From the NCBI GenBank assembly GCA_964372325.1, contig CAYJQG010000001.1, positions 120-64,119 of the forward strand: a DNA stretch of 64,000 nucleotides, written 5' to 3'. This document shows positions 1 to 64,000 of this stretch, one piece after another. Source of the DNA: an uncultured Candidatus Saccharibacteria bacterium (GTDB taxonomy: Bacteria > Patescibacteriota > Minisyncoccia > UBA6257 > JAUSGH01). The position numbers were made by a program, and so were the translations under genes. The notes beneath the pieces are model-generated. The model did not search any database. It saw only the letters and a program-made list of their open reading frames with translations, and was not told where the DNA came from. The first letter of the stretch is position 1, and every line of letters begins with the position of its first letter.

Positions 1-221
1 CAGTCCGTTTATCGAAAAAAACAATAAAAATTGAAGGCCGCGTTGAAGAGGCGCTGCCTGCCACAACATTTCGTATAAAGCTCCAAACCGGAGAGGAAAT
101 ATTGGGGCATCTTTCCGGAAAGATGCGGCTGTATTATATTAAAATTCTTCCCGGCGATCGCGTATTGGTTGAGATGAGTGAATATGACAAGGGGAGGGGG
201 AGGATCATCAGGAGATTATAG
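1..221 (+). CDS. infA: translation initiation factor IF-1, 5' end outside window
   Basis: Frame-3 translation ...KIEGRVEEALPATTFRIKLQTGEEILGHLSGKMRLYYIKILPGDRVLVEMSEYDKGRGRIIRRL* matches the IF-1 S1-fold consensus. Stop TAG at 219-221. Position upstream of rpmJ-rpsM is the conserved one. Confidence 0.75.
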   Translation, partial: VRLSKKTIKIEGRVEEALPATTFRIKLQTGEEILGHLSGKMRLYYIKILPGDRVLVEMSEYDKGRGRIIRRL

Positions 222-265
222 GTGTGGCAATGTTGATATCGCGGCTGCGCCTTCGTCGCTTTTCG

Positions 266-285
266 CCTGCCTGCCGGCAGGCAGG
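266..285. repeat. 20-bp GC palindrome CCTGCCTGCCGGCAGGCAGG
   Basis: Perfect self-complementary 20-mer. Recurs at nine or more sites, often nested in family A and family D elements. Confidence 0.8.
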
Positions 286-330
286 TCGGAGTACCGCCGA
301 GGAGGGTACACCTCCTCAAAGCTCCTCGGC
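285..330 (+). repeat. conserved ~45-nt bulged-hairpin motif GGAGTACC-N-GGGTACACCTCCTCAAG, copy 1
   Basis: gtcggagtaccgccgaggagggtacacctcctcaaagctcctcgg. Confidence 0.55.
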
Positions 331-361
331 TCGCTCGCGATCTCAACATTGCATTTAATAG

Positions 362-396
362 ATTTCGTATATTCGTATTTTTTCGTATTTCGTAGC
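362..396. repeat. family A palindromic repeat (TACGAAATACG type), partial arm
   Basis: atttcgtatattcgtattttttcgtatttcgtagc. Abuts the rpmJ start codon. Confidence 0.6.
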
Positions 397-403
397 TTTA
401 TGT

Positions 404-517
404 ATGAAGGTTCGTGCATCCGTAAAAAAAATTTGTAGTAATTGCAAAATGGTACGGCGCAAGTTGCGCTTGTATGTGAGTTGTAAAAATGTTAAACATA
501 AGCAACGACAAGGATAA
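404..517 (+). CDS. rpmJ: 50S ribosomal protein L36 (bL36), below the ORF-track size cutoff
   Basis: Hand translation gives 37 aa [37 protein letters not shown]. This is the canonical L36 zinc-ribbon with C-terminal KHKQRQG. Location between infA and rpsM is the conserved one. Confidence 0.85.
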
Positions 518-524
518 GATTAAA

Positions 525-625
525 TAGCTTATCGCATATCGCAAAACGCATATCGCAAAGTGTTAAAAAAATTGAAATAGCGATAAGCGACGTGCGATAT
601 GCGACACGCGACGTGCTAATAAATT
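525..625 (+). promoter_or_regulatory. family E conserved leader element upstream of rpsM (hairpin GCTTATCGC...GCGATAAGC plus GACGTGC direct repeats)
   Basis: aatagcttatcgcatatcgcaaa...ttgaaatagcgataagcgacgtgcgatatgcgacacgcgacgtgctaataaattATG. About 90 percent identical to the copy upstream of rplQ. Confidence 0.6.
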
Positions 626-1009
626 ATGCGTATCGCAGGTATAAACATTCCCGATAATAAAAAAGTAGCATATGCTCTGCCGTATATTTATGGCGTGGGT
701 CGTGTGCGCGCACAAGAAATTATTAAGGCAACAAATATTAACGGTGAAAAGCGCGCCAAGGAATTAACGCAGGACGAGGTGGGTAAAATTAAGGAATATA
801 TCGAGCGTAATTTTAAAATCGAAGGTGAACTTCGCACCGTAGTACGACAAAATATTTCATTGTTGAAAGACATACAGTCGTATCGCGGCGTGCGACATGC
901 ACGGCACCTCCCAGTACGTGGGCAGCGAACGAAAACTAATTCACGAACCGTACGCGGTAACGTTCGTAAGACCGCAGGTAGTGGCAAGAGAAGGGTGGAT
1001 TTGAAATAA
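626..1009 (+). CDS. rpsM: 30S ribosomal protein S13
   Basis: 127 aa. MRIAGINIP...YRGVRHARHLPVRGQRTKTNSRT is the classic uS13 signature. Confidence 0.95.
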   Translation: MRIAGINIPDNKKVAYALPYIYGVGRVRAQEIIKATNINGEKRAKELTQDEVGKIKEYIERNFKIEGELRTVVRQNISLLKDIQSYRGVRHARHLPVRGQRTKTNSRTVRGNVRKTAGSGKRRVDLK

Positions 1010-1024
1010 AATTAAATAACATAG

Positions 1025-1125
1025 GCTACGAAATACGAAAATATACGAATATACGAAAACGAAAAAAGTTTAATTTCGTATATTCGTAAAAATTTCGTAT
1101 TTCGTAGCTGCGTATTTCGTAGCTG
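1025..1125. repeat. family A palindromic repeat, full copy
   Basis: gctacgaaatacgaaaatatacgaa ... ttcgtatattcgtaaaaatttcgtatttcgtagc, an imperfect ~100-bp palindrome. Between rpsM and rpsK. Confidence 0.8.
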
Positions 1126-1132
1126 AAAGATT

Positions 1133-1621
1133 ATGGGTAAGAAAAAAGTAGCCGTACAAACAGCCGAAGAGGCGATTAAATCGAGTGAGACTGTCGATGC
1201 TGCGGTAGCAAAGGCGGGCTTGTCCGCCGTAGCTTCAGCGAAGGCGGGAGTAAAAGCGACCGAAAGCAGCAACAAATTAGATAAGGGACGTGCATATATT
1301 AATGCGTCTTACAATAATACATTGGTGAGCGTGACCGACGAACGGGGGAATGTGAAGGCGTGGAGTTCGGCTGGGGCATTGGGTTTCGCTGGCCCAAAAA
1401 AGGCGACGCCATTTGCAGCCTCGAAAGTTATTGCGGCATTAGCAGAAAAATTGCGAAAATCTGGGCCAATGAATTTAGAGGTGTTTGTGAACGGCGTTGG
1501 CGGAGGGCGTGATTCTGCGATACGTTCATTAAATAACCAAGGGTTTAATATTTTAACTATTAAAGATGTTACTGGGATCCCACACAATGGGCCAAGAGCA
1601 AAAAAGGTAAGACGCGTATAA
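1133..1621 (+). CDS. rpsK: 30S ribosomal protein S11 with a short Lys/Ala-rich N-terminal extension
   Basis: 162 aa. SYNNTLVSVTDERGNVKAWSSAGALGF...IPHNGPRAKKVRRV is uS11. Confidence 0.95.
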   Translation: MGKKKVAVQTAEEAIKSSETVDAAVAKAGLSAVASAKAGVKATESSNKLDKGRAYINASYNNTLVSVTDERGNVKAWSSAGALGFAGPKKATPFAASKVIAALAEKLRKSGPMNLEVFVNGVGGGRDSAIRSLNNQGFNILTIKDVTGIPHNGPRAKKVRRV

Positions 1622-1624
1622 ATT

Positions 1625-2242
1625 ATGTTCAATACTAGAGAAAAAAAAGAACGGTCGCTCGGAATAAAACTTTTTTTGAAAGCGCATCGTTGCAGCTCGC
1701 CAAAATGTGTAACTTCGCGTAACCCAAACCCACCAGGGCCGCACAAGAAGAGTGGCGGGCGAAGGCAACGTTCAGAATTTGGAGAGCAAATGCGGGCAAA
1801 GCAGCGTATAAAAATAACCTATGGTATCCGCGAGTCAGCGATGGAAAAGGTGGCATTGACCGCCGCAAAGAGCAAAGGCATTACGGGAGAAATGATTATG
1901 AATTTACTCGAGCGCCGGCTCGACAACGTGGTGTATCGTGTTGGGTTTGCGCAGTCGCGAGCGATTGCTCGTCAGCTCGTTTCTCATGGCCACATGTTTG
2001 TGAATGGGAGGAAGGTAACGATCCCTTCATATGTAGTGAGAAAAGATGACGTGATTAGTATCCGCCCAGAGTCCAAGGAACACGGCGAGTTTCGTGAACT
2101 TAAAGAATATCTTAAGCGTTACGTGACACCGGTTTGGCTTGCGATGGACCAGGAGAAAGTCGAGGGTAAGGTGATGGGTGACCCCAAAGATTTCGACAAC
2201 ACTTTTGACTTAAATAAGATAGTCGATTATTATTCGAAATAG
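1625..2242 (+). CDS. rpsD: 30S ribosomal protein S4
   Basis: 205 aa. Contains the S4 N-terminal zinc-ribbon-like region and S4 RNA-binding domain (LERRLDNVVYRVGFAQSRAIARQLVSHGH). Confidence 0.95.
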   Translation: MFNTREKKERSLGIKLFLKAHRCSSPKCVTSRNPNPPGPHKKSGGRRQRSEFGEQMRAKQRIKITYGIRESAMEKVALTAAKSKGITGEMIMNLLERRLDNVVYRVGFAQSRAIARQLVSHGHMFVNGRKVTIPSYVVRKDDVISIRPESKEHGEFRELKEYLKRYVTPVWLAMDQEKVEGKVMGDPKDFDNTFDLNKIVDYYSK

Positions 2243-2256
2243 TTCAATATAGAGTA

Positions 2257-3057
2257 TTGTTTAAAATTATGAAATTCGCATATTTAAGTGAATCGGTAAC
2301 TATTAAAACAATTAGTGAAAATGACCGCAGTGGTGTATTCGAAATCGAAGGTTTGTATACTGGCTATGGTCTTACCGTGGGTAACGCCTTGCGAAGGGTG
2401 CTCTTGTCTTCAATACCGGGGGCAGCAATTACGCAAGTAAAAATTAAAGGAGTGGGGCATGAGTTTACCACCATACCACATGTCATTGAAGACGTAGTAG
2501 AAATTAGCTTAAACCTTAAGAAGGTGCGTTTCCGCATGCACACCGATGAGCCCCAGACATTATTGTTAAAAATTAAGGGCGAGCACGTGGTAACCGCTAA
2601 TGATATTCAGACTAATGCACATGTTGAAGTGATTAATACAGATGCACACATCGCCACTGTCTCAGAAAAGAGCGGTGAGCTTGAGATGGAATTAACCGTA
2701 GAGCGTGGGCTAGGTTATGTGCCTGTTGAAGCGCGGAAAACAGAGAAGCTTGCCATTGGTGTTATTGCACTCGATGCGATGTTTACTCCAGTTATAAAAG
2801 TAAGTTTGGTTGTAGAGAATATGCGCGTTGAAGATCGCACCGATTATAATTGTCTACGCCTTGCAGTAGAAACTGATGGAAGCTTGACCGCTTCGGCCGC
2901 ACTGCGTAAGGCAAGTAATATATTACAAGATCATTTTGTGAAGATCTCCATGGTAGAAGTAAAAGAATCTGTTGTCGTGGAAAAGCCAGGGGGAGGAAAA
3001 GAAAAAAAGAAGAAAGCAAAAAAACAAAATAGCTTATCGCATATCGCAAAGCGTTAA
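2257..3057 (+). CDS. rpoA: DNA-directed RNA polymerase alpha subunit, N-terminal domain only; Lys-rich tail replaces the alpha-CTD
   Basis: 266 aa. The alpha NTD dimerisation and insert regions are recognisable. The C-terminus ends ...EKPGGGKEKKKKAKKQNSLSHIAKR and runs into an intergenic repeat. No alpha-CTD helix-hairpin-helix region is present. Confidence 0.9.
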   Translation: MFKIMKFAYLSESVTIKTISENDRSGVFEIEGLYTGYGLTVGNALRRVLLSSIPGAAITQVKIKGVGHEFTTIPHVIEDVVEISLNLKKVRFRMHTDEPQTLLLKIKGEHVVTANDIQTNAHVEVINTDAHIATVSEKSGELEMELTVERGLGYVPVEARKTEKLAIGVIALDAMFTPVIKVSLVVENMRVEDRTDYNCLRLAVETDGSLTASAALRKASNILQDHFVKISMVEVKESVVVEKPGGGKEKKKKAKKQNSLSHIAKR

Positions 3058-3116
3058 AAAATTTGAAATAGCGATAAGCGACGTGCAATATGCGACACGC
3101 GACGTGCTAATAAACT
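3037..3116 (+). promoter_or_regulatory. family E conserved leader element upstream of rplQ; overlaps the rpoA 3' end
   Basis: aatagcttatcgcatatcgcaaagcgttaaaaaatttgaaatagcgataagcgacgtgcaatatgcgacacgcgacgtgctaataaactATG. Confidence 0.6.
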
Positions 3117-3461
3117 ATGTTCAGCATTAAACGAAAATTTGGTAAAAAAGTAGGGCCACGGAGACATTTTGTGCGCATCCTTGCGCACAATTTAGTGATG
3201 CACGAGCATATCGAGACAACAGAGCCTCGGGCAAAAGAAATTAGACCGATTGTTGAGAAGTTAGTGACTATTGCACGGCGTGGGAGGCTCGCAGATTTAC
3301 GCTTGTTGTTACAGCGTCTTCCAAAAGAGGCAGCAACAAAATTATATTACGAAATCGGCCCAAAATACAAAGAACGCAAGGGGGGATATTTACGAATTAC
3401 GAAACTTGGCTTAACACGTAAACGTGATGCGGCACGGGTCGCAAAAGTGGAATTCGTTTAA
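3117..3461 (+). CDS. rplQ: 50S ribosomal protein L17
   Basis: 114 aa. HRKRGRKLGRT-like core (FGKKVGPRRHFVRILAHNLVMHEHIETT...GGYLRITKLG). Confidence 0.95.
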   Translation: MFSIKRKFGKKVGPRRHFVRILAHNLVMHEHIETTEPRAKEIRPIVEKLVTIARRGRLADLRLLLQRLPKEAATKLYYEIGPKYKERKGGYLRITKLGLTRKRDAARVAKVEFV

Positions 3462-3465
3462 CATA

Positions 3466-3601
3466 GGCTACTAAATACGCGGCTACGAAATACGAAAATA
3501 TACGCCTGCCTGCCGGCAGGCAGGAATATACGAAAACGAAAAAAGTTTAGTTTCGTATATTCGTAAAGATTTCGTATTTCGTAGCTGCGTATTTCGTAGC
3601 A
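3466..3601. repeat. family A palindromic repeat with nested GC palindrome
   Basis: Same arms as the 1025-1125 copy, with cctgcctgccggcaggcagg inserted centrally. Between rplQ and rplM. Confidence 0.8.
3505..3524. repeat. 20-bp GC palindrome copy
   Basis: cctgcctgccggcaggcagg inside a family A element. Confidence 0.8.
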
Positions 3602-3607
3602 GGGCAT

Positions 3608-3949
3608 ATGGATTACATCATCGATGCACAAAATAAACGACTGGGGAGGATCGCTTCGGAGATAGCGGTTATTTTGCAGGGAAAAAAGAGTGCACGTTAT
3701 GAACCACGTTTGCGCGGCGAAGACCGCGTGATTGTGAAAAATGTGAAGGGTCTAACGGTTTCTGGGGCAAAGGAAGTGAAGAAAATTTATTATCGACACA
3801 CGGGGTACATGGGGCACCTTCGTGAGCGTACATTTGAGCAGGCATTTGCAAAGTCACCTACCGAAGTATTGCGCCGGGCAGTTACGCACATGCTACCCAA
3901 AAATTTTTTACGCGATAAAAGAATGAAAATGTTGAGAATAGAAAATTAA
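3608..3949 (+). CDS. rplM: 50S ribosomal protein L13
   Basis: 113 aa. DAQNKRLGRIASEIAVILQGK...YYRHTGYMGHL matches uL13. Confidence 0.95.
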   Translation: MDYIIDAQNKRLGRIASEIAVILQGKKSARYEPRLRGEDRVIVKNVKGLTVSGAKEVKKIYYRHTGYMGHLRERTFEQAFAKSPTEVLRRAVTHMLPKNFLRDKRMKMLRIEN

Positions 3950-4070
3950 TTTCTAATTCCCAATTTCTAATTTCTAATAAAATGACTAAGTATTAAATTT
4001 CTAAACTTTATTCATTAGACATTATGTTGTTTTATTAGAAATTTAAAATTAGATATTAGGAATTAAAAAC
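3947..4070. repeat. family B palindromic repeat (TATTAGAAATT type)
   Basis: ttctaatttctaataaaatgactaag ... ttttattagaaatttaaaattagatattagg. Between rplM and rpsI. Confidence 0.75.
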
Positions 4071-4098
4071 CCATAATTTTTCATTTAATGTAACGACC

Positions 4099-4536
4099 AT
4101 GGTAACCACAAAAATAAAAAAAATAGAACAAAAAGAAGAAAAAGCACCACGATATTTTGAGGGTCGTGGTGGCAGAAAAACCGCAATTGCACGGGTGCGT
4201 TTGTATAGCAAGAAAGGAGATGGCGTAGTGGTGAATGGGTTGCCCGTTCAAGAATATTTCAAGCTACCAAAACACCAACAGATAGCCGTCGCGCCAATTG
4301 CAGTGATGAACATGGGTGAGACATTGTCTGCGACAGCACACGTGCGTGGCGGGGGTATTAGTGCTCAAGCAGAGGCAGTACGACATGGCATGAGCATTGC
4401 ACTTACCAAGTTTAATGTGGAATTCCGTAAACGTTTAAGTCGTGTAGGTTTCCTAACCCGCGATGCGCGTGTGGTTGAGCGCAAAAAACCAGGACTTAAA
4501 AAAGCAAGAAAAGCTCCACAATGGGCAAAAAGATAA
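4099..4536 (+). CDS. rpsI: 30S ribosomal protein S9
   Basis: 145 aa. GRGGRKTAIARVRL...GGGISAQAEAVRHGMSIAL...RDARVVERKKPGLKKARKAPQWAKR matches uS9. Confidence 0.95.
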   Translation: MVTTKIKKIEQKEEKAPRYFEGRGGRKTAIARVRLYSKKGDGVVVNGLPVQEYFKLPKHQQIAVAPIAVMNMGETLSATAHVRGGGISAQAEAVRHGMSIALTKFNVEFRKRLSRVGFLTRDARVVERKKPGLKKARKAPQWAKR

Positions 4537-4720
4537 TCCTTTGGGATTATTTTTTTGCCCATTGTGGAGAGGGGATGGGTCGGAAGGGGCAGTATTCTGC
4601 CCCTTCCGTGTAGGAAATAGCCCCGAGCACGTCGAGGGGCGTTTAGAAACCGTGGGTTTCTAAGGAGCGAAGCGATTCCACATCGGGCAAAAAGATAATC
4701 CCAAAGGATTATCTTTTTGC
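4537..4720 (+). other. paired stem-loops (GGGCAAAAAGATAATCC-N6-GGATTATCTTTTTGCC twice) bracketing a GC-rich ~120-nt segment; possible sRNA or complex terminator after rpsI
   Basis: 4543-4580 and 4688-4728 are near-identical hairpins. Between them lies gaaggggcagtattctgccccttc and other stems. Confidence 0.4.
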
Positions 4721-4790
4721 TCGTCTAGGAGGAAGAGCGACAGCGGAAAATTGACATTATTCCATTTCCGTTATACCATTACACTGTTCT

Positions 4791-5909
4791 TTGATAACCT
4801 CCAATAGTTCGAGGTGCACCGTGCAATTTCAAGATCTCGCCATTGGACAACGTTTTCGTTTTTCCGGAAACGATAATGGCTCGACCCATTCGACAGGCTC
4901 AGGGCGAGCGGGCTCATCACCAGATGTATGGATGAAAGTCCTCATCCCTGAAAAATATCCTGACTCTGGTCTTTGTGGCCCTGAAGAAGATGATATCCCC
5001 AAGGATATCCGCGCCATTCATCTCTCTAATGGAAAATTTGAATATGTTCGTGGAGATACCCTCGTTATTTTGCATACCAAGGAGCAACCTGAGACTCCAA
5101 CTCGTATCGTTCCCGCAGCTCTCTCAGATAAACCCGAGGATGTATTGGTTAATATCAGTTTTCGACTGGAAGCTGTTGAGCGAATATGCGCGAAGCTAGA
5201 ACAAAATGTCGGTATTCGTTCCGTTGCTCAACCTAATTCAGAGATCTTCCCCTTAGCATCTTTACTTCGTCTAACAATGGAACAAAACATTTTTCTCCCC
5301 GAGGACTGGACACAATATTACAGCGTTAACTTTTCAAACATTGCAATTCCCAATTTTCCTTGGTCTGGCTCGCTCCTTAACAGCCCCTGCCCGTTTAATC
5401 CCGACAAACGCATTAAAGACACTCATTTCGCCTTTCTTGGACTACCCGATATTAACGGAGTTCCTCTGACTGTTGCGCAATGGATAAAACTTCACCCACA
5501 AACTGGTCAACCGAAATTCTATCACCATACGAATCCTTGGCACCAAGGTCAACCCTATACCGATAAGATCACGCTACAACCCCGTTGGTACCTTCTCCTT
5601 AAAGAAATTGTCCCGAGCTCCACGGACAGAACTCCTGAAGAACAAGTAGTATTGCTCCCACCGGAATATGAGATTCCTTCCACTATTGCTGAAGTCACGA
5701 AAGATCTTTTTGTTTTCAAAAAAACAGGTATTCGTTCTAATCCATCACAATGGGCAGCTTGTGCAGAGCGAACGATTCAAACTTCGAGCTCGCCTGCTGG
5801 CAACGTCTCGTGTGTCGGCGGCTTCGGCGAGGGCGGCCTCAACGTCAACTACTGGGCCGACAGCCGCCACTTCAGCGTTGGCCTTGGGGCGTCTCGGAAG
5901 CCCGCATAA
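4791..5909 (+). CDS. hypothetical protein; composition differs from neighbours; start codon uncertain (GTG 4818 or ATG ~4931 also possible)
   Basis: 372-aa ORF with no recognisable family. Codon usage is C/T-rich and unlike the flanking ribosomal genes. The 3' end reads through a GC-rich tract. Followed by an intrinsic terminator and a MITE-D copy. Confidence 0.45.
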   Translation: MITSNSSRCTVQFQDLAIGQRFRFSGNDNGSTHSTGSGRAGSSPDVWMKVLIPEKYPDSGLCGPEEDDIPKDIRAIHLSNGKFEYVRGDTLVILHTKEQPETPTRIVPAALSDKPEDVLVNISFRLEAVERICAKLEQNVGIRSVAQPNSEIFPLASLLRLTMEQNIFLPEDWTQYYSVNFSNIAIPNFPWSGSLLNSPCPFNPDKRIKDTHFAFLGLPDINGVPLTVAQWIKLHPQTGQPKFYHHTNPWHQGQPYTDKITLQPRWYLLLKEIVPSSTDRTPEEQVVLLPPEYEIPSTIAEVTKDLFVFKKTGIRSNPSQWAACAERTIQTSSSPAGNVSCVGGFGEGGLNVNYWADSRHFSVGLGASRKPA

Positions 5910-5983
5910 TCGCGAAGCGATTTGCGGATTTGAGAACTTGCATATTTGATATTTTTGATTTTTTGAATTTTGAAACCTTGCAT

Positions 5984-6013
5984 CCCTCGCGCTATCGCGC
6001 GAGGGCTTTTTGT
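5984..6013 (+). terminator. intrinsic terminator
   Basis: ccctcgcgc-tatc-gcgcgaggg followed by ctttttgt. Confidence 0.8.
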
Positions 6014-6016
6014 ATA

Positions 6017-6180
6017 TTAGACTTGGCTCCACGAATAACATTTCGCCTCTGATGTCCATGAATTTTGGCCACGCCTAGTCACAAAAAATCTCAACAGACC
6101 TGCCTATCGGCAGACAGGCCTGCCTGCCGGTAGGTAAGTCGCCTAAAATTCAAGAAAAATTGGTCAAATCGAACAAGCGT
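6017..6180. mobile_element. family D MITE-like element (TIR TAGACTCGGCTCCCGATAA type), degenerate
   Basis: ttagacttggctccacgaataacatttcgcctctgatg...aaaaaatctcaacaga plus tandem GC palindromes. Right TIR eroded. Confidence 0.6.
6099..6136. repeat. tandem degenerate GC palindromes
   Basis: cctgcctatcggcagacagg + cctgcctgccggtaggtaag inside a family D element. Confidence 0.7.
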
Positions 6181-6183
6181 AAT

Positions 6184-6208
6184 AAAAAACCCTCCAATGG
6201 AGGGTTTT
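6184..6208. terminator. bidirectional intrinsic terminator (serves sppA on the minus strand)
   Basis: aaaaaa-ccctcca-a-tggaggg-tttt. Confidence 0.75.
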
Positions 6209-6210
6209 GA

Positions 6211-7152
6211 CTATCGGGGCATGAGGTACAGGGGCATACCGCGGAGTTCCACTTCGGGGAAGAGCGCAACGAGCTCGGCGAGGCCAAGTTTCTTAGCGGC
6301 AGAAGAAGTGAAGCGATCGAAGAATGATGTCGGCGATGTAAGTTTCTCAATGCTCGGGTTCACACTTTCGGGGATCTTCGCAAGGGTTTTTGCGGCGGTT
6401 ATGGCGTCACCGAAGTCTCCGACTGCGTCGACCAAGCCGAGCTGTAAGGCTTGCGCGCCAGTAAAAACTCGTCCATCTGCCACTGCGCGTACTTGTTCAA
6501 TGGGAAGTTTGCGCGCTTCGGCAATTACGGTACAAAATTGGCCGTAGGCATCATCGACAACGCCCTGGAGCAACGCACGTTCCTCGTCGGTCATCGTTCT
6601 TGTCGAAGAGAGGATATCTTTATGCTTCCCAGATTTAATGGTTCGAATTCCAATTTTAAATCCTTTCAAGATTTCAGAAAATTCGTAGCTTTGGATGATA
6701 ACGCCGATTGAGCCAGTAATAGTACCAGGAAGCGCGATAATATGGTCTGCGCCCATGGCTGCATAGAACCCACCACTAGCGGCAACGTCTTCCATTAGTG
6801 CGACAACTTTAATACCACGTTTACGGAATTTTTGGAATGTACTAAACAATTCATGCGATGCCCCGACTGTTCCACCGGGGCTGTTAATGCGTACGACTAG
6901 TGCCTTGGGTTTCAGTCGTGCAACTTCAGCAAGGTGTGCATACAACTTCCCAGCTTTGCTATTTTGGTCATCTTGGTAACTGATAACACCAGACAGAGAA
7001 ACAACGGCAATATCAGGACGTCTCAGTCGCTTGAGATATGGACGGATGAAAAAGAAATACAGAAAGAAGAGGGTGAAGAGTGAATTGAGGTCAAAGAACG
7101 GTGCGCTGGTCGGTTGCATGGGTCGAGAGCCCAATAGAAGAACTAATCTCAT
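6211..7152 (-). CDS. sppA: signal peptide peptidase SppA (36K type, S49 family)
   Basis: S49 ClpP-like fold motifs (VVRINSPGGTVGASHELF, VAASGGFYAAMGADHIIA). Start taken at MRLVLL (7152). The ORF-track N-terminal extension to 7233 would be encoded by a MITE-C repeat and is probably spurious. Confidence 0.8.
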   Translation of the reverse strand: MRLVLLLGSRPMQPTSAPFFDLNSLFTLFFLYFFFIRPYLKRLRRPDIAVVSLSGVISYQDDQNSKAGKLYAHLAEVARLKPKALVVRINSPGGTVGASHELFSTFQKFRKRGIKVVALMEDVAASGGFYAAMGADHIIALPGTITGSIGVIIQSYEFSEILKGFKIGIRTIKSGKHKDILSSTRTMTDEERALLQGVVDDAYGQFCTVIAEARKLPIEQVRAVADGRVFTGAQALQLGLVDAVGDFGDAITAAKTLAKIPESVNPSIEKLTSPTSFFDRFTSSAAKKLGLAELVALFPEVELRGMPLYLMPR

Positions 7153-7203
7153 AGTATACACAAGAGAAGGTTTAGGGAAGGAGCAGTTTTTTGACGAGAG
7201 TAT

Positions 7204-7338
7204 AGCCACCAACGAAAAAATCCCAAACTTCAAGCATCAAATAACAAATAAATTCCAATTTTTTAAATTCGAATTTATGTTATTGAGTATTATTTGAAAT
7301 TTGGTATTTGAGATTTGGTGTTTATGTTTTTAGTGGCT
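7204..7338. mobile_element. family C MITE-like element (imperfect ~135-bp palindrome centred on AAATTCGAATTT, termini TAGCCACYAACG / CTTTAGTGGCTA)
   Basis: agccaccaacgaaaaaatcccaaacttcaagcatcaaataacaaataaattccaa ... ggtatttgagatttggtgtttatgtttttagtggct. Confidence 0.8.
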
Positions 7339-7415
7339 AATAAGAAGCGAGAAAGCTAACGAAGCTTGTGAGACTTACGCTGTCTATTGTACGGGGAAAA
7401 TACATACATATATAT

Positions 7416-7459
7416 TTGACAGCGAATATATTACAGAATAATATGATATTATCATATAT
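7416..7459 (+). promoter_or_regulatory. sigma70-type promoter plus palindromic operator of the RHH/RelE TA operon
   Basis: TTGACA (7416-7421), 17-nt spacer, TAATAT (7439-7444). A perfect 19-bp palindrome atatgatattatcatatat (7441-7459) overlaps the -10 element and the transcription start, ending at the antitoxin ATG. Confidence 0.7.
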
Positions 7460-7690
7460 ATGGCGATACTTTCTACACCATTAACGCCACAATTAGAAGA
7501 GTTCGTCGCGTTGTACGTCAAGCGTGGGCGAGCGGCGAATAAAGCTGAGGTTGTGCGCAAAGCGTTGAGGCTGCTTGCCGACGAGGAAGCAATTTTGGAT
7601 ATTCTCCAAGCCGAACGAGAAATTAATAACGGCAAAATATTGCGTGGCGACCTCCGCATGTTAGCGAAGAAAATAACAAAACATGGGTAA
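7460..7690 (+). CDS. type II antitoxin, ribbon-helix-helix (ParD/CopG-like)
   Basis: 76 aa. EEFVALYVKRGRAANKAEVVRKALRLLADEEA is a typical RHH antitoxin. Overlaps the downstream RelE/ParE gene by 8 nt. Confidence 0.75.
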   Translation: MAILSTPLTPQLEEFVALYVKRGRAANKAEVVRKALRLLADEEAILDILQAEREINNGKILRGDLRMLAKKITKHG

Positions 7691-7952
7691 GCAGTTAGTC
7701 GTGCGATATGCCCCGCTTTTCGTGCGAAGGTTCTCGTTGTTGCCCAGAGATTTACAGAACGAGATCATCGAGAAAATCGAACTGCTTAAAGACATAGACA
7801 ATCATCACACGCTCAAAGTGCATAAATTAAAAGGCGCGCTTATGGGTCGGTATAGCTTTTCGATTAACTACCGTTATCGCGCCGTTTTTGTCTATCAAGG
7901 AAAAGAGGGCATTGTCTTGCTTACCGTCGGCGACCATCGAATTTATAAGTAG
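7683..7952 (+). CDS. type II toxin, RelE/ParE family
   Basis: 89 aa. C-terminal LKGALMGRYSFSINYRYRAVFVYQGKEGIVLLTVGDHRIY fits the RelE/ParE signature (LKG...R.GDYR.IY). Confidence 0.75.
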   Translation: MGKQLVVRYAPLFVRRFSLLPRDLQNEIIEKIELLKDIDNHHTLKVHKLKGALMGRYSFSINYRYRAVFVYQGKEGIVLLTVGDHRIYK

Positions 7953-7996
7953 CACAAAAGCGGTGTCAGATTCATCGATATCGTAACGGAAAGAAT

Positions 7997-9295
7997 ATGC
8001 GGTTCATTATCCATGGGGGTAAAAAGCTTGAAGGGGAGATTACGCTTTCTGGCGCAAAAAATGCAGCAACAAAAATGTTGGTGGCAACACTCTTGACGAG
8101 CGAACCATGCACGCTAACGAACGTGCCCCTCATTGGCGATTTAGCAATAACAGTGGAGTTATGCAGGTTGCTCGGAAGCGTGGTCACAGAAAACGTAAAT
8201 GGCAAAGTAGAGATCCAAACTCCAGAAATAAAAAATACACACGTTACCTCACTGTCTCGTAAGAATCGAATCCCGATTTTAGCACTTGGGCCACTGTTGG
8301 CGCGTATGGGTGAGGCCGAGATCCCCTTTTTGGGGGGGGACAAGATCGGTGCACGTCCGGTGAACTTGCACTTGGGCGCACTCGTTGCGATGGGTGCAGA
8401 GATCGATGTTTTGAACGACCGATATGTTGCGCGTGCACCACACGGATTGAGGGGTGCAAACATTGTGTTGCAGTTTCCATCGGTTGGTGCGACGGAAAAT
8501 AGCATTCTTGCGGCGGTCTTGGCACGTGGTCGCACCGTAATTCGCAATGCCGCCAAAGAACCAGAAATTATTGCGTTGATTAAAATGCTCCAGAACATGG
8601 GTGCGATTGTTGAGCTCGGTGCGAACCGTACAATATACATCGATGGGGTAAAGTCATTGCACGGTGTAACTCACGTTGTATTACCCGATAGAAACGAAGC
8701 AGCGTCATTCGCGTGTCTCGCAGTTGCAACTGGTGGAAACGTATTCGTGAGCGGTGCAATACAAGAACACCTCATTACGTTTTTGAATGCCTTGCGGCGC
8801 ATCGGTGGTGGGTATGAAGTAGCGCCAGATGGTATAAGGTTTTTTGCGACTGGGCCACTGCGCGCCGCAGAAATTGAAACCGATACGCACCCGGGATTTA
8901 TGACCGATTGGCAGCAGCCGTTTGCGGTACTTTTAACGCAGGCAGAAGGCGCGTCATTGATTCACGAGACAATTTACGAAGATCGTTTTGGATATACCGA
9001 AGACTTACGCGCAATGGGCGCAGATATAAAAGTATTTACGAAGTGCCTGGGTGAATTACCATGTCGATTTGCCGAAAAGGGGTTTAACCATAGTGCAGTA
9101 ATCAATGGGCCTCATGCATTGCATGGCAAAGAATTATATGTGCGTGACCTGCGTTCGGGTATCGCGCATGTGATTGCTGCGCTCATCGCAAATGGAGAAT
9201 CGGTGATTCATGGCATCGAAGAAATCGATCGTGGCTATGAAAATATCGAAGAACGATTACAAAGTTTAGGGGCAGATATTGTTAGACGGGCATAG
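7997..9295 (+). CDS. murA: UDP-N-acetylglucosamine 1-carboxyvinyltransferase
   Basis: 432 aa. KLEGEITLSGAKNAATKMLVATLL and the inverse alpha/beta barrel repeats are typical MurA. Confidence 0.95.
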   Translation: MRFIIHGGKKLEGEITLSGAKNAATKMLVATLLTSEPCTLTNVPLIGDLAITVELCRLLGSVVTENVNGKVEIQTPEIKNTHVTSLSRKNRIPILALGPLLARMGEAEIPFLGGDKIGARPVNLHLGALVAMGAEIDVLNDRYVARAPHGLRGANIVLQFPSVGATENSILAAVLARGRTVIRNAAKEPEIIALIKMLQNMGAIVELGANRTIYIDGVKSLHGVTHVVLPDRNEAASFACLAVATGGNVFVSGAIQEHLITFLNALRRIGGGYEVAPDGIRFFATGPLRAAEIETDTHPGFMTDWQQPFAVLLTQAEGASLIHETIYEDRFGYTEDLRAMGADIKVFTKCLGELPCRFAEKGFNHSAVINGPHALHGKELYVRDLRSGIAHVIAALIANGESVIHGIEEIDRGYENIEERLQSLGADIVRRA

Positions 9296-9320
9296 CGAGA
9301 TAGAGTAAGATTCATGCCAT

Positions 9321-9490
9321 GCTACGAAATACGCAGCTACGAAATACGAAATCTTTAAGCCTGCCTATCGGCAGACATGCCTGCCTGCCGGCAGGCAGGA
9401 ATATACGAAACTAAACTTTTTTCGTTCTCGTATATTCGTATATTTTCGTATTTCGTAGCCGCGTATTTCGTAGCTGCGTATTGAGTAGCC
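9321..9490. repeat. family A palindromic repeat with tandem nested GC palindromes
   Basis: gctacgaaatacgcagctacgaaatacgaaa ... cgtatttcgtagccgcgtatttcgtagc. Between murA and mreB. Confidence 0.8.
9360..9399. repeat. tandem GC palindromes
   Basis: cctgcctatcggcagacatg + cctgcctgccggcaggcagg inside a family A element. Confidence 0.8.
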
Positions 9491-9522
9491 TATTTTGTTT
9501 TTTTCATGTTTAATTTAACAAT

Positions 9523-10533
9523 ATGTTTACTCGAAAGATCGGAATTGATCTCGGTACGGTAAATACCATCGTATTTGTCCCCGGCAAAGGCTTCATCATC
9601 AACGAGCCCACCATCGTGAGCTTAAGCGTGCCCGATAATACGGTGCTCGCAGTGGGGCGTGAAGCGAAAGATATGTTAGGTAGAGCGCCGGCCGATATTA
9701 TTGCATACCGGCCATTAAAAGACGGCGTGATTGCTGATTATTATATTACCCGCGCAATGTTGAAATATTTCATCGCGAAAGCTTGTGGACCGTTTAATAT
9801 CATAAGACCCGAATTGGTTATTTCGGTTCCTGCGGGGATTACAACAACAGAGCGCAGAGCGGTCGTGAATGCCGCAAAAGAAGCTGGTGCGAAAGAAGCA
9901 TATATTGTGCGTGAGCCAATTCTCGCAGCACTGGGCGCTGGTATCCCTATTAACCACCATTCTGGTAATCTGATCATTAATATCGGCGGGGGGACTTCAG
10001 AGGTTGCGGTGGTGGCACTCGGAAACATTGTTTCGTGGGCAAGTTTGCGTGTGGCGGGGAATAAATTCGACCAAGCGATCACCGACTATATTAAGAAAAA
10101 ATATTCATTGGCTATCGGAGAACAAACTGCAGAAAATTTAAAAATCGCAATTGGGGCAGCGCTCCCATCGAAAGAAAAGCTCGAGCATCAGGTGCGTGGT
10201 CGCGATTTAGTGTATGGTCTGCCACGCGATATTACGGTGAATTCGAACGAAATTGCAGAGAGTTTGAACCCGCACCTTATAGAGATTGCAACTGCAGTAC
10301 AGAATGTTTTTAATACCACGCCGCCCGAGCTTGTCGCAGATATTATGGAGAAAGGAATTATTGTTTCAGGTGGCGGTGCGCACTTACGGTTTATTGATGA
10401 GTTTTTTAAACGTATGACAGGGGTTGAGACATATATTGCAGAGGAGCCGCTATTTTGCGTAGCAAAGGGCGCGGGGTTGGTGTTGAATCATTTAGATGTT
10501 TATAAAAGACTCCTCCTTAATAAGCGATTTTAA
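9523..10533 (+). CDS. mreB: rod shape-determining protein MreB (paralog 1)
   Basis: 336 aa. Actin-fold ATPase motifs IGIDLGTVNT, GGGTSEVAV, GGGA. Confidence 0.9.
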   Translation: MFTRKIGIDLGTVNTIVFVPGKGFIINEPTIVSLSVPDNTVLAVGREAKDMLGRAPADIIAYRPLKDGVIADYYITRAMLKYFIAKACGPFNIIRPELVISVPAGITTTERRAVVNAAKEAGAKEAYIVREPILAALGAGIPINHHSGNLIINIGGGTSEVAVVALGNIVSWASLRVAGNKFDQAITDYIKKKYSLAIGEQTAENLKIAIGAALPSKEKLEHQVRGRDLVYGLPRDITVNSNEIAESLNPHLIEIATAVQNVFNTTPPELVADIMEKGIIVSGGGAHLRFIDEFFKRMTGVETYIAEEPLFCVAKGAGLVLNHLDVYKRLLLNKRF

Positions 10534-11200
10534 AAAATTATTAGCGCGTGGCCGCCTCGGTCACGCGTATCTTTTTTGGGGTGACAGTAACGCGATTGAA
10601 AAATTTGGTGAACAAATTTTGGCGCTAACTGACCAAGGGCAAAAAATATACATCGACGGAAAAATTGTAGGAGTCGAGGGGAAAACCATCGGTATCGACG
10701 AAGTGCGGGAGATCATCCAATTTTTATATAGTAAGCCGCTTCGCGCATCGCACAAAACGGTATTAATTAATCAGGCTGATCGGCTTTCGCTTGAGGCGCA
10801 AAATGCATTATTGAAAATCTTGGAGGAGCCTCCAGGGCATGCGTTGATTATAATGAGTGTGCGAGATAAGGGTGTGCTTATCGAGGCATTACTATCGCGT
10901 ATGCAATGTATGTATATGCCATACAACGATGAAGCGCCGAGTGCGGAGTATATGAATATTGCAGCGCGTTTATTGCGCGGTGGCCCCGCCGAACGCAAAG
11001 CAGCGATCGCCAAATTAATCGAAGACGAAATTGCACTTGAATCGGTGGTGCATGCATTACTCGTCGAGTACAGAAAAGATCCGGTAAAAAATAATGCATT
11101 AATGAAAAGTATCACTATGCGATGGGCAAAAATGTCGCAATATAATACGAATAAAAAGCTGCAGCTCGAAGCGATGTTCATCGAGCCAAACAGGGGTTAA
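10496..11200 (+). CDS. holB: DNA polymerase III delta-prime subunit-like (HolB); start uncertain, overlaps the mreB 3' end
   Basis: GRLGHAYLFWGD, VREIIQFLYSKPLRASHKTVLINQADRLSLEAQNALLKILEEPPGHALIIM is the delta-prime/clamp-loader box. Stop TAA lies inside the terminus of a MITE-C copy. Confidence 0.75.
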   Translation: MFIKDSSLISDFKKLLARGRLGHAYLFWGDSNAIEKFGEQILALTDQGQKIYIDGKIVGVEGKTIGIDEVREIIQFLYSKPLRASHKTVLINQADRLSLEAQNALLKILEEPPGHALIIMSVRDKGVLIEALLSRMQCMYMPYNDEAPSAEYMNIAARLLRGGPAERKAAIAKLIEDEIALESVVHALLVEYRKDPVKNNALMKSITMRWAKMSQYNTNKKLQLEAMFIEPNRG

Positions 11201-11337
11201 CCACTAACGAAAAAATCCCAAACTCCAAGCACCAAATAACAAATAAACTCCAATTTTCGAAATTCGAATTTATACATTGAATATTATTTGGAATTTGGTA
11301 TTTGAGATTTGGTGCTTATGTCTTTAGTGGCTAGTGG
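11199..11337. mobile_element. family C MITE-like element
   Basis: taaccactaacgaaaaaatcccaaactccaagcaccaaataacaaataaactccaa ... tttagtggctag. Supplies the holB stop codon. Confidence 0.8.
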
Positions 11338-11528
11338 CTAGACTGCTATTGGCTTTTTTACGGGTATCTGTTATATTCTGTGGTAGCTCATTGCAAGGGA
11401 GCATATTACATGGACCCGGTGTTGTTCGCAGTTGGTACGCTCGGTTTTTGGATGCTATGGTAGTGGTTGCGCGTCGTAAAAAAGAAATCGATGAAGCACG
11501 CGCAAAGCAAAATGAGGGAGGGTAGCTC

Positions 11529-11999
11529 TTGGGGTTCCTAAAGCAGTTCCAAAGGGAGGCGATAGAAAAATTTGTCAAACATCGCGACGAGGAAGGGTAT
11601 AGCATTGATGGTAATTTTGGACATAGCATAAATTTTTGGTGTGTGTCAGCAGACGATGATGGACATGGACACGAAAGGGAGTTGCTTTGCCCAGTGGGTG
11701 TGAGTGTTGGTGAGGGGACATGCGCTGCAGTGAAGGGTATGTCGGTAGCGGGGTTTGTGTTGGCGAATGAACTGGGGAAAGACCATGAAAGCGAGAAGCC
11801 GCTGGTTACTAATTGCGCCTACGCAGTATTGATCCGTGACCCGACCGATGTCGAAAAGATTCGCGATGGTTTTGAGGGGAGAGGTGGAGAGATACGTTGT
11901 GTCGAGCTACTGAGGGTGGTGAAGGTTTCTAGTGGAGGAAATAGTTCGAGAGTCCTTAAGCGTACTAACCAGAGTGCATGTTACGTAGGGTTGGTGTAA
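11529..11999 (+). CDS. hypothetical protein (doubtful; the region may be non-coding)
   Basis: 156-aa ORF in a strongly G-rich, C-poor stretch (11.34-12.0 kb). No recognisable family. Confidence 0.25.
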   Translation: MGFLKQFQREAIEKFVKHRDEEGYSIDGNFGHSINFWCVSADDDGHGHERELLCPVGVSVGEGTCAAVKGMSVAGFVLANELGKDHESEKPLVTNCAYAVLIRDPTDVEKIRDGFEGRGGEIRCVELLRVVKVSSGGNSSRVLKRTNQSACYVGLV

Positions 12000-12008
12000 A
12001 GTGCAATA

Positions 12009-12083
12009 GACCTGCCTATCGGCAGGCAGGCTCAAAATTCATGAAAAATAGTTCAAAAGCTTATTCGTGGAGCCGAGTCTAAT
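12009..12083. mobile_element. family D MITE-like element, right half only
   Basis: ...cctgcctatcggcaggcaggctcaaaattcatgaaaaatagttcaaaagcttattcgtggagccgagtcta. Confidence 0.55.
12011..12030. repeat. GC palindrome copy (TATCGG variant)
   Basis: cctgcctatcggcaggcagg. Confidence 0.75.
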
Positions 12084-12100
12084 TATTTTTTAAAGTTAAA

Positions 12101-12124
12101 GTTCAGCAATCGCTGAACTTTTTT
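12101..12124 (+). terminator. intrinsic terminator
   Basis: gttcagc-aatc-gctgaac-tttttt. Confidence 0.75.
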
Positions 12125-12268
12125 GCATACACAAACATTGTTTCTCGAAAACAGAATAATTTTGTTGCGACAAAATTTTCTTCTACCTCAGCCCCGCCCC
12201 CATTGTATGATAAAATGACGTGGCGGGGCTAAAGGGCATGTTTCTCGAAACAATGTTTGCGTATGCAA
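12124..12268. mobile_element. family F palindromic element inside a unique perfect inverted flank
   Basis: Conserved core gtttctcgaaaacagaataattttgttgcgacaaaattttcttctacctcagccccgccc-loop-gggcggggctaaagggcatgtttctcgaaa. Copy-specific outer arms ttgcatacacaaacatt / aatgtttgcgtatgcaa. Confidence 0.8.
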
Positions 12269-12399
12269 AAAAGTAGTATACAAATAAACTCTGCCGAAAC
12301 TTATATAGGTGGGACGGAAGTTTATATAAAGAATAGCAATCGTTGAGACATCGCCACGAGACATGTATTTTTGCGAACATCTATCGAGTTGCTTATAAA

Positions 12400-12545
12400 T
12401 CAACGAACGTAACGATAATTTTTTGATAATACATTCAATGGTCGGAAAATCCCGAAGGGAGGAACGGGAACCGTTGAATGTATATCAAAAAATAGAGTGG
12501 AGTGAGTATGATTTATAGCGATGAGATAGCGTTTGCTAAAATACA
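12400..12545. repeat. family G element, partial copy without intact TIRs
   Basis: Shares caatggtcggaaaatcccgaagggaggaacgggaaccgttgaatg...atcaaaaaatag...gtgagtatgatttatag with the 53526-53732 element. In the metK upstream region. Confidence 0.6.
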
Positions 12546-12624
12546 TGTCTCGGGCAACTTGCCATGCGTGAATTATTTAATTAAGATAAGAGAATTATTT
12601 CTTGCCCCAAAAACATAAAATCTT

Positions 12625-13803
12625 ATGTTAAACATTACTGGTAAGCAACTTATTACATCAGAGTCAGTGACCGAGGGTCACCCCGACAAAATGGCCGACC
12701 AAATCTCGGACGGAATTTTAGATGCAGTGTTGCGGCAAGACCCCTATGGCCGTGTAGCAGTTGAAACGCTTTTGACGCGGGGGTTGGTTGTTATTGCGGG
12801 AGAGGTAACGACAAGTGCAATAGTTGATGCCGCAGATATTGCACGGAAAATTATTAATGAAATTGGTTATACCGATGCGAAATGGGGTTGCGATGGCGAG
12901 ACGGTGGGGATACAGGTATCGATGCAAAAACAATCGGGAGATATCGCGATGGGGGTAAGCGAGTACAAGTCCGAAAAACCAGAAACGGTTGGTGCTGGCG
13001 ACCAGGGTATTATGTATGGGTATGCAACCGACGAGACCGAAGAGTGCATGCCACTCCCGTTGGTGCTCGCACATCGGTTAACAAAGCGTTTAGCTGAAGT
13101 GCGTAAAAGGGGAATATTGAAGTATTTGCGTCCAGACGGCAAAGCGCAGATCACTGTGGAGTATTGCGACGGTAAACCTATGCGCGTGCACACCGTATTA
13201 GTTTCGACACAGCACGCACCGGAAATAAAGCAAGAACAAATAGTGGCGGATGTAAAAAAGCACGTCATGCTTGCAGTGATCCCCAAAAAATTACTCGATA
13301 GTCAAACAAAATTTTTAATTAATCCCACGGGGCGGTTCGTTATTGGTGGCCCTCAAGGAGACACCGGGCTAACGGGAAGAAAAATTATTGTCGATTCATA
13401 TGGCGGTATTGGTTCGCATGGTGGCGGTGCATTTTCCGGGAAAGACCCAACGAAAGTTGACCGTTCGGGCGCCTATGCGGCACGGTGGGTCGCAAAAAAT
13501 ATTATTGCAGCAAAGCTCGCGAAACAAGTTGAGGTGCAAATCGCCTATGCGATTGGCGTGCCCGAGCCATTAGCGGTAAATATTAATAGTTTTGGAACGG
13601 GTAAGGTCGGGGACGAGAAGATTGCGAAAGCAGTTGCGAAAGTATTTGACCTTCGACCAGGAATGATTATTAAAGAATTAAATCTTCGTCGCCCAATATA
13701 CCGTCAAGTTGCATCGTATGGGCATTTTGGCCGAACAGATTTACAGTTGCCGTGGGAAGAAACAAATAAGGTGAAGGAATTGAAGCAAGCGATAGAGAAA
13801 TAG
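12625..13803 (+). CDS. metK: S-adenosylmethionine synthetase
   Basis: 392 aa. [52 protein letters not shown] are canonical MetK motifs. Confidence 0.95.
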
Positions 13804-13809
13804 CGTAAT

Positions 13810-13955
13810 TTTCCCCGAACGGATATCGTTTCTCAAAAACAGAATGATTTTATTTCGATAAAATCTTCTTCTACCTCGGCTCCGCCTTATTAAAAATATA
13901 GTAATGACGGGCGGGGCCAAAGGGCATGTTTTTCGAAATGATATCCGTTCGGGGA
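13810..13955. mobile_element. family F palindromic element inside a unique perfect inverted flank
   Basis: Same core as the 12124-12268 copy. Outer arms tccccgaacggatatc / gatatccgttcgggga. Immediately downstream of metK. Confidence 0.8.
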
Positions 13956-14035
13956 TATTGATTACACTATGTATGTTGTATCGGCAAAGCTTGCAAGTGA
14001 GGTGGGGGGATGATAGGGTATGATGGATCTTTGAA

Positions 14036-15112
14036 ATGCAGGAGAGAAAAATGCAGCGAGTTCCAGAAATGCCGTTTTTTATGCGGTGGTATGTGAAAAC
14101 ATTGCCATGGCCTGGTACGGGGCCGATGATCCCGGTCTGGCTTGACCGGGTTGAACATTTGCTACCGAAGCGGTGGATTGACTGGGTGTTAGAAAATGAA
14201 AATCATTCAAGGGCAGCAAGAGTCATTGGTTATATCTGGATGTTTGTGTACATGGGTTGGAGGTATACTTCAATTGGTTTATTTATGGCATGGCATGGTT
14301 TTTGCCTTGGCCTCGAACGCATTGGTTTAGGCTGGTTGTGGCAACACTCGAAATTTAAATTTCATGGGCAGACGGTACGTCGTCCGAAAGAATTTCGTAG
14401 CCGCATTGAGAGAGATGAATTTGATTTCATTGGGAGTATACTCGTAGATCCGTGGTCGCCAAATATTTTAGACCACAGTCTTTACGAAGATCGTCGTGGG
14501 GCGCCACTATCGGGGACCGAAGGAAAGACGAGGCGAAAAATACTAGAATATTTTTTGAATACCGGAGTGCTTATTGAGCGTTTTGCATTGGCAATGCCAT
14601 TTTTTGATCCACATAGCGAAGATGATGTTATATATGGAGGTGCTCAAAAATATTGGGTTGATTGGGACGAAAACGGCGATCCATTGGAGGGGCGTGGCAC
14701 GTGGGATGATCGGTGGAGTGACGAAGATACCGTAGATCTCAAAAAATACTCAGTGAATTTTTTAACCGTTGAACAGAAACAGGCATTGGTTGGGAGGTTG
14801 TATGCAAAGCGTAAGCTATTTTGGGATTTGGGGCCGCTGGATCCAAACGATGAACGTGATCGAGGAATTCTTGAACAATTTGAGCGGCGAAGAAAGGTAC
14901 CAAAATACGTCATTCAATCAGACGATTTCATGCGCATTTTGTATCGCCCGCGAGCGGTGCTCACCGAGCAATCGAGAGCAAAATATCGAGCATTGTGCGA
15001 AGTGCAAAAACGTAAGAAAGCAGAGGAACGCGCCGCAGAAGAGCGAAACATGAAAGAGTTGGAAGAAGGGGTTGAACGAGAAGCCGCAGAAAAAAATAAC
15101 GAGCCCAAGTAG
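14036..15112 (+). CDS. hypothetical Trp-rich protein with C-terminal Lys/Glu-rich coiled-coil
   Basis: 358-aa ORF with no recognisable family. One predicted hydrophobic segment. Start at MQERKM or MQRVPEM. Confidence 0.5.
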   Translation: MQERKMQRVPEMPFFMRWYVKTLPWPGTGPMIPVWLDRVEHLLPKRWIDWVLENENHSRAARVIGYIWMFVYMGWRYTSIGLFMAWHGFCLGLERIGLGWLWQHSKFKFHGQTVRRPKEFRSRIERDEFDFIGSILVDPWSPNILDHSLYEDRRGAPLSGTEGKTRRKILEYFLNTGVLIERFALAMPFFDPHSEDDVIYGGAQKYWVDWDENGDPLEGRGTWDDRWSDEDTVDLKKYSVNFLTVEQKQALVGRLYAKRKLFWDLGPLDPNDERDRGILEQFERRRKVPKYVIQSDDFMRILYRPRAVLTEQSRAKYRALCEVQKRKKAEERAAEERNMKELEEGVEREAAEKNNEPK

Positions 15113-15123
15113 GGCTCGATTTT

Positions 15124-15444
15124 TTACGAATGTTGGCTATCGGGTTTTGCCCATGCGCGAAGCTCGATCTCGTCTTCGTCAACTCGAAGGAGTACTCCAC
15201 AGTCGGGACAGGGGAATCGAAATTGGTATCCCTCAACTTCACCGTGCGCATCAGAGATAATTCCGTGCTCAATACTTGGTGCCCCGGAAGTACAGTAAAG
15301 GAGAAAGTTGCATTTACAGGCACCACATTGAACGGTGGTGTATTGCGTCATGCGCTCTAGGCTTTCGGCATAACCCTTGCGAAGAATGGTATCCATCTCT
15401 CTTAGGGCTAGCACCTTCTTCACATCTGAGCTCTTCGTAGCCAC
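15124..15444 (-). CDS. hypothetical zinc-ribbon protein
   Basis: 106 aa. CGACKC...CPDCG four-Cys motif. Convergent with the preceding gene. Confidence 0.45.
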   Translation of the reverse strand: MATKSSDVKKVLALREMDTILRKGYAESLERMTQYTTVQCGACKCNFLLYCTSGAPSIEHGIISDAHGEVEGYQFRFPCPDCGVLLRVDEDEIELRAWAKPDSQHS

Positions 15445-15520
15445 TCTCTTTTCTCCTCATCGTTGCAGCCCAGAGTTCAATGATAGCAATAAATAAGATT
15501 AGGTCAATCGCCAGTCTTAG

Positions 15521-15641
15521 TAGCTACGAAATACGAAAAAATACGAATATACGAAAAACGATACCGCCGATTCGTATATTCCTGCCTATCGGCAGGCAGG
15601 CCGGTCTGCCGATAGGCAGGCGTAAAAATTTCGTATTTCGC
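15521..15641. repeat. family A palindromic repeat with nested GC palindromes
   Basis: ctacgaaatacgaaaaaatacgaatatacgaaaa ... tttcgtatttcgcagc. Confidence 0.7.
15581..15622. repeat. tandem GC palindromes
   Basis: cctgcctatcggcaggcagg + ccggtctgccgataggcagg. Confidence 0.75.
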
Positions 15642-15647
15642 AGCCGC

Positions 15648-16103
15648 CTAAAACCACCCCAACAAGAAATCTTCCAGTACATGTGAAATGGCTGAAACCG
15701 CAAGGCCTAGTGTGAGTGCCATACGTCGCATTCGCGCCTCATCAATTGCACGGTTGCCACATAAGAGTACAATAAAGAATCCAATACAGTAAAAGAAAAT
15801 GATAGTTGCGATGGCAAACCAAGCGGGATGCAGCACGCGTCCATTGGGGTGGCCCCATAACCTTGTCCAATGGTCGGTGATGTCAACTAAATTATTGATG
15901 AGCCCACCATAGAACGCCCAAAGGAATAATGAGTAATCGCCGGTTTTAAACAATTGAATCCCGCGGATGTTCAAGACCATTGCGACAAGCATGAGCGTTA
16001 TCAGTGTAACCCAAGTGCCCATAGCGTTATGAGAAAGTACAGCTTTAACCGCCCATTCTAAATCAATCTTCGGTGGGTTCCACGTAGGCAACCAGTCAAA
16101 CAT
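15648..16103 (-). CDS. integral membrane protein (possible DUF457-like metal-dependent hydrolase)
   Basis: 151 aa. Several TM helices and conserved His/Asp residues. Weak family call. Confidence 0.45.
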   Translation of the reverse strand: MFDWLPTWNPPKIDLEWAVKAVLSHNAMGTWVTLITLMLVAMVLNIRGIQLFKTGDYSLFLWAFYGGLINNLVDITDHWTRLWGHPNGRVLHPAWFAIATIIFFYCIGFFIVLLCGNRAIDEARMRRMALTLGLAVSAISHVLEDFLLGWF

Positions 16104-16184
16104 GGGCTAAGCCCCCCTTGTTCAAGGAACTATGTATAGGATAGCATGTGTAATGAAAAATAAGATTGAAAAATATGAATATTC

Positions 16185-16340
16185 AATTTCTAATACCTAA
16201 TTACTAATTTCTAATACAATGACTAATAACTAAATTTTTAATTCCTAATAAAAAATAAAAATATTTAGTTTCAAGTTTTTAGTCATTAGACATTATATTG
16301 TTTTATTAGAAATTAGGTATTAGGAATTAGAAATTTCCCC
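16185..16340. repeat. family B palindromic repeat
   Basis: Shares agtcattagacattatattgttttattagaaat with the other two family B copies. Upstream of frr. Confidence 0.75.
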
Positions 16341-16375
16341 CTTCATATGAATTTGATATTTGATATTTGGTCTGT

Positions 16376-16936
16376 ATGATGAAAGATATGTTCGATCTTA
16401 AAGAATTCGAGTTAAAATTAAAACAGATACTCGACCATGCAAAGGGCGAGCTTGCCTCGGTGCGAGCCAATAGGCCGTCGCCACAGTTAGTGGAAGATAT
16501 TATGGTCGAGTATATGGGAAGCACTTTGGCGGTTAAACAACTCGCTACAATTAATGTGACGGGCCCAAGAGAAATACAAATTCACCCATGGGACAAAGAA
16601 TCGGCAATAGCGATCGGCAAAGCCATTGAAACAAGGAACTCGGGTCTTAGCGTAACAGTGCAGGGCGCCATGATTCGCTTAACGCTTCCCATGTTGAGCG
16701 ACGAACGTAGGGTGGAGCTCACGAAAATTGTAAAGCAAATGGTTGAGCGGAGTAAAATTGCCATACGCGATGTGCGCGACAGTGCCAATAAAACCATCGA
16801 TCGATTGGTAAAAGAAAAAGCGCTGACAAAAGACGATCAATTTAGTCTAAAAAGAAAAGTGCAAGACGCCGTAGATAGGGCAAATCGAGAACTTGAATCG
16901 CAGTTAGCGATGAAGACGAAAGAAGTTGGAGAATAG
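16376..16936 (+). CDS. frr: ribosome recycling factor
   Basis: ELASVRANRPSPQLVEDIMVEYMGSTLAVKQLA...LTLPMLSDERRVELTKIVKQ matches RRF. Start ATG 16376 or 16379; the ORF-track TTG 16367 is less likely. Confidence 0.9.
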   Translation: MMKDMFDLKEFELKLKQILDHAKGELASVRANRPSPQLVEDIMVEYMGSTLAVKQLATINVTGPREIQIHPWDKESAIAIGKAIETRNSGLSVTVQGAMIRLTLPMLSDERRVELTKIVKQMVERSKIAIRDVRDSANKTIDRLVKEKALTKDDQFSLKRKVQDAVDRANRELESQLAMKTKEVGE

Positions 16937-16984
16937 TGACTTTGCTGCGTCGGCAATCGTAGATTGCGTCATAGCGCAAGGCGC

Positions 16985-17030
16985 CTTGAGGAGGTGTACC
17001 CGCAGTGGTACTCCGACGAAAGGCAACGCA
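16985..17030 (-). repeat. conserved hairpin motif, copy 2 (minus orientation)
   Basis: Reverse complement reads tttcgtcggagtaccactgcgggtacacctcctcaaggcgcc. Between frr and rseP. Confidence 0.55.
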
Positions 17031-17118
17031 GCGATATGGCGCAAGATACGATTGCATGTACATTGCTTTGACAACAGCTTCGTATTAGCAGTACTATCGT
17101 GTTAGCATCTTAATATAT

Positions 17119-18153
17119 ATGGAGATCACCGCCTTGGACGCGCTCCTAACCGTAGGCGCACTCGCGTTCCTTATTTTTATTCACGAACTCGGCCATTTTC
17201 TTGCCGCAAAGTTGTTTGGCATGCGTGTAGACGAATTTAGCCTATGTTTCCCACCCCGGTTAATTTCGAAAAAAATCGGCGAGACGCGTTACAGTATTGG
17301 CCTGATACCGCTCGGGGGGTTTGTAAAGATTTACGGAGAAGCAGACAGTGCAGATGCGCGTAGTGACGTACGGAGTTTCGTGGGTTCAAAGCCGTGGAAG
17401 AGAGCGGTCGTTGCGTTCGCCGGAGTCGCGATGAATTTCTTGGTGGGGTTTCTGGTGTTGAGCGCAGTATTTTTTACTGGTACGCCGCAACGAGTGATGG
17501 TTCGAGAAGTGAAGCTTGGTAGCGCGGCATCTGATGCGGGGTTTATGCCTGGAGATATTATTGAAGGGTTTAAGACGAGCAGTGAAGTCGCTGCGTTTGT
17601 GAGGGCGCATCAAGGAGAAGCCGTAACGCTCGATGTGCAGCGCAACGGTATTACGAAAAGGGTCAGTGTCACGCCAAAAATAGTGCAAAGCGAAAAAGAG
17701 GGTGCTCTGGGTGTGGTGCTGTTCGACCAAGGGGTTGTTAAACGACCGCTATACGAAAGTGTGCGCGACGGGTGGTTTGCCTCATGGAGTATTGCTGGGC
17801 AGATTGTTGTTGGTGTGTATGGAATTGTGCAGCAGCTCGTAACATCGGGCACGCTCTCAAAAGATGTTGCTGGCCCAGTTGGGATTTTTACTATTGCACA
17901 CCGTGCCGCAGCAGAAAATTTTCTTTTGTTCTTGCAGCTTATTGGGTTGATTTCGTTGAACCTTGCGGTGGCGAACATGTTGCCATTTCCGATCGTTGAT
18001 GGTGGGCGTCTAGTAATGATTGGCGTTGAGAAGCTGAAGGGTTCTCCTCCGCCTGCGTGGCTTGAGATGGGACTGAACATGACCGGGCTTATACTGTTAC
18101 TTGGGTTGATGGTATTGGTAACTGTAAGAGACATTGGTAATTTAATATATTAG
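17119..18153 (+). CDS. rseP: RIP metalloprotease RseP (site-2 protease, M50 family)
   Basis: HELGHFLAAK HExxH motif, PDZ domain, C-terminal NLAVANMLPFPIVDGG LDG motif. Confidence 0.9.
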   Translation: MEITALDALLTVGALAFLIFIHELGHFLAAKLFGMRVDEFSLCFPPRLISKKIGETRYSIGLIPLGGFVKIYGEADSADARSDVRSFVGSKPWKRAVVAFAGVAMNFLVGFLVLSAVFFTGTPQRVMVREVKLGSAASDAGFMPGDIIEGFKTSSEVAAFVRAHQGEAVTLDVQRNGITKRVSVTPKIVQSEKEGALGVVLFDQGVVKRPLYESVRDGWFASWSIAGQIVVGVYGIVQQLVTSGTLSKDVAGPVGIFTIAHRAAAENFLLFLQLIGLISLNLAVANMLPFPIVDGGRLVMIGVEKLKGSPPPAWLEMGLNMTGLILLLGLMVLVTVRDIGNLIY

Positions 18154-18217
18154 CAACAAGAACCCCGATGCACGTCGGGGGCTTTCTTTTTTAAAAAAAG
18201 ATTGATAGAATCGAACC

Positions 18218-19459
18218 ATGTTGCTATCTAAGTTATTCTCAAAAACTGACCGTGCGTTTCCTAAGGACGAAGAAGCGATAAATGCGAAATATTTAATTCG
18301 CGGAGGGTTTATTCGCAAGATTTCTGCTGGGGTATTTACTTATCTGCCGCTAGCGCAGCGCGTGTTGCAGAACATTAACACTATCATTCGCGAAGAAATG
18401 AACGCAATCGGCGGAGAAGAACTTTTAATGCCCGCGCTCGTGGCAAAAGAATACTGGGAAAAGTCTAAGCGTTGGGATGTCGATGTGGTATATAAACTGA
18501 AATCGAACTTCGGAGAAGAGTTTGGCTTGGGCTGGACGCACGAAGAAGTTATCGCAGATATTGCAACGCACTTTGTGCAATCGTATAAAGATCTTCCAAA
18601 AGCAGTATATCAAATTCAAAATAAATTTCGCTCTGAGCCAAGAGCAAAAAATGGCGTGTTGCGTGGCCGTGAATTTATGATGAAGGATTTGTATAGTTTT
18701 CATACTGGACTATCTGACCTCGATCGTTATTATGCAATAGTCATGAAGGCATACCAGAAGATTTATAAGCGTCTTGGGCTCGATTACCTTATCGCCGAAG
18801 CATCGGGCGGGGCATTCACAAAAGAATACACACACGAGTTTCAAGTCCCAGCCGCATCGGGTGAGGACACAATTATATATTGTGAGAAGTGTCGGTATGC
18901 GCAAAATAAGGAAATCGCGAGAGGTAAAGTTGGAGACAGTTGTGAGAAATGTAGTGGGAAAATTGTCAGCACAAACGCCATCGAGGTGGGGAATATTTTC
19001 CGATTAGGTACGCGTTTTTCAGAGAGTTTTAATTTACGCTACCTTGACCAGTTTGGGGCATCGCAATATGTGGTGATGGGTTCGTATGGCATTGGCCCAA
19101 CACGTATATTGGGAACGCTTGTGGAGGTACATCACGACGATCGGGGTATTATTTGGCCAAAAAGCGTTGCGCCGTTTGCTGCGCACCTCATAGTGCTTGG
19201 AGATAACAAAAAAATAAAAGCGCACGCGACGAAACTTTATAACACATTGCAAAAAAAGAATATCGAGGTATTATTCGACGATCGCGAGGTAAGCGCTGGA
19301 GAAAAATTTGCAGAAAGTGACATGATCGGTATACCACTGCGCATCGTGGTAAGCGAAAAAACAATGGCAGCAAAAAAATTAGAACTCAAAGAGCGTGGGA
19401 AGGAACAGTCGAAGCTTGTGGGCGAGCGAGAGTTGCTCAAAATATTAACTAGTCACTAG
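18218..19459 (+). CDS. proS: prolyl-tRNA synthetase, minimal form without INS editing domain
   Basis: 413 aa. Class II motifs (FRSEPRAKNGVLRGREFMMKDLYSF, GSYGIGPTR). A Cys4 insertion (CEKCRYAQN...CEKCSGK) is present. Confidence 0.9.
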   Translation: MLLSKLFSKTDRAFPKDEEAINAKYLIRGGFIRKISAGVFTYLPLAQRVLQNINTIIREEMNAIGGEELLMPALVAKEYWEKSKRWDVDVVYKLKSNFGEEFGLGWTHEEVIADIATHFVQSYKDLPKAVYQIQNKFRSEPRAKNGVLRGREFMMKDLYSFHTGLSDLDRYYAIVMKAYQKIYKRLGLDYLIAEASGGAFTKEYTHEFQVPAASGEDTIIYCEKCRYAQNKEIARGKVGDSCEKCSGKIVSTNAIEVGNIFRLGTRFSESFNLRYLDQFGASQYVVMGSYGIGPTRILGTLVEVHHDDRGIIWPKSVAPFAAHLIVLGDNKKIKAHATKLYNTLQKKNIEVLFDDREVSAGEKFAESDMIGIPLRIVVSEKTMAAKKLELKERGKEQSKLVGERELLKILTSH

Positions 19460-19520
19460 TCACTAGAAACTAGGCACTAGGGCATAATAATACCCCTAGT
19501 TTCTAGTGCCTAGTGCCTAG
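19448..19520 (+). terminator. long imperfect hairpin after proS
   Basis: actagtcactagaaactaggcactagggc-ataataata-cccctagtttctagtgcctagtgcctagt. Confidence 0.5.
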
Positions 19521-19529
19521 TCTCTTACG

Positions 19530-20576
19530 GTGAGTCTTTTTAGTTATTTTTCAAAAAATATCGGTATCGATTTAGGCACGGCAAATTCGCTCGTGTATAT
19601 TGCCGGGCAAGGAATCGTGATTAACGAACCCTCGATCGTTGCGGTGAATGCAAAAACCGGGCAGTTAATTGCGGTTGGTGAAGAGGCGCGTAAAATGGTT
19701 GGGCGCACTCCAAACCATATCAATGTTGTGCGGCCGTTAGTCTCGGGCATTATCGCAGACTTCGATATGACGCAAGAAATGTTGCGATATTTTATGCGTC
19801 GAATAGGAAAGTCAGAGTTCCCATTACAATATCGTCGGGCAGTGATTGGCGTGCCAAGTAATTTAACAGAGGTAGAGCGAAAATCGGTAGAAGATGCGGT
19901 GTTGGGCGCAGGGATTGCAAAAGTATATGTTATTGAAGAGCCAGTTGCGGCGGCGCTCGGCGCACGACTTCCCATTAATGAACCAACGGCGAATATGATT
20001 GTTGATATCGGTGGTGGTACAACCGAGATCGCAATTATTTCAATGGGCGGTACCGTGAATGCTCGTAGTTTAAAAATCGCGGGCGATAAATTTAACGAAG
20101 AAATTATTCGTTTTGTGCGTGACGAATTCCGCTTGGCCATCGGCGAACCCACCGCGGAAGAGTTAAAGATTACCATCGGTTCTGCCATGCCGTTGGACCA
20201 AAAAATCGAGATGGTTATTCGCGGTCGCGACCTTGCAACGGGACTTCCCAAAGAAATTGTCGTACGCGATGCACAAATTCGCGGAGCAATTGCAAAACCG
20301 TTAAAAACCATAGTCGAAGCAGTGCGCGAGGTGGTGGAAACCGCACCACCAGAGCTCGCTGGAGATATTTTAAGTAGAGGAATTTACCTTTGCGGAGGTG
20401 GGAGTTTGCTTCGAGGTATTGACCAACTAATTACCAAAGAATTAGCAGTACAAACAACGGTTGTAGAAGACCCGTTAACATGTGTGGTTCGAGGTACGGG
20501 TATTGCGGTAGAGAATTTTGAAAAATATACAGCAATGCTCGACAACCCATTTGTACCGCGTGAGATCAAGTTATAG
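19530..20576 (+). CDS. mreB: rod shape-determining protein MreB (paralog 2, heads the mreBCD-mrdA cluster)
   Basis: 348 aa. IGIDLGTANS, DIGGGTTEIA, CGGGSLLRGID. Confidence 0.9.
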   Translation: MSLFSYFSKNIGIDLGTANSLVYIAGQGIVINEPSIVAVNAKTGQLIAVGEEARKMVGRTPNHINVVRPLVSGIIADFDMTQEMLRYFMRRIGKSEFPLQYRRAVIGVPSNLTEVERKSVEDAVLGAGIAKVYVIEEPVAAALGARLPINEPTANMIVDIGGGTTEIAIISMGGTVNARSLKIAGDKFNEEIIRFVRDEFRLAIGEPTAEELKITIGSAMPLDQKIEMVIRGRDLATGLPKEIVVRDAQIRGAIAKPLKTIVEAVREVVETAPPELAGDILSRGIYLCGGGSLLRGIDQLITKELAVQTTVVEDPLTCVVRGTGIAVENFEKYTAMLDNPFVPREIKL

Positions 20577-20582
20577 CAGACC

Positions 20583-21296
20583 ATGCGCATATTGTTATTA
20601 GGCGGCATTAGTATAGTACTACTGGTTTCATTAATTTGGGGCGGTATTATTGTTGAGGCGACCATGAATGGCCTTGGGTTCGTCGAGCGCGGAGCAGCGA
20701 GGGGGGTTGCGATATTGCGTAGCGTAACATTGGGGAGCGATGCCGCGCTTATCGAAGCGTTGCAAAAAGAAAATGAAAGGCTACGCGCGAAAGTTGAAGA
20801 GTATGCGCACAGTGGGTTGGGTGTAGAGCGAGGGGAGGCAATGGTTGCAAATATCTATGTGCGTTATCCATGGAATGATAAAGGAGAAATAACAATCGCG
20901 CTTGGCGAGCGTGGTGGCGTGCGTGTTGGTGACGTCGTACTCTCAGAGGGTGGGACATTATTAGGGCAAGTGACTGTTGTTGGAGTATATTGGAGCACGG
21001 TACGAACAATTTTTGACCCCCTACACACTATTGCGGTGAGAGTGGGGCAGGGTGGTGTCCCAGCACTGTTGCGCGGAGGAGGGGGGGTGACAGTGTCGAT
21101 GATCGACCAATCGCGGACAATTGCCGATGGCGATGGAGTATATGTCTCCGATAAGATGTTGCCATATGGCATACGTATCGGTAGTGTCGCTCATATACGG
21201 CAGAGCAGAGGAATCGCATTTCAAGAAGCCGATGTCGAGTTGCCCTACCGCTTTAGTGAACTTGAGCGTGTGCTCATAAGACATATTGGACAATAA
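20583..21296 (+). CDS. mreC: rod shape-determining protein MreC
   Basis: 237 aa. N-terminal TM helix, coiled coil (ENERLRAKVEE) and beta-rich periplasmic domain. Position between mreB and mreD is the conserved one. Confidence 0.8.
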   Translation: MRILLLGGISIVLLVSLIWGGIIVEATMNGLGFVERGAARGVAILRSVTLGSDAALIEALQKENERLRAKVEEYAHSGLGVERGEAMVANIYVRYPWNDKGEITIALGERGGVRVGDVVLSEGGTLLGQVTVVGVYWSTVRTIFDPLHTIAVRVGQGGVPALLRGGGGVTVSMIDQSRTIADGDGVYVSDKMLPYGIRIGSVAHIRQSRGIAFQEADVELPYRFSELERVLIRHIGQ

Positions 21297-21768
21297 TATG
21301 GCTGATAGAAAGTTACAGATGTATGGGAAGTTGTTATTGTATTGTACTGGCGTGATACTGCTACAAATCACGCATGTTGTTGAGATTCAAGGCATTAATC
21401 CCAACTTGGTTTTAGTGATGATGGTGATAGTGCCGTATATCGTAGCTCAGTTATCGTTGTACGGAGTGATCATACTGTACATAGCGCTACTACTAAAGAC
21501 GGTTCCGTTATTTGAAGTTAGTACGTTGGGAGTTTTGGGTATGGGAGTATTGGCATGGTGTATCAAAAAATATATCCCCGGCGAGCGGTGGTTGCGTGTT
21601 ATGCTTGGGGTCGTGCTTGGCACAATACTATTTTACGGTATCGTGAACCCAACAATTTTACTCAGTGCGCCAACAATGATATTAAAGGAAGTGGTATATA
21701 ATTTAGCTATTGCAATGGTCGGGTATGGGGTGATGGCATATTATTATGTTTACGAAACGGAAAACTGA
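21286..21768 (+). CDS. mreD: rod shape-determining protein MreD (polytopic membrane protein)
   Basis: 160 aa with 4-5 TM helices. Translationally coupled to mreC and mrdA. Confidence 0.6.
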   Translation: MDNNMADRKLQMYGKLLLYCTGVILLQITHVVEIQGINPNLVLVMMVIVPYIVAQLSLYGVIILYIALLLKTVPLFEVSTLGVLGMGVLAWCIKKYIPGERWLRVMLGVVLGTILFYGIVNPTILLSAPTMILKEVVYNLAIAMVGYGVMAYYYVYETEN

Positions 21769-23623
21769 AGATTTTTATTTCGAAGAGACGGCGTTCGGGG
21801 TGAGTCCCGGGGAAGACATTCTGCACATCGAGTTGCCTATTAGTCGGAATATATTTTTTGGTATCGGCATTATTGCTGGCATAGTATTGTTGGTTGGATT
21901 TTCGCGAATGATATTTTTAAATGTGACAAAGGGAGATTTTTATGTGGTGCGCGCAATGGCAAATGCAGAAAAAACAGTAATTATTCCGGCGCCACGCGGA
22001 GCGATTCAGGATCGTTTTGGTAAAGATCTCGTTAAAAATACTCCGGTATTCAGTGCATTCATTGATATGCGAGAATTTATGCAAAAGAAGTTCGAAGACA
22101 AGGAACAGTTCACGGGGCAATTGCAAGAAATTTTGAGCGCAGAAGACGAAGAGATGCACGTCGAGGAAATGATTAGTAGCGCCGATATTGAAGGTGCCGC
22201 AGTGGTGCCATTGATGCGCGGGATAAGTACCGAGTCAGCAATAGCGCTACGGAGTATAAATGACTCGACTATTATCGTGCAAGACGATTATCGGCGTTTA
22301 TATGTAGGCAATGGCGCATTTGCGCATGTGTTAGGGTACACGGGTGTCGGAGATTGGGACAAAAGTATTGTGGGGAAAGCCGGCCTTGAGGAGTATTACA
22401 ATACCATGCTACGGGGTAAAGATGGTCGGGCAATTATCATGCGCGATGCGCGAGGAACAGCCTTGACTACACGCCTTGAGACTGCGCCTCATATTGGCGC
22501 GACACTTGAAACATCAATCGATGGAGACCTTCAGGAATATTTTTATGAGCGGTTAAAGAAGGGTCTCGCGGTGCTTGGGCGCAACGCGGGTGTGGGGATT
22601 ATTGTAAAACCGAAAACCGGCGAAGTGCTTTCGCTTATTAGTTTGCCGAGTTTCGACAGCAATGTGTTCACTACTCCACGGAAAGGACGTGAGCGTATGG
22701 AGCTCATCGTTGATCGTCGAAAGCCATTATTCAACCGGGCAATTTCCGGGGTGTACACGCCAGGGTCGACAATAAAACCAATGATGGCACTGGCGGCATT
22801 GCACGAGCGCATCATTGACCCAGTGTATTCGGTGTATTCTCCGGGGTATCTTGAGTTGCCAAACCCATACAACCCCGAGCATCCAAATAAATTTATGGAT
22901 TGGAAGCCGCAGGGTTGGGTGAACGTATATTCGGCACTGGCGAAATCGTCGAACGTATTTTTTTATGTGGTGGGGGGCGGGTTTAAAGATAAGAAGGGGT
23001 TAGGGATGCAAAATATTGAAAATTATTTTCATCGTTTCGGTTTCGACGAAAAAAGTGGTATCGATCTTAGCGGCGAAGCGCAAGGGTTATTAATTGGCCC
23101 ACAAGAACGCATGCGCCGCACTGGACTCCCGTGGAGAATCGGGGATACATACAACATCGCGATAGGCCAGGGCGATTTAATGTTAGTGCCACTGCGCTTA
23201 GTAAACTTTATTGGTTCGATTGGTACGGGTGGGAGAATGCAGCAGCCGTTAGTAGTAAGAACGATTCGTTCTGCAGACGGAGTGCTAATAGAAAACCTGC
23301 ATTCTAAAGAAATTTTAAATTATACCGAGATGGATTCGGCAATCAGCGAGGTGCAACAAGGGCTAGAAGCAACGGTGAAGGCCGATTATGGTACAGCGCA
23401 TACGCTCGCTGATCTGCCGATATCGGTTGCAGGGAAAACAGGGAGCTCACAGATTTTAAATAATGCGAAAACAAATGCATTTTTCGTTGGATACGCGCCG
23501 TCGAAAGACCCAGAGATTGCAATTTTGGTATTAGTGGAAGATGCGAAAGAGGGGAGCTTGAATACTATTCCAATAGTCCATGATGTGCTTCAGTGGTACT
23601 ACGAAAACCGAATAAAAAAATAA
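21746..23623 (+). CDS. mrdA: penicillin-binding protein 2 (peptidoglycan D,D-transpeptidase)
   Basis: 625 aa. N-terminal TM helix. Transpeptidase motifs SxxK (TPGSTIKP), SxN (SSN), KTG (KTGSSQ). Confidence 0.9.
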   Translation: MFTKRKTEDFYFEETAFGVSPGEDILHIELPISRNIFFGIGIIAGIVLLVGFSRMIFLNVTKGDFYVVRAMANAEKTVIIPAPRGAIQDRFGKDLVKNTPVFSAFIDMREFMQKKFEDKEQFTGQLQEILSAEDEEMHVEEMISSADIEGAAVVPLMRGISTESAIALRSINDSTIIVQDDYRRLYVGNGAFAHVLGYTGVGDWDKSIVGKAGLEEYYNTMLRGKDGRAIIMRDARGTALTTRLETAPHIGATLETSIDGDLQEYFYERLKKGLAVLGRNAGVGIIVKPKTGEVLSLISLPSFDSNVFTTPRKGRERMELIVDRRKPLFNRAISGVYTPGSTIKPMMALAALHERIIDPVYSVYSPGYLELPNPYNPEHPNKFMDWKPQGWVNVYSALAKSSNVFFYVVGGGFKDKKGLGMQNIENYFHRFGFDEKSGIDLSGEAQGLLIGPQERMRRTGLPWRIGDTYNIAIGQGDLMLVPLRLVNFIGSIGTGGRMQQPLVVRTIRSADGVLIENLHSKEILNYTEMDSAISEVQQGLEATVKADYGTAHTLADLPISVAGKTGSSQILNNAKTNAFFVGYAPSKDPEIAILVLVEDAKEGSLNTIPIVHDVLQWYYENRIKK

Positions 23624-23625
23624 AG

Positions 23626-23660
23626 ACCACCCGCAGTTATGCAGGTGGTTGGTCGTCGCC
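23626..23660. terminator. hairpin between convergent mrdA and a small membrane-protein gene
   Basis: accacccgcag-ttat-gcaggtggt. Confidence 0.5.
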
Positions 23661-23936
23661 CTCTTCGTGTTTCGCCTCTTCGATTTTTTTATTGAGCATG
23701 TCGAGCGGGTGCGGCGGATTAAAAATGAACATCAAAATCATTAGTCCAAGCATCGCAATGAGCACGGTTAATGGGTAGAGCGCAAGAAAGAAGTGACCAT
23801 GGTATGCATTGTTTCTTAGAAGGCCGAGAACGAAATACAGCAAAGTTGGTGGCACGAGCAGACAGCCAAGCGATAATCCAATGTACCACTTCCATTTATG
23901 GGGAGACTTGGTTAGTCGGTAAAACAGTTTAATCAT
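23637..23936 (-). CDS. hypothetical small membrane protein
   Basis: 99 aa with 3 predicted TM helices. Confidence 0.4.
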   Translation of the reverse strand: MIKLFYRLTKSPHKWKWYIGLSLGCLLVPPTLLYFVLGLLRNNAYHGHFFLALYPLTVLIAMLGLMILMFIFNPPHPLDMLNKKIEEAKHEEGDDQPPA

Positions 23937-24126
23937 GCTGCGCTCTCCGAAAAAGAGTTGTAAGAAACATTACTGCGCCCCAGAGCGTGCTTCCAAGGCC
24001 AGCGATGGTGAGGAATATACTCAACACCATGAGTGGCGGGCAAGTTTCGTCAAAAATTTTCTTACCGAGTAATAGGCAGGCGAGTCCAACGGAAAAAGTA
24101 ATTCCATAGCGCAGCAGTAGTTTCAA
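23929..24126 (-). CDS. hypothetical small membrane protein
   Basis: 65 aa with 2 TM helices. Overlaps the downstream membrane-protein gene by 8 nt. Confidence 0.35.
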   Translation of the reverse strand: MKLLLRYGITFSVGLACLLLGKKIFDETCPPLMVLSIFLTIAGLGSTLWGAVMFLTTLFRRAQHD

Positions 24127-24204
24127 GGTTTACTCCTCTTCTTTATTGTTTAAAGATCCGTATACATGATAGCATACAGTTATCAGGAAGGCAAATAGAT
24201 AAAT

Positions 24205-24313
24205 AAATTTCTAATATCTAATATCTAATTTCTAATAAAACAATATAATGTCTAATGAATAAAGTTTAGAAATTTTTAACATTTAGTCATTTTATTAGAA
24301 ATTAGATATTATT
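24205..24313. repeat. family B palindromic repeat, opposite orientation to the 3947-4070 copy
   Basis: Interior is the reverse complement of the 3947-4070 interior with ~90 percent identity. Upstream of tpiA. Confidence 0.75.
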
Positions 24314-25057
24314 ATGAAACTCATCATCGCCAACTGGAAAATGAACCCAGCGACTCTTGAGGAGGCGGCAATATTGGCGCGTGAGTCAGATGTTAAGGGG
24401 TTGGTCATTGCGCCACCATTTCCGTTTCTTGAGACGGTAAGGGCATCAATAAAACAAGCGATGTTGGGGGCGCAGGATGTTTCCGGTAAAGGTGGCACTG
24501 GAGCGTACACCGGCGAGGTTTCAGGAGAAGAGTTACAGTCGTTGGGTGTAACATATGTGATCGTCGGTCACTCCGAACGTCGGGCACTGGGCGAAACCGA
24601 TGAACAAATTGCAGAAAAGATCCGTGCAGTAATAGATGTTGGGCTTATCCCGGTCCTTTGCGTCGGCGAGTCTTGGCAAATGAGAGAGCGCGGAGAACAA
24701 GAATCATTTGTCGCGAAACAATTGCAAGGGGATCTTGCCTTATTACGCGAAGCTACTGAAGCCAAAAAGCTAACGAAGCTAAAAGCCCTGATTGTCGCCT
24801 ACGAACCTCTCTGGGCAATTGGCACCGGAACTCCCGAAACCCCACAAGGCGCAGCAAGTATGATACAATACATTAAAAGGACGCTATTGGCTAGTCGGGG
24901 CTATACCCTAACACCGGTAGTGCTATATGGCGGTTCAGTAAATGCAGTGAATGCAGCGAGTTTCTTAAAAGAAAAAGAGATTGACGGGTTGCTTGTTGGG
25001 GGAGCGAGTCTAGACAGCGAAGAAATTAAAAAGATTGTTGAAATAGCAAAGATTTAA
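24314..25057 (+). CDS. tpiA: triosephosphate isomerase
   Basis: 247 aa. ANWKMN, VGHSERR, AYEPLWAIGTG catalytic motifs. Confidence 0.95.
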   Translation: MKLIIANWKMNPATLEEAAILARESDVKGLVIAPPFPFLETVRASIKQAMLGAQDVSGKGGTGAYTGEVSGEELQSLGVTYVIVGHSERRALGETDEQIAEKIRAVIDVGLIPVLCVGESWQMRERGEQESFVAKQLQGDLALLREATEAKKLTKLKALIVAYEPLWAIGTGTPETPQGAASMIQYIKRTLLASRGYTLTPVVLYGGSVNAVNAASFLKEKEIDGLLVGGASLDSEEIKKIVEIAKI

Positions 25058-25095
25058 AATTCGTACATTCGTAATTATTTGTAAATTCGTAGTAA
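25058..25095. repeat. family A repeat, partial arm
   Basis: aattcgtacattcgtaattatttgtaaattcgtag. Between tpiA and the SIMPL gene. Confidence 0.5.
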
Positions 25096-25100
25096 ATACC

Positions 25101-25850
25101 ATGAAAAACGTAAAACAGCTTTTCTGGTGGATGTTGAATGCCGTATTACTAATGACGATCATTGTGGGTATATTCGCAGTGCGTTACCTCGATCGTTCGA
25201 GTGCGTCAATGACCATTGCGCGTACCATTGTTGTTGAGGGTGTCGGGAAAGTGAAGGTTGTCCCTGATGTGGCCGATCTTACATTCGCAGTAACAACAGA
25301 AGGGACTGAACTAGAAACGATACAAGATCAAAATGCCACAAGCATACAAGAAGGCATTGACCTTATTAAGAGTCAAGGAATCGACGAAAAAGATATCAAG
25401 ACATTCGGTTATAATCTTTCGCCAAAATATACCTATAACGAAAAAAAGAAACAGTCATATATCGATGGCTACACACTGACCCAGAGCGTATCGGTGCATG
25501 TGCGAGATATAAAAAAAGTATCAATAATTTTGGGTGGGCTTCCTGCTCTTGGGATTAATCAAATTAACGGGGTAAATTTTTCTGCTGAAAATCCCGATAT
25601 AGTATTAAACCAAGCACGTGAGTCAGCATTTAAAAAAGCACGCGCGAAGGCAGAGAGCATGGCAAAGCAAAATGAAGTTTCGCTCGGGCGCATAGTGACA
25701 TTTTCAGAGTATCAAGGTGGGGGATATGCAACAAGGTTTTATGGAGCAGATGCGATGGGCGGTAAAGGCGGCGAGGTGGCCCTGCCCCCAATCGAACCAG
25801 GAAGTGAAGAATTAACGGTGAATGTGAGTGTCACCTACGAGCTGCGGTAA
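25101..25850 (+). CDS. SIMPL-domain (DUF541) secreted or periplasmic protein
   Basis: 249 aa. N-terminal TM/signal segment. The conservation pattern across the protein matches the SIMPL family. Confidence 0.65.
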   Translation: MKNVKQLFWWMLNAVLLMTIIVGIFAVRYLDRSSASMTIARTIVVEGVGKVKVVPDVADLTFAVTTEGTELETIQDQNATSIQEGIDLIKSQGIDEKDIKTFGYNLSPKYTYNEKKKQSYIDGYTLTQSVSVHVRDIKKVSIILGGLPALGINQINGVNFSAENPDIVLNQARESAFKKARAKAESMAKQNEVSLGRIVTFSEYQGGGYATRFYGADAMGGKGGEVALPPIEPGSEELTVNVSVTYELR

Positions 25851-25860
25851 AATTGTTTTA

Positions 25861-26036
25861 TTAGACTTGTTCCCTAATAACATTCCGCTTCTTTTTTATG
25901 AATTTCGGCTGCGACTTCGCAAAAAAATCTCAACAGATTCTGTGAATATGCTTCGCTTTTTTTGCTTTGTCTCGCGCGAAATTCATAAAAAATAACTCGA
26001 AAGCTTATCAGGGAACAAGTCTATTCGGAGCTGCAC
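25861..26036. mobile_element. family D MITE-like element, variant TIR
   Basis: TIR tagacttgttccctaataa / ttatcagggaacaagtcta. Interior ...tgaatttcggctgcgacttcgcaaaaaaatctcaacagattctgtgaata... matches the other family D copies. Confidence 0.75.
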
Positions 26037-26042
26037 TCATTA

Positions 26043-26729
26043 ATGGAAGATATCATTAAAGAACAATTGCGGATCAAGACAATCGATGGCGAGGATATCG
26101 CAGGTACGATTTACGAAGCGAAAAATCCTAAAGATGCAGTGCTTTTTGTGCACATGATGCCCGAGACAAAAGAGTCGTGGGATACATTTGCGAATCTCGT
26201 TGCAATAGAAGGCCACACTGGACTTGCAATTGACCTTCGTGGGCATGGGGATTCGAGTGGCGGACCAAAAGGGTACACGCACTTTACTGACGAAGAACAT
26301 CAAAAAAGTATCCTCGACCTTGATGCCGCAGTAAAATTTTTATTAAGCAGGGGCTTTACGTATCAACAAATTACATTTGTTGGGGCGTCGATCGGAGCAA
26401 ATTTAGCGTTGAAATATATGGCCGACCACGGCGATTATCCCGCAGCAGTATTACTATCGCCAGGAACGAATTACCACGGAGTGTTAAGTCGAATTTCTGC
26501 CGCCGAAATAAAACCCGGGCGTAATATATTGTTGGTAAGCGCAAAAGATGATGGTGAAAATGCGAGCGACACGGTCGCAATCGGAGAGGCATTTCTCGAA
26601 GGAGTGCAACGTGCGGTGAAGATCTATGACACCGGTGGGCATGGAACGACGCTACTTAAAACTCAGCCGCAGCTACAGGGGCTTATACAACAATTTTTAG
26701 GAAAGCTTGACAATATTTCAGTGGCTTGA
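26043..26729 (+). CDS. alpha/beta hydrolase family protein
   Basis: 228 aa. Nucleophile elbow VGASIGA (GxSxG), HGDS motif, C-terminal His. Confidence 0.7.
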   Translation: MEDIIKEQLRIKTIDGEDIAGTIYEAKNPKDAVLFVHMMPETKESWDTFANLVAIEGHTGLAIDLRGHGDSSGGPKGYTHFTDEEHQKSILDLDAAVKFLLSRGFTYQQITFVGASIGANLALKYMADHGDYPAAVLLSPGTNYHGVLSRISAAEIKPGRNILLVSAKDDGENASDTVAIGEAFLEGVQRAVKIYDTGGHGTTLLKTQPQLQGLIQQFLGKLDNISVA

Positions 26730-26730
26730 T

Positions 26731-26969
26731 AAAATAGTTAGCTTGCACCTTGAAATTGGAAATCCGCCATTCGCAGCAGAACAGAACTCCAGAAAGGAGG
26801 TTTCCGTTGTGTAGCTGCTGCGAAGCCAGTGTCTGGCAAATTGCGCTTAGTCCTCACGGCGCAAACTCTGACTGAAATCAGGGGGTGGTATGAGGGAATC
26901 CACCTTCGTGCCGGTGAGCTTGCCTATTGTAGGTAGGCTAGGAGCGAAGGCAACGGTCGCGCGTCTCGC
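26731..26969 (+). other. ~240-nt GC-rich structured leader upstream of the 26970 gene (candidate cis-regulatory RNA)
   Basis: Multiple stems (cgcagcag...ctgctgcg; gcgcttagtcctcacggcgc; cagggggtggtatgagggaatccacc). Composition unlike the genome background. No match to riboswitch classes I could recall. Confidence 0.3.
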
Positions 26970-27905
26970 GTGACCACAGAAAAGGGGGGAAAAGAAGAAA
27001 TGAAGCTGACCATCGTAAGCGCCCATAAGAATTCGTTTGGCCGTAATATGCAGCAGTTTGGAATTAGTGGAATGCCGACAATCGGCGTGCGAAGGAACGA
27101 ACAGTTCGGTGTCGTATTCGAAAACACGACTCATCAGCCGGTACAGGTGAAGATTGCAATCGATGGTACCGACATTCTGACCGGCGCCCCGGCGACAACC
27201 GCTACAAATGGCAAGATGTGGTTCGTGAAGCCGTACGAAAAGCTTGTTCTTAAGGCGTGGCCTGAGGACCAGCACGGTGGCGCGCAGTTCGTGTTCACCG
27301 ATGTTGAGAACTCAGTTGCTGCTCATACGCATGGCAATATGGCCGCGCGTGGGTACATCTCCGCTGCGGTGTTCGTCGAAGGGGCACCTCCCCCAATTTC
27401 CCCGAGTTATATGCTCGATAGCCTGACTTTTAGAGGCAATACGCGCGGAGCTTCGAAGGGGATATCGGGTGATATGATGGGCCTTCCGGGCGTTGGTGCG
27501 GGTCAGCGGGTGAACCAGCGCATTGAAGAGGTCTCTGGGCTTCGTAGCCCGAGGTTCTCGGAGATCGTCCAGGTGAAGTACTGTTGGTGGAATGATTTGA
27601 GGAGTAATCCGGAGTTCATCGCGCTCGTTTCTGGCGCGACGTCGGTTGCGACTGCCGTTGTTGGCGAACAGATTTATGCGAACGGTCATCCGACCGGGTT
27701 CCTTGCGGGTAATAATTGGGCAGACCTTGGTACGACTCCGCGTTTGAATAAGGGTGGTCTGCCGACTACGGTGGTTGAGCGGAAAGAAAACTTCAAGGAA
27801 GACGGTTCGCGACGTAACCGGAAGCATAGTCATGTGCAGACCGGTATTTCAAACGATGCGCGCTTCGAAGACACGAACGTCCGCGACCTCGTTGAGACGC
27901 TGTAA
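26970..27905 (+). CDS. hypothetical protein in a GC-rich segment; start possibly ATG 27001
   Basis: 311-aa ORF. Codon usage is GC-richer than genome neighbours. Preceded by a ~240-nt structured GC-rich leader and followed by an intrinsic terminator. Confidence 0.5.
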   Translation: MTTEKGGKEEMKLTIVSAHKNSFGRNMQQFGISGMPTIGVRRNEQFGVVFENTTHQPVQVKIAIDGTDILTGAPATTATNGKMWFVKPYEKLVLKAWPEDQHGGAQFVFTDVENSVAAHTHGNMAARGYISAAVFVEGAPPPISPSYMLDSLTFRGNTRGASKGISGDMMGLPGVGAGQRVNQRIEEVSGLRSPRFSEIVQVKYCWWNDLRSNPEFIALVSGATSVATAVVGEQIYANGHPTGFLAGNNWADLGTTPRLNKGGLPTTVVERKENFKEDGSRRNRKHSHVQTGISNDARFEDTNVRDLVETL

Positions 27906-27936
27906 AAGTAAAAACAGAATTAAGCTCTAAAAGTGT

Positions 27937-27959
27937 CACCCGCCGATGGCGGGTTTTTT
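27937..27959 (+). terminator. intrinsic terminator
   Basis: cccgcc-gat-ggcggg-tttttt. Confidence 0.85.
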
Positions 27960-27960
27960 C

Positions 27961-28150
27961 TATAAAACAATAGACTCGGCTCTCCCGATAACATTTCGGC
28001 TCTGATGCCCATGAATTTCGGCTACGACTTCGTGAAAAAATCTCAACAGACTCTGTGAATAGCTTTCCGTTTTTTCACTTCGTCTCGCCTGCCTGCCGGT
28101 AGGCAGGCTCGAAATGAGCGCAAAAATCCCTCGAAAGCTTATCGGGAGCC
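27961..28150. mobile_element. family D MITE-like element, complete
   Basis: 19-bp TIR tagactcggctctcccgataa / ttatcgggagccgagtcta. Interior carries cctgcctgccggtaggcagg. Confidence 0.85.
28087..28106. repeat. GC palindrome copy
   Basis: cctgcctgccggtaggcagg inside a family D element. Confidence 0.75.
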
Positions 28151-28183
28151 GAGTCTAATACAGCAAGATAACGATAAATAATC

Positions 28184-28206
28184 AAAACTCTCCTTTCGGA
28201 GAGTTT
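28184..28206. terminator. bidirectional hairpin terminator
   Basis: aaactctcc-tttc-ggagagtttt. Confidence 0.7.
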
Positions 28207-28341
28207 TGACCACAAATAGATGAGAGCCGATAGGCTCTGGCATTCCTCGAAGCGAACTCCAGGGAATACTCACACTTCAATCTGTTTGTAGTATAGCAGA
28301 CACCTCGCAGTAAAGTCAAATTTTTGTATGAGGCCCTATGC

Positions 28342-28397
28342 AATTTTTTAATAACTCGAATAACATACGATCGTATGTTATTCGAGTTATTAAAAAA
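28342..28397. repeat. 56-nt perfect palindrome centred on ACGATCGT
   Basis: attttttaataactcgaataacatacgatcgtatgttattcgagttattaaaaaat. All 28 mirror pairs verified by hand. Confidence 0.85.
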
Positions 28398-28417
28398 TCC
28401 CCCAATGGAGGACCAGT

Positions 28418-29428
28418 TTAAATCTCAAGAGATTCTTCTTCGGTTGCAGTACCGGGTTTAGTCTTAGATTTGTTCGTATCAGGCCTAGGGGAGTCCGCAA
28501 GAGATTCTTCAAGCTCCTTCAAAGTTTTCGTGATCGAACGCGCAACTTTCGTATCTGTGCCACTTTCTTTGAGGTGGCTGAGGGCATCGGCGAGTGTTAC
28601 CTTGCGTTCGGTAACGCCAATTGCGACTGCAACGAGTTCGGAAAGCGCTTCGGGATTTTCCAGGCGCAGTACGTGGCTAGAGCCAAGAAGTGCAGACCAG
28701 CGTTTCGTGATCTCCACAGTTCCCCAATATGAAGTTTGGTTGGGGATCACGAAGAAAATCTCGTATTTCTTCGAAGCTTCGGCAAGGATACCTTCAATGG
28801 AGATGTTTTTACGAAGATCGTCGCCAATAATTTTCTTTACCTGCGAAGCAACAACTTCCGCATAGGGCAATTCATCACCGACAATAAAGAGGTACCCCTT
28901 TTTCCCGCGTTTCTCAAAACAATCAATTGCGGTATGGCGTGCAGCGAAGTAAGGTACAAGTTCATACGACTCCTTCATTTGCCCACCGCCACCGGCCTCA
29001 AGGAAAAGACGACTCAAATCATTATCCATTTCAATGCCAGACTCAAATTGCCCAGTTTGGAGGGGCGCCTTGTCGCACCCAACGCTTGCATCGCCAACGG
29101 CGCCGAAGAGGATTTGTGGGTGTGGGACATAGCCTCGTTTAAGGAGAAGTCCCATTAACTTCGGAAGGTTACTTTGGAAAATTCGGGGAGTGTCCTTCAT
29201 GCTTCCGGTAACATCAATAACAAGCATAATTGCGAGCGATTCGGGGTGCGCGGCGCTATCGCGACTTTCTCGAGTGACATTCTTGGGGTTCATGTCGCGA
29301 TTGACTTTACGTTCATTGCTGGGTACAGACTGCATCGAGGCATCGTACGCGAATGCGTCTTTCTTAGTTTTCTTTCGAGCAGCTTTTTTATCAAAATAAG
29401 TTTTATCATCCCAAGAGCCGCCACCCAT
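28418..29428 (-). CDS. von Willebrand factor type A (VWA) domain protein
   Basis: 336 aa. MIDAS motif LVIDVTGSM (DxTxS) with downstream T and D residues. Lys-rich N-terminus. Confidence 0.7.
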   Translation of the reverse strand: MGGGSWDDKTYFDKKAARKKTKKDAFAYDASMQSVPSNERKVNRDMNPKNVTRESRDSAAHPESLAIMLVIDVTGSMKDTPRIFQSNLPKLMGLLLKRGYVPHPQILFGAVGDASVGCDKAPLQTGQFESGIEMDNDLSRLFLEAGGGGQMKESYELVPYFAARHTAIDCFEKRGKKGYLFIVGDELPYAEVVASQVKKIIGDDLRKNISIEGILAEASKKYEIFFVIPNQTSYWGTVEITKRWSALLGSSHVLRLENPEALSELVAVAIGVTERKVTLADALSHLKESGTDTKVARSITKTLKELEESLADSPRPDTNKSKTKPGTATEEESLEI

Positions 29429-29504
29429 GGTGTTTCTCCGTTTTCAAGGTGCCGGGACTAGACGGTATATCTAGCCCTTAATTAAAGTAAAGCAGGTGAA
29501 TAAC

Positions 29505-29525
29505 TTAGTGTCAAGGGGACACTAA
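29505..29525. promoter_or_regulatory. inverted-repeat operator candidate TTAGTGTC-AAGGGG-ACACTAA upstream of the VWA gene
   Basis: Same core motif TAGTGTCAAG-N3-ACACTA recurs at 32061-32080 upstream of the nadE fusion gene. Confidence 0.5.
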
Positions 29526-29572
29526 CAATGAAAAAAGTTCTAATAAAAATCAGAGCACATTGGCTCTGACAG

Positions 29573-32032
29573 TTATCGATAAAGTTTATTTGCTTCAATA
29601 TATTGTGCGACTTCCGTGGTGACAAGATCTGCGATCGATGTCCCTGCGGCAATATATTCTCGAATCAGCGTACTGCGACCGAAGGTAATGGGGAGGTCAA
29701 TGACGCGAGATTTTTTGGGGAGGTCGGCAAGCGCGATAGGCGAGCCAGTGGTATTCAACACTGCGAAGTTGAGGTTGTCCCAAACTTCTTTTCCGCGAAC
29801 CCAGGTTGTTTGGATTGGAGATTGTTGATCGCGGCCATTTGCGACAAGATCACCGCCAATCACAAACCAAAGTTCGGCAGTAGGGAATTGGGTGCTAGCG
29901 CGTTCGGCGAGTGTGATAGTCGGGGTAAATGTGTCTGCATCGAGGTCGGTAAAGTCAAGGGTAACGTTATTAATTTTAGCGAAAGCTTCTTTCGCCATAG
30001 CTTTTCGGTGCAGAAGAGAAACATTCGCGGTAGTTTTTTTATCATGACGCTCGCCACATGGCACCACAAGAACTTTCTCGAACGATTTGCTTAAACACTC
30101 GATGATTGCGCTATGGTGTAACCCCGGTGGGTTAAAACTTCCGCCATATACTGCGATGCGTGTACGCCCCATGAGTTGTGGGAGTACGCGGTCACGCAAA
30201 TATAAGTATTGTGCGGTGAAGTGGGGGGGCGCAAGTGTCTCTTCAAGGTCGCGGCCAAATGCGCGCCTTGAATAAATGGGAACCGGTGGGCATTGAATGC
30301 GCTTAAAGAATCCGCGATGGAAATTACGCACTTGGCGTTCAAGGTCCGTTACAAAATCAGCGGATGTAGGGAATAGGCGCTTTAAGGTTCCGGCATCAAG
30401 TTTGAGTTCTGCCTCGAGTGTGCCTTTAATATAGAGCTCAAGAAACCACTCTGCATTCTTGCGAAAATCGGTAAACGCGCGGACCATTTCGTCGTGGTAG
30501 CCGCGTCGCAATGTGTCGCCATAGTCAAAGGGATCTTTTTGGTTTGCGGAAAGTTCTGCGGTGGGGATTTGGTTAATGCAGGCATCGGGTATAATAAGTC
30601 GGCCAAATTTTTTATTGAGGTATTCCGCGATTTGTCGCACTTCGCGTTTCACGAGGTCGCCTAATGGCGCAAAGTAACCAGCGACATCTCCATAAAGTGT
30701 GCCGTAGCCAAACGCCATTTCAACTTTATTGGTATTGCAGGTAAAAACTCCTCCAAGTTTTTGCGCTTCTGCTGCGAGAACTTCTTCTCGGGCACGTGCT
30801 TGGACATTTTCATAAGTGATCGTTCCAGGAACAATACTTCTCGTTGCGGCGATCGCGTTCACGATATTCTCGATGGGGGCAACTTCGTATGAGATACCGA
30901 GATTTTCCGCAATAGCGCGAGCATAGCCCTTAATAGTATCGCTATTTAAATCTTTGAAAGGCATATTGATTGCATGCACGCGCGCAGGGCCGAATACGTC
31001 AGTCATTAATGCTGCACTCACCGCTGAGTCAATGCCGCCACTAAGGCCAATAACAATCGGTGCTTTAAGTGGGGTAATCGATTTCGTCGCAGCGACCATC
31101 GCGCCATAAAGTTCTTCGGTATCGTTAGGGACTTGGTCGGGGACACGAGCCATGGTTGGCGTAAACGTAAAGTCGCGAGTCTCGGCAACGTAAGGTGAAA
31201 TTTCAAACACTACTTCGCCGTTGCGGTTATACACCGTCGAGCAGCCATCGAACACAATAACGTTTTTTCCTGTTTGCTGGGCGCCGGTGTTATTGACGTA
31301 GATAAACGGAACCGGAGATTCTTTAAGTAGTCGTTCAACAATCATGTGGCGCTTGCGTGTTTTCTGCCACGTCCATGGTGAGGCTGAGAGATTCACAATA
31401 AGCTCAGCGCCCTTAGCGACCAATATTTTTGTGGGGTTTAAGGCGTAGTCCGCATGCCACATATCTTCGCAGAGAATAACACCGAGTCGAATGGTACCGA
31501 GCGGAGTTTGTAGTGGAATGATCGGCAACAAATTACGTAAATGTACATCGCGTTCTTCAGCAAGAGCGCGCATCGAAAAAAAATGTTTTGCGTCATTAAA
31601 GAATCGGTAATTCGGTTGCAGCGACTTAATAGTCCCACCAAAGAATGGTCCTAACGTTTTACCGTCGCGTGCAACGATTGCTCCGTTATGTTTGCGCACT
31701 CTACCATCTTCACCTTTGGCGTTTTGATCTACAGTAACAGTCCCAAAAATCGCGGTAATGGGGAGCCCACGAGTCGATTCGACAATTTTACGATTCAAGC
31801 GAGAAACATCTTCGATAAAGTAAGGATCTTCGAAACGATCGGCAATAATGTACCCCGTAGTTGCAAGTTCGGGGAATATGACAAGGTGCGATCCGCGAGC
31901 TGACGCATATTGGATTTCTTCAATAATATAATTGGCATTGCGATCGGGTCGGCCAGGCTCTACGGGCATTTGAGCCAACGAAACCTTAAGGTCGTTCATC
32001 GATTGCCCTCCATATGCATCGGCTGTAATCAT
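29573..32032 (-). CDS. nadE: tri-domain NAD biosynthesis fusion: nitrilase-type glutaminase, NAD+ synthetase (NadE) and C-terminal nicotinate-nucleotide adenylyltransferase (NadD)
   Basis: 819 aa. N-terminal CN-hydrolase domain (FPELATTGY, catalytic Cys in GVILCEDMWH). Central PP-loop SGGIDSAVSAAL of NadE. C-terminal ~215 aa with RIAVYGGSFNPPGLHH, a (H/T)xGH-type nucleotidyltransferase motif of NadD/NMNAT. Confidence 0.85.
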   Translation of the reverse strand: MITADAYGGQSMNDLKVSLAQMPVEPGRPDRNANYIIEEIQYASARGSHLVIFPELATTGYIIADRFEDPYFIEDVSRLNRKIVESTRGLPITAIFGTVTVDQNAKGEDGRVRKHNGAIVARDGKTLGPFFGGTIKSLQPNYRFFNDAKHFFSMRALAEERDVHLRNLLPIIPLQTPLGTIRLGVILCEDMWHADYALNPTKILVAKGAELIVNLSASPWTWQKTRKRHMIVERLLKESPVPFIYVNNTGAQQTGKNVIVFDGCSTVYNRNGEVVFEISPYVAETRDFTFTPTMARVPDQVPNDTEELYGAMVAATKSITPLKAPIVIGLSGGIDSAVSAALMTDVFGPARVHAINMPFKDLNSDTIKGYARAIAENLGISYEVAPIENIVNAIAATRSIVPGTITYENVQARAREEVLAAEAQKLGGVFTCNTNKVEMAFGYGTLYGDVAGYFAPLGDLVKREVRQIAEYLNKKFGRLIIPDACINQIPTAELSANQKDPFDYGDTLRRGYHDEMVRAFTDFRKNAEWFLELYIKGTLEAELKLDAGTLKRLFPTSADFVTDLERQVRNFHRGFFKRIQCPPVPIYSRRAFGRDLEETLAPPHFTAQYLYLRDRVLPQLMGRTRIAVYGGSFNPPGLHHSAIIECLSKSFEKVLVVPCGERHDKKTTANVSLLHRKAMAKEAFAKINNVTLDFTDLDADTFTPTITLAERASTQFPTAELWFVIGGDLVANGRDQQSPIQTTWVRGKEVWDNLNFAVLNTTGSPIALADLPKKSRVIDLPITFGRSTLIREYIAAGTSIADLVTTEVAQYIEANKLYR

Positions 32033-32060
32033 ACACTAAGTATAGCCGTTAAGCAATATA

Positions 32061-32080
32061 TAGTGTCAAGAGTACACTAA
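32061..32080. promoter_or_regulatory. inverted-repeat operator candidate TAGTGTCAAGAGTACACTAA upstream of the nadE-nadD fusion gene
   Basis: 17 of 20 nt identical to the 29505-29525 site. Lies in the divergent nadE / rpsF intergenic region. Confidence 0.5.
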
Positions 32081-32165
32081 TATACCATTGCGTGGTTTAA
32101 GGCGACATGAGGCGACACGAGGCAAACTGAACTTAACAAGGCAAAACGAGGAAAACTTTACAACT

Positions 32166-32207
32166 AAAATCTCGCCTTAGTTACGATCGTAACTAAGGCG
32201 AGATTTT
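32166..32207. repeat. 42-nt perfect palindrome centred on ACGATCGT
   Basis: aaaatctcgccttagttacgatcgtaactaaggcgagatttt, in the divergent nadE / rpsF promoter region. Confidence 0.85.
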
Positions 32208-32324
32208 GATAAAATGTTTCCTAAAGTGTTTATGTCTCATGGATATAAATCATTTATAGATAATCATTACGTAAGATTTGACTATCCATTGACTCTCTAA
32301 AGTAGTTCTGCTAAAGTACTTTCA

Positions 32325-32804
32325 ATGTCTGAAGAGCAAGTTTTAGAAGATAAAAAATCATACGAAGTGAGTTTTTTGGTGACTGAGGAAACTGTAGTTG
32401 CAGATATTGAAGCCGTGTTTATTGCAAACGGGTTTACGGTATCACATAAAGGACAGTTGCAAAACTTAAAGCTTGCGTACCCAATCCAAAAGCACGTGAG
32501 TGCATTTTTTGGGTTTTACCACTTACTTGGTGGTTCCCAAGATATTTTAAAAGTAAAAGAAGCGTTGGCGTTGAATAAAAAAATCCTTCGCACCTTAGTG
32601 CTTTCGTCCGCAATCCCAATGGTGGTGCGCGAAAGCAGGGTTGAGCAACGTGTCAAGCGTACCCGCGGAGGAGACATGCAAGAAAAAATCGAAAACGTTG
32701 TGCCAATGTCCATGCCCAAACCAGAAGAGCAGCGCAGGCCAATGGAACCAACGGTCTTAAGCAACGAAGGATTAGAAAAGAAGTTAGAGGAAATATTAAA
32801 ATAA
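32325..32804 (+). CDS. rpsF: 30S ribosomal protein S6 with acidic/basic C-terminal extension
   Basis: YEVSFLVTEE...GQLQNLKLAYPIQKHVSAFFGFYHL matches bS6. Heads the rpsF-ssb-rpsR cluster. Confidence 0.8.
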   Translation: MSEEQVLEDKKSYEVSFLVTEETVVADIEAVFIANGFTVSHKGQLQNLKLAYPIQKHVSAFFGFYHLLGGSQDILKVKEALALNKKILRTLVLSSAIPMVVRESRVEQRVKRTRGGDMQEKIENVVPMSMPKPEEQRRPMEPTVLSNEGLEKKLEEILK

Positions 32805-32865
32805 TAATTTTTTTCAAAACGCAATCATAAGATGATCGCGCGGAGCCCCGATGAACCTGCCTGCC

Positions 32866-32885
32866 GGCAGGCAGGGGGGCGACAA
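32866..32885. repeat. GC palindrome copy between rpsF and ssb
   Basis: cctgcctgccggcaggcagg. Confidence 0.8.
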
Positions 32886-32913
32886 AGCGAGCGCTTATGA
32901 GTGAGTTTTGTAG

Positions 32914-33423
<510 letters not shown>

Positions 33424-33430
33424 ATGAATT

Positions 33431-33631
33431 ATGACACACTGTTTCTTTTGTTCACAAAATATCGCCGAACTCGATTATAAAGATGTCTCTATGCTTCGAC
33501 GTCTTGTTTCTGGCCAGGCAAAAATTATTAAGACCAGGTACACTGGCGTGTGCGCTAAGCACCAACGCAAAGTTTCGAACGCTATTAAGAGGGCGAGGTT
33601 TATGGCGCTTCTTCCTTTTGTGAGGCGCTAG
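33431..33631 (+). CDS. rpsR: 30S ribosomal protein S18
   Basis: 66 aa. DYKDVSMLRRLVSGQAKIIKTRYTGVCAKHQRKVSNAIKRARFMALLPF matches bS18. Confidence 0.9.
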   Translation: MTHCFFCSQNIAELDYKDVSMLRRLVSGQAKIIKTRYTGVCAKHQRKVSNAIKRARFMALLPFVRR

Positions 33632-33668
33632 GGCGAATCAAAATCCTGGCCGATTTTTTTGTCGTCTT

Positions 33669-33720
33669 TCGTCGGAGTACCACTAAGGGTACACCTCCTC
33701 AAGACTCCTCAAAATCGGCT
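33669..33720 (+). repeat. conserved hairpin motif, copy 3
   Basis: tttcgtcggagtaccactaagggtacacctcctcaagactcctcaaaatcgg. Downstream of rpsR. Confidence 0.55.
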
Positions 33721-33752
33721 CATGCTTTTGATTCGCATGATTGGCTTAGTAT

Positions 33753-34286
33753 ATGGTATTTGATACGAAATTATTTCAAGTAATCAACGGCTTCGCTGGC
33801 TATTCGAAATTCCTCGACATTGTCGGAGTTTTTTTTGCGAGCTATATTCCATACCTTCTCGTTTTCGGAACACTGTTGATTATTTTTTGGACGGATAAGC
33901 ACTGGAAACAGCGCGCATACGATTTTTTTCTTGTAACATTTTCGGCACTTATTGCGCGCGGTATTTTGACCCCAATTATTCGGTTTATATACGTGCGACC
34001 GCGCCCGTTTCTTGCATTTCCCGATATCACTGTGCTGATTCCAAAAACCGTCGAGGCATCGTTCCCGTCGGGGCATGCAACATTTTTTTTCGCACTCGCT
34101 ATTGCCTTGTATTTCACGCACCGTAGGTGGTCGTACTATTGTTTGGCGGGCGCAATACTCATGAGCGCAGCGCGCATATTCGTCGGCGTACATTACCCGC
34201 TCGATATTTTAGGTGGAGCGCTTGTTGGTGGGGTCAGTGTATGGATCGCGAGATATATATTACCCTCGAGGACGAAAAATAAATAA
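33753..34286 (+). CDS. PAP2-family phosphatase (undecaprenyl-diphosphatase or PgpB-like)
   Basis: 177 aa membrane protein. PAP2 motifs KxxxxxxRP (RFIYVRPRP), PSGH, SRxxxxxHxxxD (SAARIFVGVHYPLD). Confidence 0.8.
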   Translation: MVFDTKLFQVINGFAGYSKFLDIVGVFFASYIPYLLVFGTLLIIFWTDKHWKQRAYDFFLVTFSALIARGILTPIIRFIYVRPRPFLAFPDITVLIPKTVEASFPSGHATFFFALAIALYFTHRRWSYYCLAGAILMSAARIFVGVHYPLDILGGALVGGVSVWIARYILPSRTKNK

Positions 34287-34347
34287 ACGCGATTGCCGAT
34301 TTTCCCCGTAGTTTATGGATATGCGATCTAGCTCGCAATAGTCCTCG

Positions 34348-34503
34348 TCCCTTCTATGAAGAGGATATTATTTCGAGAAACATCTCGGAGGTCCCGCTAT
34401 GTCATCTATCTAATACTATAATAAGGGCGGGGCCGAGAGAGAAGAAGATTTTGTCGAAACAAAATCATTCTGTTTTTGAGGAATAATATCCTCTTCATAG
34501 AAG
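34348..34503. mobile_element. family F palindromic element, inverted orientation
   Basis: Core in reverse orientation (gggcggggccgagagagaagaagattttgtcgaaacaaaatcattctgtttttgagg). Outer arms ccttctatgaagaggatattatt / aataatatcctcttcatagaagg. Upstream of dusB. Confidence 0.75.
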
Positions 34504-34527
34504 GTTCTGAGAAGTTGATAGATTCTT

Positions 34528-35499
34528 ATGGAACAGAATTTTTGGGAAAAGCTAAAGAAGCCTATCATGGTTATAGCGCCAATGGCGAATGTGACCGATG
34601 CGGCATTTCGGCAAATGTTTGTAAGTTGTGGTAGGCCAGATGTTTTTTGGACTGAATTTGTGTCGGTTGAAGGACTGCTGTCTCCCGGGAAAAAACAATT
34701 ACTCGTAGATTTTTTATACACCGAAGCCGAGCACCCGATTGTTGCACAAATTTTTGGGGTCAAGCCCGCGCAATTTGAAGCTGTTGCGGCAATGATCCGC
34801 GAATTGGGTTTTGACGGAATCGATATTAATATGGGCTGCCCAGATAAGGCAGTGCTTCGCCAGGGTGCGGGCGGGGCACTCATAAAAAATCCTGGACTTG
34901 CACGAGAAATTATTCGGGCGACCAAGCGTGGTGCAGGGGGGTTGCCAGTGTCGGTGAAGACGCGAATTGGTGAGCGTAATAATGAAATTGCTGAGTGGAT
35001 TCCTGTATTGTTGGAGGAAGGTATAGCAGCGCTCACCATTCACCTTCGTACGTGTAAAGAGATGTCCGATGTTGCTGCGCATTGGGAAAACGCTCCGTCG
35101 ATTGTGAAACTTCGAGATCGCTATGCAAAGCCTACGTTACTCTTGGGGAATGGAGACATTCGCACCCTCGAGGAAGCGAAAATGAAAATAAAAGAAAGTG
35201 GGATGGACGGTGCAATGGTGGGAAGGGGTATTTTCGGGAACCCATGGTTTTTTTCTGGGCACAGCCCAACTATTGTCGAACGACTCATGTGCGCGGTGCG
35301 ACACGCTGAACTGTTTCAAAAAATATACAAAAGCGATTGCGATAAACGGAGTGGTGGGTTAAAAGATTTTCATATAATGAAAAAACATTTTAAAGCATAT
35401 GTTGCGGGGTTTGATGGCGCAAGTGAGTTACGTGCTTTGCTCATGAAGGCCAACAATGCAACGGCGGTGAGGGCGATAATAGAGCAATATTTGACGTGA
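34528..35499 (+). CDS. dusB: tRNA-dihydrouridine synthase
   Basis: 323 aa. APMANVTDAAFR, IDINMGCP, VKTRIG FMN-binding TIM-barrel motifs. Confidence 0.9.
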   Translation: MEQNFWEKLKKPIMVIAPMANVTDAAFRQMFVSCGRPDVFWTEFVSVEGLLSPGKKQLLVDFLYTEAEHPIVAQIFGVKPAQFEAVAAMIRELGFDGIDINMGCPDKAVLRQGAGGALIKNPGLAREIIRATKRGAGGLPVSVKTRIGERNNEIAEWIPVLLEEGIAALTIHLRTCKEMSDVAAHWENAPSIVKLRDRYAKPTLLLGNGDIRTLEEAKMKIKESGMDGAMVGRGIFGNPWFFSGHSPTIVERLMCAVRHAELFQKIYKSDCDKRSGGLKDFHIMKKHFKAYVAGFDGASELRALLMKANNATAVRAIIEQYLT

Positions 35500-35527
35500 G
35501 GTTGCCCAATCGTGTACGATAGTCATT

Positions 35528-35749
35528 ATGAGAAAATGTGAAGTGTGTCAAAAGGGTTCGCTAATGGCAGGGACGCGACTGTTGCTCCGTGGCCATTACA
35601 ACCCAACAAATTGGACAAGGAAGTACCCCAATCTCCAACGAACGCGCGACCCTAAGGGCGTGCGCGTATTAGCCTGCACACAATGTATGCGAACATGGAA
35701 TCGTAAGCCACGCGTGAGAAAGCGAGTAGGGCTAAGTACAGAAAAATAA
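35528..35749 (+). CDS. rpmB: 50S ribosomal protein L28 (Cys4 zinc-ribbon variant)
   Basis: 73 aa. CEVCQKGSLMAG...NPTNWTRKYPNLQ...CTQC matches bL28. Confidence 0.75.
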   Translation: MRKCEVCQKGSLMAGTRLLLRGHYNPTNWTRKYPNLQRTRDPKGVRVLACTQCMRTWNRKPRVRKRVGLSTEK

Positions 35750-35761
35750 AAGCCGATTATT

Positions 35762-35791
35762 TTGACAAGAAGCGAACTGGTATGCTATAAT
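35762..35791 (+). promoter_or_regulatory. consensus sigma70 promoter (TTGACA-18-TGcTATAAT)
   Basis: tTTGACAagaagcgaactggtatgcTATAATg. Drives the candidate sRNA and possibly the tRNA-Pro region. Confidence 0.6.
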
Positions 35792-35798
35792 GATTTAT

Positions 35799-35878
35799 AG
35801 GTGATGGCCACAATTATGGGTCAAAGTCGCTTGTCAATAAAAACAGTCCTTGTTTAAAGGATTGTTTTTGTTTTATGA
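35799..35878 (+). ncRNA. candidate small RNA (~80 nt): consensus sigma70 promoter upstream, intrinsic terminator at 3' end
   Basis: TTGACA (35762-35767), 18-nt spacer, TGcTATAAT (35783-35791). About 80 nt downstream is a 12-bp stem hairpin (aaaacagtcctt / aaggattgtttt) followed by a T-run. Contains only a 17-codon ORF. Confidence 0.3.
35838..35878 (+). terminator. intrinsic terminator, 3' end of candidate sRNA and rpmB region
   Basis: aaaacagtcctt-gtttaa-aggattgtttt + tgtttta. 12-bp stem with one G-U pair. Confidence 0.7.
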
Positions 35879-35969
35879 TAACCATGCGTGGATTTGGGCC
35901 TGTAGTTTATGTGGTAAAACATCGCCCTTGACAAGCGACAAAGCGGGTTCAAGCCCCGCCGGGTCCTAG

Positions 35970-36237
35970 ACCCTATCTGAAGAATATACCGAATCGCGTT
36001 GCGAGAAATTTTTAAATATCGTAAGGCGCGAGAAGCGCAGTGTGCCAATAGGCACATGAGCGACGAGCAACGAAACGATTTTTAAAAATTACCGCAACCC
36101 TTCGGGATACGGCCAATTTCTTAAATTACTGCGTCGCTCGTCCTCGAAGTATCTACTGATACGTCCTCGTTCTCGACTTCTTGTACTTTAAAAAATTGGC
36201 CAGTATCGCGATCGGTATATTCTTCAGATAGGGTCTG
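35970..36237. mobile_element. family H MITE-like element with perfect 24-bp TIRs, ending 3 bp before tRNA-Pro
   Basis: gaccctatctgaagaatataccga ... tcggtatattcttcagatagggtc. Confidence 0.8.
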
Positions 36238-36240
36238 CAT

Positions 36241-45192: not shown

Positions 45193-45756
45193 GGAATACG
45201 ACATAACCGTCAAGCAGTATTCCGCCGAAGTTCGGCCAGTGTAATAAACTCGTACCGACCCGGGGCGATCGTCTCGTTTTTCTTCGGCAATTTTTTCAAC
45301 AGCAAACGAAAATCCAGTTGCGGGCATAGGGCTCGAAGCGAGGTAGCACTGAATATAAACTCGTCCGTCAATTGTTTTTTCACACGAGACAATAACTTGG
45401 AGTGCGATACCACAGGGCAAGACAACATAAGCCTCAGCATGTTTGTCTGGCGTAAGTGCTTGCCCACCCTCCTCTTGTTTAAAAGCAAAGCGCACAAACC
45501 ATGAGATGACCGGGACATTATCGAATAATCGATGCATGGTACTTTGCACGAGTTTCCACTCTACAAGCGTACCAATGAGATACATCAACCCCATAAGTAA
45601 GGCAAGATTAGTGGCGACGTTAAGCACTGCATAGTTCGTTGCATGAACTCCAAGCGAAACGGTGATATCCCACGCCTTCAAGAGCAGAAAGCTAATAACG
45701 CTAAGTGGAATAATAATCATTAGTCCTTTTTTGAATCGACGACGGTACACTCGCAT
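45184..45756 (-). CDS. DUF502-family membrane protein
   Basis: 190 aa. Two N-terminal TM helices. C-terminal PMPATGFSFAV resembles the DUF502 P.P.SGF motif. Stop codon lies inside the MITE-C terminus. Confidence 0.5.
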   Translation of the reverse strand: MRVYRRRFKKGLMIIIPLSVISFLLLKAWDITVSLGVHATNYAVLNVATNLALLMGLMYLIGTLVEWKLVQSTMHRLFDNVPVISWFVRFAFKQEEGGQALTPDKHAEAYVVLPCGIALQVIVSCEKTIDGRVYIQCYLASSPMPATGFSFAVEKIAEEKRDDRPGSVRVYYTGRTSAEYCLTVMSYSMK

Positions 45757-45823
45757 CTCCAGATTTCAAGAACTAATCGTAGTATACGGCTTGGATCAAA
45801 AAGAAACAATGAGGGCAATAATT

Positions 45824-45960
45824 TAGCCACTAACGGAAAAATCCCAAACTTCAAGCATCAAATAACAAATAAATTCCAATTTTTGGGCATTCGAATTTAT
45901 ATATTGGATATTATTTGGGATTTGATTATTGAGATTTGGTGTTTGTGTCTTTAGTGGCTA
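45824..45960. mobile_element. family C MITE-like element
   Basis: tagccactaacggaaaaatcccaaacttcaagcatcaaataacaaataaattccaa ... tctttagtggcta. Confidence 0.8.
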
Positions 45961-45992
45961 TTAACTTATCAAATGGTATACAGTCAAAGTAT

Positions 45993-47723
45993 ATGGCCGA
46001 CACGCAAGAAATCAAAAATAAAATAGACGTTGTGGATTTTATAGGGGCATATGTAAAGTTGATGCCTGCGGGAAAGAATTTTAAGGGTCTTTGTCCATTC
46101 CACAAAGAAAAGAGTCCGTCGTTTATGGTCACTCGCGACAGGCAGTCGTGGCATTGTTTTGGTTGTAATGAGGGCGGAGATATTTTTAAATTTTTAATGC
46201 AGTTTGAGCACCTCGAATTTTTTGAGGCGTTAAAAATATTAGCCGAACGTGCAGGGGTAGAGCTGAAGGGTGGGCAAGGAATGGAGTCATATCGAGAGTT
46301 ATATGAGGTAAACCTTGTCGCTAAAGATTTTTTTAAACAAGAATTACAAAAATTAGGCGCGCATCAAGAGCATGCAAGGGCATATCTTCAATCGCGTGGG
46401 TTGAAAAAAGAAACCATTGATACGTTTGAAATTGGTGTGGCTTCTACGAGTTCAGATGCATTGCTACGGTATTTAATTGCAGCGAAAAAGTCGCTGCACG
46501 ACATTGAGCGTGCTGGGTTGGTATTTCGTAGCGAGCGGGGGACGTACTTCGACCGTTTCAGAGGGCGGATTATGTTCCCGCTATATAATAGTTTCGGGAA
46601 AGTGGTAGGGTTTACTGGCCGTGTGCTTCCGGGGAGCGAGCAGTTGAGCGGATTCGAGGCCGCAAAATACGTTAATAGTCCCGAGACACCGATTTTTAGT
46701 AAATCAAAGTTGTTGTATGGCTTTTACGCGGCGAAACAACATATTCGTGAGACGAAAACAGTAGTCATAGTGGAGGGTCAGATGGATTTTTTAATGTCTT
46801 GGCAAGATGGGGTAAAGAATGTGGTAGCGTCATCGGGTACTGCGCTAACCGTTGATCAGTTAACGACACTTCGGCGCATTGCCGATACGGTGATATTGAG
46901 TTTCGATACCGATGCAGCGGGGATCGCCGCTGCAGAGCGAAGCATTGACACAGCACACAACATGGATTTTACTGTACGTTTGCTCGAAGTGGTGGGTTAC
47001 AAAGATCCCGCAGACGCAGTGCTAGGAGAGCCTGGTGCAATGGCACGTTTTATTGTAAACGCAAAACCAGCGCTGACCTATTACATTGATCGCTATATTC
47101 GTGATGGCGATGAGGCGGCAGTACAAAAACGGAATGTGCGCATAGTACTCGCAAAAATAAAACAAATGGAAAGTGCAATCGAGCGCCAGCATGCGATTCG
47201 GGCGTTAGGAGAGCGCGCGGGGCTCTCCGAAGAAGTATTAATGGAAGAGTTGCAACGTGTGGTAGTAGCAAATGCGCCGGTGATCAAAAAACGACAAGAT
47301 GAAATCGCGGCGGTATATGAAGAAAAGCGCTCACGTAGTGGGGCGATAAGCGAACGTCTACTCGGTCTTGCGTTGGTTGATGCAACGCTATTAAAAGAGA
47401 TGGAGTCAATGATAAAATTTATGGAAGAGCCATACCGTATGCTGTATGGGCACATCGTTAACGGGTCGTTACTCGATGTGCCGGGTCCCTTGCGTATACT
47501 CGCAGATAAAATAAGTTTAAGCGGGGGGTTGCTGGGTAACAGTGGAGAAAAAGGTGAGTCGGTGGTATTGTGTCGCGAGCTAAAACAGGAATATTTGAAG
47601 GGTCGCAGTGAAGCATTGCGTAGAGCGATTGCGTTGGCAGAGCGGCAAGGAGACGAAACGGCTCTTGGAAACGCGCTTAAAGAATTTGACGAAACAAACA
47701 AGGCGCTCCATACTCTAAGCTAG
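45993..47723 (+). CDS. dnaG: DNA primase
   Basis: CHC2 zinc finger (CPFHKEKSPSFMV...WHCFGCNEGGD), TOPRIM (VVIVEGQMDFL, SFDTDAAG). Start taken at MADTQEI. Stop TAG is the first triplet of a MITE-C copy. Confidence 0.9.
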   Translation: MADTQEIKNKIDVVDFIGAYVKLMPAGKNFKGLCPFHKEKSPSFMVTRDRQSWHCFGCNEGGDIFKFLMQFEHLEFFEALKILAERAGVELKGGQGMESYRELYEVNLVAKDFFKQELQKLGAHQEHARAYLQSRGLKKETIDTFEIGVASTSSDALLRYLIAAKKSLHDIERAGLVFRSERGTYFDRFRGRIMFPLYNSFGKVVGFTGRVLPGSEQLSGFEAAKYVNSPETPIFSKSKLLYGFYAAKQHIRETKTVVIVEGQMDFLMSWQDGVKNVVASSGTALTVDQLTTLRRIADTVILSFDTDAAGIAAAERSIDTAHNMDFTVRLLEVVGYKDPADAVLGEPGAMARFIVNAKPALTYYIDRYIRDGDEAAVQKRNVRIVLAKIKQMESAIERQHAIRALGERAGLSEEVLMEELQRVVVANAPVIKKRQDEIAAVYEEKRSRSGAISERLLGLALVDATLLKEMESMIKFMEEPYRMLYGHIVNGSLLDVPGPLRILADKISLSGGLLGNSGEKGESVVLCRELKQEYLKGRSEALRRAIALAERQGDETALGNALKEFDETNKALHTLS

Positions 47724-47882
47724 TAGTATTCGCCACTTATGATATAGCCACCAAAGATACAAGCACCAAATCTCAAATACCAAATTCCAAATAATATTTA
47801 ATAACTTAAATTCGAATTTAAAAAATTAGAATTTATTTGTTATTTGATGCTTGAAGTTTGGGATTTTTCCATTAGTGGCTAG
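47722..47882. mobile_element. family C MITE-like element, inverted relative to the 45022-45192 copy
   Basis: gtagtattcgccacttatgatatagccaccaaagatacaagcaccaaatctcaaatacc .... Begins with the dnaG stop codon TAG. Confidence 0.85.
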
Positions 47883-47911
47883 TGTCTAACCCTAATCCCT
47901 CATCAATACTT

Positions 47912-49138
47912 ATGTCATCAAAAGCAATAATAAAAAAGAAAAAGGTACAGCGCACGGGAAAACAGAAAAAAAGATTGGTGCAGGGCGCGCAGAAAGTAAA
48001 GAAAGCAGTGAGGGTGAAATTGGTAAGCAAAAAACATAAATTGAATAAGAAGGAAGCTGCACGGCAGAAGCAAAACTTGAGCCAACTCGATGAGTTAATT
48101 AGCCGTGGAAAGGGGAGGGGGTTTGTGACCGATGGAGAAGTACTCCACTATTTTCCTCGCGTGGAAAACGACATTAAGTTTCTCGAAGAGGTCTATGCGC
48201 GTCTTGAAGAAGTTGGTATGAAAGTGGTAGAAACAAGCCAACTCATCGAAACACCGAAAGAAGAGATTAGCGTAAAGGAACTTGAAGAGGCCACGCAGTT
48301 CGAAGGCGAACTCCCCGATGCCGTGCAAATGTATTTAAAAGAAATTGGTAAGACGCAACTTTTAACCGGAGAAGACGAAAAAGAATTAGCCAAACGCGTA
48401 GAATCTGGCGACGAAGAAGCGCGCAAGAAATTTATTCAAGCAAATTTACGGTTAGTGGTTTCGATTGCAAAGCGTTATGTCAATCGTTCACCAAATTTAA
48501 GCATCTTGGACCTCGTGCAGGAGGGGAATATTGGCCTCTCGAGAGCGGTCATAAAATTTGACTACCGAAGAGGTTTCAAGTTTTCGACATATGCAACATG
48601 GTGGATCCGCCAAGCAATTACCCGTGCATTAGCCGACCAGTCGCGTACCATTCGTATCCCGGTACACATGGTCGAAGTAATTTCGAAGTACACTCAGGCA
48701 AAACGACGATTGCTCCAAGAGCTTGGTCGCGAGCCATTACCCGAAGAGATCGCAATTGAGTTGAATATGCCACTCGAGAAGGTGCACCATATTCAAAAAA
48801 TATCTCAAGAAGTCATTTCACTAGAGTCGCCAGTTGGAGACGACGACGAAGACTCAACCTTGTCAGAGTTTATTCCCGACGAACGAAACCTTACACCTTC
48901 TCAAACCGCCTCTCAGGCGTTATTGGGTGACAAAATTCGAGAAATTTTAATTGATCTCACGCCTCGCGAACAAGAAATTTTAAAAATGCGTTTTGGGCTA
49001 GAAGATGGCATTACACATACCCTAGAAGAAGTGGGGCATGAATTTGGCGTGACAAGAGAGCGCATTCGACAAATCGAAGCGAAGGCATTAGGAAGGATTA
49101 AGATACACGAGAAGGCTCATATGCTCGAGGGCTACTAG
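47912..49138 (+). CDS. rpoD: RNA polymerase sigma factor RpoD (primary sigma-70)
   Basis: Regions 1.2 to 4.2 present ([52 protein letters not shown]). Start at ATG 47912; GTG 47882 lies in the MITE. Stop TAG overlaps the next MITE-C copy. Confidence 0.9.
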
Positions 49139-49265
49139 CGAAAAAATCCCAAACTCCAAGCATCAAATAACAAATAAATTCTAATTTTTTAAATTCGAAT
49201 TTATATATTGGATATTATTTGGAATTTGGTATTTGAGATTTGGTGCTTGTATCTTTGGTGGCTAT
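49133..49265. mobile_element. family C MITE-like element
   Basis: ctagcgaaaaaatcccaaactccaagcatcaaataacaaataaattctaa ... tatctttggtggctat. Overlaps the rpoD stop codon. Confidence 0.8.
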
Positions 49266-49320
49266 ACCCTAAACCCTCGTCAGATTGCGGTGGTTAGCCC
49301 GGTATGCTATACTCTATTTT

Positions 49321-50721
49321 ATGGTTAAAAAGCTACAAAAAGTAGTTTTTTTCTTGTCTTTTATGGGGCTTATTGCTCCGTCTGTGCTTTTCGCGCAAGG
49401 GGTGAACATTAACGACCTTGGGCTTGGAACTCCGGGTATTTTACCGAGCAACCCATTTTATTTTTTTAAAGAATGGGGGAGGAGTGTTCGAAAGACGTTA
49501 GCGCTTACTGATTTTAGTAAAGTCGAAACGCAGATGAATTTCTTAAATGAACAAGCTGCCGAAATCCAAAAAATTAGTGAAATAAAAACGGTTCGTGAAG
49601 AGGCATTTGAACGAGTGCTCCAAGGTTATAGCGATGGCGTGGATAGGCTAATACAAAAACTCCCATTACTTTCAGGTTTGCGAGGGAACAAAAATTTTGA
49701 AAAAATGCTTTCTACGCTCATCGACCGCTCGGTGAAACACTACGATATTATTGCCGGACTTATGGGGCGATTCGACGGAGAAGATAGCGGTGCAACGTTT
49801 AATAACCACGTTAAAGATGTACTAGCGCGCATTGCAGATCTTTTAAGTGCATTGCCAGATAAAGCTGAAAATCAAAAACAATTCACTACGCAACTGGTTT
49901 CTGCGCTTCGTAGCGCTCATGGGTATTCGAGGGCAATGAGCGCCGCACAGCTATTAAATAGTATGTTCAAGGTAAATGTCGACCGACCATTATTTGGTGA
50001 ATTACTGAGAGTGCAAGGCGAATTGTTGAACGAATTGTTAGGCCATTTAGCCGCAGTATATGAATTGAGTGGGCGAAACGTCGATGCAGTGCGAAATTTC
50101 TTTAACTCAAAGATAGGAGACGCACAGGCACGTTTAGAGGTGCTGGATATGATGCGCGAACGTACTGACGAAAACGATCTCAAAAGCGCCATGAATGGTG
50201 TGCGTGAAGAGTTGTTGTGGAAGCTTTCGAAGGTTGGAGTAATAGACGAGTCACAAGTTAATATGTTGGTTGCTGAAATAAACATATTGACAAAAAAGAG
50301 CATAAATCTCAAACCCACAATACTCGAACGTGCAAAGTTGAGCGCGAGTAATGGTTTGGCGGCACTCAAGGAGAAAGCGACAGCCTTAGCGTATGGCCAA
50401 CTACTTACAGCGCGAAGTGTGCTGATAAATGGTTTAACTGAAGCGGGTTTTGGGCCCCAGGATGTTGACGGAGAACTACAAGGTGCACGATTATATTTTG
50501 ATATGTTGCATGCACGTATGCAGCAACTATTGGATATCAGTAAGGAGAAAAAAGTTGATGTACAAAGTGCGCTTTCGCGTATTGAGGTGCGTATTGTTAT
50601 GGTGGGGGACGCATCATCGAGAGACATCACATATAGAGAATTGCGAGGGTTACTGGTGGGTATATATAAGGAATTAAGTCTTGTAGGAATAGATTTGCTC
50701 CCGAATAAGCTTGGTTTGTAG
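49321..50721 (+). CDS. hypothetical secreted alpha-helical protein
   Basis: Signal peptide MVKKLQKVVFFLSFMGLIAPSVLFAQG. ~465 aa of helical low-complexity sequence. Extended -10 TGcTATACT only 7 nt upstream of the ATG, suggesting a leaderless mRNA. Confidence 0.55.
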   Translation: MVKKLQKVVFFLSFMGLIAPSVLFAQGVNINDLGLGTPGILPSNPFYFFKEWGRSVRKTLALTDFSKVETQMNFLNEQAAEIQKISEIKTVREEAFERVLQGYSDGVDRLIQKLPLLSGLRGNKNFEKMLSTLIDRSVKHYDIIAGLMGRFDGEDSGATFNNHVKDVLARIADLLSALPDKAENQKQFTTQLVSALRSAHGYSRAMSAAQLLNSMFKVNVDRPLFGELLRVQGELLNELLGHLAAVYELSGRNVDAVRNFFNSKIGDAQARLEVLDMMRERTDENDLKSAMNGVREELLWKLSKVGVIDESQVNMLVAEINILTKKSINLKPTILERAKLSASNGLAALKEKATALAYGQLLTARSVLINGLTEAGFGPQDVDGELQGARLYFDMLHARMQQLLDISKEKKVDVQSALSRIEVRIVMVGDASSRDITYRELRGLLVGIYKELSLVGIDLLPNKLGL

Positions 50722-50759
50722 TGAAATGAAATGTTATTTCACGGTAGGACTAATAATAA

Positions 50760-52496
50760 ATGGATTCGCAACAGATCCGCGAACAATTTCTCGATTTTTT
50801 TAAACGTCGCGGGCACACCATTGTGCCTTCGTCTTCGCTTGTGCCAACTGACCCGTCGGTGCTTTTAACAACCGCCGGCATGCAGCAGTTCAAAAAATAT
50901 TACACGGGAGAGTTGCACCCAGCGGCTGATTTTGGGTCGAAACGTACGGCAACAATACAAAAATGTTTTCGCACCTCCGATATTGAAGAAGTGGGGGATG
51001 CCACACACCTCACATTTTTTGAAATGTTAGGAAATTTTTCGTTTCAAGATTATATGAAGCGCGACGCTATTTCTTGGGGATACGAATTAATAACAGGGGT
51101 GTTCGGTATAGATCCGCGACGTGTGACAGTAACGGTATTTGCGGGTGATAAAGACATTCCATTCGACAAAGAGTCATACGATATTTGGAAAAATGTCGTG
51201 GGTTTAGAAGAGTCGCGTATAAGTCGACACGATCGCAAAGACAATTTTTGGGGACCCACAGGAGCTGAGGGTCCTTGTGGGCCAACAACTGAAATTTATG
51301 TCGATGGCGTTGAGGTGTGGAATATTGTGTTTAACGAGTTTTATCAACATTCAGACAAGACCTTAGAACGTTCAAAAACGCCAGGGGTTGATACGGGCAT
51401 GGGGTTCGAACGGTTGGTTGCAGTGCTTCAAGGCGTACCAACAATTTTTGAAACAGATTTTCTTCTTCCTCTTTGCCAGTTAGTGCGTGGGGTAGCGGGC
51501 GGTGCACCAGACCGCGTGGTGCGTTTGTTGGTAGACCATTTGCGCGCAAGTATATTTTTGATCGCTGATGGAGTAAGGCCAAGCAATAAAGAAGCTGGGT
51601 ATATTTTGCGGCGGTTACTCCGTAGGGCAATGGCGCACATGGTAAAGAATGACGTACACGAAGATTTTTTTAAAAGTTTCTTGGAGAAGCTGCAAGAGCT
51701 CATGGGGGGCACATACAAAGAAATTTTAGATACGGTAATTATTATTGCTGCTCTACAAGAAGAGCATGCAAAATTTGGTGCTGCGTTGGCTTCTGGACTA
51801 AAAGAGCTTGGGAAGCACAAAACACTAAGTGCAAAAGATGCGTTTGTGATTTACGAAACGTTTGGGCTCCCCTTGGAGCTCATCAAAGAATTTGGTGGAG
51901 CAGTTGCGGCAGACCTCAGTGAAAAAGATTTCAAACATGAGTTTGTGCAGCATCAAGAAATTTCGCGTAGAGGAGCCGAAAAGAAATTTGGTGGCCATGG
52001 GTTGTTGTTTGACACCGGTGAACTGAAGGCGAAGGATGCCGCAGAGCTTGAAGAAGTGACTCGGCTCCATACCGCAACGCATTTACTGCAGCAAGCGCTG
52101 CGCGATGTACTGGGGAATACCGTGTCTCAAAAAGGGTCAGACATTACCGCTGAGCGTACACGTTTTGACTTCTCGTTTAATCGCAAAGTCACACCAGAAG
52201 AAATCAGTAAAGTGGAGTCAATAGTAAATTCTCGCATTGCAGAAGACCTCCCAATGGCGTACAAAGAACTTCCAAAAGATGAAGCGGTAAAAACCGGAGC
52301 TTTGCACTTTTTCAATGTGAAATACCCCGAAAAAGTAAAAGTATATTTTGCTGGGCATACGTTAGAAACTGCATACAGTAAAGAATTTTGCGGCGGCCCG
52401 CACGTCGACCATACCGGTATAATTGGTAAGTTCAAAATAATAAAAGAAGAAGCGGTTGCTTCAGGAGTTCGAAGAATACGAGCGATTGTGTTCTGA
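50760..52496 (+). CDS. alaS: alanyl-tRNA synthetase, minimal form (aminoacylation plus editing core, no C-Ala domain)
   Basis: 578 aa. Class II motifs, editing HxxxH (HTATHLL) and CGGPHV. Ends at ...VRRIRAIVF, directly after the editing core. Confidence 0.9.
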   Translation: MDSQQIREQFLDFFKRRGHTIVPSSSLVPTDPSVLLTTAGMQQFKKYYTGELHPAADFGSKRTATIQKCFRTSDIEEVGDATHLTFFEMLGNFSFQDYMKRDAISWGYELITGVFGIDPRRVTVTVFAGDKDIPFDKESYDIWKNVVGLEESRISRHDRKDNFWGPTGAEGPCGPTTEIYVDGVEVWNIVFNEFYQHSDKTLERSKTPGVDTGMGFERLVAVLQGVPTIFETDFLLPLCQLVRGVAGGAPDRVVRLLVDHLRASIFLIADGVRPSNKEAGYILRRLLRRAMAHMVKNDVHEDFFKSFLEKLQELMGGTYKEILDTVIIIAALQEEHAKFGAALASGLKELGKHKTLSAKDAFVIYETFGLPLELIKEFGGAVAADLSEKDFKHEFVQHQEISRRGAEKKFGGHGLLFDTGELKAKDAAELEEVTRLHTATHLLQQALRDVLGNTVSQKGSDITAERTRFDFSFNRKVTPEEISKVESIVNSRIAEDLPMAYKELPKDEAVKTGALHFFNVKYPEKVKVYFAGHTLETAYSKEFCGGPHVDHTGIIGKFKIIKEEAVASGVRRIRAIVF

Positions 52497-52760
52497 GCAT
52501 ATACGGGCCGCCGCAAGGGGAAGATGTCGGTCCCTACGGCCGGGTTTACCGCCGGGTGCCGGGCGCGGGCGGTCTGCTCGGGCGGTGGCTTCGACTTCAG
52601 CCTCGGCGATACCAGGGGTGGCTACGAAGCTTTCTTCTCCTTCTGCGACGTTGAATAGTTCTTAGAAACTTAAATGCTTGAAAATCTTTGGTTTTTGACC
52701 CTTTGAGCCTTTGTTCCCAGTTAGTTGGTGGACGAGGGCTCTTTTTTATTCATGATGGTT

Positions 52761-52798
52761 TTACTAAACAAGTTGACGATCGTCAACTTGTTTAGTAA
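52761..52798. repeat. 38-nt perfect palindrome centred on ACGATCGT
   Basis: ttactaaacaagttgacgatcgtcaacttgtttagtaa, downstream of alaS. Confidence 0.85.
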
Positions 52799-52879
52799 AT
52801 GTTGCAATTTAGTTTTTGTTATGGTATGATGAGCCGCAGTGCATTGGCATGGTTTTTATTATGAGGAGTGGCTTGATGT

Positions 52880-52925
52880 CTCGGCGCTACATGCTTTGGT
52901 TTTAGTATTGGCGTGAGGGGTTACT
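52880..52925. repeat. second copy of the family I arm motif GCTTTGGTTTTAGTATTGGYGTGAGGGGTTAC
   Basis: gtctcggcgctacatgctttggttttagtattggcgtgaggggttac. Directly upstream of the consensus promoter at 52936. Confidence 0.6.
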
Positions 52926-52935
52926 TGGCCTGGAT

Positions 52936-52964
52936 TTGACAGAAAATACTAGCAATGGTATAAT
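52936..52964 (+). promoter_or_regulatory. consensus sigma70 promoter (TTGACA-17-TATAAT) for the 53018 gene
   Basis: ggatTTGACAgaaaatactagcaatggTATAATag. Confidence 0.7.
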
Positions 52965-53017
52965 AGATTGGTTGTTTGAAACTGGAAACGCCAAGTCCAA
53001 AAAAGAAGGAGGCTCGC

Positions 53018-53452
53018 ATGAACATGAAGCTTTCAGTAAACGAAGCGGTTGGGGTTTTTGGGCGAGGAGTTATGATCCCAGAAATTCCAATATCGAGCGA
53101 GGAACTGGAGAAGTTCCGTGGTACGCATCTTTTGATCTTGAAACCCTTCGTGTCAAATTATTTGATCTGGGCCTTGGTTGGACTGGATGCCCGTGAGACC
53201 ACGGCGGCATCGGCCCACAGTGGGTTACCCACAGTCAAAGACCTTTTGTATTTTGAAGAAGCAATGCGTAAGGAGCGTAACGTCAGGCCGTGGCATGGCC
53301 TGTGGCTTTTGACCAGCGAACGGGATCAATTTAATCGTCCCGTCGCCATTCAGTTTTACGATGGTGGGTGGCGCGTGACGAGCGTCGAATCGCTCGACGC
53401 GACGCGTTTGGGCGGTGCCCCGCTCGTCGCCGTCGAGATTCGCCATCTATAA
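53018..53452 (+). CDS. hypothetical small protein with consensus promoter and strong SD
   Basis: 144 aa from ATG 53018, 7 nt downstream of aaggagg. The ORF-track 52976 start is upstream of the SD. Consensus TTGACA-17-TATAAT promoter at 52936-52964. GC-richer codons. Followed by an 11-bp GC hairpin. Confidence 0.5.
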   Translation: MNMKLSVNEAVGVFGRGVMIPEIPISSEELEKFRGTHLLILKPFVSNYLIWALVGLDARETTAASAHSGLPTVKDLLYFEEAMRKERNVRPWHGLWLLTSERDQFNRPVAIQFYDGGWRVTSVESLDATRLGGAPLVAVEIRHL

Positions 53453-53473
53453 CTTTTTTCGATCAACTACTAC

Positions 53474-53499
53474 GCCCTCGGGGGAATTCCCCCGAGGGC
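53474..53499 (+). terminator. 11-bp GC hairpin (no T-run) after the 53018 gene
   Basis: gccctcggggg-aatt-cccccgagggc. Confidence 0.5.
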
Positions 53500-53525
53500 G
53501 ATTCCTATAAGCACTAGGTACATCG

Positions 53526-53732
53526 AGAGTTTTATTCCCATTTTCACGAACATCTACCGAGTTTCTTTATAAATCAATGAACGAAGGGAGAATTTTTTGA
53601 TTTATCAATGCAATGGTCGGAAAATCCCGAAGGGAGGAACGGGAACCGTTGCATTGATATCAAAAAATAGACCGTAGTGAATATGATTTATAGAAACGAG
53701 GGAGCGTTCGTGAAAATGGGAATAAAACTCTC
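53526..53732. mobile_element. family G MITE-like element with perfect 27-bp TIRs
   Basis: gagagttttattcccattttcacgaac ... gttcgtgaaaatgggaataaaactctc. Interior nested hairpin caatggtcgg...ccgttgcattg. Its end overlaps the dut stop codon. Confidence 0.85.
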
Positions 53733-54171
53733 ATTTTCCTGTCGTTCCAAACCCACCCCGACTTCGGGGTTTTAATTTTTTTACTTCACGTAAATGCATG
53801 CGCGCATAAGGCAAAATGAGCATCTGTGCAATGCGGTCGCCGCGTGAAACAGTAATTGGCATGTCGGTAAAGTTAAATACGGGGAAATGGTATTCGTCAT
53901 TGTCGCCCGAAAAATCTTCGTCGCCAATACCAATGCCATTCGGCACCATGAGCCCGCGTTTGTAGAAAGAGCTACGGGCTGCAAGGAGTACAAAATGGTT
54001 TTTCGGCGGGCTTATTGCGACACCCAATGGGATGAGTGCTGTTTGGTGGGGTGCAACGGTAACTGTGCTGCGCACATGACAGTCGAAACACACGGCACCA
54101 GTAGTTTGGTAGCGAGGGAGTGGGAGCTCGGCATCGAGGCGTTTAATTTTTACGTGCTTTAATCGGGGCAT
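53731..54171 (-). CDS. dut: dUTP diphosphatase
   Basis: 146 aa. Motifs AVCFDCH, GLMVPNGIGIGDEDFSGD, RGGFGTTG. Stop codon overlaps the end of a 27-bp-TIR MITE. Confidence 0.9.
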   Translation of the reverse strand: MPRLKHVKIKRLDAELPLPRYQTTGAVCFDCHVRSTVTVAPHQTALIPLGVAISPPKNHFVLLAARSSFYKRGLMVPNGIGIGDEDFSGDNDEYHFPVFNFTDMPITVSRGDRIAQMLILPYARMHLREVKKLKPRSRGGFGTTGK

Positions 54172-54186
54172 ATAGGAATTATATCA

Positions 54187-54371
54187 CTAGACTCGGCTCC
54201 CGATAACATTTCATCTCTTTTTTATGAATTTCGGCTACGACATCCGCGAAAAAGATTCAGTAGATACACCGTATATACTTCATCTTTTTCGTCTCGTCTC
54301 GCCTGCCTGCCGGCAGGCAGGCTCAAAATTCATAAAAAATAGCTCGAAAGCTTATCGGGAGCCGAGTCTGC
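54187..54371. mobile_element. family D MITE-like element, complete
   Basis: TIR tagactcggctcccgataa / ttatcgggagccgagtctg. Interior carries cctgcctgccggcaggcagg and gctcaaaattcataaaaaatagctcgaaagc. Confidence 0.85.
54302..54321. repeat. GC palindrome copy
   Basis: cctgcctgccggcaggcagg inside a family D element. Confidence 0.8.
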
Positions 54372-54459
54372 TAAAAAATGCTGTGGATAAGTGAATGCAT
54401 TGCTCTTAGTGTTCAAAAAAATTATAATTAAAGGAAAAGAGCATCAACAAGTATTCACA

Positions 54460-64000: not shown

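Follow-up and report, generated by a model that had tools for sequence, protein, structure and literature searches.

The window, by which we mean the whole 64-kb stretch of Patescibacteria DNA analyzed here, opens with the alpha-operon region, which takes up its first 4.6 kb and in which the genes assigned with Pfam stand in the standard order. Two of the spacers in this region hold copies of the element that concerns us, which we call E. The features are as follows, by position in the window.

3–221, plus strand: infA (IF-1), 3′ part, cut by the window edge (PF01176, E=4.9e-24)
227–355: nested palindromic element, GC-rich and with inverted repeats at its ends, located from the spacer fold and palindrome sites
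363–396, plus strand: right arm only of a D3 word-hairpin (family A), from the sequence
404–517, plus strand: rpmJ (L36), 37 aa (PF00444, Ribosomal_L36, E=5.1e-17, 62.1 bits against a cutoff of 26.1)
523–625, plus strand: E copy 1, the whole rpmJ-rpsM spacer as far as the rpsM ATG, with 96% identity to copy 2 over 77 nt
527–561, plus strand: 5′ array of 7-nt words in E copy 1 (GCTTATC GCATATC GCAAAAC GCATATC GCAAAGT), from the sequence and a heptamer scan
580–616, plus strand: 3′ array in E copy 1 (GC GATAAGC GACGTGC GATATGC GACACGC GACGTGC), from a regular expression and the sequence
626–1009, plus strand: rpsM (S13; PF00416, E=1.8e-31)
1021–1123: D3 word-hairpin after rpsM, 97% identical to 3524–3600; spacer fold z=-9.4
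1133–1621: rpsK (Pfam)
1625–2242: rpsD (Pfam)
2269–3057, plus strand: rpoA, N-terminal domains only (Pfam)
3028–3116, plus strand: E copy 2, from inside the rpoA frame to the rplQ ATG (blastn, alignment to copy 1)
3117–3461, plus strand: rplQ (L17; PF01196, E=1.7e-27)
3467–3600: D3 word-hairpin after rplQ, from repeat and palindrome scans; fold z=-15
3608–3949: rplM (Pfam)
4099–4536: rpsI (Pfam)

A sequence-only reading of this DNA had placed a gene for L36 between infA and rpsM. The call is correct and the gene is ordinary: the 37-residue product matches its Pfam family well above the cutoff, 37-aa orthologues are found at the same position in six relatives, and rpmJ completes the infA-rpmJ-rpsM order. 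The spacer ahead of it (222–403) folds with -70.5 kcal/mol (z=-5.8). It contains the nested palindromic element, which has terminal inverted repeats GCAATGTTGAKATCGCG and encloses a 20-nt palindrome, CCTGCCTGCCGGCAGGCAGG, at 266–285, followed at about 363–396 by the right arm of a D3 word-hairpin that lacks its left arm. This arm belongs to what the same reading had called family A, which is the TTTCGTATTTCGTAGC family and identical to D3/D4/D10, and the spacer has 17–33 direct 9-mers in common with the D3 spacers. The arm was described as abutting the rpmJ start codon; it does lie close by, but ends 7 nt before the ATG.

As had been proposed from the letters of the sequence, a hairpin element with GACGTGC repeats precedes both rpsM and rplQ. 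Over 77 nt, blastn aligns its two copies at 96.1% identity (E=7e-33); over 91 ungapped nt the identity is 91%, and GACGTGC occurs twice in each copy. The overlap of copy 2 with the end of rpoA also holds, since the hairpin of copy 2 has the stop codon (3055–3057) in its loop. Neither blastn nor a heptamer scan found a third copy or an E-like heptamer array elsewhere in the 64-kb window, and for three sub-patterns of E, for which 0.00–0.70 matches are expected in shuffled sequence, the only good matches are the two copies themselves.

Both arms of E are arrays of 7-nt words. The arms GCTTATCGC and GCGATAAGC start at 527 and 580 in copy 1 and at 3032 and 3071 in copy 2, and the inverted-repeat pair that spans E (I20) has 30-nt arms with 80% complementarity. 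In both copies the 5′ half reads GCTTATC GCATATC (GCAAAAC GCATATC) GCAAAGY, with the bracketed words present in copy 1 only; the 14 nt extra in copy 1 are thus exactly two words, a signature of slippage. The 3′ array is the counterpart of the 5′ array, made of the GCNNNTC word inverted (GANNNGC), and a regular expression for five consecutive GCNNNTC words matches the minus strand only at 580–616. The ends of the element, AAATAGCTTATC... and ...GACGTGCTAATAAA, are not inverted copies of one another.

Copy 2 begins within the rpoA frame and alters its product. RpoA ends here in ...KKKKAKKQ-NSLSHIAKR, and its last nine residues, NSLSHIAKR, together with the stop codon, are encoded by E. This extension is missing after the lysine-rich tail of RpoA in the 21 relatives for which the sequence was read. 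Reading of the sequences revealed no duplicated flank, as expected of a target-site duplication, at either copy. Because any insertion into a spacer of a few nucleotides touches both the stop codon before it and the start codon after it, the placement of E exactly before each ATG is explained by insertion.

How small such spacers can be is seen in the operons of ten Patescibacteria relatives (L002, L003 and L010–L017), whose rpoA is 73–82% identical to that of the window, the nearest RpoA relatives being 82% identical. The gene order across both E sites is canonical and the same in all ten, and E is absent from every one of these operons. Four of them (L010, L013, L016 and L017) are compact, with spacers of 1–42 nt and no hairpins. 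In L010, at 82% rpoA identity, the spacers measure 3–12 nt throughout (4 nt for rpmJ-rpsM, 9 nt for rpoA-rplQ); in the other three these two spacers measure 2–25 nt, that between rpoA and rplQ being 2 nt in L013, 6 nt in L016 and 25 nt in L017. The existence of compact operons indicates that the hairpins are additions and not essential.

The remaining six relatives (L002, L003, L011, L012, L014 and L015) have hairpins in various spacers of the operon. Their arms also consist of short repeated words, often 7-mers such as CGCTAAC and CATTAAC, with sequences unrelated to E. L012 and L014 are 86–92% identical in coding DNA, yet no pair of their spacers has three or more 9-mers in common. L002 and L015 (81–84% identical in coding DNA) have one family in common, which lies between rpsD and rpoA in one genome and between rpsK and rpsD in the other. 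From these two comparisons it follows that such elements turn over, and change place, far more quickly than the genes between them. Within a genome, on the other hand, neighboring spacers routinely share a family, as seen in the window, L003, L012 and L014. In the window E fills two spacers, and D3 is found between rpsM and rpsK and between rplQ and rplM, with a half copy before rpmJ. L003 has two families with two spacers each (infA-rpmJ with rpoA-rplQ, and rpmJ-rpsM with rpsD-rpoA), and in L012 and in L014 the rpmJ-rpsM and rpoA-rplQ spacers share a family within each genome; L002 has no family pair at the latter two spacers. The presence of E before both rpsM and rplQ is one case of this local sharing.

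Hairpins of this kind are abundant in the window, 16.4% of which is intergenic. Of its spacers of at least 60 nt, 34 of 45 fold with z<=-3, compared with none of 40 coding segments matched in length. Families other than E reach 3–7 copies and recur at non-ribosomal loci. Six copies belong to D2 and at least six to D3, some of the latter adjoining murA/mreB and rpsO, and the TTTCTAAT family is among the others that recur in this way. The D3 copy after rplQ carries a clean insertion of a 20-nt palindrome at 3505–3524. Beyond the window, exact-match scans with blocks of E, which are insensitive to diverged copies, gave 3 hits in genome contigs, 2 in metagenome contigs, and 11 and 4 in viral contigs. 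None of the hits in these public collections extends beyond the 16–20-nt seed, and their identifiable sources are unrelated taxa or other coding sequence; they are chance matches. Full-text searches of the literature brought up no account of palindromic or REP-like repeats in Patescibacteria.

E is among the weaker hairpins of the window, and its two copies differ in their lowest-energy folds. As RNA, copy 1 folds with -39 kcal/mol (z=-2.9) around a 12-bp stem, UCGCAUAUCGCA/UGCGAUAUGCGA, and copy 2 with -24.7 kcal/mol (z=-1.4) around a 9-bp stem, GCUUAUCGC/GCGAUAAGC. The near-identity of the words allows the arms to pair in several registers, and for this reason the copies fold differently. 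The roughly 12 nt before the AUG are A/U-rich and unpaired in both copies and lack a Shine-Dalgarno sequence. The sole difference between the copies within the stem is G595 in copy 1, which is A in copy 2 and gives an A-C mismatch on the sense strand. In both copies the antisense strand folds slightly better than the sense strand, and a comparison of sense and antisense folding and of G-U counts across 30 co-directional spacers revealed no overall bias (Wilcoxon p=0.34). As the sense strand shows no bias in stability, an RNA-level role for E is without support from selection signatures, and neither the folds nor the stem difference gives positive evidence that E is kept up as an RNA structure.

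What, then, is E? Its position directly upstream of rpsM is that of the S4 operator in E. coli, and the sequence-only reading had taken it for a conserved leader, with S4 or L17 autoregulation or promoter activity as candidate functions. On the first of these readings E would be an mRNA operator to which S4 binds, as it does in the alpha operon of E. coli, or else L17, and which would hold down the translation of rpsM and rplQ. The two copies have the 60 nt preceding the AUG in common, and the Rfam model of the E. coli pseudoknot leader (Alpha_RBS, RF00140) gives a full-length match at 531–655 with 29.3 bits (E=7.8e-4). This score is below the gathering score of 38, however, and most of the matched columns are the first rpsM codons; copy 2 has no hit at E<=10, and a scan of the whole window at Rfam gathering thresholds returned no relevant hit. 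In a control scan of six relatives, scores of 25–29 bits (28.6 in L002, 25.2 in L010) came from just 32 nt at the rpsM start. Because the match is similar in relatives, including L010 with its 4-nt spacer, it reflects the conserved N terminus of S13 and not an S4 operator. E is also missing from ten operons with orthologous S4, rpsM and L17, so its conservation is confined to this contig, and both the divergent folds of the two copies and the A-C mismatch at the position of G595 speak against such an operator. We regard an operator for S4 or L17 as highly improbable, and our confidence that E is not a conserved control site for either protein is much higher than our confidence in the RNA role proposed below. 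It is also possible to imagine that E acts as DNA, either as an internal promoter or as an array of 7-bp sites for a factor that co-regulates rpsM and rplQ. The 3′ half contains GCGA five times, spaced at exactly 7 nt, the hexamer TTGAAA lies at 571–576, and a primary sigma-70 gene is present in the window (47882–49138). Nevertheless, a scan for sigma-70-like promoters (-35 and -10 hexamers spaced by 16–18 nt) found none in 518–625 or 3028–3116; across 5 kb it found seven sites against 10.7 expected in shuffles. By eye, no acceptable -10 hexamer follows TTGAAA at 16–18 nt. A 7-bp period does not fit the helical repeat, no common motif precedes rpsM or rplQ in the relatives, and the same periodicity recurs with unrelated words in other families, which speaks for a mutational origin and against a common binding site. 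A role for E at the DNA level is, in our judgment, quite improbable. Nor does the plus strand of E contain an intrinsic terminator (a GC-rich stem followed by a T run).

Another possibility is that the two copies form a functional pair that brackets rpsM-rpsK-rpsD-rpoA and is kept alike by selection, for example for the sake of one shared trans-acting factor or of joint processing of the block. In each of three genomes (the window, L012 and L014) one family is found in both the rpmJ-rpsM and the rpoA-rplQ spacer, and the families differ between the genomes. But L012 and L014 are close relatives, which leaves about two independent cases, L003 pairs other spacers, L002 shows no such pair and four relatives have no elements at all. 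With 3–6 filled spacers and 2–3 families per operon, sharing by chance is likely, and similarity within a genome is explained by gene conversion between nearby copies. We find a functional pair unlikely and treat the same-family pairs at these two spacers as a lead and not as a finding. The more general idea that the word-hairpins of this Patescibacteria clade are an undescribed, fast-evolving system, which would colonize spacers of a few nucleotides in essential operons, be replaced entirely by the time coding identity has fallen to about 89% and be kept alike at particular pairs of spacers, strikes us as rather unlikely. If it were true, the cell might make use of the paired spacers, for instance by having a single trans-acting factor or nuclease recognize both and so set how much of the rpsM-rpoA block is made relative to rplQ, and E would be this genome's current version of the site. 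Finally, the duplication of E could have arisen in assembly, for the contig comes from a metagenome and repeats are liable to be joined wrongly. The canonical gene order across both copies, as in all ten relatives, the intact reading frames that flank them, and the several substitutions and 14-nt indel that distinguish the copies make an artefact extremely improbable.

Two known classes of element were considered and set aside. E does not qualify as a MITE, having neither terminal inverted repeats nor a visible target-site duplication. It is also not a TIGR array: neither strand contains the box C/D motifs TGATGA and CTGA, the period is 7 nt and not the approximately 36 nt of TIGR-Tas arrays (PMC12045711), and no Nop-domain protein or Tas gene is encoded among the 54 non-operon ORFs of the window.

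We consider it likely that E is a young, genome-specific palindromic repeat that entered spacers that were once tiny, an account that includes its duplication and a generic role as a stem-loop. According to this account, E, at about 90–100 nt, would be one of a large population of word-built intergenic hairpins in this Patescibacteria lineage. Its GCNNNTC and GANNNGC arrays can pair in more than one register and would gain or lose whole words. It would have inserted into two spacers that were ancestrally probably only about 4–10 nt long, just after the rpmJ stop codon in one case and just before the original rpoA stop codon in the other, and the latter insertion would have given RpoA its nine extra residues and a new stop. 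The two copies lie within one operon at a distance of 2.5 kb. They are probably recent duplicates that arose by short-range copying, or they may be kept alike by gene conversion.

Several observations stand against this account. The only two copies seen in the 64-kb window both precede ribosomal protein genes. E has neither terminal inverted repeats nor a visible target-site duplication, and the lack of a sense-strand bias tells against its part as an RNA. No transposase or RAYT-like Pfam domain is found among the 54 non-operon ORFs of the window, and so no mobilizing enzyme has been identified. L012 and L014 share a family at the same two spacers, which leaves room for a position-specific link.

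If E is such a repeat, what might it do? It would be co-transcribed with the operon and would form in the mRNA a stem-loop, 9 to about 21 bp long, whose end lies 21 nt or more upstream of the AUG. By analogy with REP, BIME and ERIC elements, its likeliest effect would be that of a generic intercistronic stem-loop, which may act as a barrier to 3′-5′ exonucleases or as a processing site for a double-strand-specific nuclease; any influence on translational coupling would likewise be at most generic. A gene for PNPase is present in the window (58619–60718), and a 3′ exonuclease that stem-loops could block therefore exists here; a gene for RNase III is not seen in the window.

These findings have consequences for annotation. 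E should not be annotated as an S4 or L17 leader, an error that the comparison with relatives prevents, and the near-match to Alpha_RBS illustrates that conserved codons at a gene start can be mistaken for an RNA family. They also indicate that, in a small Patescibacteria genome, hairpin repeats take up about 16% of the window, enter even the ribosomal protein operons and alter the end of a protein (nine residues added to RpoA). A census of these elements could show how they spread when no transposase is visible, and whether they influence the processing of mRNA in organisms about whose gene regulation hardly anything is known.

Among known systems, E invites comparison with the REP, BIME and REPIN elements of proteobacteria, which have been proposed to act as mRNA stem-loops. 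Like these, E is about 90–100 nt long, extragenic, imperfectly palindromic and located within operons. Its two inverted units are the heptamer arrays at 527–561 and 580–616. As with REP-type elements, the families are genome-specific and their distribution varies between close relatives, as seen in the spacers of L012 and L014 and of L002 and L015. A REPIN consists of two inverted REPs that form a hairpin of about 90 bp (PMC3337134), whereas the arms of E are arrays of 7-nt words and not two copies of one REP, and E has in addition an unpaired tail of words at its 3′ end. E also differs in that two copies were seen in 64 kb, where its sister families D2 and D3 have 4–7, no RAYT was found in the window, and the host is a Patescibacteria MAG.

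The ERIC (or IRU) elements of enterobacteria and the BOX elements of pneumococci are transcribed, imperfectly palindromic intergenic sequences of about 100 nt with variable numbers of internal units, a modularity that resembles the two-word difference between the copies of E. There is no sequence relationship, and while ERIC and BOX are conserved from species to species, E is confined to a single genome. Rickettsia palindromic elements are inserted in frame within ORFs and translated along their length. Copy 2 of E likewise places a palindromic repeat in frame in a coding gene, where it adds nine residues and a stop codon to RpoA; unlike the Rickettsia elements, E clips only the last codons of the gene and is otherwise intergenic.

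With the S4 operator of the E. coli alpha operon, E has in common its site immediately upstream of rpsM and a hairpin before the start codon. It differs in scoring below the Rfam threshold, in having no supported pseudoknot, its two near-identical copies carrying no covariation, in not being conserved in relatives and in also preceding rplQ. The early mRNA of phage T7 carries RNase III sites between its cistrons and, like the word-hairpins described here, these are stable hairpins between the cistrons of one transcript. Although the stems of E are short and interrupted compared with the T7 sites, those of D3 are 30–45 bp long, and on the T7 model D3-type word-hairpins could split the polycistronic mRNA.

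Hairpins are abundant in the spacers of the window, 16.4% of which is intergenic. When all intergenic spacers of at least 60 nt were considered, 34 of 45 had strong hairpin folds (z ≤ −3), compared to 0 of 40 coding controls. The hairpin arms in these spacers typically consist of short words in tandem, often 7-mers. A search of the literature for spacer hairpins of this type found no description of them.

One family of word-built hairpins, D3 (GCTACGAAATACG...CGTATTTCGTAGC), occurs near several ribosomal protein genes and elsewhere in the window:

1021-1123, D3 copy 1, 3′ of rpsM
3467-3600, D3 copy 2, 3′ of rplQ
363-396, D3, right arm only
9321-9489, D3 hairpin
15533-15650, D3 hairpin
57392-57500, D3 hairpin
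57768-57919, D3 hairpin

The copies 3′ of rpsM and rplQ are 97% identical to each other. Since D3 follows both genes, each lies between an upstream copy of E, a palindromic repeat of ~90–100 nt, and a downstream copy of D3; rpsO has a D3 copy on each side. As the D3 words TTCGTATATTCGTAA are also present in spacers of the Patescibacteria relative L012, D3 is older than E.

Comparisons of L002 with L015 and of L012 with L014, all Patescibacteria relatives, revealed either one hairpin family in differing operon spacers or wholly different families in the same spacers. These comparisons are direct evidence that hairpin elements move and turn over between closely related genomes. In L012, positions 7168-7218 and 7561-7652 are two halves of a single inverted repeat, with 23 inverted 9-mers in common, so that the element is a split hairpin with the whole of rplM as its "loop".

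The rpmJ gene of L013 (9707-9820) is not between infA and rpsM, but ~5 kb away, downstream of murA. In L014, bAvd and reverse-transcriptase genes typical of a diversity-generating retroelement (1-989) are located ~3 kb upstream of infA. In the window, a 372-aa ORF (4791-5909) that has no Pfam match and other extra genes separate rpsI from the S49 peptidase gene; in L013, L016 and L017, murA lies within ~1 kb downstream of rpsI. RpoA is only ~250 aa long in the window (2269-3057) and in all listed relatives (P0001-P0120). The only domains that Pfam finds in window RpoA are the N-terminal and insert domains, followed by a lysine-rich tail; no alpha C-terminal domain was found in this search.

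The spacer upstream of the S1 gene (spacer, 56059-56290; gene, 56291-57391) is predicted to fold far more stably in sense than in antisense (−112.5 versus −88.3 kcal/mol), with 10 G-U pairs versus 0. A bias of this kind, G-U pairs included, is what a genuine structured RNA would be expected to show, and not a DNA palindrome. This spacer and the post-alaS spacer (within 52497-52975) have a segment of roughly 35 nt in common. A near-perfect long hairpin of ~270 nt lies between tRNA-Ser(TGA) and tRNA-Pro(GGG) (35896-36312).

A different element, the perfect 20-nt palindrome CCTGCCTGCCGGCAGGCAGG, occurs ~10 times in the 64-kb window, versus 0 expected:

266-285, exact
3505-3524, exact
9380-9399, exact
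32856-32875, exact
54302-54321, exact
6099, 1-3 mismatches
6119, 1-3 mismatches
12011, 1-3 mismatches
15581, 1-3 mismatches
28088, 1-3 mismatches
L002 8372-8391, exact copy in a relative

Every copy that was placed is in an intergenic spacer, and the majority are nested inside another hairpin element; in D3 copy 2, compared to copy 1, the palindrome is a clean 20-nt insertion. It is unchanged in L002, where coding DNA is only ~70% identical to the window, so its conservation greatly exceeds that of the word-built hairpins. We speculate that it could be an iterated palindrome comparable to HIP or uptake sequences.

What the first reader, a model, noticed from the sequence alone, without database searches (positions are those of the whole stretch)
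26043..28400. GC-rich segment (alpha/beta hydrolase plus 311-aa unknown with long structured leader) bracketed by two family D MITEs
Composition and codon usage differ from core genes. Family D copies lie at 25861-26036 and 27961-28150. The unknown gene has a ~240-nt GC-rich leader with multiple stems, which may be a riboswitch-like regulator. The arrangement is consistent with a MITE-flanked acquired module.
Basis: partly seen in the sequence, partly recalled or inferred. Interest (0 to 1): 0.5.

Follow-up and report, generated by a model that had tools for sequence, protein, structure and literature searches.

The report
Foreign phage-type gene with structured leader
Only one gene of the flagged segment is foreign: a stand-alone unit (promoter, 257-base folded leader, 301-residue protein of unknown function, terminator) from a protein family found mostly in giant phages. 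The neighbouring hydrolase is a native gene, and the two flanking repeat elements are incidental.

Summary
The sequence features are real, but the proposed unit is wrong.

**Repeats.** Two family D palindromic repeats lie at 25862-26023 and 27971-28157, with a third at 54188-54370. However, 28 of 36 intergenic gaps in this window carry such repeats, so flanking by repeats is the norm here.

**Hydrolase (26043-26729).** It has ordinary composition (GC3 z = -0.7). It belongs to a TIM-SIMPL-hydrolase block conserved in two related Patescibacteria-like genomes, both of which lack the next gene. It is native.

**The foreign part.** Only about 26775-27900 is GC-rich: leader 0.54, coding sequence 0.54, GC3 0.60 (z = +3.4, the most extreme of 51 ORFs). 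This is a self-contained unit:
- a near-consensus promoter at 26707-26735;
- a unique, strongly folded leader of about 257 nt (z = -4.45, no Rfam match);
- a 301-aa ORF starting at ATG 27000;
- an intrinsic terminator at 27938-27960.

**The protein.** The family has no Pfam model and no name, and its predicted fold is Ig-like. It occurs mainly on jumbo-phage contigs, where its GC matches its surroundings. It is sporadic in low-GC bacterial loci, where it is again GC-rich and preceded by a long folded leader.

**Open points.** Protein function and the leader's role are unresolved, and a riboswitch is not demonstrated.

The parts
25862..26023 (.). Family D palindromic repeat element (MITE-like), copy 1. 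It is inserted between the native SIMPL and hydrolase genes and is not part of the foreign unit.
   Evidence: Terminal inverted repeats TAGACTTGTTCCC.../...GGGAACAAGTCTA. Similar to 27971-28157 and 54188-54370. In relatives L120 and L121 the SIMPL and hydrolase genes abut or overlap with no element between them.
26043..26729 (+). Alpha/beta hydrolase gene: native, with ordinary composition. Its last ~7-10 codons (from about 26700) extend beyond the orthologues and overlap the promoter of the next unit.
   Evidence: Pfam Hydrolase_4 and Abhydrolase_1. GC 0.457, GC3 0.415. 1355 homologues, those that carry a name being from Patescibacteria, Parcubacteria or Harrisonbacteria. Conserved TIM-SIMPL-hydrolase synteny. 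C-terminal extension seen in alignment A8.
26707..26735 (+). Sigma-70-type promoter-like site TTGACA-17-TAAAAT with a TG extension. Predicted transcription start is at about 26742-26744.
   Evidence: 11 of 12 consensus matches, the best site in 25700-29700. Equivalent near-consensus sites lie 190-305 nt upstream of homologues in L005, L055 and L001.
26743..26999 (+). A 5' leader of about 257 nt, GC 0.54, predicted to form seven consecutive hairpins. A long-range pairing joins the 5' UCCGCC to the G-run of the ribosome-binding site. It contains a 27-codon upstream ORF (26890-26973) of unknown significance.
   Evidence: Fold z = -4.45. Unique in the window and not repeat-derived. No Rfam match at E <= 10. 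No tRNA or tmRNA. ORF list. G-run unpaired probability 0.0-0.7.
27000..27905 (+). A 301-aa protein ('X') of an unnamed family. It has an N-terminal Ig-like beta-sandwich (residues 1-130), a disordered linker, and a conserved beta-hairpin plus helix (160-210). It then has a tail that, in this copy, is extended past the family's usual Y-x-R-F end.
27938..27960 (+). Intrinsic terminator: a 7-bp stem with 6 G-C pairs, followed by a T-run.
   Evidence: sequence read.
27971..28157 (.). Family D palindromic repeat element, copy 2, immediately downstream of the terminator.
   Evidence: Arms TAGACTCGGCTC / GAGCCGAGTCTA at 27971-27982 and 28146-28157. 77% identical to 54185-54369.

Best explanation
The atypical DNA is a single-gene, self-contained transcription unit at about 26700-27960: promoter, structured leader of about 257 nt, 301-aa ORF and terminator. 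It was acquired horizontally and sits directly after a conserved native gene block, at the point where synteny with relatives ends.

Its protein belongs to an uncharacterised family with an Ig-like beta-sandwich fold. The main reservoir of that family is jumbo phages. Low-GC bacteria, here and in at least four other loci (one a Candidatus Woesebacteria genome), carry sporadic copies. Those copies are much more GC-rich than their surroundings and are preceded by a near-consensus promoter and a 190-305 nt folded leader.

The hydrolase is native. The two family D repeats are independent insertions of an element family that fills most intergenic gaps of this genome.

Likely working (inferred, not shown):
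- Transcription starts at about 26743 from the promoter embedded in the hydrolase's 3' end.
- The leader folds into stacked hairpins with its 5' end paired to the G-rich ribosome-binding site. It therefore acts after transcription, on ribosome access and/or mRNA stability.
- Transcription stops at 27938-27960.
- The protein most likely acts as a binding module. It has a conserved acidic/histidine cluster (DGTD, WPE, HTHG) on a PapD/MSP-like sandwich. It shows no recognisable catalytic fold.
For: **Composition**
- X and its leader are the extreme outliers of the window, whereas the hydrolase is average.

**Synteny**
- PBP2...TIM-SIMPL-hydrolase is conserved at 51-56% amino-acid identity in L120 and L121.
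- X is absent from both relatives, and gene order diverges right after the hydrolase.
- The hydrolase's C-terminal extension coincides with the promoter.

**Unit anatomy**
- Promoter and terminator were found by consensus scan.
- The leader folds strongly.
- The leader is unique in the window.

**Distribution**
- 41 IMG/VR loci were found, many on contigs of 150-620 kb, plus 68 metagenome loci.
- Only one locus was recovered from 185,579 GTDB species genomes.
- GenBank phages gave no hit.

**GC pattern across loci**
- In phage loci the gene's GC and GC3 match the locus, and the upstream gap is 15-130 nt.
- In low-GC bacterial-type loci (window, L001, L005, L055, L115) GC3 exceeds the neighbours by 0.16-0.23.
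- In the four of those loci with enough upstream DNA (L115 has only 76 nt before the contig end), the upstream non-coding gap is 270-430 nt.
- Near-consensus promoters precede the gene there too.

**Not translational codon bias**
- The ribosomal protein genes in the window are not GC3-rich (0.40-0.51).

**Repeats**
- 28 of 36 intergenic gaps bear repeats.
Against: - No insertion scars were found. There is no exact flanking direct repeat of 7 nt or more, only an 11-mer with one mismatch that chance can produce. No integrase, tRNA or att site lies nearby.
- The nearest relatives share only 51-59% protein identity, so synteny cannot date the insertion or fix its edges.
- The bacterial-type X proteins are only 44-61% identical to each other yet all remain GC-rich. 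That is awkward for a single old acquisition and requires either repeated transfers or selection for GC.
- Promoter, terminator and leader function rest on consensus scans and folding predictions.
- The ribosome-binding site is not more occluded than in 45 other genes of the window.
- Protein function is unknown.
Confidence: 0.72

Rival explanations
1. One reading: the hydrolase plus the unknown gene form one acquired module mobilised or delimited by the two family D repeats, as a composite MITE-flanked unit.
For: Two copies of the same repeat family, in direct orientation, flank the two genes.
Against: - The hydrolase has native composition.
- It is part of a conserved TIM-SIMPL-hydrolase block in relatives that lack X and lack the repeat.
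- The compositional boundary lies inside the bracket.
- Repeats occupy 28 of 36 intergenic gaps.
- Family D has further copies elsewhere in the window.
Confidence: 0.05
2. X is an old native gene whose high GC3 reflects selection (expression-linked codon bias, or constraints on mRNA structure or stability) rather than recent transfer.
For: The GC3 excess recurs in five low-GC loci although their X proteins are only 44-61% identical. That would be expected if GC were maintained by selection. X also has a strong promoter.
Against: - X is absent from both syntenic relatives.
- Only one GTDB species genome was recovered.
- Genomic contexts differ in every bacterial locus.
- Ribosomal protein genes in the window are not GC3-rich.
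- The family is abundant on phage contigs.
Confidence: 0.1
3. X and the adjacent convergent 336-aa gene (28418-29428, minus strand; phrog_2971) are together the remnant of a degraded prophage.
For: - Both genes belong to phage-associated families: X on jumbo-phage contigs; the 336-aa protein in phrog_2971 (1e-61) and in 220 GenBank phages, for example Mycobacterium phage Catera gp250.
- They are adjacent, and they lie beyond the synteny break.
Against: - The 336-aa gene has host-like composition (GC3 z = +0.6).
- Its family has at least 3954 members spread across bacterial phyla.
- It was never found within +/-5 kb of the X homologues held at that point, L001-L046.
- No integrase, structural or att features lie nearby.
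Confidence: 0.12
4. The leader is a ligand-sensing riboswitch or another dedicated cis-regulatory RNA controlling X.
For: - The leader is long, unique and strongly structured.
- Long folded leaders behind near-consensus promoters recur upstream of bacterial-type X genes.
- Four of those leaders (L005, L055, L118, L001) form a sequence-conserved family, with two stems kept through some compensatory changes although the proteins are only 50-59% identical.
- The G-run of the ribosome-binding site is predicted to be paired.
Against: - No Rfam match for the window leader or for L005 and L055.
- No terminator lies within the leader.
- The window leader is not detectably related to the other leaders by nhmmer. 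The covariance model places it at noise level: 8.7 bits, E = 8, rank 21 of 23.
- The only other copy, L119, is 100% identical, so there is no covariation to test.
- Occlusion of the ribosome-binding site is within the background range.
Confidence: 0.15

Closest known systems
Phage 'morons': autonomous promoter-gene-terminator units of atypical composition, described in lambdoid prophages by Hendrix and colleagues (cited from my own knowledge)
   Same: One gene with its own sigma-70-type promoter and intrinsic terminator. Its nucleotide composition differs clearly from the flanks. Its distribution is patchy, and its protein family has a phage reservoir.
   Different: It sits in a bacterial chromosome next to native housekeeping genes, not between genes of a recognisable prophage. 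It carries an unusually long structured 5' leader. The donor is unknown.
Composite units flanked by two MITE copies, such as MITE-bracketed integrons or resistance genes reported in Acinetobacter (cited from my own knowledge)
   Same: Two copies of one palindromic repeat family with terminal inverted repeats flank a short gene segment.
   Different: One of the two flanked genes is native by synteny and composition. The repeats are ubiquitous in this genome's intergenic gaps. There is no evidence that the block moved as a unit.
Riboswitches and other 5'-leader cis-regulators catalogued in Rfam
   Same: A long, multi-helix, thermodynamically unusual 5' untranslated region lies directly upstream of a single gene. 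The ribosome-binding site is predicted to take part in pairing.
   Different: It matches none of 4227 Rfam models. It has no transcription-terminator expression platform. It has no demonstrated conserved aptamer.
PapD / MSP / ASH-type Ig-like beta-sandwich domains
   Same: The predicted fold of residues 1-130 gives weak structural matches to Caf1M, MSP/VAP and CEP192 ASH domains, and to GH2 and Pycsar AGS-C Ig-like domains.
NARP2 phage NAD+ reconstitution genes, NAMPT plus NMNAT/Nudix (bioRxiv 10.1101/2024.02.11.579819; PMC13464706 for context)
   Same: In many jumbo-phage loci X lies immediately upstream of NMNAT-Nudix and NAMPT genes, whatever the upstream neighbour is.
   Different: After dereplication the linkage holds in only 15 of 44 X clusters at 70% identity, and in 6 of 30 at 60%. 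It is absent from all bacterial-type loci. X has no resemblance to any NAD enzyme.

Membership tests
MITE-flanked composite mobile unit | Two copies of the same MITE family flank the segment | tested here: met
   Family D copies at 25862-26023 and 27971-28157.
MITE-flanked composite mobile unit | The whole flanked segment is foreign to the site, present or absent as one block | tested here: not met
   The hydrolase is conserved next to SIMPL in L120 and L121, without X or the repeat. The hydrolase's composition is native.
MITE-flanked composite mobile unit | A target-site duplication at the outer ends of the composite | tested here: inconclusive
   The elements start and end with TA, so a TA duplication would be uninformative. 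The outer flanks (GTTTTAT / ATACAGC) are not identical.
Moron-like autonomous acquired transcription unit | Own promoter and own terminator around a single gene | tested here: met
   TTGACA-17-TAAAAT at 26707-26735 and a terminator at 27938-27960, by consensus scan only.
Moron-like autonomous acquired transcription unit | Composition different from the flanking DNA | tested here: met
   GC 0.544 and GC3 0.603 against window ORF means of 0.463 and 0.446 (z = +2.7 and +3.4).
Moron-like autonomous acquired transcription unit | Embedded in a prophage genome | tested here: not met
   The left neighbours are native TIM-SIMPL-hydrolase. The right neighbour is a single phrog_2971 gene. No integrase, structural genes or att site were seen.
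Riboswitch (any Rfam class) | Match to a curated aptamer covariance model | tested here: not met
   No hit in 26731-26999 even at E <= 10.
Riboswitch (any Rfam class) | Structure conserved with covariation among homologous leaders | tested here: inconclusive
   The only other copy is identical (L119). nhmmer and covariance model R1, built from other X leaders, do not recover it.
Riboswitch (any Rfam class) | An expression platform: a terminator/antiterminator or a helix that sequesters the ribosome-binding site | tested here: inconclusive
   No terminator lies in the leader. The G-run of the ribosome-binding site is partly paired, but accessibility is within the range of 45 other genes.
Unnamed X protein family (jumbo-phage associated) | The N-terminal domain motifs (E34, DGTD 55-58, WPE 87-89, HTHG 109-112) and the C-terminal module (GAG 166-168, Q173, Y194, WW 196-197, TPR) | tested here: met
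   These are invariant or nearly invariant columns in A1, A3 and A4, and all are present in the window protein. The full-length profile hit for P0001 is 2e-85.
Unnamed X protein family (jumbo-phage associated) | The C-terminus ends in Y/F-x-R-F/L shortly after the TPR motif | tested here: not met
   The window protein instead carries a tail of about 40 residues, with ARFED placed internally.

The most novel reading that the evidence does not exclude
X may be an unrecognised phage-host conflict factor. In jumbo phages it is kept beside NAD+-salvage and RNA-repair genes. Patescibacteria may have captured it repeatedly as a ready-made cassette. Its persistently GC-rich coding sequence and long folded leaders would then be maintained by selection. 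Those leaders include a conserved, Rfam-absent leader family in L005, L055, L118 and L001. Together this would amount to a new protein family and a new class of cis-regulatory RNA.
Probability: 0.12. Interest if true: 0.65.

Novelty: new member of a known kind. Interest (0 to 1): 0.36.

Why it matters
**For annotating this genome.**
- The proposed 'island' shrinks to one gene.
- The hydrolase is cleared of being foreign.
- Repeat bracketing is shown to be uninformative in a repeat-saturated genome.

**More broadly.**
- It points to a sizeable protein family with no name and no Pfam model: 188 representative clusters at E <= 1e-30, and thousands at the domain level. The family is shared between jumbo phages and candidate-phyla bacteria.
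- It also points to a recurrent pattern that nothing here explains: GC-rich copies with long folded leaders in low-GC hosts.
- If the leaders are regulatory, they would be among the few cis-regulatory RNAs known for Patescibacteria.

Tried and rejected
**RNA searches**
- Rfam at the gathering thresholds and at E <= 10 gave only spurious miRNA-type hits, on the repeats and on a palindrome.
- ARAGORN found nothing.
- The leader as a pseudogene remnant or repeat derivative: tblastx and blastn-short found nothing.
- Homology of the window leader to other X leaders: nhmmer found none. Covariance model R1 scored 8.7 bits, E = 8, below many repeat hairpins.
- Occlusion of the ribosome-binding site as a distinguishing feature: not beyond background.

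**Protein function**
- Pfam, PHROGs, NCBIfam and PADLOC gave no family for X. A Pfam scan of 144 family members gave only weak Ig-like hits.
- A PDB sequence profile search gave nothing.
- BFVD gave uncharacterised giant-virus, nudivirus and baculovirus proteins with low TM-scores.
- The afdb50 library was unavailable.

**Context**
- Linkage of X to the 336-aa gene, the hydrolase, SIMPL or NadE in other loci: none.
- Flanking direct repeats around the cassette: none exact of 7 nt or more.
- The NAD-gene linkage as a functional clue was weakened by dereplication.
- The organism could not be named: the exact-protein look-up returned no record or name.
Full report
**What is at the coordinates**

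On the plus strand, 24.3-29.5 kb reads as follows:
- triosephosphate isomerase, 24314-25057;
- a SIMPL/DUF541 protein, 25101-25850;
- a 192-nt gap;
- an alpha/beta hydrolase, 26043-26729;
- a 270-nt gap;
- an ORF of unknown function, 26970/27000-27905;
- a 512-nt gap;
- on the minus strand, a 336-aa gene, 28418-29428.

Alignment with homologues and the database entry P0001 put the start of the unknown ORF at ATG 27000, giving 301 aa, rather than GTG 26970.

**The repeats**

Family D is real. The elements have terminal inverted repeats TAGACTYG...CRAGTCTA.
- Full copies occupy 25862-26023, 27971-28157 and 54188-54370.
- Fragments lie at 6018-6099 and 12011-12080.
- The terminal motif occurs 6 times against 0.37 expected by chance.

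The window is saturated with such palindromic elements, however. Of 36 intergenic gaps of at least 80 nt, 28 carry DNA repeated elsewhere in the window. Repeats on both sides of a pair of genes are therefore the default state here and not a signature of anything.

**Composition**

Across 51 ORFs of at least 120 aa, mean GC is 0.463 (sd 0.030) and mean GC3 is 0.446 (sd 0.046).

| Feature | GC | GC3 | z (GC / GC3) |
|---|---|---|---|
| Hydrolase | 0.457 | 0.415 | -0.2 / -0.7 |
| Unknown ORF 'X' | 0.544 | 0.603 | +2.7 / +3.4 (highest in the window) |
| Leader | 0.538 | n/a | n/a |

- The 1-kb bin 27001-28000 (GC 0.535) is the richest of the 64 bins.
- With 150-nt windows the rise begins at about 26775 and ends at about 27900.
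- Codon bias from high expression is an unlikely cause, because the ribosomal protein genes at 626-2242 have GC3 of 0.40-0.51.

**Synteny**

- The hydrolase has 1355 homologues at E <= 1e-20. Those that carry names are from Patescibacteria, Parcubacteria or Harrisonbacteria.
- Two related genomes (GCA_040960315.1 = L120; GCA_030649055.1 = L121) keep the order PBP2 ... TIM - SIMPL - hydrolase, at 51-56% amino-acid identity to the window.
- In both relatives SIMPL and the hydrolase abut or overlap, and gene order diverges directly after the hydrolase.
- Neither relative has X.
- The hydrolase is therefore native. The left family D copy is an insertion between two native genes. X sits at a synteny break.
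- The window hydrolase carries about 7 extra C-terminal residues (LDNISVA) compared with its orthologues. Their codons contain the -35 box of the X promoter. This fits, but does not prove, a left edge of the insert near 26700.
- No exact flanking direct repeat of 7 nt or more was found. The single 11-mer with one mismatch (26684 / 27961) is within chance.

**The unit**

- A near-consensus promoter, TTGACA-17-TAAAAT with a TG extension (11 of 12 matches), lies at 26707-26735.
- An intrinsic terminator lies at 27938-27960.
- The leader of about 257 nt between them folds to -104.7 kcal/mol against -84.7 +/- 4.5 for shuffles, z = -4.45. The prediction is seven hairpins enclosed by pairing of the 5' UCCGCC with the G-run of the ribosome-binding site.
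- The leader is unique in the window, not repeat-derived, and shows no coding similarity to any fetched locus.
- It matches no Rfam family at E <= 10 and holds no tRNA or tmRNA.
- It contains a 27-codon ATG ORF (26890-26973) of unknown significance.
- Accessibility of the ribosome-binding site is within the range of 45 other genes.
- The only other copy, a 1460-nt contig from run ERR4904390, is 100% identical. No covariation test is therefore possible.

**The protein family**

- The word-index search found 37 proteins, none with a Pfam domain or a name.
- The exhaustive profile search found 188, 1179 and 3425 representative clusters at E <= 1e-30, 1e-10 and 1e-3 respectively.
- Pfam, PHROGs, NCBIfam and PADLOC give nothing beyond weak Ig-like hits.
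- The AlphaFold2 model has pLDDT 77 and pTM 0.73. It shows a confident beta-sandwich (residues 1-130), a disordered linker, a conserved beta-hairpin plus helix (160-210), and a floppy tail.
- The conserved residues are E34, DGTD 55-58, WPE 87-89, HTHG 109-112, GAG 166-168, Q173 and Y194-x-WW. They suggest a binding or metal site, but no catalytic fold is recognisable.
- The N-domain also occurs in other architectures. One example is a Burkholderia megaplasmid protein next to an SbcCD-like gene pair (hhalign probability 96.7%).

**Where the family lives**

- 41 IMG/VR loci were found, many on contigs of 150-620 kb.
- 68 metagenome loci were found.
- One locus was recovered from the GTDB species genomes, a Candidatus Woesebacteria MAG (L005).
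- GenBank phages gave no hit.

The two kinds of locus differ consistently:

| Property | Phage loci | Low-GC bacterial-type loci (window, L001, L005, L055, L115) |
|---|---|---|
| X GC and GC3 compared with neighbours | Tracks them | GC3 higher by 0.16-0.23 |
| Upstream non-coding gap | 15-130 nt | 270-430 nt (L115 not assessable) |
| Gene contexts | Conserved within phage clades | All different |

Near-consensus promoters lie 190-305 nt upstream of X in L005, L055 and L001. The leaders there fold strongly as well: L005 z = -7.8, L001 z = -3.8.

**Leaders of homologues**

- The leaders of L005, L055, L118 and L001 are mutually recognisable by nhmmer.
- They share two stems with a few compensatory changes, although their X proteins are only 50-59% identical. 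This is a candidate conserved leader RNA that is absent from Rfam.
- The window leader is not detectably a member. nhmmer finds nothing.
- A covariance model of the 5' domain does place its full-length alignment exactly at 26745-26829, but at 8.7 bits, E = 8, below many repeat hairpins.
- What the window shares with the others is the architecture, not demonstrable homology.

**Neighbours in phages**

- X is preceded by an RNA-ligase-like gene, by a glycosyltransferase / pyruvyl-transferase pair, or by a class V aminotransferase.
- In many loci it is followed by NMNAT-Nudix and NAMPT, the NARP2 NAD+ salvage pair (bioRxiv 10.1101/2024.02.11.579819).
- After dereplicating X at 70% and 60% identity, this linkage holds in 15 of 44 and 6 of 30 clusters respectively. 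It is largely clade synteny and only a weak functional hint.
- The window's own NadE-NMNAT fusion lies 1.7 kb away. It is probably a coincidence, since L001 and L005 have no NAD genes nearby.

**Conclusion**

The finding resolves into three separate things:
- a native hydrolase;
- incidental repeat insertions;
- a moron-like, horizontally acquired single-gene unit encoding a phage-associated protein of unknown function behind a long, unique, strongly folded leader.

Which steps are shown and which are inferred:
- **Shown:** the composition outlier, the synteny break, the family's distribution, the fold statistics, and the absence of known RNA or protein family matches.
- **Inferred:** promoter and terminator use, post-transcriptional control through the leader, the binding role of the protein, and the phage-to-bacterium direction of transfer.
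- **Unexplained:** why diverged bacterial copies all stay GC-rich.

Noticed in passing
window 28168-28285 (minus strand), promoter-like site at 28319-28290: Candidate small RNA of about 110 nt. It has a promoter-like TTGACT-18-TATACT site with TG, three hairpins, and a 16-bp terminator-like stem with a U tract (28213-28178). Fold z = -5.0. No Rfam match.
   Followed up: partly
window 28345-28399: Perfect palindrome with 27-nt arms, directly after the stop codon of the 336-aa minus-strand gene. It resembles a bidirectional terminator and produces spurious miRNA hits in Rfam.
   Followed up: no
window 28418-29428 (minus strand): A 336-aa protein with a MIDAS-like DVTGSM motif and no Pfam domain. 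It matches phrog_2971 at 1e-61. It has at least 3954 homologues at about 50% identity across phyla (Planctomycetota, Gemmata) and in 220 GenBank phages, for example Mycobacterium phage Catera gp250. This is a large conserved family without annotation.
   Followed up: partly
window 29573-32032 (minus strand): An 819-aa fusion of CN-hydrolase, NAD synthase and an NMNAT-like cytidylyltransferase domain. It lies 1.7 kb from X, whose phage homologues often sit beside NAD salvage genes. The proximity is probably a coincidence.
   Followed up: partly
window, whole (for example 1024-1123, 3481-3600, 7203-7339, 11198-11333, 45041-45188, 47722-47869, 49131-49272): Several families of palindromic MITE-like repeats occupy 28 of 36 intergenic gaps of at least 80 nt. 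One pair (45041-45188 / 47722-47869) consists of 100% complementary 148-nt arms flanking a 595-aa gene.
   Followed up: partly
window 52976-53452 (+) and 37680-38939 (-): Two further composition outliers without Pfam domains: a 158-aa ORF with GC3 0.579 (z = +2.9) and a 419-aa ORF with GC 0.372 (z = -3.0). Both may be other acquired genes.
   Followed up: no
L005 4740-5000; L055 3695-4000; L118 185-386; L001 5800-6000: A conserved leader family lies upstream of X homologues in low-GC bacterial loci. It shares the motif GCACCUUAA, a 9-10-bp stem GUAGRGAG / CUCYCUAC with compensatory changes, and a long GGYUGGUGG / CCAUCARYC hairpin. It is absent from Rfam and is a candidate new cis-regulatory RNA.
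   Followed up: partly
L001, L005, L055, L115 (X genes) compared with their flanks: The GC3 excess of X (+0.16 to +0.23) recurs in every low-GC bacterial locus, although the X proteins are only 44-61% identical. Amelioration has apparently not happened, which points to repeated transfer or to selection for GC. This is unexplained.
   Followed up: partly
L122 4608-10249 (Burkholderia sp. JSH-S8 megaplasmid CP110394.1): A 254-aa hypothetical protein carries the X N-domain (hhalign probability 96.7%). It lies directly upstream of a Metallophos nuclease and a 1156-aa AAA_27/SMC-like ATPase. The domain therefore occurs in other architectures.
   Followed up: partly

Follow-up and report, generated by a model that had tools for sequence, protein, structure and literature searches.

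Three perfect palindromes with one common centre and unrelated arms between transcription units of a Patescibacteria chromosome segment

Perfect inverted repeats in bacterial genomes are usually explained as terminators, as repeats or as random products of template switching, and none of these explanations predicts one fixed octamer amid unrelated arms. Telomere resolvases necessarily act on perfect dyads, in which the centre is conserved and the arms vary. The telRL sites of phages N15 and phiKO2 are 56 bp long and the PY54 site is 42 bp long, with a TACGCGCGTA centre that compares with TACGATCGTA in two of the sites described below (S1 and S2). In giant viruses, hairpin-forming palindromes located past stop codons are known as RNase III and polyadenylation signals (PMC4402537, PMC5413956). 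REP elements, according to PMC3733652, are recognized by a tetranucleotide, GTAG or CGTC, at the foot of an imperfect stem. Template switching is an established maker and keeper of perfect bacterial inverted repeats and works better with longer arms (PMC5941160). Finally, terminator hairpins can be capped by HIP1, as in a terminator template of Synechococcus (10.1101/2025.11.10.687660).

Three palindromes in a housekeeping segment

The window, by which we mean the whole 64-kb stretch of DNA analyzed, is a housekeeping chromosome segment of an uncultured Patescibacteria (CPR) bacterium. A first-pass annotation had reported three long perfect palindromes with different arms in it. All three exist and are perfect, but S1 and S3 required small shifts: S1 had been placed at 28342-28397, and S3 had been given as 38 nt at 52761-52798, in place of the values listed in Table 1. 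The earlier position of S2 was right.

Table 1. Positions of the palindromes and of neighboring signals in the window
Feature	Positions	Strand	Description
S1	28343-28398	.	56-nt perfect palindrome, arms 28 nt, 21% GC, centre ACGATCGT at 28367-28374
S2	32166-32207	.	42-nt perfect palindrome, arms 21 nt, 38% GC, centre ACGATCGT at 32183-32190
S3	52760-52799	.	40-nt perfect palindrome, arms 20 nt, 30% GC, centre ACGATCGT at 52776-52783
Terminator of the 336-aa gene	28396-28414	-	small canonical hairpin, GGTCCTCCATTGGGGGATT then TTTTAATAAC
Promoter-like site beyond S1	28290-28319	-	TTGACT-18-TATACT, extended TG, 23 nt beyond S1; consensus match alone
Promoter-like site adjoining S3	52802-52830	+	consensus match alone
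Decamer array left of S2	32100-32129	+	AGGCGACATG / AGGCGACACG / AGGCAAACTG

S1-S3 have no spacer and are symmetric right through the centre. Their symmetry ends abruptly, and beyond the S1 arms there is no complementarity. The A and T runs that had been described as flanking the sites are not separate from them; they are the outer parts of the arms. Folded as DNA, S1 reaches -24.4 kcal/mol (z = -12.7) and exposes a GATC loop that is closed by a C-G pair; the values for S2 and S3 are -19.7 and -16.7 kcal/mol, respectively. The stems are 18-26 bp long with 21-38% GC, and the feet read ATTT, AAAA and TTTA. Not one G-U pair is found among the 61 non-core pairs, which suits a constraint at the DNA level better than one at the RNA level. 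When compared with the window by blastn-short, the arms plus flanks to 150 nt gave self matches only. They are thus single-copy in the 64 kb and have no relation to its repeated palindrome families, and the link to family F-like palindromes that had been considered finds no support. No target-site duplications were found at the borders of the sites. The window is also rich in other palindromic repeat families; these are imperfect (73-96%).

In 20 shuffles of the window the longest perfect arm measured 7-9 nt and never more, versus 28, 21 and 20 nt in S1, S2 and S3, and no zero-spacer palindrome with arms >15 nt was present in 2.76 Mb of other loci examined. S1-S3 are real, not chance. The contig is metagenome-assembled and no second assembly of the organism is available, so that an assembly or library artefact, like chance, might be invoked; we regard the probability of either as close to negligible. 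Because the arms differ at each site, S1-S3 are not adapters or linkers. In addition, they are joined on both sides to correctly oriented unique flanks with coherent gene signals, which chimeric or fold-back reads would not yield.

All three sites are intergenic and lie between transcription units, with spacings of 3.8 and 20.6 kb, and all fall inside one 25-kb stretch of housekeeping genes. Just 3 of the ~60 gene boundaries in the window carry such a site. S1 is located in a convergent gap and starts 19 nt past the stop codon of a 336-aa gene (stop at 28418-28420). S2 is positioned between gene starts, within the 292-nt gap separating the divergent nadE-nadD (-) and rpsF (+), in agreement with the earlier statement that one site occupies a divergent region. 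S3 follows the stop codon of alaS by 264 nt and precedes a promoter-like TTGCAA-17-TATGAT by 2 nt. The first two sites had also been said to bracket a VWA gene together with nadE-nadD; they do bracket the 336-aa gene and the nadE-nadD fusion, but Pfam, NCBIfam and PDB sequence searches gave no support for the VWA label. Inversion of the segment between S1 and S2 is ruled out, since nadE and SIMPL are convergent in relative L028 as well. GC skew is uniform across the window, with no replicon end, which rules out an origin or terminus at the sites. No mobile-element, nuclease, recombinase, methylase or transposase gene was found in the 64-kb window, and neighboring proteins of unassigned family, considered as possible DNA enzymes, had no match in Pfam, NCBIfam or PDB. 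The proposal that the sites are targets of a nuclease or recombinase therefore finds no counterpart among the genes of the window.

Relation to terminators and promoters

Ordinary short GC-rich terminators with T-tracts and stems of 5-8 bp are present near the sites. One of them, that of the 336-aa gene, directly abuts S1, and its T-tract forms the distal end of the right arm of S1. It is highly improbable, in our view, that S1-S3 are themselves unusually long bidirectional intrinsic terminators. Genes do precede S1 and S3, S2, read in either direction, consists of an A-run, a stem with a GC-rich base and a T-run, and perfect palindromic bidirectional terminators of 15-17 bp occur in a relative at 60% amino-acid identity. 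However, S2, the sole site of terminator shape, in which the A-run is 5', the T-run is 3' and TTTT follows the stem in both directions, sits in a divergent gap. S1 and S3 have their T-run 5' and their A-run 3', and consequently neither stem is followed by a U-tract on either strand. The short GC-rich stem of intrinsic terminators (~5-12 bp, with a loop of 3-8 nt) is absent from all three, a separate canonical terminator already adjoins S1, and the shared centre would be left unexplained. The low GC content and the length of the stems, the wrong A/T polarity of S1 and S3 and the presence of genuine terminators nearby thus substantiate the earlier remark that these are not plain terminators.

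The promoters predicted near the sites suggest another possibility, namely that S1-S3 are operators of a dimeric regulator recognizing ACGATCGT, and that the longer symmetry is the incidental growth of a palindromic seed. A predicted promoter is present within ~100 nt downstream of each site (at 23 nt for S1 and 2 nt for S3, S2 being placed between two divergent promoters), and the core is a classical 8-bp dyad. We nevertheless judge this explanation quite improbable, as regulator sites have no need of perfect arms of 20-28 bp, the distances to the -35 boxes are inconsistent, the promoter calls are consensus matches at background frequency, and the downstream genes lack a common function.

The common centre and the origin of the arms

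A common CGATCG core had been noted for the three palindromes. This core is borne out and is in fact longer: it comprises the 8 nt ACGATCGT, which is present three times in the 64-kb window, every copy at the centre of one of the sites, and the sharing is not coincidental. The probability that the three centres coincide is ~0.002 if the pool consists of the other intergenic 8-mer palindromes, which number 57 (41 types, ACGATCGT included), and ~1.5e-5, by simple arithmetic, under uniform octamers. Unextended ACGATCGT sites do not occur in the window, all copies being palindromised. Three of the five intergenic CGATCG sequences are palindromised, versus none of the 26 genic ones. Arm extension at intergenic GATC is all or nothing: the remaining 12 intergenic GATC sites never exceed three flanking pairs, even with G-U allowed. 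Hidden imperfect members were detected neither by a scan that required complementarity at 15 or more of 18 positions and allowed loops of 0-8 nt nor by a wobble-tolerant scan of every intergenic GATC. CGATCG is found 31 times, versus 21.7 expected from an order-2 Markov model (1.4x), and ranks 5th of the 64 hexamer palindromes; the HIP1 octamer GCGATCGC is found 4 times. An iterated palindrome of the HIP1 type was rejected on the grounds that there is no strong over-representation.

Outside the core, the arms of S1 and S2 agree in register at 10 of 17 positions, including CTCG at 13-16 (permutation p = 0.009), and the S3 arms are unrelated to those of S1 and S2 (p = 0.45 and 0.72). The former observation, together with the sharply defined ends and the abundance of palindromic repeat families in the window, would be expected if S1-S3 were a diverged family of small REP-like hairpins, mobilized single-stranded by an HUH Y1 transposase, in which the arms drift and are re-perfected against each other and the apex is fixed. 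Moreover, a related Nealsonbacteria genome (L030) contains Y1_Tnp genes with flanking hairpin repeats, one of which is located just upstream of nadE, the position of S2 here. We consider a family of this kind improbable. Further copies, half-sites and imperfect members are absent from the window, the S3 arms do not fit, the feet carry no tag of the GTAG or CGTC type, none of the stems is imperfect, and neither a target duplication nor a Y1_Tnp gene was found in the window. In addition, re-perfecting is not general here, because the other palindromic families are imperfect. The possibility that elements are inserted at such centres in related genomes, raised in the first-pass annotation, was not borne out in any relative examined. 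Several other classes were rejected: a MITE, there being no target duplications at the borders, other copies or extended imperfect arms; an integron attC, as the stems are perfect and without bulges and the feet, read by eye, are unlike RYYYAAC / GTTRRRY; and TIGR-Tas stem-loop arrays, since TIGR-Tas hairpins enclose non-palindromic spacers. Rfam returned nothing at gathering thresholds for S1-S3, and in E-value mode only hairpins resembling miRNA precursors, far below threshold. No standard family of terminators, repeats or RNAs accommodates S1-S3.

Some features of the arms point to a local origin. The S1 right arm looks native, because its outer end is the T-tract of the neighboring terminator. 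Furthermore, TAAGGCGA of the decamer array reappears in the S2 right arm in unchanged orientation, a weak hint that this arm may be native local sequence, as an 8-mer match within 400 nt is expected ~0.3x by chance. Such arms could have arisen if S1-S3 were non-functional by-products of a lesion or protein block at (A)CGATCG(T), strand-switch repair having copied one flank in inverted form. The agent, a sequence-specific enzyme or a tightly bound protein that nicks or breaks the DNA or stalls replication there, might be a restriction-modification enzyme of the PvuI type, or else a nickase, methyltransferase or regulator. This explanation, the chief competitor of the reading preferred below, which we hold to be unlikely without dismissing it, would account for the position of S2 in a divergent gap and is in line with the strict Watson-Crick symmetry without wobble pairs, the sharp ends, the local-looking AT-rich arms and the restriction of palindromised CGATCG to intergenic copies, all of them ACGATCGT. 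However, no gene for such an enzyme lies within the 64 kb, a hotspot model expects some unextended ACGATCGT, and the hints of local origin are statistically weak. The modest frequency of CGATCG also means that a HIP1-like signature is missing.

Proposed strand-symmetric punctuation and described systems

The reading that we prefer, tentatively and at well below an even chance, is that S1-S3 are strand-symmetric hairpin 'punctuation' marking where transcription units meet, and that hairpin-templated strand switching keeps them perfect. We infer for them a function in RNA or DNA, an enzyme and a strand-switch origin. S1-S3 are three independent dyads that combine locus-specific AT-rich arms with one ACGATCGT centre. 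Whichever strand is transcribed, the RNA would form an identical hairpin of 18-26 bp, in which C-G closes a GAUC loop. A stem of this length would suffice for a double-strand nuclease of the RNase III type or to block a 3'-exonuclease; as DNA, the sites might be extruded as cruciforms. An apex that is read in a sequence-specific manner, and alike on both strands, would have to be palindromic. Strand switching templated by the hairpin, with one arm serving as the template for the other, would both make and maintain the perfect Watson-Crick symmetry at the DNA level. Hairpin-templated formation had been among the origins proposed earlier, and strict Watson-Crick symmetry with abrupt ends fits DNA-level copying.

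In favor of strand-symmetric punctuation, the arms are single-copy and end abruptly, as one-step copying or a defined element predicts, and all three sites lie between transcription units, S1 near a stop and S3 downstream of alaS. A parallel architecture in one giant-virus genome (see below) may point in the same direction. On the other hand, S2 is located between divergent genes with no known transcript crossing it, few boundaries are marked, and the neighboring genes are served by ordinary terminators. The relatives also count against this reading: no palindrome centred on ACGATCGT or CGATCG was found in ~120 kb (partly redundant) of the nearest ones (L001, L016-L018, L028-L032), whose long palindromes are terminators of the A-tract/stem/T-tract type. 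These nearest relatives share 55-60% amino-acid identity, and a metagenome search with NadE-NadD returned just the species at 60%. Exact-protein look-ups found no identical proteins on record for those of the window, and the sole match to a window-specific repeat in genome contigs was an unrelated 2.4-kb contig.

Searches of viral sequences gave mostly what chance predicts. S1 and S2 had no blastn match in phages, and CTCG-N8-ACGATCGT-N8-CGAG had 12 chance matches in IMG/VR, 0 of them palindromic. The three 14-mer cores gave 37, 120 and 120 matches (277) with arms of just 7-10 nt, as expected by chance, with one exception. This is the giant-virus MAG GVMAG-S-3300000558-93 (L061, L260), one genome found by a search for this same core, in which perfect (C)GATC(G)-centred palindromes with unique AT-rich arms are present at 8 of 17 scorable gene boundaries. 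They mark 3/3 convergent, 5/12 tandem (plus 2 imperfect) and 0/2 divergent boundaries, and they overlap stop and start codons. The imperfections, three in number, are all G-T and hence wobble-compatible in RNA. Viral locus L315 contains three GATC-centred palindromes inside genes.

Our claim is modest, because it is based on three sites from a single contig. Should a protein or nuclease read the apex, S1-S3 would represent a new kind of strand-symmetric punctuation signal with a striking giant-virus parallel, in a CPR lineage whose transcription signals are almost unknown. If a site-specific DNA enzyme has instead left them as scars, its specificity could be read from this genomic footprint. 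Bolder forms of the two ideas are long shots: hairpins that combine arbitrary AT-rich stems with an invariant, self-complementary CGAUCG apex might constitute a dedicated boundary signal, symmetric between the strands, with a specific nuclease or binding protein, in a CPR bacterium and a giant virus alike, or a site-specific DNA enzyme might actively palindromise CGATCG, forming a hairpin and opening it off centre. In both cases the system would be one not described before.

Among known DNA sites, those of telomere resolvases (protelomerases) provide the closest pattern match, as S1-S3 share with them a perfect dyad through the axis, a length of 40-56 bp, a conserved centre and variable arms. 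The chance that S1-S3 are targets or repair scars of such a hairpin-forming enzyme is nevertheless very remote. Telomere-resolvase sites occur once per replicon, in phages, plasmids or linear chromosomes that carry the resolvase gene, whereas S1-S3 are three sites inside 25 kb of one housekeeping segment with unique flanks on both sides and no resolvase, phage or plasmid gene in the window; cutting there would free fragments without a replication origin, and the uniform GC skew argues against a replicon end. REP elements associated with RAYT (Y1 HUH) are likewise intergenic hairpin palindromes of 20-40 nt, and a related CPR genome has Y1_Tnp with flanking hairpins. REPs, however, are multi-copy, conserved in sequence, imperfect and tagged at the foot, whereas S1-S3 occur once each, are perfect and have the apex as their conserved part. 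HIP1 of cyanobacteria places CGATCG at the apex of hairpins with differing stems, but it is hugely over-represented genome-wide and mostly found outside hairpins.

Quasi-palindrome correction and short-range template switching (Ripley model; PMC5941160) make and preserve perfectly complementary arms out of local sequence, in a single step that leaves sharp boundaries. Perfect arms, sharp ends and, less firmly, local sequence are what S1-S3 display. As a known process, though, template switching has no preferred centre, and here three of three events have one octamer. The 'hairpin rule' of giant viruses (Mimiviridae, Marseilleviridae) involves arms of 8-14 nt, as opposed to 20-28 nt here, and palindromes that fill many boundaries and abut stop or start codons, whereas just one of our sites is near a stop, another is found between divergent genes, and the host, a bacterium, has ordinary terminators. 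With that rule S1-S3 have in common that they are single-copy, AT-rich intergenic palindromes with unrelated arms, and with GVMAG-S-3300000558-93 they share the (C)GATC(G) centre itself and symmetry through that centre.

Three perfect palindromes with a common centre

Perfect complementarity was expanded outward from every centre in the window, and the three sites were also read directly. The longest palindromes found were three intergenic ones, S1, S2 and S3 (see table), followed by a 28-nt palindrome with a GAATTC centre and then by copies, 20-22 nt long, of a recurring palindrome centred on CCGG; arms in the shuffled window did not exceed 9 nt. All three share an eight-base centre, ACGATCGT, which occurs three times in the 64 kb, always at these positions. 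The intergenic DNA contains 60 eight-base palindromes of 41 types, and by our own arithmetic the probability that three centres coincide if drawn from the 57 others is ~0.002. S1-S3 are real, and their shared centre is not a coincidence. The palindrome scan and octamer count thereby confirm the first-pass annotation, which had reported long perfect palindromes with different arms and a common centre. Its coordinates for S2 stand; S1, placed at 28342-28397, and S3, taken to be 38 nt, were corrected to the values tabulated, and the shared core proved to be longer than the CGATCG it had proposed.

The arms are AT-rich like the intergenic DNA around them (21%, 38% and 30% GC for S1, S2 and S3). 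Single strands fold into unbroken stems of 26, 19 and 18 bp, respectively, with a GATC loop closed by C-G (-24.4, -19.7 and -16.7 kcal/mol; z-scores -12.7 to -7.8). Neither the arms nor the 150 nt flanking them on either side recur in the window, no target-site duplications were found at the three sites, and symmetry ends abruptly, since flank complementarity is not above that of shuffled controls. Artefact or chance, which is at odds with coherent unique flanks on both sides, is the least probable of the explanations weighed.

This is an all-or-nothing class. At the other 28 CGATCG sites of the window, complementarity reaches 5 positions per arm at most; at its 12 remaining intergenic GATC sites, no more than 3 pairs flank the GATC, wobble pairs included; and a scan of the window for imperfect long inverted repeats added no member of this type. 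No Rfam family matched S1-S3. A HIP1-like genome was ruled out by the frequency of CGATCG in the window, only 1.4x its Markov expectation, and by the count of GCGATCGC (four copies).

Other repeats are also present. The arm (CCCAAACTNCAAGCANCAAATAACAAATAAA) of a MITE-like imperfect-palindrome repeat of ~100-150 nt, centred on TAAATTCGAATTTA, occurs six times and has one exact 31-nt match in an unrelated MAG contig (JAFDAP010000493.1), inside a tandem array. The perfect 20-22-nt palindrome CCTGCCTGCCGGCAGGCAGG has five copies plus degenerate ones, and is present even in ribosomal protein operon spacers; several copies lie inside larger imperfect dyads made of CGTATTTCGTAGC-type 15-nt units, the window's commonest non-poly-A octamers (18-19 copies). 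After rpsI there are two copies of one hairpin (GGGCAAAAAGATAATCC, 4-nt loop, complement), inverted relative to each other at a distance of 160 nt, with loops TTTG and CAAA. Two single-copy perfect hairpins with sharp ends have centres differing from those of S1-S3 and no T-tract after them: one (22-bp stem, loop AACC) starts within the tRNA-Pro 3' end, the other (18-bp stem, 1-nt centre) lies between two co-directional genes. Between dut and the 158-aa ORF, which are convergent, lies a perfect GC-rich palindrome of 28 nt, CGCCCTCGGGGGAATTCCCCCGAGGGCG, without T-tracts.

Positions of the palindromes and other features (window coordinates unless a fetched locus is named)
Feature	Position	Sequence or detail
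S1	28343-28398	56 nt, zero spacer; ATTTTTTAATAACTCGAATAACATACGA / TCGTATGTTATTCGAGTTATTAAAAAAT
S2	32166-32207	42 nt, zero spacer; AAAATCTCGCCTTAGTTACGA / TCGTAACTAAGGCGAGATTTT
S3	52760-52799	40 nt, zero spacer; TTTACTAAACAAGTTGACGA / TCGTCAACTTGTTTAGTAAA
MITE-like repeat	7222-7320, 11217-11310, 45048-45144, 45843-45873, 47766-47862, 49148-49234	matching contig fetched as L003
CCTGCCTGCCGGCAGGCAGG palindrome	266-285, 3505-3524, 9380-9399, 32856-32875, 54301-54322	degenerate at 6101, 15581, 28088
Post-rpsI hairpin	4514-4569, 4684-4723	
Hairpin, 22-bp stem	36309-36356	
Hairpin, 18-bp stem	42828-42864	
CGCCCTCGGGGGAATTCCCCCGAGGGCG palindrome	53473-53500	
336-aa gene	28418-29428	- strand
-10-like boxes	32040-32075, 32289-32324	- and + strand, respectively
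GC-rich island	52497-52620	
33-nt repeat	52892-52924, 56201-56233	
Extended -10 promoter	52936-52964	
Toxin-antitoxin matches	7683-7952, 62136-62381	
Y1_Tnp genes	L030:9029-9830, L030:143-868	locus of Candidatus Nealsonbacteria
Giant-virus MAG palindrome regions	L061:1600-3330; L260:1740-9690	two loci of IMGVR_UViG_GVMAG-S-3300000558-93

Genomic setting

The window belongs to a Patescibacteria (CPR) bacterium, and its genes are housekeeping ones: the end of a ribosomal protein operon with rpoA; two mreB genes, mreC and a PBP2-type gene; metK, frr and proS; a NadE-NadD fusion; rpsF-ssb, dus, dnaG-rpoD and a short alaS; dut, rpsA, rpsO and pnp; and many hypothetical proteins. The best match of NadE-NadD other than an identical entry has 60% identity, and its best named relatives, Candidatus Nealsonbacteria, 55%. 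GC skew is positive across the whole window, which therefore has one replication direction, without origin or terminus. Weak toxin-antitoxin matches comprise a HigB-like toxin that falls short of the Pfam cut-off and a Phd/YefM antitoxin that reaches it.

S1 lies between convergent genes, starting 19 nt past the stop codon of the 336-aa gene. It adjoins a small canonical terminator, whose T-tract is formed by the outer end of S1's right arm, and a promoter-like site lies 23 nt further on, on the - strand. The 336-aa protein had been labelled VWA; searches of Pfam, NCBIfam and PDB sequences gave no match for it. In the relatives examined, nadE is flanked by genes of similar size without a precomputed Pfam match. 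S2 lies between nadE-nadD and rpsF, which are divergent and 292 nt apart, in agreement with the earlier placement of one palindrome in a divergent promoter region. The -10-like boxes there end 6-8 nt before the ATG of these two genes, so their mRNAs may, judging from sequence, be leaderless. S3 is located 264 nt past alaS and 2 nt ahead of a promoter-like site. Directly after the stop of the short (578 aa) alaS is a ~120-nt island of ~70% GC (genome, 45%), with no Rfam match and an RNA fold that does not improve on shuffled sequence (z = -0.1); it could be what is left of the C-terminal region that AlaRS lacks here, or foreign DNA. Two copies of a 33-nt repeat, 97% identical, were seen: one upstream of the 158-aa ORF, where it just precedes a perfect-consensus extended -10 promoter, the other upstream of rpsA.

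The usual terminator in this genome has a short GC-rich stem and a T-tract, so S1-S3 do not represent the organism's standard type. S2 alone has an A-run on its 5' side and a T-run on its 3' side, and the tract polarity of S1 and S3 is wrong for a terminator on both strands, in line with the earlier doubt that these are plain terminators. In relatives at 55-60% identity (~120 kb, partly redundant), the long perfect palindromes are A-tract/stem/T-tract bidirectional terminators, and no palindrome of any length is centred on CGATCG. Plain bidirectional terminators, which would fit S2 only, are quite unlikely. Operator sites fit the positions upstream of promoters but not the long perfect arms; though less doubtful than terminators, they are also unlikely.

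Origin and possible role

Three features have to be explained: a Watson-Crick symmetry that is perfect and ends sharply, a centre that stays constant while the arms are unrelated, and positions at transcription-unit junctions. For the first, the best account is that one arm was copied from the other at the DNA level; in bacteria, template switching is the documented mechanism by which perfect inverted repeats arise and are kept, and longer arms work better (PMC5941160). The second requires either that the apex be recognised by its sequence or that the initiating event be sequence-specific. We tentatively favour, at less than even confidence, the reading that S1-S3 are strand-symmetric hairpin punctuation elements kept perfect by strand switching. 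The apex would have to be palindromic itself to be read identically from both strands, the stems would be long enough for RNase III-type cleavage or an exonuclease block, and strand switching would preserve their perfection. Against punctuation stand the divergent gap around S2, the occurrence of a site at only 3 of ~60 boundaries, the canonical terminators next door, the lack of wobble pairs in S1-S3, and the absence of CGATCG-centred palindromes from the ~120 kb of relatives.

The main rival reading is that the sites are palindromes without function, formed where a site-specific nick, break or protein block occurs at CGATCG. This accounts for S2 and for how strict the symmetry is in DNA, yet it requires an enzyme, and no nuclease, methyltransferase, recombinase or transposase genes were found in the window; we regard it as possible, with a lower probability than punctuation. 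A diverged REP-like family draws its main support from the S1 and S2 arms, alike in register at 10/17 positions (p = 0.009). In one relative (Candidatus Nealsonbacteria, GCA_016188865.1), Y1 (HUH) transposase genes have hairpin repeats alongside. One, a Y1_Tnp (PF01797) gene exactly at S2's place and divergent from nadE, is bounded and interrupted by three copies of AACTAACGATGTCGTTCTTCGTTAG; the second has AATAGAGCGAGAA hairpins on both sides, oppositely oriented. The gene at S2's place is a lead for a REP-like family, nothing more, and we rank such a family as improbable, below the lesion and above operators. Telomere-resolvase-type sites or scars are the best pattern match, in an impossible context, and are very improbable.

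Database controls gave chance-level results: the 14-mer cores of S1, S2 and S3 had 277 matches in IMG/VR, with arms of 7-10 nt as chance predicts, and a bipartite S1/S2 pattern yielded chance matches only, none palindromic. In 2.76 Mb of fetched DNA, arms of zero-spacer palindromes never exceeded 15 nt.

Comparison with giant-virus hairpin signals

A giant-virus MAG, GVMAG-S-3300000558-93 (48-49% GC, with ankyrin-repeat genes), was matched in two of the three core searches and in one later search. In 16.4 kb of it, all zero-spacer palindromes with arms of at least 9 nt are centred on GATC, six of seven on CGATCG, and their AT-rich arms are all different. They fill tiny intergenic gaps, overlap stop and start codons, and occur at 8 of 17 scorable boundaries: 3/3 convergent, 5/12 tandem (two more have imperfect ones) and 0/2 divergent. 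Departures in the three imperfect palindromes are all G-T, so that these still pair in RNA. Under the known giant-virus 'hairpin rule', palindromes after stop codons lead to viral RNase III cleavage and polyadenylation (PMC4402537; PMC5413956). The MAG palindromes match this rule in kind and differ in their fixed centre; they look like a fixed-apex version of it. No description of a fixed-apex (C)GATC(G) form was found in the literature searched. By this analogy, the architecture of S1-S3, arbitrary AT-rich arms on a CGATCG apex, would serve at least one other genome as a strand-symmetric signal for 3' ends. S1-S3 are a real, statistically solid, unexplained small class of sites, related to the perfect palindromes made by template switching and to boundary signals of the hairpin type, both known kinds.

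What the first reader, a model, noticed from the sequence alone, without database searches (positions are those of the whole stretch)
28418..32325. Tri-domain nitrilase-NadE-NadD fusion plus a shared inverted-repeat operator with the VWA gene
A single 819-aa protein joins the glutaminase, NAD synthetase and NaMN adenylyltransferase activities, the last two steps of NAD synthesis. This is uncommon. Upstream of both this gene and the adjacent VWA gene is the near-identical palindrome TAGTGTCAAG-N3-ACACTAA (29505-29525 and 32061-32080). That suggests a common repressor, possibly an NrtR/NiaR-like NAD regulator, and functionally links a VWA protein to NAD metabolism. An AGGCGACA / AGGCAAA direct-repeat array (32104-32150) lies in the same leader.
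Basis: partly seen in the sequence, partly recalled or inferred. Interest (0 to 1): 0.6.

Follow-up and report, generated by a model that had tools for sequence, protein, structure and literature searches.

The report
NrtR-controlled fused NAD synthase and VWA gene
Two near-identical 21-bp palindromes are binding sites of the known NAD regulator type NrtR, and they sit on the promoters of a fused enzyme for the last two steps of NAD synthesis and of a neighbouring uncharacterised VWA-fold gene that travels with NAD genes in many bacteria and some phages.

Summary
ORF 29573-32032(-) carries nitrilase, NAD-synthase and NadD-type domains; its likely start is 31999, giving 808 aa. TTAGTGT-N7-ACACTAA occurs at 29505-29525 (0 of 14 mismatches) and 32060-32080 (1 of 14); the next best site in the window has 4.

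The palindromes fit the published NrtR operator form: 21 bp with a GT-N7-AC core. The exact 17-base motif recurs in 44 unrelated genomes. An nrtR gene lies within the 8-kb locus held around the site in 19 of them, and the downstream genes are mostly pncB, nadE, nadA/B, pncA or nrtR.

One relative (L059) shows nrtR-[operator]-nadED-X-[operator]-Y-Z, the same two-operator layout.

No nrtR gene lies in this window, and the source genome could not be retrieved.

The fusion is not rare: 115 of the 120 best protein clusters are full length. Its NadD motif is a family-conserved xx(H/N)H variant, not HxGH.

The "VWA" gene has no Pfam hit, but its model matches integrin beta-I/VWA folds. It belongs to an uncharacterised cassette of kinase-like X, VWA-like Y and PurA-like Z. 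This cassette sits next to nrtR in several phyla and also occurs in Bixzunavirus mycobacteriophages.

The direct-repeat array is real but small, and I could not explain it.

The parts
29573..31999 (-). nadED: fused glutamine-dependent NAD synthetase and NaMN adenylyltransferase. It is 808 aa from ATG 31999; the mechanical ORF extends to 32032 (819 aa).
   Evidence: ORF. Pfam and NCBIfam domains. P0001 is 808 aa and 100% identical. SD GGAGGG at 32006-32011.
31196..31987 (-). Nitrilase-type glutaminase domain (aa 16-279 of the 819-aa ORF), with E55, K136 and C188 invariant in the family.
   Evidence: PF00795, 49.5 bits. Invariant columns in alignment A4.
30518..31057 (-). NAD synthase (PP-loop ATPase) domain, aa 326-505, with invariant SGGIDS. 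A conserved extension of about 115 aa follows (RGYHDE...FFKR).
   Evidence: PF02540, 142.8 bits; TIGR00552, 127.9 bits. A4.
29576..30166 (-). NadD-class nucleotidyltransferase domain, aa 623-819. Motifs are GGSFNPPGLHH (a variant of GxFxPxHxGH) and GRSTLIR (SxTxxR).
   Evidence: PF01467, 35.4 bits; TIGR00482 full-length match, E 4.6e-20. All PDB sequence hits are bacterial NadD or NadD-like nucleotidyltransferases, none NadM or eukaryotic NMNAT. Family conservation.
32060..32080 (.). NrtR-type operator 2 (aTAGTGT-CAAGAGT-ACACTAA). On the gene strand it contains TTGACA (32069-32064). The best -10 candidate is TATACT, at a 19-nt spacer.
   Evidence: The same 20-mer, TTAGTGTACTCTTGACACTA, precedes a pncA-like gene in L011 and L025 and a PP2C-like gene in L015.
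29505..29525 (.). NrtR-type operator 1 (TTAGTGT-CAAGGGG-ACACTAA, a perfect 7+7 dyad). It contains TTGACA (29514-29509) on the gene strand. The -10 candidate is TTTACT, at a 17-nt spacer.
29541..29570 (-). Intrinsic-terminator-like hairpin plus T-run after the nadED stop codon. It separates nadED from the promoter of the VWA-like gene.
   Evidence: 8-bp stem with 4 GC pairs, tail TTTTTATT.
28418..29428 (-). Y: VWA-fold protein of 336 aa, with a MIDAS-like D72-x-T74-x-S76 and a conserved N-terminal extension. Member of phrog_2971 and of the X-Y-Z cassette family.
28396..28414 (-). Terminator-like hairpin directly after the stop codon of the VWA-like gene.
32100..32156 (.). Short array in 10-bp register: AGGCGACA x2, AGGCAAAC, then a gap, then AGGCAAAA and AGGAAAAC. 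It lies about 30-90 bp upstream of the nadED -35 element. Function unknown.
   Evidence: No counterpart in L059 or L001 upstream regions by eye.
32166..32207 (.). Perfect 42-nt loop-less palindrome with A/T-run flanks, between the divergent nadED and rpsF promoters. It could act as a bidirectional terminator or insulator, or be a palindromic element.
   Evidence: rpsF promoter-like site at 32289-32317.
28343..28398 (.). Perfect 56-nt loop-less palindrome with the same TACGATCGTA centre, just downstream of the VWA-like gene.

Best explanation
The locus holds two adjacent minus-strand transcription units, each with its own NrtR-type operator.

What is shown:
- Two near-identical 21-bp palindromes, TTAGTGT-N7-ACACTAA, lie upstream of nadED and of the VWA-like gene Y.
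- Each overlaps a TTGACA hexamer on the gene strand.

What is inferred:
- A dimeric NrtR repressor (Nudix-like sensor domain plus winged helix), encoded outside this 64-kb window, binds both operators and blocks RNA polymerase at the -35 element.
- By analogy with characterised NrtR proteins, ADP-ribose, the product of NAD-consuming reactions, releases the repressor.

nadED is a single polypeptide. Its NadD-class domain should adenylylate NaMN to NaAD. Its PP-loop synthetase domain should amidate NaAD to NAD using ammonia from its nitrilase-type glutaminase domain. The catalytic residues are shown; the activities are inferred.

Y is a VWA/MIDAS-fold protein of unknown biochemical role. It belongs to a conserved cassette: X (kinase-like), Y, and Z (PurA-like ligase). 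Elsewhere this cassette sits beside nrtR and NAD genes. My best guess is that Y is a metal-dependent binding or adaptor subunit of an NAD- or ADP-ribose-linked process. This genome keeps only Y next to nadED.
For: Motif form and position:
- Only two strong sites exist in the window, both upstream of genes.

Cross-genome evidence:
- The exact 17-base motif occurs in 44 loci from other genomes. NrtR-like ORFs lie within the 8-kb locus in 19 of them (tblastn).
- Of the 33 downstream ORFs scanned with Pfam, 5 match NAD_synthase, 3 NAPRTase_N, 2 FAD_binding_2 (NadB type), 2 NrtR_WHD, 1 NadA and 1 Isochorismatase.
- Tandem copies of the motif occur in L019, L023, L049, L032, L021 and L026.
- A canonical -10 box at a 16-18 nt spacer follows the embedded TTGACA in 14 of 44 hits.

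Layout in relatives:
- L059: nrtR, operator (1 mismatch), tri-domain nadED, X, operator (2 mismatches), Y, Z.
- L056: two perfect operators in front of nrtR-NADAR-X-Y-Z.
- L032: nrtR, then three operators, then X-Y.
- L036: X-Y-Z-nrtR-nadE<operator>nadD.

Enzyme:
- Three Pfam domains score above their cut-offs.
- E55/K136/C188, SGGIDS, H640 and the G-x-x-T-x-x-R motif are invariant or nearly so across 30 homologues.
- The C-terminal domain aligns end to end with solved bacterial NadD structures.

Y:
- VWA fold.
- nadED-Y adjacency in L001 (57% identity), L058 and L059.
Against: - No nrtR gene lies in the 64-kb window (HMM search of all ORFs). The source genome is absent from genome contigs, so I could not show that the regulator exists in this organism.
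- The closest relative, L001/L002 (60% identical nadED), keeps the nadED-Y synteny but has no such motif. L058 has none either. The regulation is therefore not universal.
- The 44 exact hits are not more than chance predicts (about 70 by my uniform-composition estimate). Some are clearly unrelated: an archaeal thrS locus, and a Bacteroidales repeat in L028, L038 and L047.
- Neither promoter is canonical. The nadED -10 sits at a 19-nt spacer, and the Y -10 is TTTACT.
- NiaR operators also carry TGT/ACA signatures, so motif shape alone does not exclude another regulator.
- The NadD domain lacks the first His of HxGH and scores below the NCBIfam equivalog cut-offs.
- I have no direct evidence for any biochemical role of Y.
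Confidence: 0.78

Rival explanations
1. The palindromes are operators of a different transcription factor, such as NiaR, a MerR/HspR-like protein or an unknown CPR regulator. They only resemble NrtR sites.
For: No nrtR in the window. NiaR operators also use TGT/ACA half-sites. The 7-N7-7 layout is shared by other dyads such as HAIR (my own knowledge). The nadED promoter has a MerR-like 19-nt spacer.
Against: The identical motif lies beside nrtR genes in 19 of 44 loci from many phyla, directly in front of nrtR itself in L018, L033 and L056, and in L059 beside a nadED-X-Y-Z cluster. No alternative regulator gene recurs in those loci.
Confidence: 0.1
2. The shared sequence is only a strong promoter module, a -35 element plus an upstream element, duplicated in front of two genes. 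No dedicated repressor is involved.
For: Both copies contain CTTGACA in the same orientation relative to the genes, and the asymmetric spacer bases CAAG are also shared. 14 of 44 foreign hits have a canonical -10 at the right distance.
Against: Neither dyad symmetry outside the -35 element nor recurrence specifically at NAD genes and nrtR across phyla is expected of a plain promoter. Tandem copies lacking TTGACA occur, for example in L032 at 6484, L021 at 545 and L056 at 5706. No other promoter in the window uses the motif.
Confidence: 0.05
3. The palindromes act at the RNA level as hairpins in the nadED 3' region and 5' leader, or are remnants of a palindromic mobile element like the ACGATCGT-centred palindromes nearby.
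For: The locus is rich in hairpins and perfect palindromes. Site 1 lies 16-45 nt beyond the nadED terminator.
Against: The stems are short (6-8 bp), have no U-run, and lie upstream of the likely transcription starts. Rfam finds nothing there. The sequence is conserved across phyla at the DNA-motif level, with variable spacers.
Confidence: 0.03

Closest known systems
NrtR regulon and operator (Nudix-related transcriptional regulator; Rodionov et al. 2008, PMC2330246)
   Same: A 21-bp palindrome with a GT-N7-AC core that overlaps promoter elements of NAD genes. nadE and nadD are classical NrtR targets in cyanobacteria, Clostridium, Cytophaga and Blastopirellula. The same motif lies next to nrtR in 19 other genomes and in L059 and L056.
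   Different: The regulator gene is not in the window. One target is a fused nadE-nadD gene. The second target is an uncharacterised VWA-fold gene. The 2008 paper lists unnamed NrtR targets 'nrtX-nrtY' of unknown function; I could not establish whether these are the X-Y genes seen here.
Type F (fused) glutamine-dependent NAD synthetase NadE (De Ingeniis et al. 2012, PMC3376133)
   Same: An N-terminal nitrilase-like glutaminase with the E-K-C triad, fused to a PP-loop synthetase domain with SGGxDS.
   Different: It carries an extra C-terminal NadD-class domain and a conserved linker of about 115 aa. It scores below the NCBIfam equivalog cut-off (303 against 479 bits). The 2012 survey does not mention this three-domain form.
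Bacterial NadD (NaMN adenylyltransferase; e.g. PDB 1yul, 8aih, 5db4, 1kam)
   Same: Full-length alignment to solved NadD structures. GGxFxP, GGD and SxTxxR motifs are present. TIGR00482 matches positions 1-194 of 194.
   Different: HxGH is replaced by xx(H/N)H (GLHH here), with only the last His invariant. By my own recall this resembles the TxxH of eukaryotic NMNAT. The match is below the equivalog cut-off. The domain is fused rather than free-standing.
Kinase / hypothetical protein / 'PurA-like adenylosuccinate synthetase' gene trio of Bixzunavirus mycobacteriophages (e.g. Turret gp251, gp252, gp254); PHROGs 3043, 2971, 1211
   Same: Y is homologous to gp252 (37% identity over 90% of its length) and to phrog_2971 (E 1e-61). 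The X-Y-Z order is the same in bacterial loci L003, L036, L052, L056 and L059.
   Different: The window has Y only, with no X or Z. The phage copies have no NrtR operator. No function is published for the trio as far as my searches reached.
TerY-P-type vWA / PP2C / Ser-Thr kinase triads (Anantharaman, Iyer and Aravind 2012; recalled from memory, not read here)
   Same: A VWA protein is paired with a kinase-like protein. PP2C_2 genes sit behind the same NrtR operator in L015, L019 and L026.
   Different: No PP2C or kinase gene lies next to Y in the window. I did not show PP2C adjacent to Y in any locus. Y is not detected by the Pfam VWA or TerY models.

Membership tests
NrtR operator / NrtR regulon | 21-bp palindrome with a conserved GT-N7-AC core | tested here: met
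   TTAGTGT-N7-ACACTAA at 29505-29525 and 32060-32080. Definition taken from PMC2330246.
NrtR operator / NrtR regulon | Site overlaps the promoter, or lies between promoter and start codon, of NAD-metabolism genes | tested here: met
   Both sites contain TTGACA on the gene strand, 71 and 87 nt before the start codons. One target is nadED. Promoter assignment is by consensus only.
NrtR operator / NrtR regulon | The same motif co-occurs with nrtR genes and NAD genes in other genomes | tested here: met
   19 of 44 loci with the exact motif carry an NrtR-like ORF. Downstream genes include pncB, nadE, nadA/B, pncA and nrtR. L059 and L056 have operators beside nrtR and the nadED/X-Y-Z genes.
NrtR operator / NrtR regulon | An nrtR gene (Nudix plus NrtR winged-helix domain) in the same genome | not testable with these tools
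   None in the 64-kb window (HMM, best E about 1). The source genome is not in genome contigs and its contig is not on record.
NrtR operator / NrtR regulon | Specific NrtR binding that is relieved by ADP-ribose | not testable with these tools
   Needs EMSA or a reporter assay.
Glutamine-dependent NAD synthetase (NadE type F) | Nitrilase-type domain with the Glu-Lys-Cys triad | tested here: met
   PF00795, 49.5 bits. E55, K136 and C188 are invariant in 30 homologues.
Glutamine-dependent NAD synthetase (NadE type F) | PP-loop NAD synthase domain with SGGxDS | tested here: met
   PF02540, 142.8 bits; TIGR00552, 127.9 bits against a 63.65 cut-off. SGGIDS is invariant.
Glutamine-dependent NAD synthetase (NadE type F) | Score above the NCBIfam equivalog cut-off (NF010588) | tested here: not met
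   303.5 bits against a cut-off of 479; the match covers model positions 3-465 of 546.
NadD (NaMN adenylyltransferase) | Nucleotidyltransferase (CTP_transf_like) fold of the NadD class rather than NadM or NMNAT | tested here: met
   PF01467, 35.4 bits against 21. The best NCBIfam hits are nadD models. All 18 PDB sequence hits are bacterial NadD or NadD-like nucleotidyltransferases, none NadM or eukaryotic NMNAT.
NadD (NaMN adenylyltransferase) | (H/T)xGH ATP-binding motif | tested here: inconclusive
   GGSFNPPGLHH aligns to GGTFDPVHIGH of 1yul. The first His becomes Gly, the Gly becomes His, and the last His is kept. Across the fusion family the pattern is xx(H/N)H, with H640 invariant and H639 at 90% or more.
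NadD (NaMN adenylyltransferase) | C-terminal SxTxxR motif | tested here: met
   GRSTLIR aligns to SATQIR and SSTKIR of solved NadD structures. G785 and R791 are invariant.
NadD (NaMN adenylyltransferase) | Score above the equivalog cut-off (TIGR00482) | tested here: not met
   72.5 bits against 112.45.
VWA domain | Sequence match to VWA profile families | tested here: not met
   No Pfam or NCBIfam VWA hit at E up to 0.01-0.1. No PDB sequence hit at E up to 1.
VWA domain | Rossmann-like VWA fold with a MIDAS motif | tested here: met
   AlphaFold2 model with pLDDT 79 and pTM 0.83. Foldseek top 50 are almost all integrin beta-subunit chains (beta-I/VWA domain), plus the pilus adhesin SpaC, at E 4e-7 to 5e-6 and prob 1.00. 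D72, T74, S76 and D185 are invariant. TM-scores are only about 0.44.
vWA / PP2C / kinase (TerY-P-like) triad | Adjacent kinase and PP2C genes | tested here: not met
   No X-like kinase in the window by tblastn and HMM, and no PP2C homologue by tblastn. A kinase-like X is adjacent to Y only in relatives (L003, L032, L036, L052, L056, L059).

The most novel reading that the evidence does not exclude
The VWA-fold protein Y, the kinase-like protein X and the PurA-like ligase Z form a previously undescribed functional module. It is controlled by ADP-ribose through NrtR and is wired to the last steps of NAD synthesis. Patescibacteria, Saccharibacteria, Planctomycetota and large mycobacteriophages share it. 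It could be a new route for handling ADP-ribose or NAD breakdown products, or a fourth NAD-restoring strategy distinct from NARP1-3. In this genome and in L001, L058 and L059 it is physically coupled to a three-domain NadE-NadD enzyme.
Probability: 0.25. Interest if true: 0.75.

Novelty: new member of a known kind. Interest (0 to 1): 0.5.

Why it matters
Little is reported about gene regulation in Patescibacteria (CPR). In this case a regulator-operator pair known from cultured bacteria can be read directly from the sequence and assigned to two promoters.

The fused NadE-NadD would compress the two universal last steps of NAD synthesis into one protein, and it is widespread but uncharacterised. 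It would suit studies of substrate channelling, and it shows that a non-canonical xx(H/N)H motif can be conserved in NadD-type enzymes.

The more interesting lead is the second target. A strongly conserved VWA-fold family has about 2,260 clusters at 50% identity and about 50% identity between phyla. It repeatedly sits under NrtR control beside a kinase-like and a PurA-like gene, and it is also carried by phages. NAD depletion is a major anti-phage strategy and NrtR senses ADP-ribose, so this cassette is a concrete, testable candidate for new NAD or ADP-ribose biology.

Tried and rejected
- **Riboswitch or sRNA in the leaders.** Rfam at gathering threshold over the whole window and at E up to 1 over 27900-32400 gave only tRNAs and spurious miRNA-like hairpin hits.
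- **nrtR in the window.** tblastn and an HMM built from 15 NrtR homologues found nothing.
- **Regulon in the source genome.** The genome is not in genome contigs, the contig is not on record for P0001, and P0121 led only to a 1.3-kb Logan contig.
- **Other operator copies in the window.** None with fewer than 4 mismatches.
- **NadR operator.** TGTTTA-N6-TAAACA is a different sequence. NiaR is not excluded by motif shape, but I found no co-localisation evidence for it.
- **Known defence systems.** PADLOC gave no hit for Y or Z, and only generic kinase-domain hits for X.
- **NARP1-3.** These use different genes: Adps/Namat, Nampt/Nmnat and PnuC/NadR-like.
- **nrtX/nrtY of Rodionov 2008.** The supplement is not held. 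A homologue search starting from the phage Y protein returned Saccharibacteria and Acidimicrobiia, not the Streptomyces, Proteus or Hahella genomes named in the paper. This stays unresolved.
- **Literature on the NadE-NadD fusion.** Nothing found.
- **Direct repeats as a CsrA-type sRNA.** I considered this and rejected it by eye: the motifs are AGGC rather than GGA, and I saw no plus-strand promoter.
Full report
**1. What is in the sequence**

The region holds two minus-strand genes between plus-strand housekeeping genes. Upstream is rpsF-ssb-rpsR. Further away are tpiA, a SIMPL protein, PBP2 and dnaG.

ORF 29573-32032(-) encodes 819 aa. Pfam places CN_hydrolase at 16-279, NAD_synthase at 326-501 and CTP_transf_like at 628-775. 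NCBIfam gives NAD synthase models for the first 500 residues and nadD models (TIGR00482, model positions 1-194 of 194, E 4.6e-20) for residues 623-819, all below the equivalog cut-offs. The first ATG has no ribosome-binding site. ATG 31999 follows GGAGGG-N6, and the identical public protein P0001 is 808 aa.

A terminator-like hairpin (29549-29570 plus a T-run) follows the stop codon. The second gene is 28418-29428(-), 336 aa.

**2. The palindromes are real and not chance**

TTAGTGTCAAGGGGACACTAA lies at 29505-29525 and ATAGTGTCAAGAGTACACTAA at 32060-32080. They are the only matches to TAGTGT-N7-ACACTA with up to 1 mismatch, against 0.06 expected. Over the 14 dyad positions they have 0 and 1 mismatches, and the next best site in 64 kb has 4.

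Read on the gene strand, both are TTAGTGT-NNN-CTTGACACTA(A/T). Each therefore embeds a consensus -35 hexamer. Candidate -10 boxes are TTTACT at a 17-nt spacer for the VWA-like gene and TATACT at a 19-nt spacer for nadED. Promoter assignment is inference from consensus.

**3. The motif is an NrtR-type operator**

Rodionov et al. [quoted passage not shown] They place them on or just downstream of promoters, with nadE and nadD among the classical targets (PMC2330246). Both window sites fit this.

I scanned one genome per GTDB species for the exact pattern TAGTGTCAAGNNNACACTAA. It returned 44 loci. That is no more than chance would give (about 70 by my estimate), and the source genome was absent. 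The content of the loci is far from random:
- An NrtR-like ORF lies within the 8-kb locus in 19 of 44 (HMM, E below 1e-5; tblastn).
- Of the 33 downstream ORFs scanned with Pfam, 5 match NAD_synthase, 3 NAPRTase_N, 2 FAD_binding_2 (NadB type), 2 NrtR_WHD, 1 NadA and 1 Isochorismatase. There are also three PP2C_2 proteins, plus two kinase-like proteins seen by BLAST and a later Pfam scan.
- Second and third copies of the dyad lie next to the first in L019, L023, L049, L032, L021, L026, L015 and L025.
- 14 of 44 have a canonical -10 box 16-18 nt after the embedded TTGACA.
- The 20-mer in front of nadED is identical to sites in two Anaerolineae genomes and one Saccharibacteria genome.

The motif is therefore a widely used operator of NrtR. 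The NadR operator is TGTTTA-N6-TAAACA. NiaR shares only TGT/ACA signatures.

**4. The regulator itself is not in the window**

An HMM built from 15 NrtR homologues finds nothing among all stop-to-stop ORFs (best E about 1). The rest of the genome could not be retrieved. This is the main gap in the argument.

**5. The fusion**

Of the 120 best 90%-identity clusters, 115 are full length (780-859 aa, 45-60% identity). Most are annotated with all three Pfam domains. They come from Nealson-, Vogel- and Falkowbacteria and other Patescibacteria, and from Blastocatellia, Holophagales and Thermoanaerobaculia. NCBI names them "NAD(+) synthase"; UniRef names one "nicotinate-nucleotide adenylyltransferase". 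Two-domain relatives at 56-59% identity also exist (P0111-P0113, P0117, P0119). The architecture is thus common in databases. I found no paper describing it.

In an alignment of 30 members, the following are invariant or nearly so:
- the nitrilase triad (E55, K136, C188);
- the PP-loop SGGIDS;
- a strongly conserved linker of about 115 aa (RGYHDE...FFKR);
- NadD features: GGSFNP, H640, GGD, and G-[SR]-[SG]-T-x-x-R.

Against solved NadD structures, GGSFNPPGLHH aligns with GGTFDPVHIGH. The first His of HxGH is not conserved in this family (it is G, A, S, C or L). The third position is H or N, and the last His is invariant. This is a conserved variant rather than decay, but whether it supports catalysis is untested. 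All PDB sequence hits are bacterial NadD or NadD-like nucleotidyltransferases, none NadM or eukaryotic NMNAT, so the class is NadD. No second nadD-like gene lies in the window.

**6. The VWA-like gene**

It has no Pfam, NCBIfam or PDB sequence match. It belongs to a very conserved family of hypothetical proteins, about 50% identical between this genome and Planctomycetota. A profile search of 1.84 billion representatives gives 2,260 clusters at E up to 1e-3 and 955 at E up to 1e-30.

An AlphaFold2 model from 35 sequences has pLDDT 79 and pTM 0.83. Foldseek matches integrin beta-I (VWA) domains at E 4e-7 and prob 1.00, though TM is only about 0.44. D72-x-T74-x-S76 and D185 are invariant, which fits a MIDAS site.

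**7. The link between the VWA-like gene and NAD genes is conserved**

Calling the gene Y, the contexts are:

| Locus | Gene order |
|---|---|
| L001/L002 | nadED, Y, 221-aa protein, AAA+, Y paralogue, 330-aa protein, 217-aa protein, PK-like, PurA-like Z |
| L058 | AAA+, 114-aa protein, Y paralogue, nadED, Y, PK-like, Z, then an isochorismatase gene two genes further on |
| L059 | nrtR, operator TTAGTGTAACAATAACACTAT, nadED, kinase-like X, operator ATAGTGTGCATTTAACACTTA, Y, Z |
| L056 | two perfect operators, nrtR, NADAR, X, Y, Z, with an ADP-ribosylglycohydrolase gene nearby |
| L052/L053 | nrtR, X, Y, Z |
| L036 (Saccharibacteria) | X, Y, Z, nrtR, nadE<operator>nadD |
| L032 (Parcubacteria) | nrtR, three operators, X, Y |
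| L003 | X, Y, Z |

L059 reproduces the window's two-operator layout, with the regulator next door.

Y also occurs in a phage-like contig (L054) and in 220 phage records. These are mostly Bixzunavirus mycobacteriophages, where the order is Ser/Thr kinase, hypothetical protein (Y), small ORF, "PurA-like adenylosuccinate synthetase". PHROGs assigns Y to phrog_2971 (unknown function), X to phrog_3043 (kinase) and Z to phrog_1211.

PADLOC has no model for Y or Z. The published phage NAD-reconstitution pathways NARP1-3 use other genes. The window itself has neither X nor Z.

[quoted passage not shown] I could not determine whether they are X-Y.

**8. Mechanism: shown versus inferred**

Shown:
- two strong dyads on two promoter regions;
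- the dyad's association with nrtR and NAD genes elsewhere;
- intact catalytic motifs in three enzyme domains;
- the VWA fold of Y;
- conserved synteny of nadED, Y, Z, X and nrtR.

Inferred:
- an NrtR dimer encoded elsewhere in the genome occludes the -35 elements;
- ADP-ribose relieves repression, as shown for Synechocystis and Shewanella NrtR in PMC2330246;
- NadED converts NaMN to NaAD to NAD;
- Y acts in an NAD- or ADP-ribose-linked process, perhaps as a metal-dependent adaptor.

**9. The direct repeats**

AGGCGACAtg, AGGCGACAcg and AGGCAAACtg (32100-32129) sit in exact 10-bp register. AGGCAAAAcg and AGGAAAAC (32139-32156) follow. Tandem Repeats Finder scores only 2.4 copies. The local density is above background. 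I saw nothing similar upstream of nadED in L001 or L059. Helical phasing upstream of a promoter could mean a second DNA-binding protein or simple slippage. I leave this unexplained.

**10. Verdict**

Most of it is a new instance of known biology: an NrtR operator, NadE and NadD. The part worth following up is the recurring placement of the uncharacterised X-Y-Z cassette, and here Y alone, under NrtR control beside a fused NadE-NadD.

Noticed in passing
window 28343-28398, 32166-32207, 52760-52799: Three perfect loop-less palindromes of 56, 42 and 40 nt share the centre ACGA|TCGT, which contains a CGATCG site. Two of them bracket the minus-strand nadED-Y pair. They may be bidirectional terminators or a family of palindromic elements.
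   Followed up: partly
window 45049-45144 and 47766-47861: Two 96-nt imperfect palindromes are reverse-complement copies of each other. They flank a 2.6-kb segment containing an orphan 190-aa ORF (45184-45756, minus strand) and dnaG (45936-47723; Pfam). This could be an invertible or mobile segment, or paired terminators.
   Followed up: partly
window 32033-32039: An extra isolated half-site, TTAGTGT on the gene strand, lies directly after the TATACT -10 candidate and abuts the unused ATG at 32032. It has no partner arm.
   Followed up: no
window 29454-29477; L001 12500-12545: The leader of the VWA-like gene contains a hairpin, GGGaCTAGA-N7-TCTAGCCC. In L001 the equivalent leader has a hairpin followed by a T-run, which looks like an attenuator. 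The Y leader may carry a second layer of control.
   Followed up: no
L015 2834-3640, L019 1019-1480, L026 690-1541; also L030, L025, L014: PP2C_2-family phosphatase genes sit directly behind the same NrtR operator, often with 2-3 tandem sites, in Saccharibacteria and other genomes. This suggests a kinase, phosphatase and VWA signalling set inside NrtR regulons.
   Followed up: partly
L057 (Mycobacterium phage Turret 149226-150245) and P0409: The phage copy of Y is about 70% identical to a Saccharimonadaceae protein, much closer than to the window's Y (37%). This hints at gene exchange between actinobacteriophages and Saccharibacteria, which live on Actinobacteria.
   Followed up: no
L028, L038, L047 (one Bacteroidales MAG, contig CBDDKV010000002.1): Three copies of the exact motif share conserved flanks (GGTAATCCGTAGGCGTCA...TTTAGTGTTGACTTGACACTA). 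This is a dispersed repeat or a promoter family unrelated to NAD genes, and a reminder that some motif hits are not NrtR sites.
   Followed up: no
L001 13663-20501; L058 2144-11145: In two relatives nadED-Y is embedded in a larger conserved cluster: an AAA+ ATPase (IetA-like in PADLOC), a 30%-identical Y paralogue, a pyruvate-kinase-barrel-like protein and several ORFs with no hits, ending with PurA-like Z.
   Followed up: partly
window 26970-27905 (+): A 311-aa ORF converging on the VWA-like gene has no significant hit in Pfam, NCBIfam, PHROGs or PADLOC. The 500-bp gap between them (27906-28417) is packed with hairpins.
   Followed up: no
L011, L025, L030, L040: A conserved family of 307-378-aa proteins (FYNPD...LLLVDxQ) sits behind the operator in four genomes. 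It is only weakly similar to the PncA-type isochorismatase of L039 and may be a divergent nicotinamidase.
   Followed up: no

What the first reader, a model, noticed from the sequence alone, without database searches (positions are those of the whole stretch)
52880..53500. Small unknown gene with textbook promoter, textbook SD, foreign codon usage and GC hairpin
A perfect -35/-10 element and AAGGAGG are exceptional in this genome. The 144-aa product has no recognisable family. The expression signals are as expected for a highly expressed or recently acquired gene, such as a phage-derived or defence-related one. A family I motif lies just upstream and a family G MITE just downstream.
Basis: seen in the sequence. 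Interest (0 to 1): 0.5.

Follow-up and report, generated by a model that had tools for sequence, protein, structure and literature searches.

The report
Orphan gene with textbook expression signals
A small gene found in no other sequenced organism, almost certainly real, sits behind a perfect promoter and ribosome-binding site in an uncultured Patescibacteria genome, at a spot between housekeeping genes where each relative examined carries something else; this is an ordinary accessory orphan, with no sign of phage or defence origin.

Summary
There is a 12/12 sigma-70 promoter with an extended -10 (52936-52964), AAGGAGG five bases before ATG 53018, a 144-aa ORF (53018-53452), a 28-nt GC palindrome (53473-53500), a 36-nt repeat motif upstream and a 208-nt MITE-like palindrome downstream.

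The ORF behaves like a real gene. Its in-frame codon score matches host genes and lies 4.4 SD above stop-free shuffles.

It has no homologue anywhere: Pfam, PHROGs, NCBIfam, PADLOC, PDB, 5.8 billion clustered proteins, an exhaustive HMMER scan of 1.84 billion representatives, and phage, plasmid, viral and metagenome DNA.

The genome is a Paceibacteria-type Patescibacterium. The gene lies in a housekeeping block (dnaG-rpoD-alaS-[orf144]-dut-p555-rpsA-rpsO-pnp). The alaS-dut slot differs between relatives, and none carries orf144.

Its GC3 (0.59) exceeds all 264 host windows, yet its overall codon score is within the host range.

Verdict: a monocistronic, probably strongly expressed, lineage-restricted accessory gene, plausibly acquired horizontally and built like a phage "moron" but outside any prophage. 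Nothing supports a phage or defence origin. Biochemical function remains unknown. Low-to-moderate interest.

The parts
52705..52750 (+). Intrinsic terminator of alaS (hairpin followed by a T run); it insulates orf144 from upstream transcription
   Evidence: Fold of 52700-52752: stem 52705-52741, dG -22.8 kcal/mol, followed by UUUUUU.
52760..52799 (.). 40-nt perfect AT-rich palindrome (TTTACTAAACAAGTTGACGA / TCGTCAACTTGTTTAGTAAA), single copy
   Evidence: dG -23.8 kcal/mol. Of the 18 perfect palindromes with arms of at least 10 bp in the window, 17 are intergenic, which fits a hairpin terminator or spacer role (inference).
52802..52830 (+). Weak second promoter-like site (TTGCAA-17-TATGAT with TG), 9 of 12
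   Evidence: Sites of this quality occur at chance frequency: 6 found against 5.0 +/- 2.4 in shuffles.
52892..52927 (+). 'Family I' motif: an orphaned 3' arm of a long hairpin element. Similarity stops 8 nt before the -35 hexamer.
   Evidence: 94-97% identical to 56201-56236. Weaker similarity extends back to about 52832. The full element 56062-56238 folds at -111.7 kcal/mol, z = -10.8, and is followed by T8. No 5' arm is present here.
52936..52964 (+). Consensus sigma-70 promoter with extended -10 (TTGACA, 17 nt, TGgTATAAT); predicted start of transcription near 52970-52972
   Evidence: It is one of two 12/12 sites in the window. The organism encodes a full-length RpoD with regions 1.1-4 at 47882-49138. 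Activity is inferred, not measured.
53006..53012 (+). Shine-Dalgarno AAGGAGG, 5 nt before the ATG
   Evidence: The 5' UTR shows no significant structure (z = 0.70).
53018..53452 (+). orf144: monocistronic coding sequence of 144 aa, 16.2 kDa, pI 6.4, no Cys, no signal peptide, one borderline hydrophobic segment around residue 47
   Evidence: The frame is open while the other five frames carry 4-9 stops. In-frame codon score is 0.203 bits/codon (host 0.242 +/- 0.076; other frames all negative). That is 4.4 SD above 500 stop-free shuffles, and the ORF ranks with the true small genes. GC1/2/3 = 0.59/0.42/0.59. No homologue or paralogue was found.
53473..53500 (.). GC-rich perfect palindrome 21 nt after the stop codon: the probable hairpin terminator or 3'-end stabiliser of orf144, with no U-tract
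   Evidence: 12-bp stem, AAUU loop, -29.5 kcal/mol. The terminator scan does not call it because it lacks a T run.
53525..53732 (.). 'Family G' MITE-like palindromic element between the convergent genes orf144 and dut
   Evidence: 27-nt perfect terminal inverted repeats. The whole element folds into one long hairpin. Second copy at 12357-12552, 83% identical. Its right end overlaps the dut stop codon.
53731..54171 (-). dut (dUTPase): a native, syntenic neighbour, convergent with orf144, marking the far edge of the variable slot
   Evidence: Pfam dUTPase E = 3.4e-20. Best homologues are 69-75% identical; the hits that carry a name are Patescibacteria-group dUTPases. In relatives dut is encoded divergently from p400-p555. 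Codon usage is host-like.
54185..54369 (.). Another MITE-like element between dut and p555, occupying the place where relatives carry a gene of about 400 aa
   Evidence: 77% identical to 27968-28156; 24-nt terminal inverted repeats. A profile of the p400 family finds no remnant in 52400-54460.

Best explanation
orf144 is a real, monocistronic protein-coding gene. It is an accessory, lineage-restricted addition to a variable slot between the conserved housekeeping genes alaS and dut of a Paceibacteria-type Patescibacterium.

The unit is self-contained:
- The alaS terminator and a 40-nt hairpin insulate it upstream.
- A consensus extended -10 sigma-70 promoter and a full Shine-Dalgarno site should give constitutive, high expression.
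- A -29.5 kcal/mol hairpin and a 208-nt palindromic MITE separate it from the convergent dut gene.

The elevated GC3 and the Arg-over-Lys, Trp- and Leu-rich composition suggest the gene came by horizontal transfer from a somewhat GC-richer, unsampled source and is not yet ameliorated. In that sense it works like a phage 'moron', an autonomous expression cassette added between unrelated genes, but it sits in the chromosome core rather than in a prophage.

The product is predicted to be a soluble cytoplasmic protein of about 16 kDa. Its biochemical activity cannot be assigned.

Shown: the anatomy, the coding signature, the absence of homologues, the variability of the slot, and the GC3 anomaly. 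Inferred: high expression, termination at the hairpin, horizontal origin, and cytoplasmic location.
For: - Signals.
- Coding signature: in-frame score 0.203 against host 0.242 +/- 0.076, with all five other frames negative and stop-laden. The score is z = 4.41 over stop-free shuffles, only 0.12% of shuffles are stop-free, and the ORF ranks among the true small genes such as NYN, dut and rpsO.
- Insulation and termination structures.
- Housekeeping context (dnaG, rpoD, alaS, dut, rpsA, NYN, pnp).
- Slot variability: in the nearest relative found (AlaRS 70% identical) the slot holds three other genes. In others it holds a reverse transcriptase + bAvd + AdoHcyase set, a 1203-aa LTD protein, or a 235-aa protein.
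- Wider relatives have alaS followed by p400 and p555, or by p555 directly.
- No orf144 homologue in 170 loci or in any database.
- Compositional anomaly: GC3 0.59 exceeds all 264 host windows. Lys is 3.5% against 6.8% in the host, Arg 7.6% against 5.9%, Trp 2.8% against 0.9%. Presumably highly expressed native genes are not GC3-rich: rpsA 0.43, pnp 0.44, rpoD 0.44.
- Moron definition (own promoter and terminator, deviant GC, extra relative to related genomes): PMC3594210.
Against: - No donor or homologue is known, so horizontal origin rests on composition and absence alone.
- The full codon and synonymous-codon scores lie within the host range, at the 27th and 17th percentiles.
- The closest sampled relatives are distant (AlaRS 70% identical at most; p555 44%; the DUF5667 protein 25%). 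A fast-evolving native gene could therefore also look like an orphan.
- The hairpin lacks a U-tract and is not called as a terminator.
- There are no expression data.
- There is no usable structure: AF2 pLDDT is 35 and Foldseek returns only noise.
- There are no phage, integrase or mobility genes nearby to explain delivery.
Confidence: 0.6

Rival explanations
1. The gene is native and vertically inherited but evolves quickly. On this reading orf144 is an old Paceibacteria gene whose relatives are too diverged or too poorly sampled to detect, and its position reflects local rearrangement rather than import.
For: The nearest relatives are very distant: AlaRS 60-70% identical, and the syntenic DUF5667 protein only 25%. 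The codon score is within the host range. The promoter, SD and T-less hairpin terminator are of the same kinds the host uses elsewhere. The region has clearly been rearranged, with p400 missing and MITE copies at the junctions.
Against: GC3 exceeds every host window, z = 3.6. No positional counterpart exists in any of the seven distinct dut-bearing contexts. An exhaustive HMMER scan of 1.84 billion representatives found nothing, whereas the other no-Pfam gene tested (27000-27902) has 37 homologues.
Confidence: 0.25
2. The gene is phage-derived or an anti-phage defence or counter-defence gene. Examples would be a moron left by a decayed prophage, an immunity protein, or a single-gene abortive-infection factor.
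For: The architecture matches a moron: own promoter, hairpin, deviant GC3, and extra relative to relatives. In one relative the same slot holds a reverse transcriptase with bAvd, the components of a diversity-generating retroelement. PADLOC gives a weak Cas2 match, E = 0.019 over 26 residues.
Against: PHROGs gives no hit. There is no match in 50,697 phage records, in IMG/VR contigs or in plasmids. No phage, integrase, cas or partner genes are nearby, and there is no tandem or CRISPR-like array. A mini-profile of the SUKH/SMI1-KNR4 immunity family shows no similarity (hhalign probability 0.08%).
Confidence: 0.1
3. The locus is not protein-coding. On this reading the promoter drives a non-coding RNA, or the 144-codon ORF is a chance or very recently born (de novo) reading frame.
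For: There is no homologue, so purifying selection cannot be tested. AF2 gives no confident fold. Read-through transcription past the T-less hairpin would be antisense to dut.
Against: Only 0.12% of composition-matched shuffles stay open. The in-frame codon score is 4.4 SD above the stop-free shuffles and equals that of genuine host genes, while all other frames are negative. A full SD sits at optimal spacing before an ATG. Rfam gives nothing, even at E <= 10. The 5' region has no significant structure.
Confidence: 0.05

Closest known systems
Phage 'morons' (e.g. the HK97 gene 15 element; reviewed in PMC3594210)
   Same: A single gene with its own promoter and its own hairpin, GC composition different from its neighbours, and present as an obvious extra relative to related genomes. 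It is expected to be expressed independently of its surroundings.
   Different: It is not inside a phage or prophage. It lies between alaS and dut in a dnaG-rpoD-alaS...rpsA-pnp housekeeping block, with no phage genes within the window region examined. It has no similarity to any PHROG. The terminator lacks a U-tract.
Taxonomically restricted ('ORFan') accessory genes in variable chromosomal slots or hotspots
   Same: There is no detectable homologue. The location is an interval flanked by conserved core genes whose content differs between relatives, with repeat elements at the junctions.
   Different: Most annotated ORFans have weak or unremarkable signals. This one combines the only perfect promoter of a protein gene in 64 kb with a full SD, and its coding statistics are as good as those of core genes.
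SUKH / SMI1-KNR4 immunity proteins (PDB 3d5p, 2prv, 2pag)
   Same: Similar size (about 135-155 aa), a cytoplasmic protein, and a superficial resemblance of two short motifs (recalled from memory, used only as a lead).
   Different: Tested and not supported. hhalign of a three-structure profile against orf144 gives probability 0.08%. There is no Pfam hit at E <= 10 and no adjacent toxin gene.
The other strong-promoter, high-GC3, no-Pfam gene of this window (27000-27902)
   Same: A near-consensus extended -10 promoter (26707, 11 of 12 with TG), AAGGAGG downstream of it, GC3 of 0.60, and no Pfam family.
   Different: It has no sequence similarity to orf144. It has 37 uncharacterised homologues in metagenomes, a leader of about 265 nt, and is twice as long.

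Membership tests
Phage moron | Lies within a phage or prophage genome | tested here: not met
   The neighbours are dnaG, rpoD, alaS, dut, rpsA, rpsO, NYN and pnp. There are no PHROG or phage-record matches.
Phage moron | Present as extra DNA relative to related genomes | tested here: met
   Absent from 170 related loci, and the slot content differs between relatives.
Phage moron | GC content differs from that of the surrounding genes | tested here: met
   GC3 0.59 against a host mean of 0.433, above all 264 host windows. Gene GC is 0.53 against roughly 0.45.
Phage moron | Own promoter and own terminator | tested here: inconclusive
   The promoter is a 12/12 consensus with TG. The hairpin of -29.5 kcal/mol is present but has no U-tract. 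The activity of either cannot be tested here.
Known anti-phage defence systems (PADLOC-DB 2.0) | Significant match to a defence-protein model, with the system's partner genes adjacent | tested here: not met
   The only match is Cas2, E = 0.019 over residues 107-132. No tandem or CRISPR-like array was found. The gene is monocistronic and sits between alaS and dut.
SUKH / SMI1-KNR4 immunity proteins | Profile similarity to the SUKH fold family | tested here: not met
   hhalign probability 0.08% against a profile of 3d5p, 2prv and 2pag fragments. The profile is small (Neff 1.85), so sensitivity is limited. Pfam gives no hit.
Sigma-70 extended -10 promoter | TTGACA and TATAAT hexamers, 17 +/- 1 nt spacer, TG one base upstream of the -10 | tested here: met
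   A housekeeping RpoD with regions 1.1-4 is encoded in the window.
Sigma-70 extended -10 promoter | Directs transcription initiation in vivo | not testable with these tools
   No transcriptome data are available for this uncultured organism.
Rho-independent (intrinsic) terminator | GC-rich hairpin followed directly by a U-tract | tested here: not met
   The hairpin is present, but the tail is ATTCCTATAA. Several other gene-end palindromes in the window also lack T runs, so hairpin-only termination is an inference.
MITE (the downstream 53525-53732 element) | Short non-coding element with terminal inverted repeats, present in several copies | tested here: met
   208 nt, 27-nt perfect terminal inverted repeats, and a second copy at 12357-12552 (83%). 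Only two copies are visible in 64 kb. Target-site duplications and a cognate transposase were not examined.

The most novel reading that the evidence does not exclude
orf144 is the founding, so far singleton, member of a new protein family that is among the most strongly expressed proteins of an episymbiotic Patescibacterium. It would have been imported into a hypervariable slot beside alaS and would act in conflict or host interaction, for example as a new single-gene immunity, anti-defence or host-manipulation factor. Alternatively, its strong convergent transcription could serve to throttle the neighbouring dut gene.
Probability: 0.12. Interest if true: 0.55.

Novelty: new member of a known kind. 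Interest (0 to 1): 0.25.

Why it matters
Patescibacteria (CPR) genomes are small and rich in unannotated genes, and it is hard to tell which hypothetical ORFs are real and important. This locus is a clean example of an orphan that is real by coding statistics and that carries the strongest expression signals available in its genome, so its product may be abundant in the cell.

The work also shows that the alaS-dut interval is a variable slot in this lineage, holding AstE/AspA-like genes, a reverse transcriptase with bAvd, or giant surface-type proteins in different relatives. That makes the slot a reasonable place to look for accessory functions.

Without homologues, a structure or expression data, the gene itself adds little beyond a candidate for follow-up.

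Tried and rejected
1. Homology searches all returned nothing. These covered Pfam, PHROGs, NCBIfam and PDB sequences, the 5.8-billion-cluster search, which found only the protein itself, viral contigs, metagenome contigs, phages and plasmids, all ORFs of 170 related loci, and paralogues in the window.
2. The exhaustive search of 1.84 billion representatives gave two 'hits', P0003 and P0004. Both are translations of tandem-repeat DNA whose E-values are inflated by 10-13 repeated short stretches. I rejected them as spurious.
3. AF2 without an alignment gave pLDDT 35.2 and pTM 0.27. Foldseek against the PDB on that model gave only noise, with best E = 1.3 and TM <= 0.22. No alignment can be built, so I did not use the second structure job.
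4. I tested whether orf144 or its surroundings are a remnant of the roughly 400-aa gene that relatives carry before p555. A single-sequence tblastn gave a weak hit at 54200-54268 (E = 0.095). That stretch lies inside a MITE copy, and a 41-sequence profile finds nothing in 52400-54460. Rejected.
5. I tested whether orf144 derives from the genes that occupy the slot in relatives. It does not: only dut matches.
6. The PADLOC Cas2 match is short and borderline, with no tandem or CRISPR-like array or cas context. Rejected.
7. The SUKH/SMI1-KNR4 idea, drawn from memory, was tested with a small profile built from PDB hits and gave no similarity.
8. I looked for an RNA element or riboswitch in 52400-54450. 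Rfam gave only chance-level matches to the palindromes. The 5' UTR is unstructured. The fold of 52490-52760, which spans the GC-rich 52500-52650 stretch, has z of only -1.85.
9. I tried to identify the source record. Exact look-ups of orf144 and alaS are not on record. A 100% identical 1460-nt contig of another part of the window exists in run ERR4904390, but it says nothing about orf144.
10. A literature search for MITEs in Patescibacteria returned nothing relevant.

Full report
**Observation**

- The promoter is TTGACA (52936-52941), a 17-nt spacer ending in TGg, and TATAAT (52959-52964).
- AAGGAGG (53006-53012) lies five bases before ATG 53018.
- The open frame runs to the stop at 53450-53452 and encodes 144 aa.
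- Twenty-one bases further on is a perfect 28-nt palindrome, CGCCCTCGGGGGAA/TTCCCCCGAGGGCG (53473-53500). It forms a 12-bp stem at -29.5 kcal/mol.

A scan of both strands of the whole window finds only two 12/12 promoters. This is one. The other is at 35762, upstream of tRNA-Ser. One further site at 26707 has a single mismatch.

The full AAGGAGG in front of a start codon is rare but not unique. It also precedes the genes at 42956 and at 58619 (pnp). The combination of both signals is unique in the window.

The 'family G MITE' is real. It spans 53525-53732, has 27-nt perfect terminal inverted repeats and folds into one long hairpin. A second copy lies at 12357-12552.

The 'family I motif' (52892-52927) is the 3' arm of a 177-nt hairpin element whose complete copy lies behind p555 at 56062-56238. 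That copy folds at -111.7 kcal/mol (z = -10.8) and is followed by T8. At the orf144 locus the 5' arm is missing, and similarity ends 8 nt before the -35 hexamer.

**Is it a gene?**

Yes, with high probability.
- I trained a codon model on 36 long genes of the window. The annotated frame scores 0.203 bits per codon. Host 144-codon windows score 0.242 +/- 0.076, and the best wrong frames of host genes never exceed -0.076.
- The other five frames of the region are negative and contain 4-9 stops each.
- Only 0.12% of mononucleotide shuffles of the ORF remain open. Those that do score -0.105 +/- 0.070 (maximum 0.095), which places the real sequence 4.4 SD above them.
- Among the ORFs of at least 100 codons that were not in the training set, orf144 ranks with the genuine small genes (NYN, dut, rpsO) and above the highest-scoring of the remaining, probably non-coding, ORFs.
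- GC by codon position (0.59/0.42/0.59) shows the GC1 > GC2 pattern of the host genes.

**'Foreign codon usage'**

This claim holds only partly. GC3 (0.59) is higher than in any of 264 host windows (mean 0.433, sd 0.044, maximum 0.542; z = 3.6). A-ending codons are depleted. The protein is poor in Lys and Ile and rich in Arg, Leu and Trp relative to the host.

Native genes that are expected to be highly expressed (rpsA, pnp, rpoD) have GC3 of 0.43-0.44, so expression-linked bias does not explain the anomaly. However, the full codon score and the purely synonymous score fall at the 27th and 17th host percentiles. The gene is atypical rather than alien.

**What the protein is**

The protein matches no family.
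- Pfam, PHROGs and NCBIfam give no hit, even at E <= 10.
- PADLOC gives one 26-residue Cas2 match at E = 0.019, and the window has no tandem or CRISPR-like array.
- PDB sequences give no hit.
- The word-indexed search of 5.8 billion clusters returns only the protein itself, a singleton from one 64,448-nt NCBI contig.
- The exhaustive HMMER scan of 1.84 billion representatives adds two artefacts, translations of tandem repeats whose scores sum over 10-13 short stretches.
- Translated searches of IMG/VR contigs, JGI metagenome contigs, phage records and plasmids find nothing.
- There is no paralogue in the window.
- AlphaFold2 without an alignment gives pLDDT 35, and Foldseek on that model gives noise.

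The sequence has no Cys and no signal peptide. It has one borderline hydrophobic segment (Kyte-Doolittle 1.71 around residue 47), a pI of 6.4 and a mass of 16.2 kDa. I infer a soluble cytoplasmic protein.

A resemblance to SUKH/SMI1-KNR4 immunity proteins that I recalled from memory was tested with a small profile built from PDB hits. It failed, with hhalign probability 0.08%.

**Organism and context**

AlaRS, encoded just upstream, finds only Patescibacteria (Paceibacteria, Wolfebacteria, Giovannonibacteria and similar) at 60% identity or less in GTDB species representatives and 63% or less in JGI metagenomes.

Nearby genes are dnaG, rpoD, a DUF5667 protein and alaS upstream. Downstream are dut (minus strand), a conserved 555-aa protein, rpsA, rpsO, a NYN-domain protein and pnp. 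This is a core housekeeping block on the leading strand, with GC skew positive throughout. It is not a prophage.

**Synteny**

Across 160 alaS-centred loci the order dnaG-rpoD-(DUF5667)-alaS ... p555 is conserved. The alaS-p555 interval ranges from 7 to about 3,400 nt. It usually holds a gene of about 400 aa immediately before p555, and it never holds orf144.

dut turned out to be the better guide. It is a typical Patescibacteria dUTPase, with best hits 69-75% identical. Its carriers include the closest relative found, with AlaRS 70% identical.

In these genomes dut sits as in the window, encoded divergently from p400-p555. What lies between dut and alaS differs:
- two AstE/AspA-like genes plus a 302-aa gene (L163; L168 and L169 begin with the same kind of genes, but those contigs end before alaS);
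- a reverse transcriptase with bAvd plus AdoHcyase (L165);
- a 1203-aa LTD-domain protein (L161);
- a 235-aa protein (L170).

None of these proteins, nor any other ORF of those loci, resembles orf144 or any frame of 52497-54390 apart from dut. The alaS-dut interval is therefore a variable accessory slot, and orf144 is this genome's occupant.

The window also lacks the p400 gene. A 185-nt MITE copy lies in its place (54185-54369), and a 41-sequence profile finds no remnant.

**Anatomy of the unit**

- Transcription from alaS should stop at a canonical terminator: stem 52705-41, -22.8 kcal/mol, then U6.
- A 40-nt perfect palindrome follows at 52760-99.
- The consensus promoter gives a predicted 5' end near 52971 and a leader of about 46 nt with no significant structure (z = 0.70).
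- After the stop codon come the GC hairpin and the 208-nt palindromic element, then the 3' end of the convergent dut gene.
- Perfect palindromes with arms of at least 10 bp are almost exclusively intergenic in this window (17 of 18). Several sit just past gene ends without a T run. I infer that the hairpin acts as a terminator or 3' stabiliser, although it fails the intrinsic-terminator definition.

**Interpretation**

The best-supported reading is a real, monocistronic, probably strongly and constitutively expressed accessory gene, restricted to this lineage and placed in a variable slot. It is plausibly of horizontal origin and incompletely ameliorated.

Its architecture is that of a phage moron: own promoter, own hairpin, deviant GC, and extra relative to relatives (PMC3594210). 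It fails the defining requirement of lying in a phage genome, so it works like a moron without being one.

The main rival is a native, fast-evolving gene whose relatives are simply unsampled. The nearest genomes are distant enough that one syntenic protein is only 25% identical. The GC3 outlier and the absence of any positional counterpart argue against this reading.

A phage or defence origin has no positive evidence. A non-coding or chance ORF is made unlikely by the coding statistics.

**Assessment**

The function remains unassigned, and no homologue, structure or expression datum is available. A strongly signalled orphan in a CPR genome is not surprising to a specialist. It is a sensible follow-up candidate but not a discovery in itself.

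Noticed in passing
window 26707-27902: A second near-consensus extended -10 promoter (TTGACA-17-TGaTAAAAT, 11 of 12) lies at 26707, with AAGGAGG at 26794 and a leader of about 265 nt. It precedes a 301-aa gene (27000-27902) with no Pfam family and GC3 of 0.60, the highest in the window. That gene has 37 uncharacterised homologues in metagenomes, and a 100% identical 1460-nt contig exists in run ERR4904390.
   Followed up: partly
window 52500-52650: A stretch of about 150 nt with 70% GC follows the alaS stop codon directly, in a genome of about 45% GC. It matches nothing in the window, in related loci, or in phage and plasmid records. A fold of the enclosing 52490-52760 is not significant (z = -1.85). 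Its origin is unexplained.
   Followed up: partly
window-wide, e.g. 7203-7339, 11198-11333, 45029-45165, 45824-45961, 47745-47881, 49131-49264: The intergenic regions are packed with several families of palindromic MITE-like repeats. One is a 137-nt family with six copies, four of which lie beside dnaG, rpoD and the DUF5667 gene. A CCTGCCTGCC/GGCAGGCAGG core palindrome recurs at least five times. This is striking for a small CPR genome, and a literature search found nothing on MITEs in Patescibacteria.
   Followed up: partly
window 54172-54390: The gene of about 400 aa that precedes p555 in most Paceibacteria relatives, and that is encoded divergently from dut in the closest ones, is absent from the whole window. 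A 185-nt MITE copy (54185-54369, 77% identical to 27968-28156) occupies the gap.
   Followed up: yes
L165 9180-10521 (Ga0209515_10001124); also L161 6513-10124 and L163 6604-9432: The alaS-dut slot of relatives holds very different cargo: a reverse transcriptase with bAvd (the components of a diversity-generating retroelement), a 1203-aa LTD-domain protein, or AstE/AspA-like genes. This suggests a lineage-wide hotspot for accessory genes.
   Followed up: partly
window 56062-56238: A 177-nt near-perfect hairpin (-111.7 kcal/mol, z = -10.8) followed by T8 lies directly after p555. It may be a very long terminator or a palindromic mobile element. Only its 3' arm recurs, upstream of orf144.
   Followed up: partly
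window 35762-36360: The only other perfect promoter of the window precedes tRNA-Ser by about 100 nt. tRNA-Ser and tRNA-Pro are separated by a 269-nt imperfect palindrome (35968-36236). tRNA-Pro is followed by a hairpin with a 22-bp stem (36309-36356).
   Followed up: no
window 57381-57499 and 57757-57871: rpsO (57501-57740, 71% identical to the S15 gene of L161) is bracketed on both sides by copies of a repeat family.
   Followed up: no
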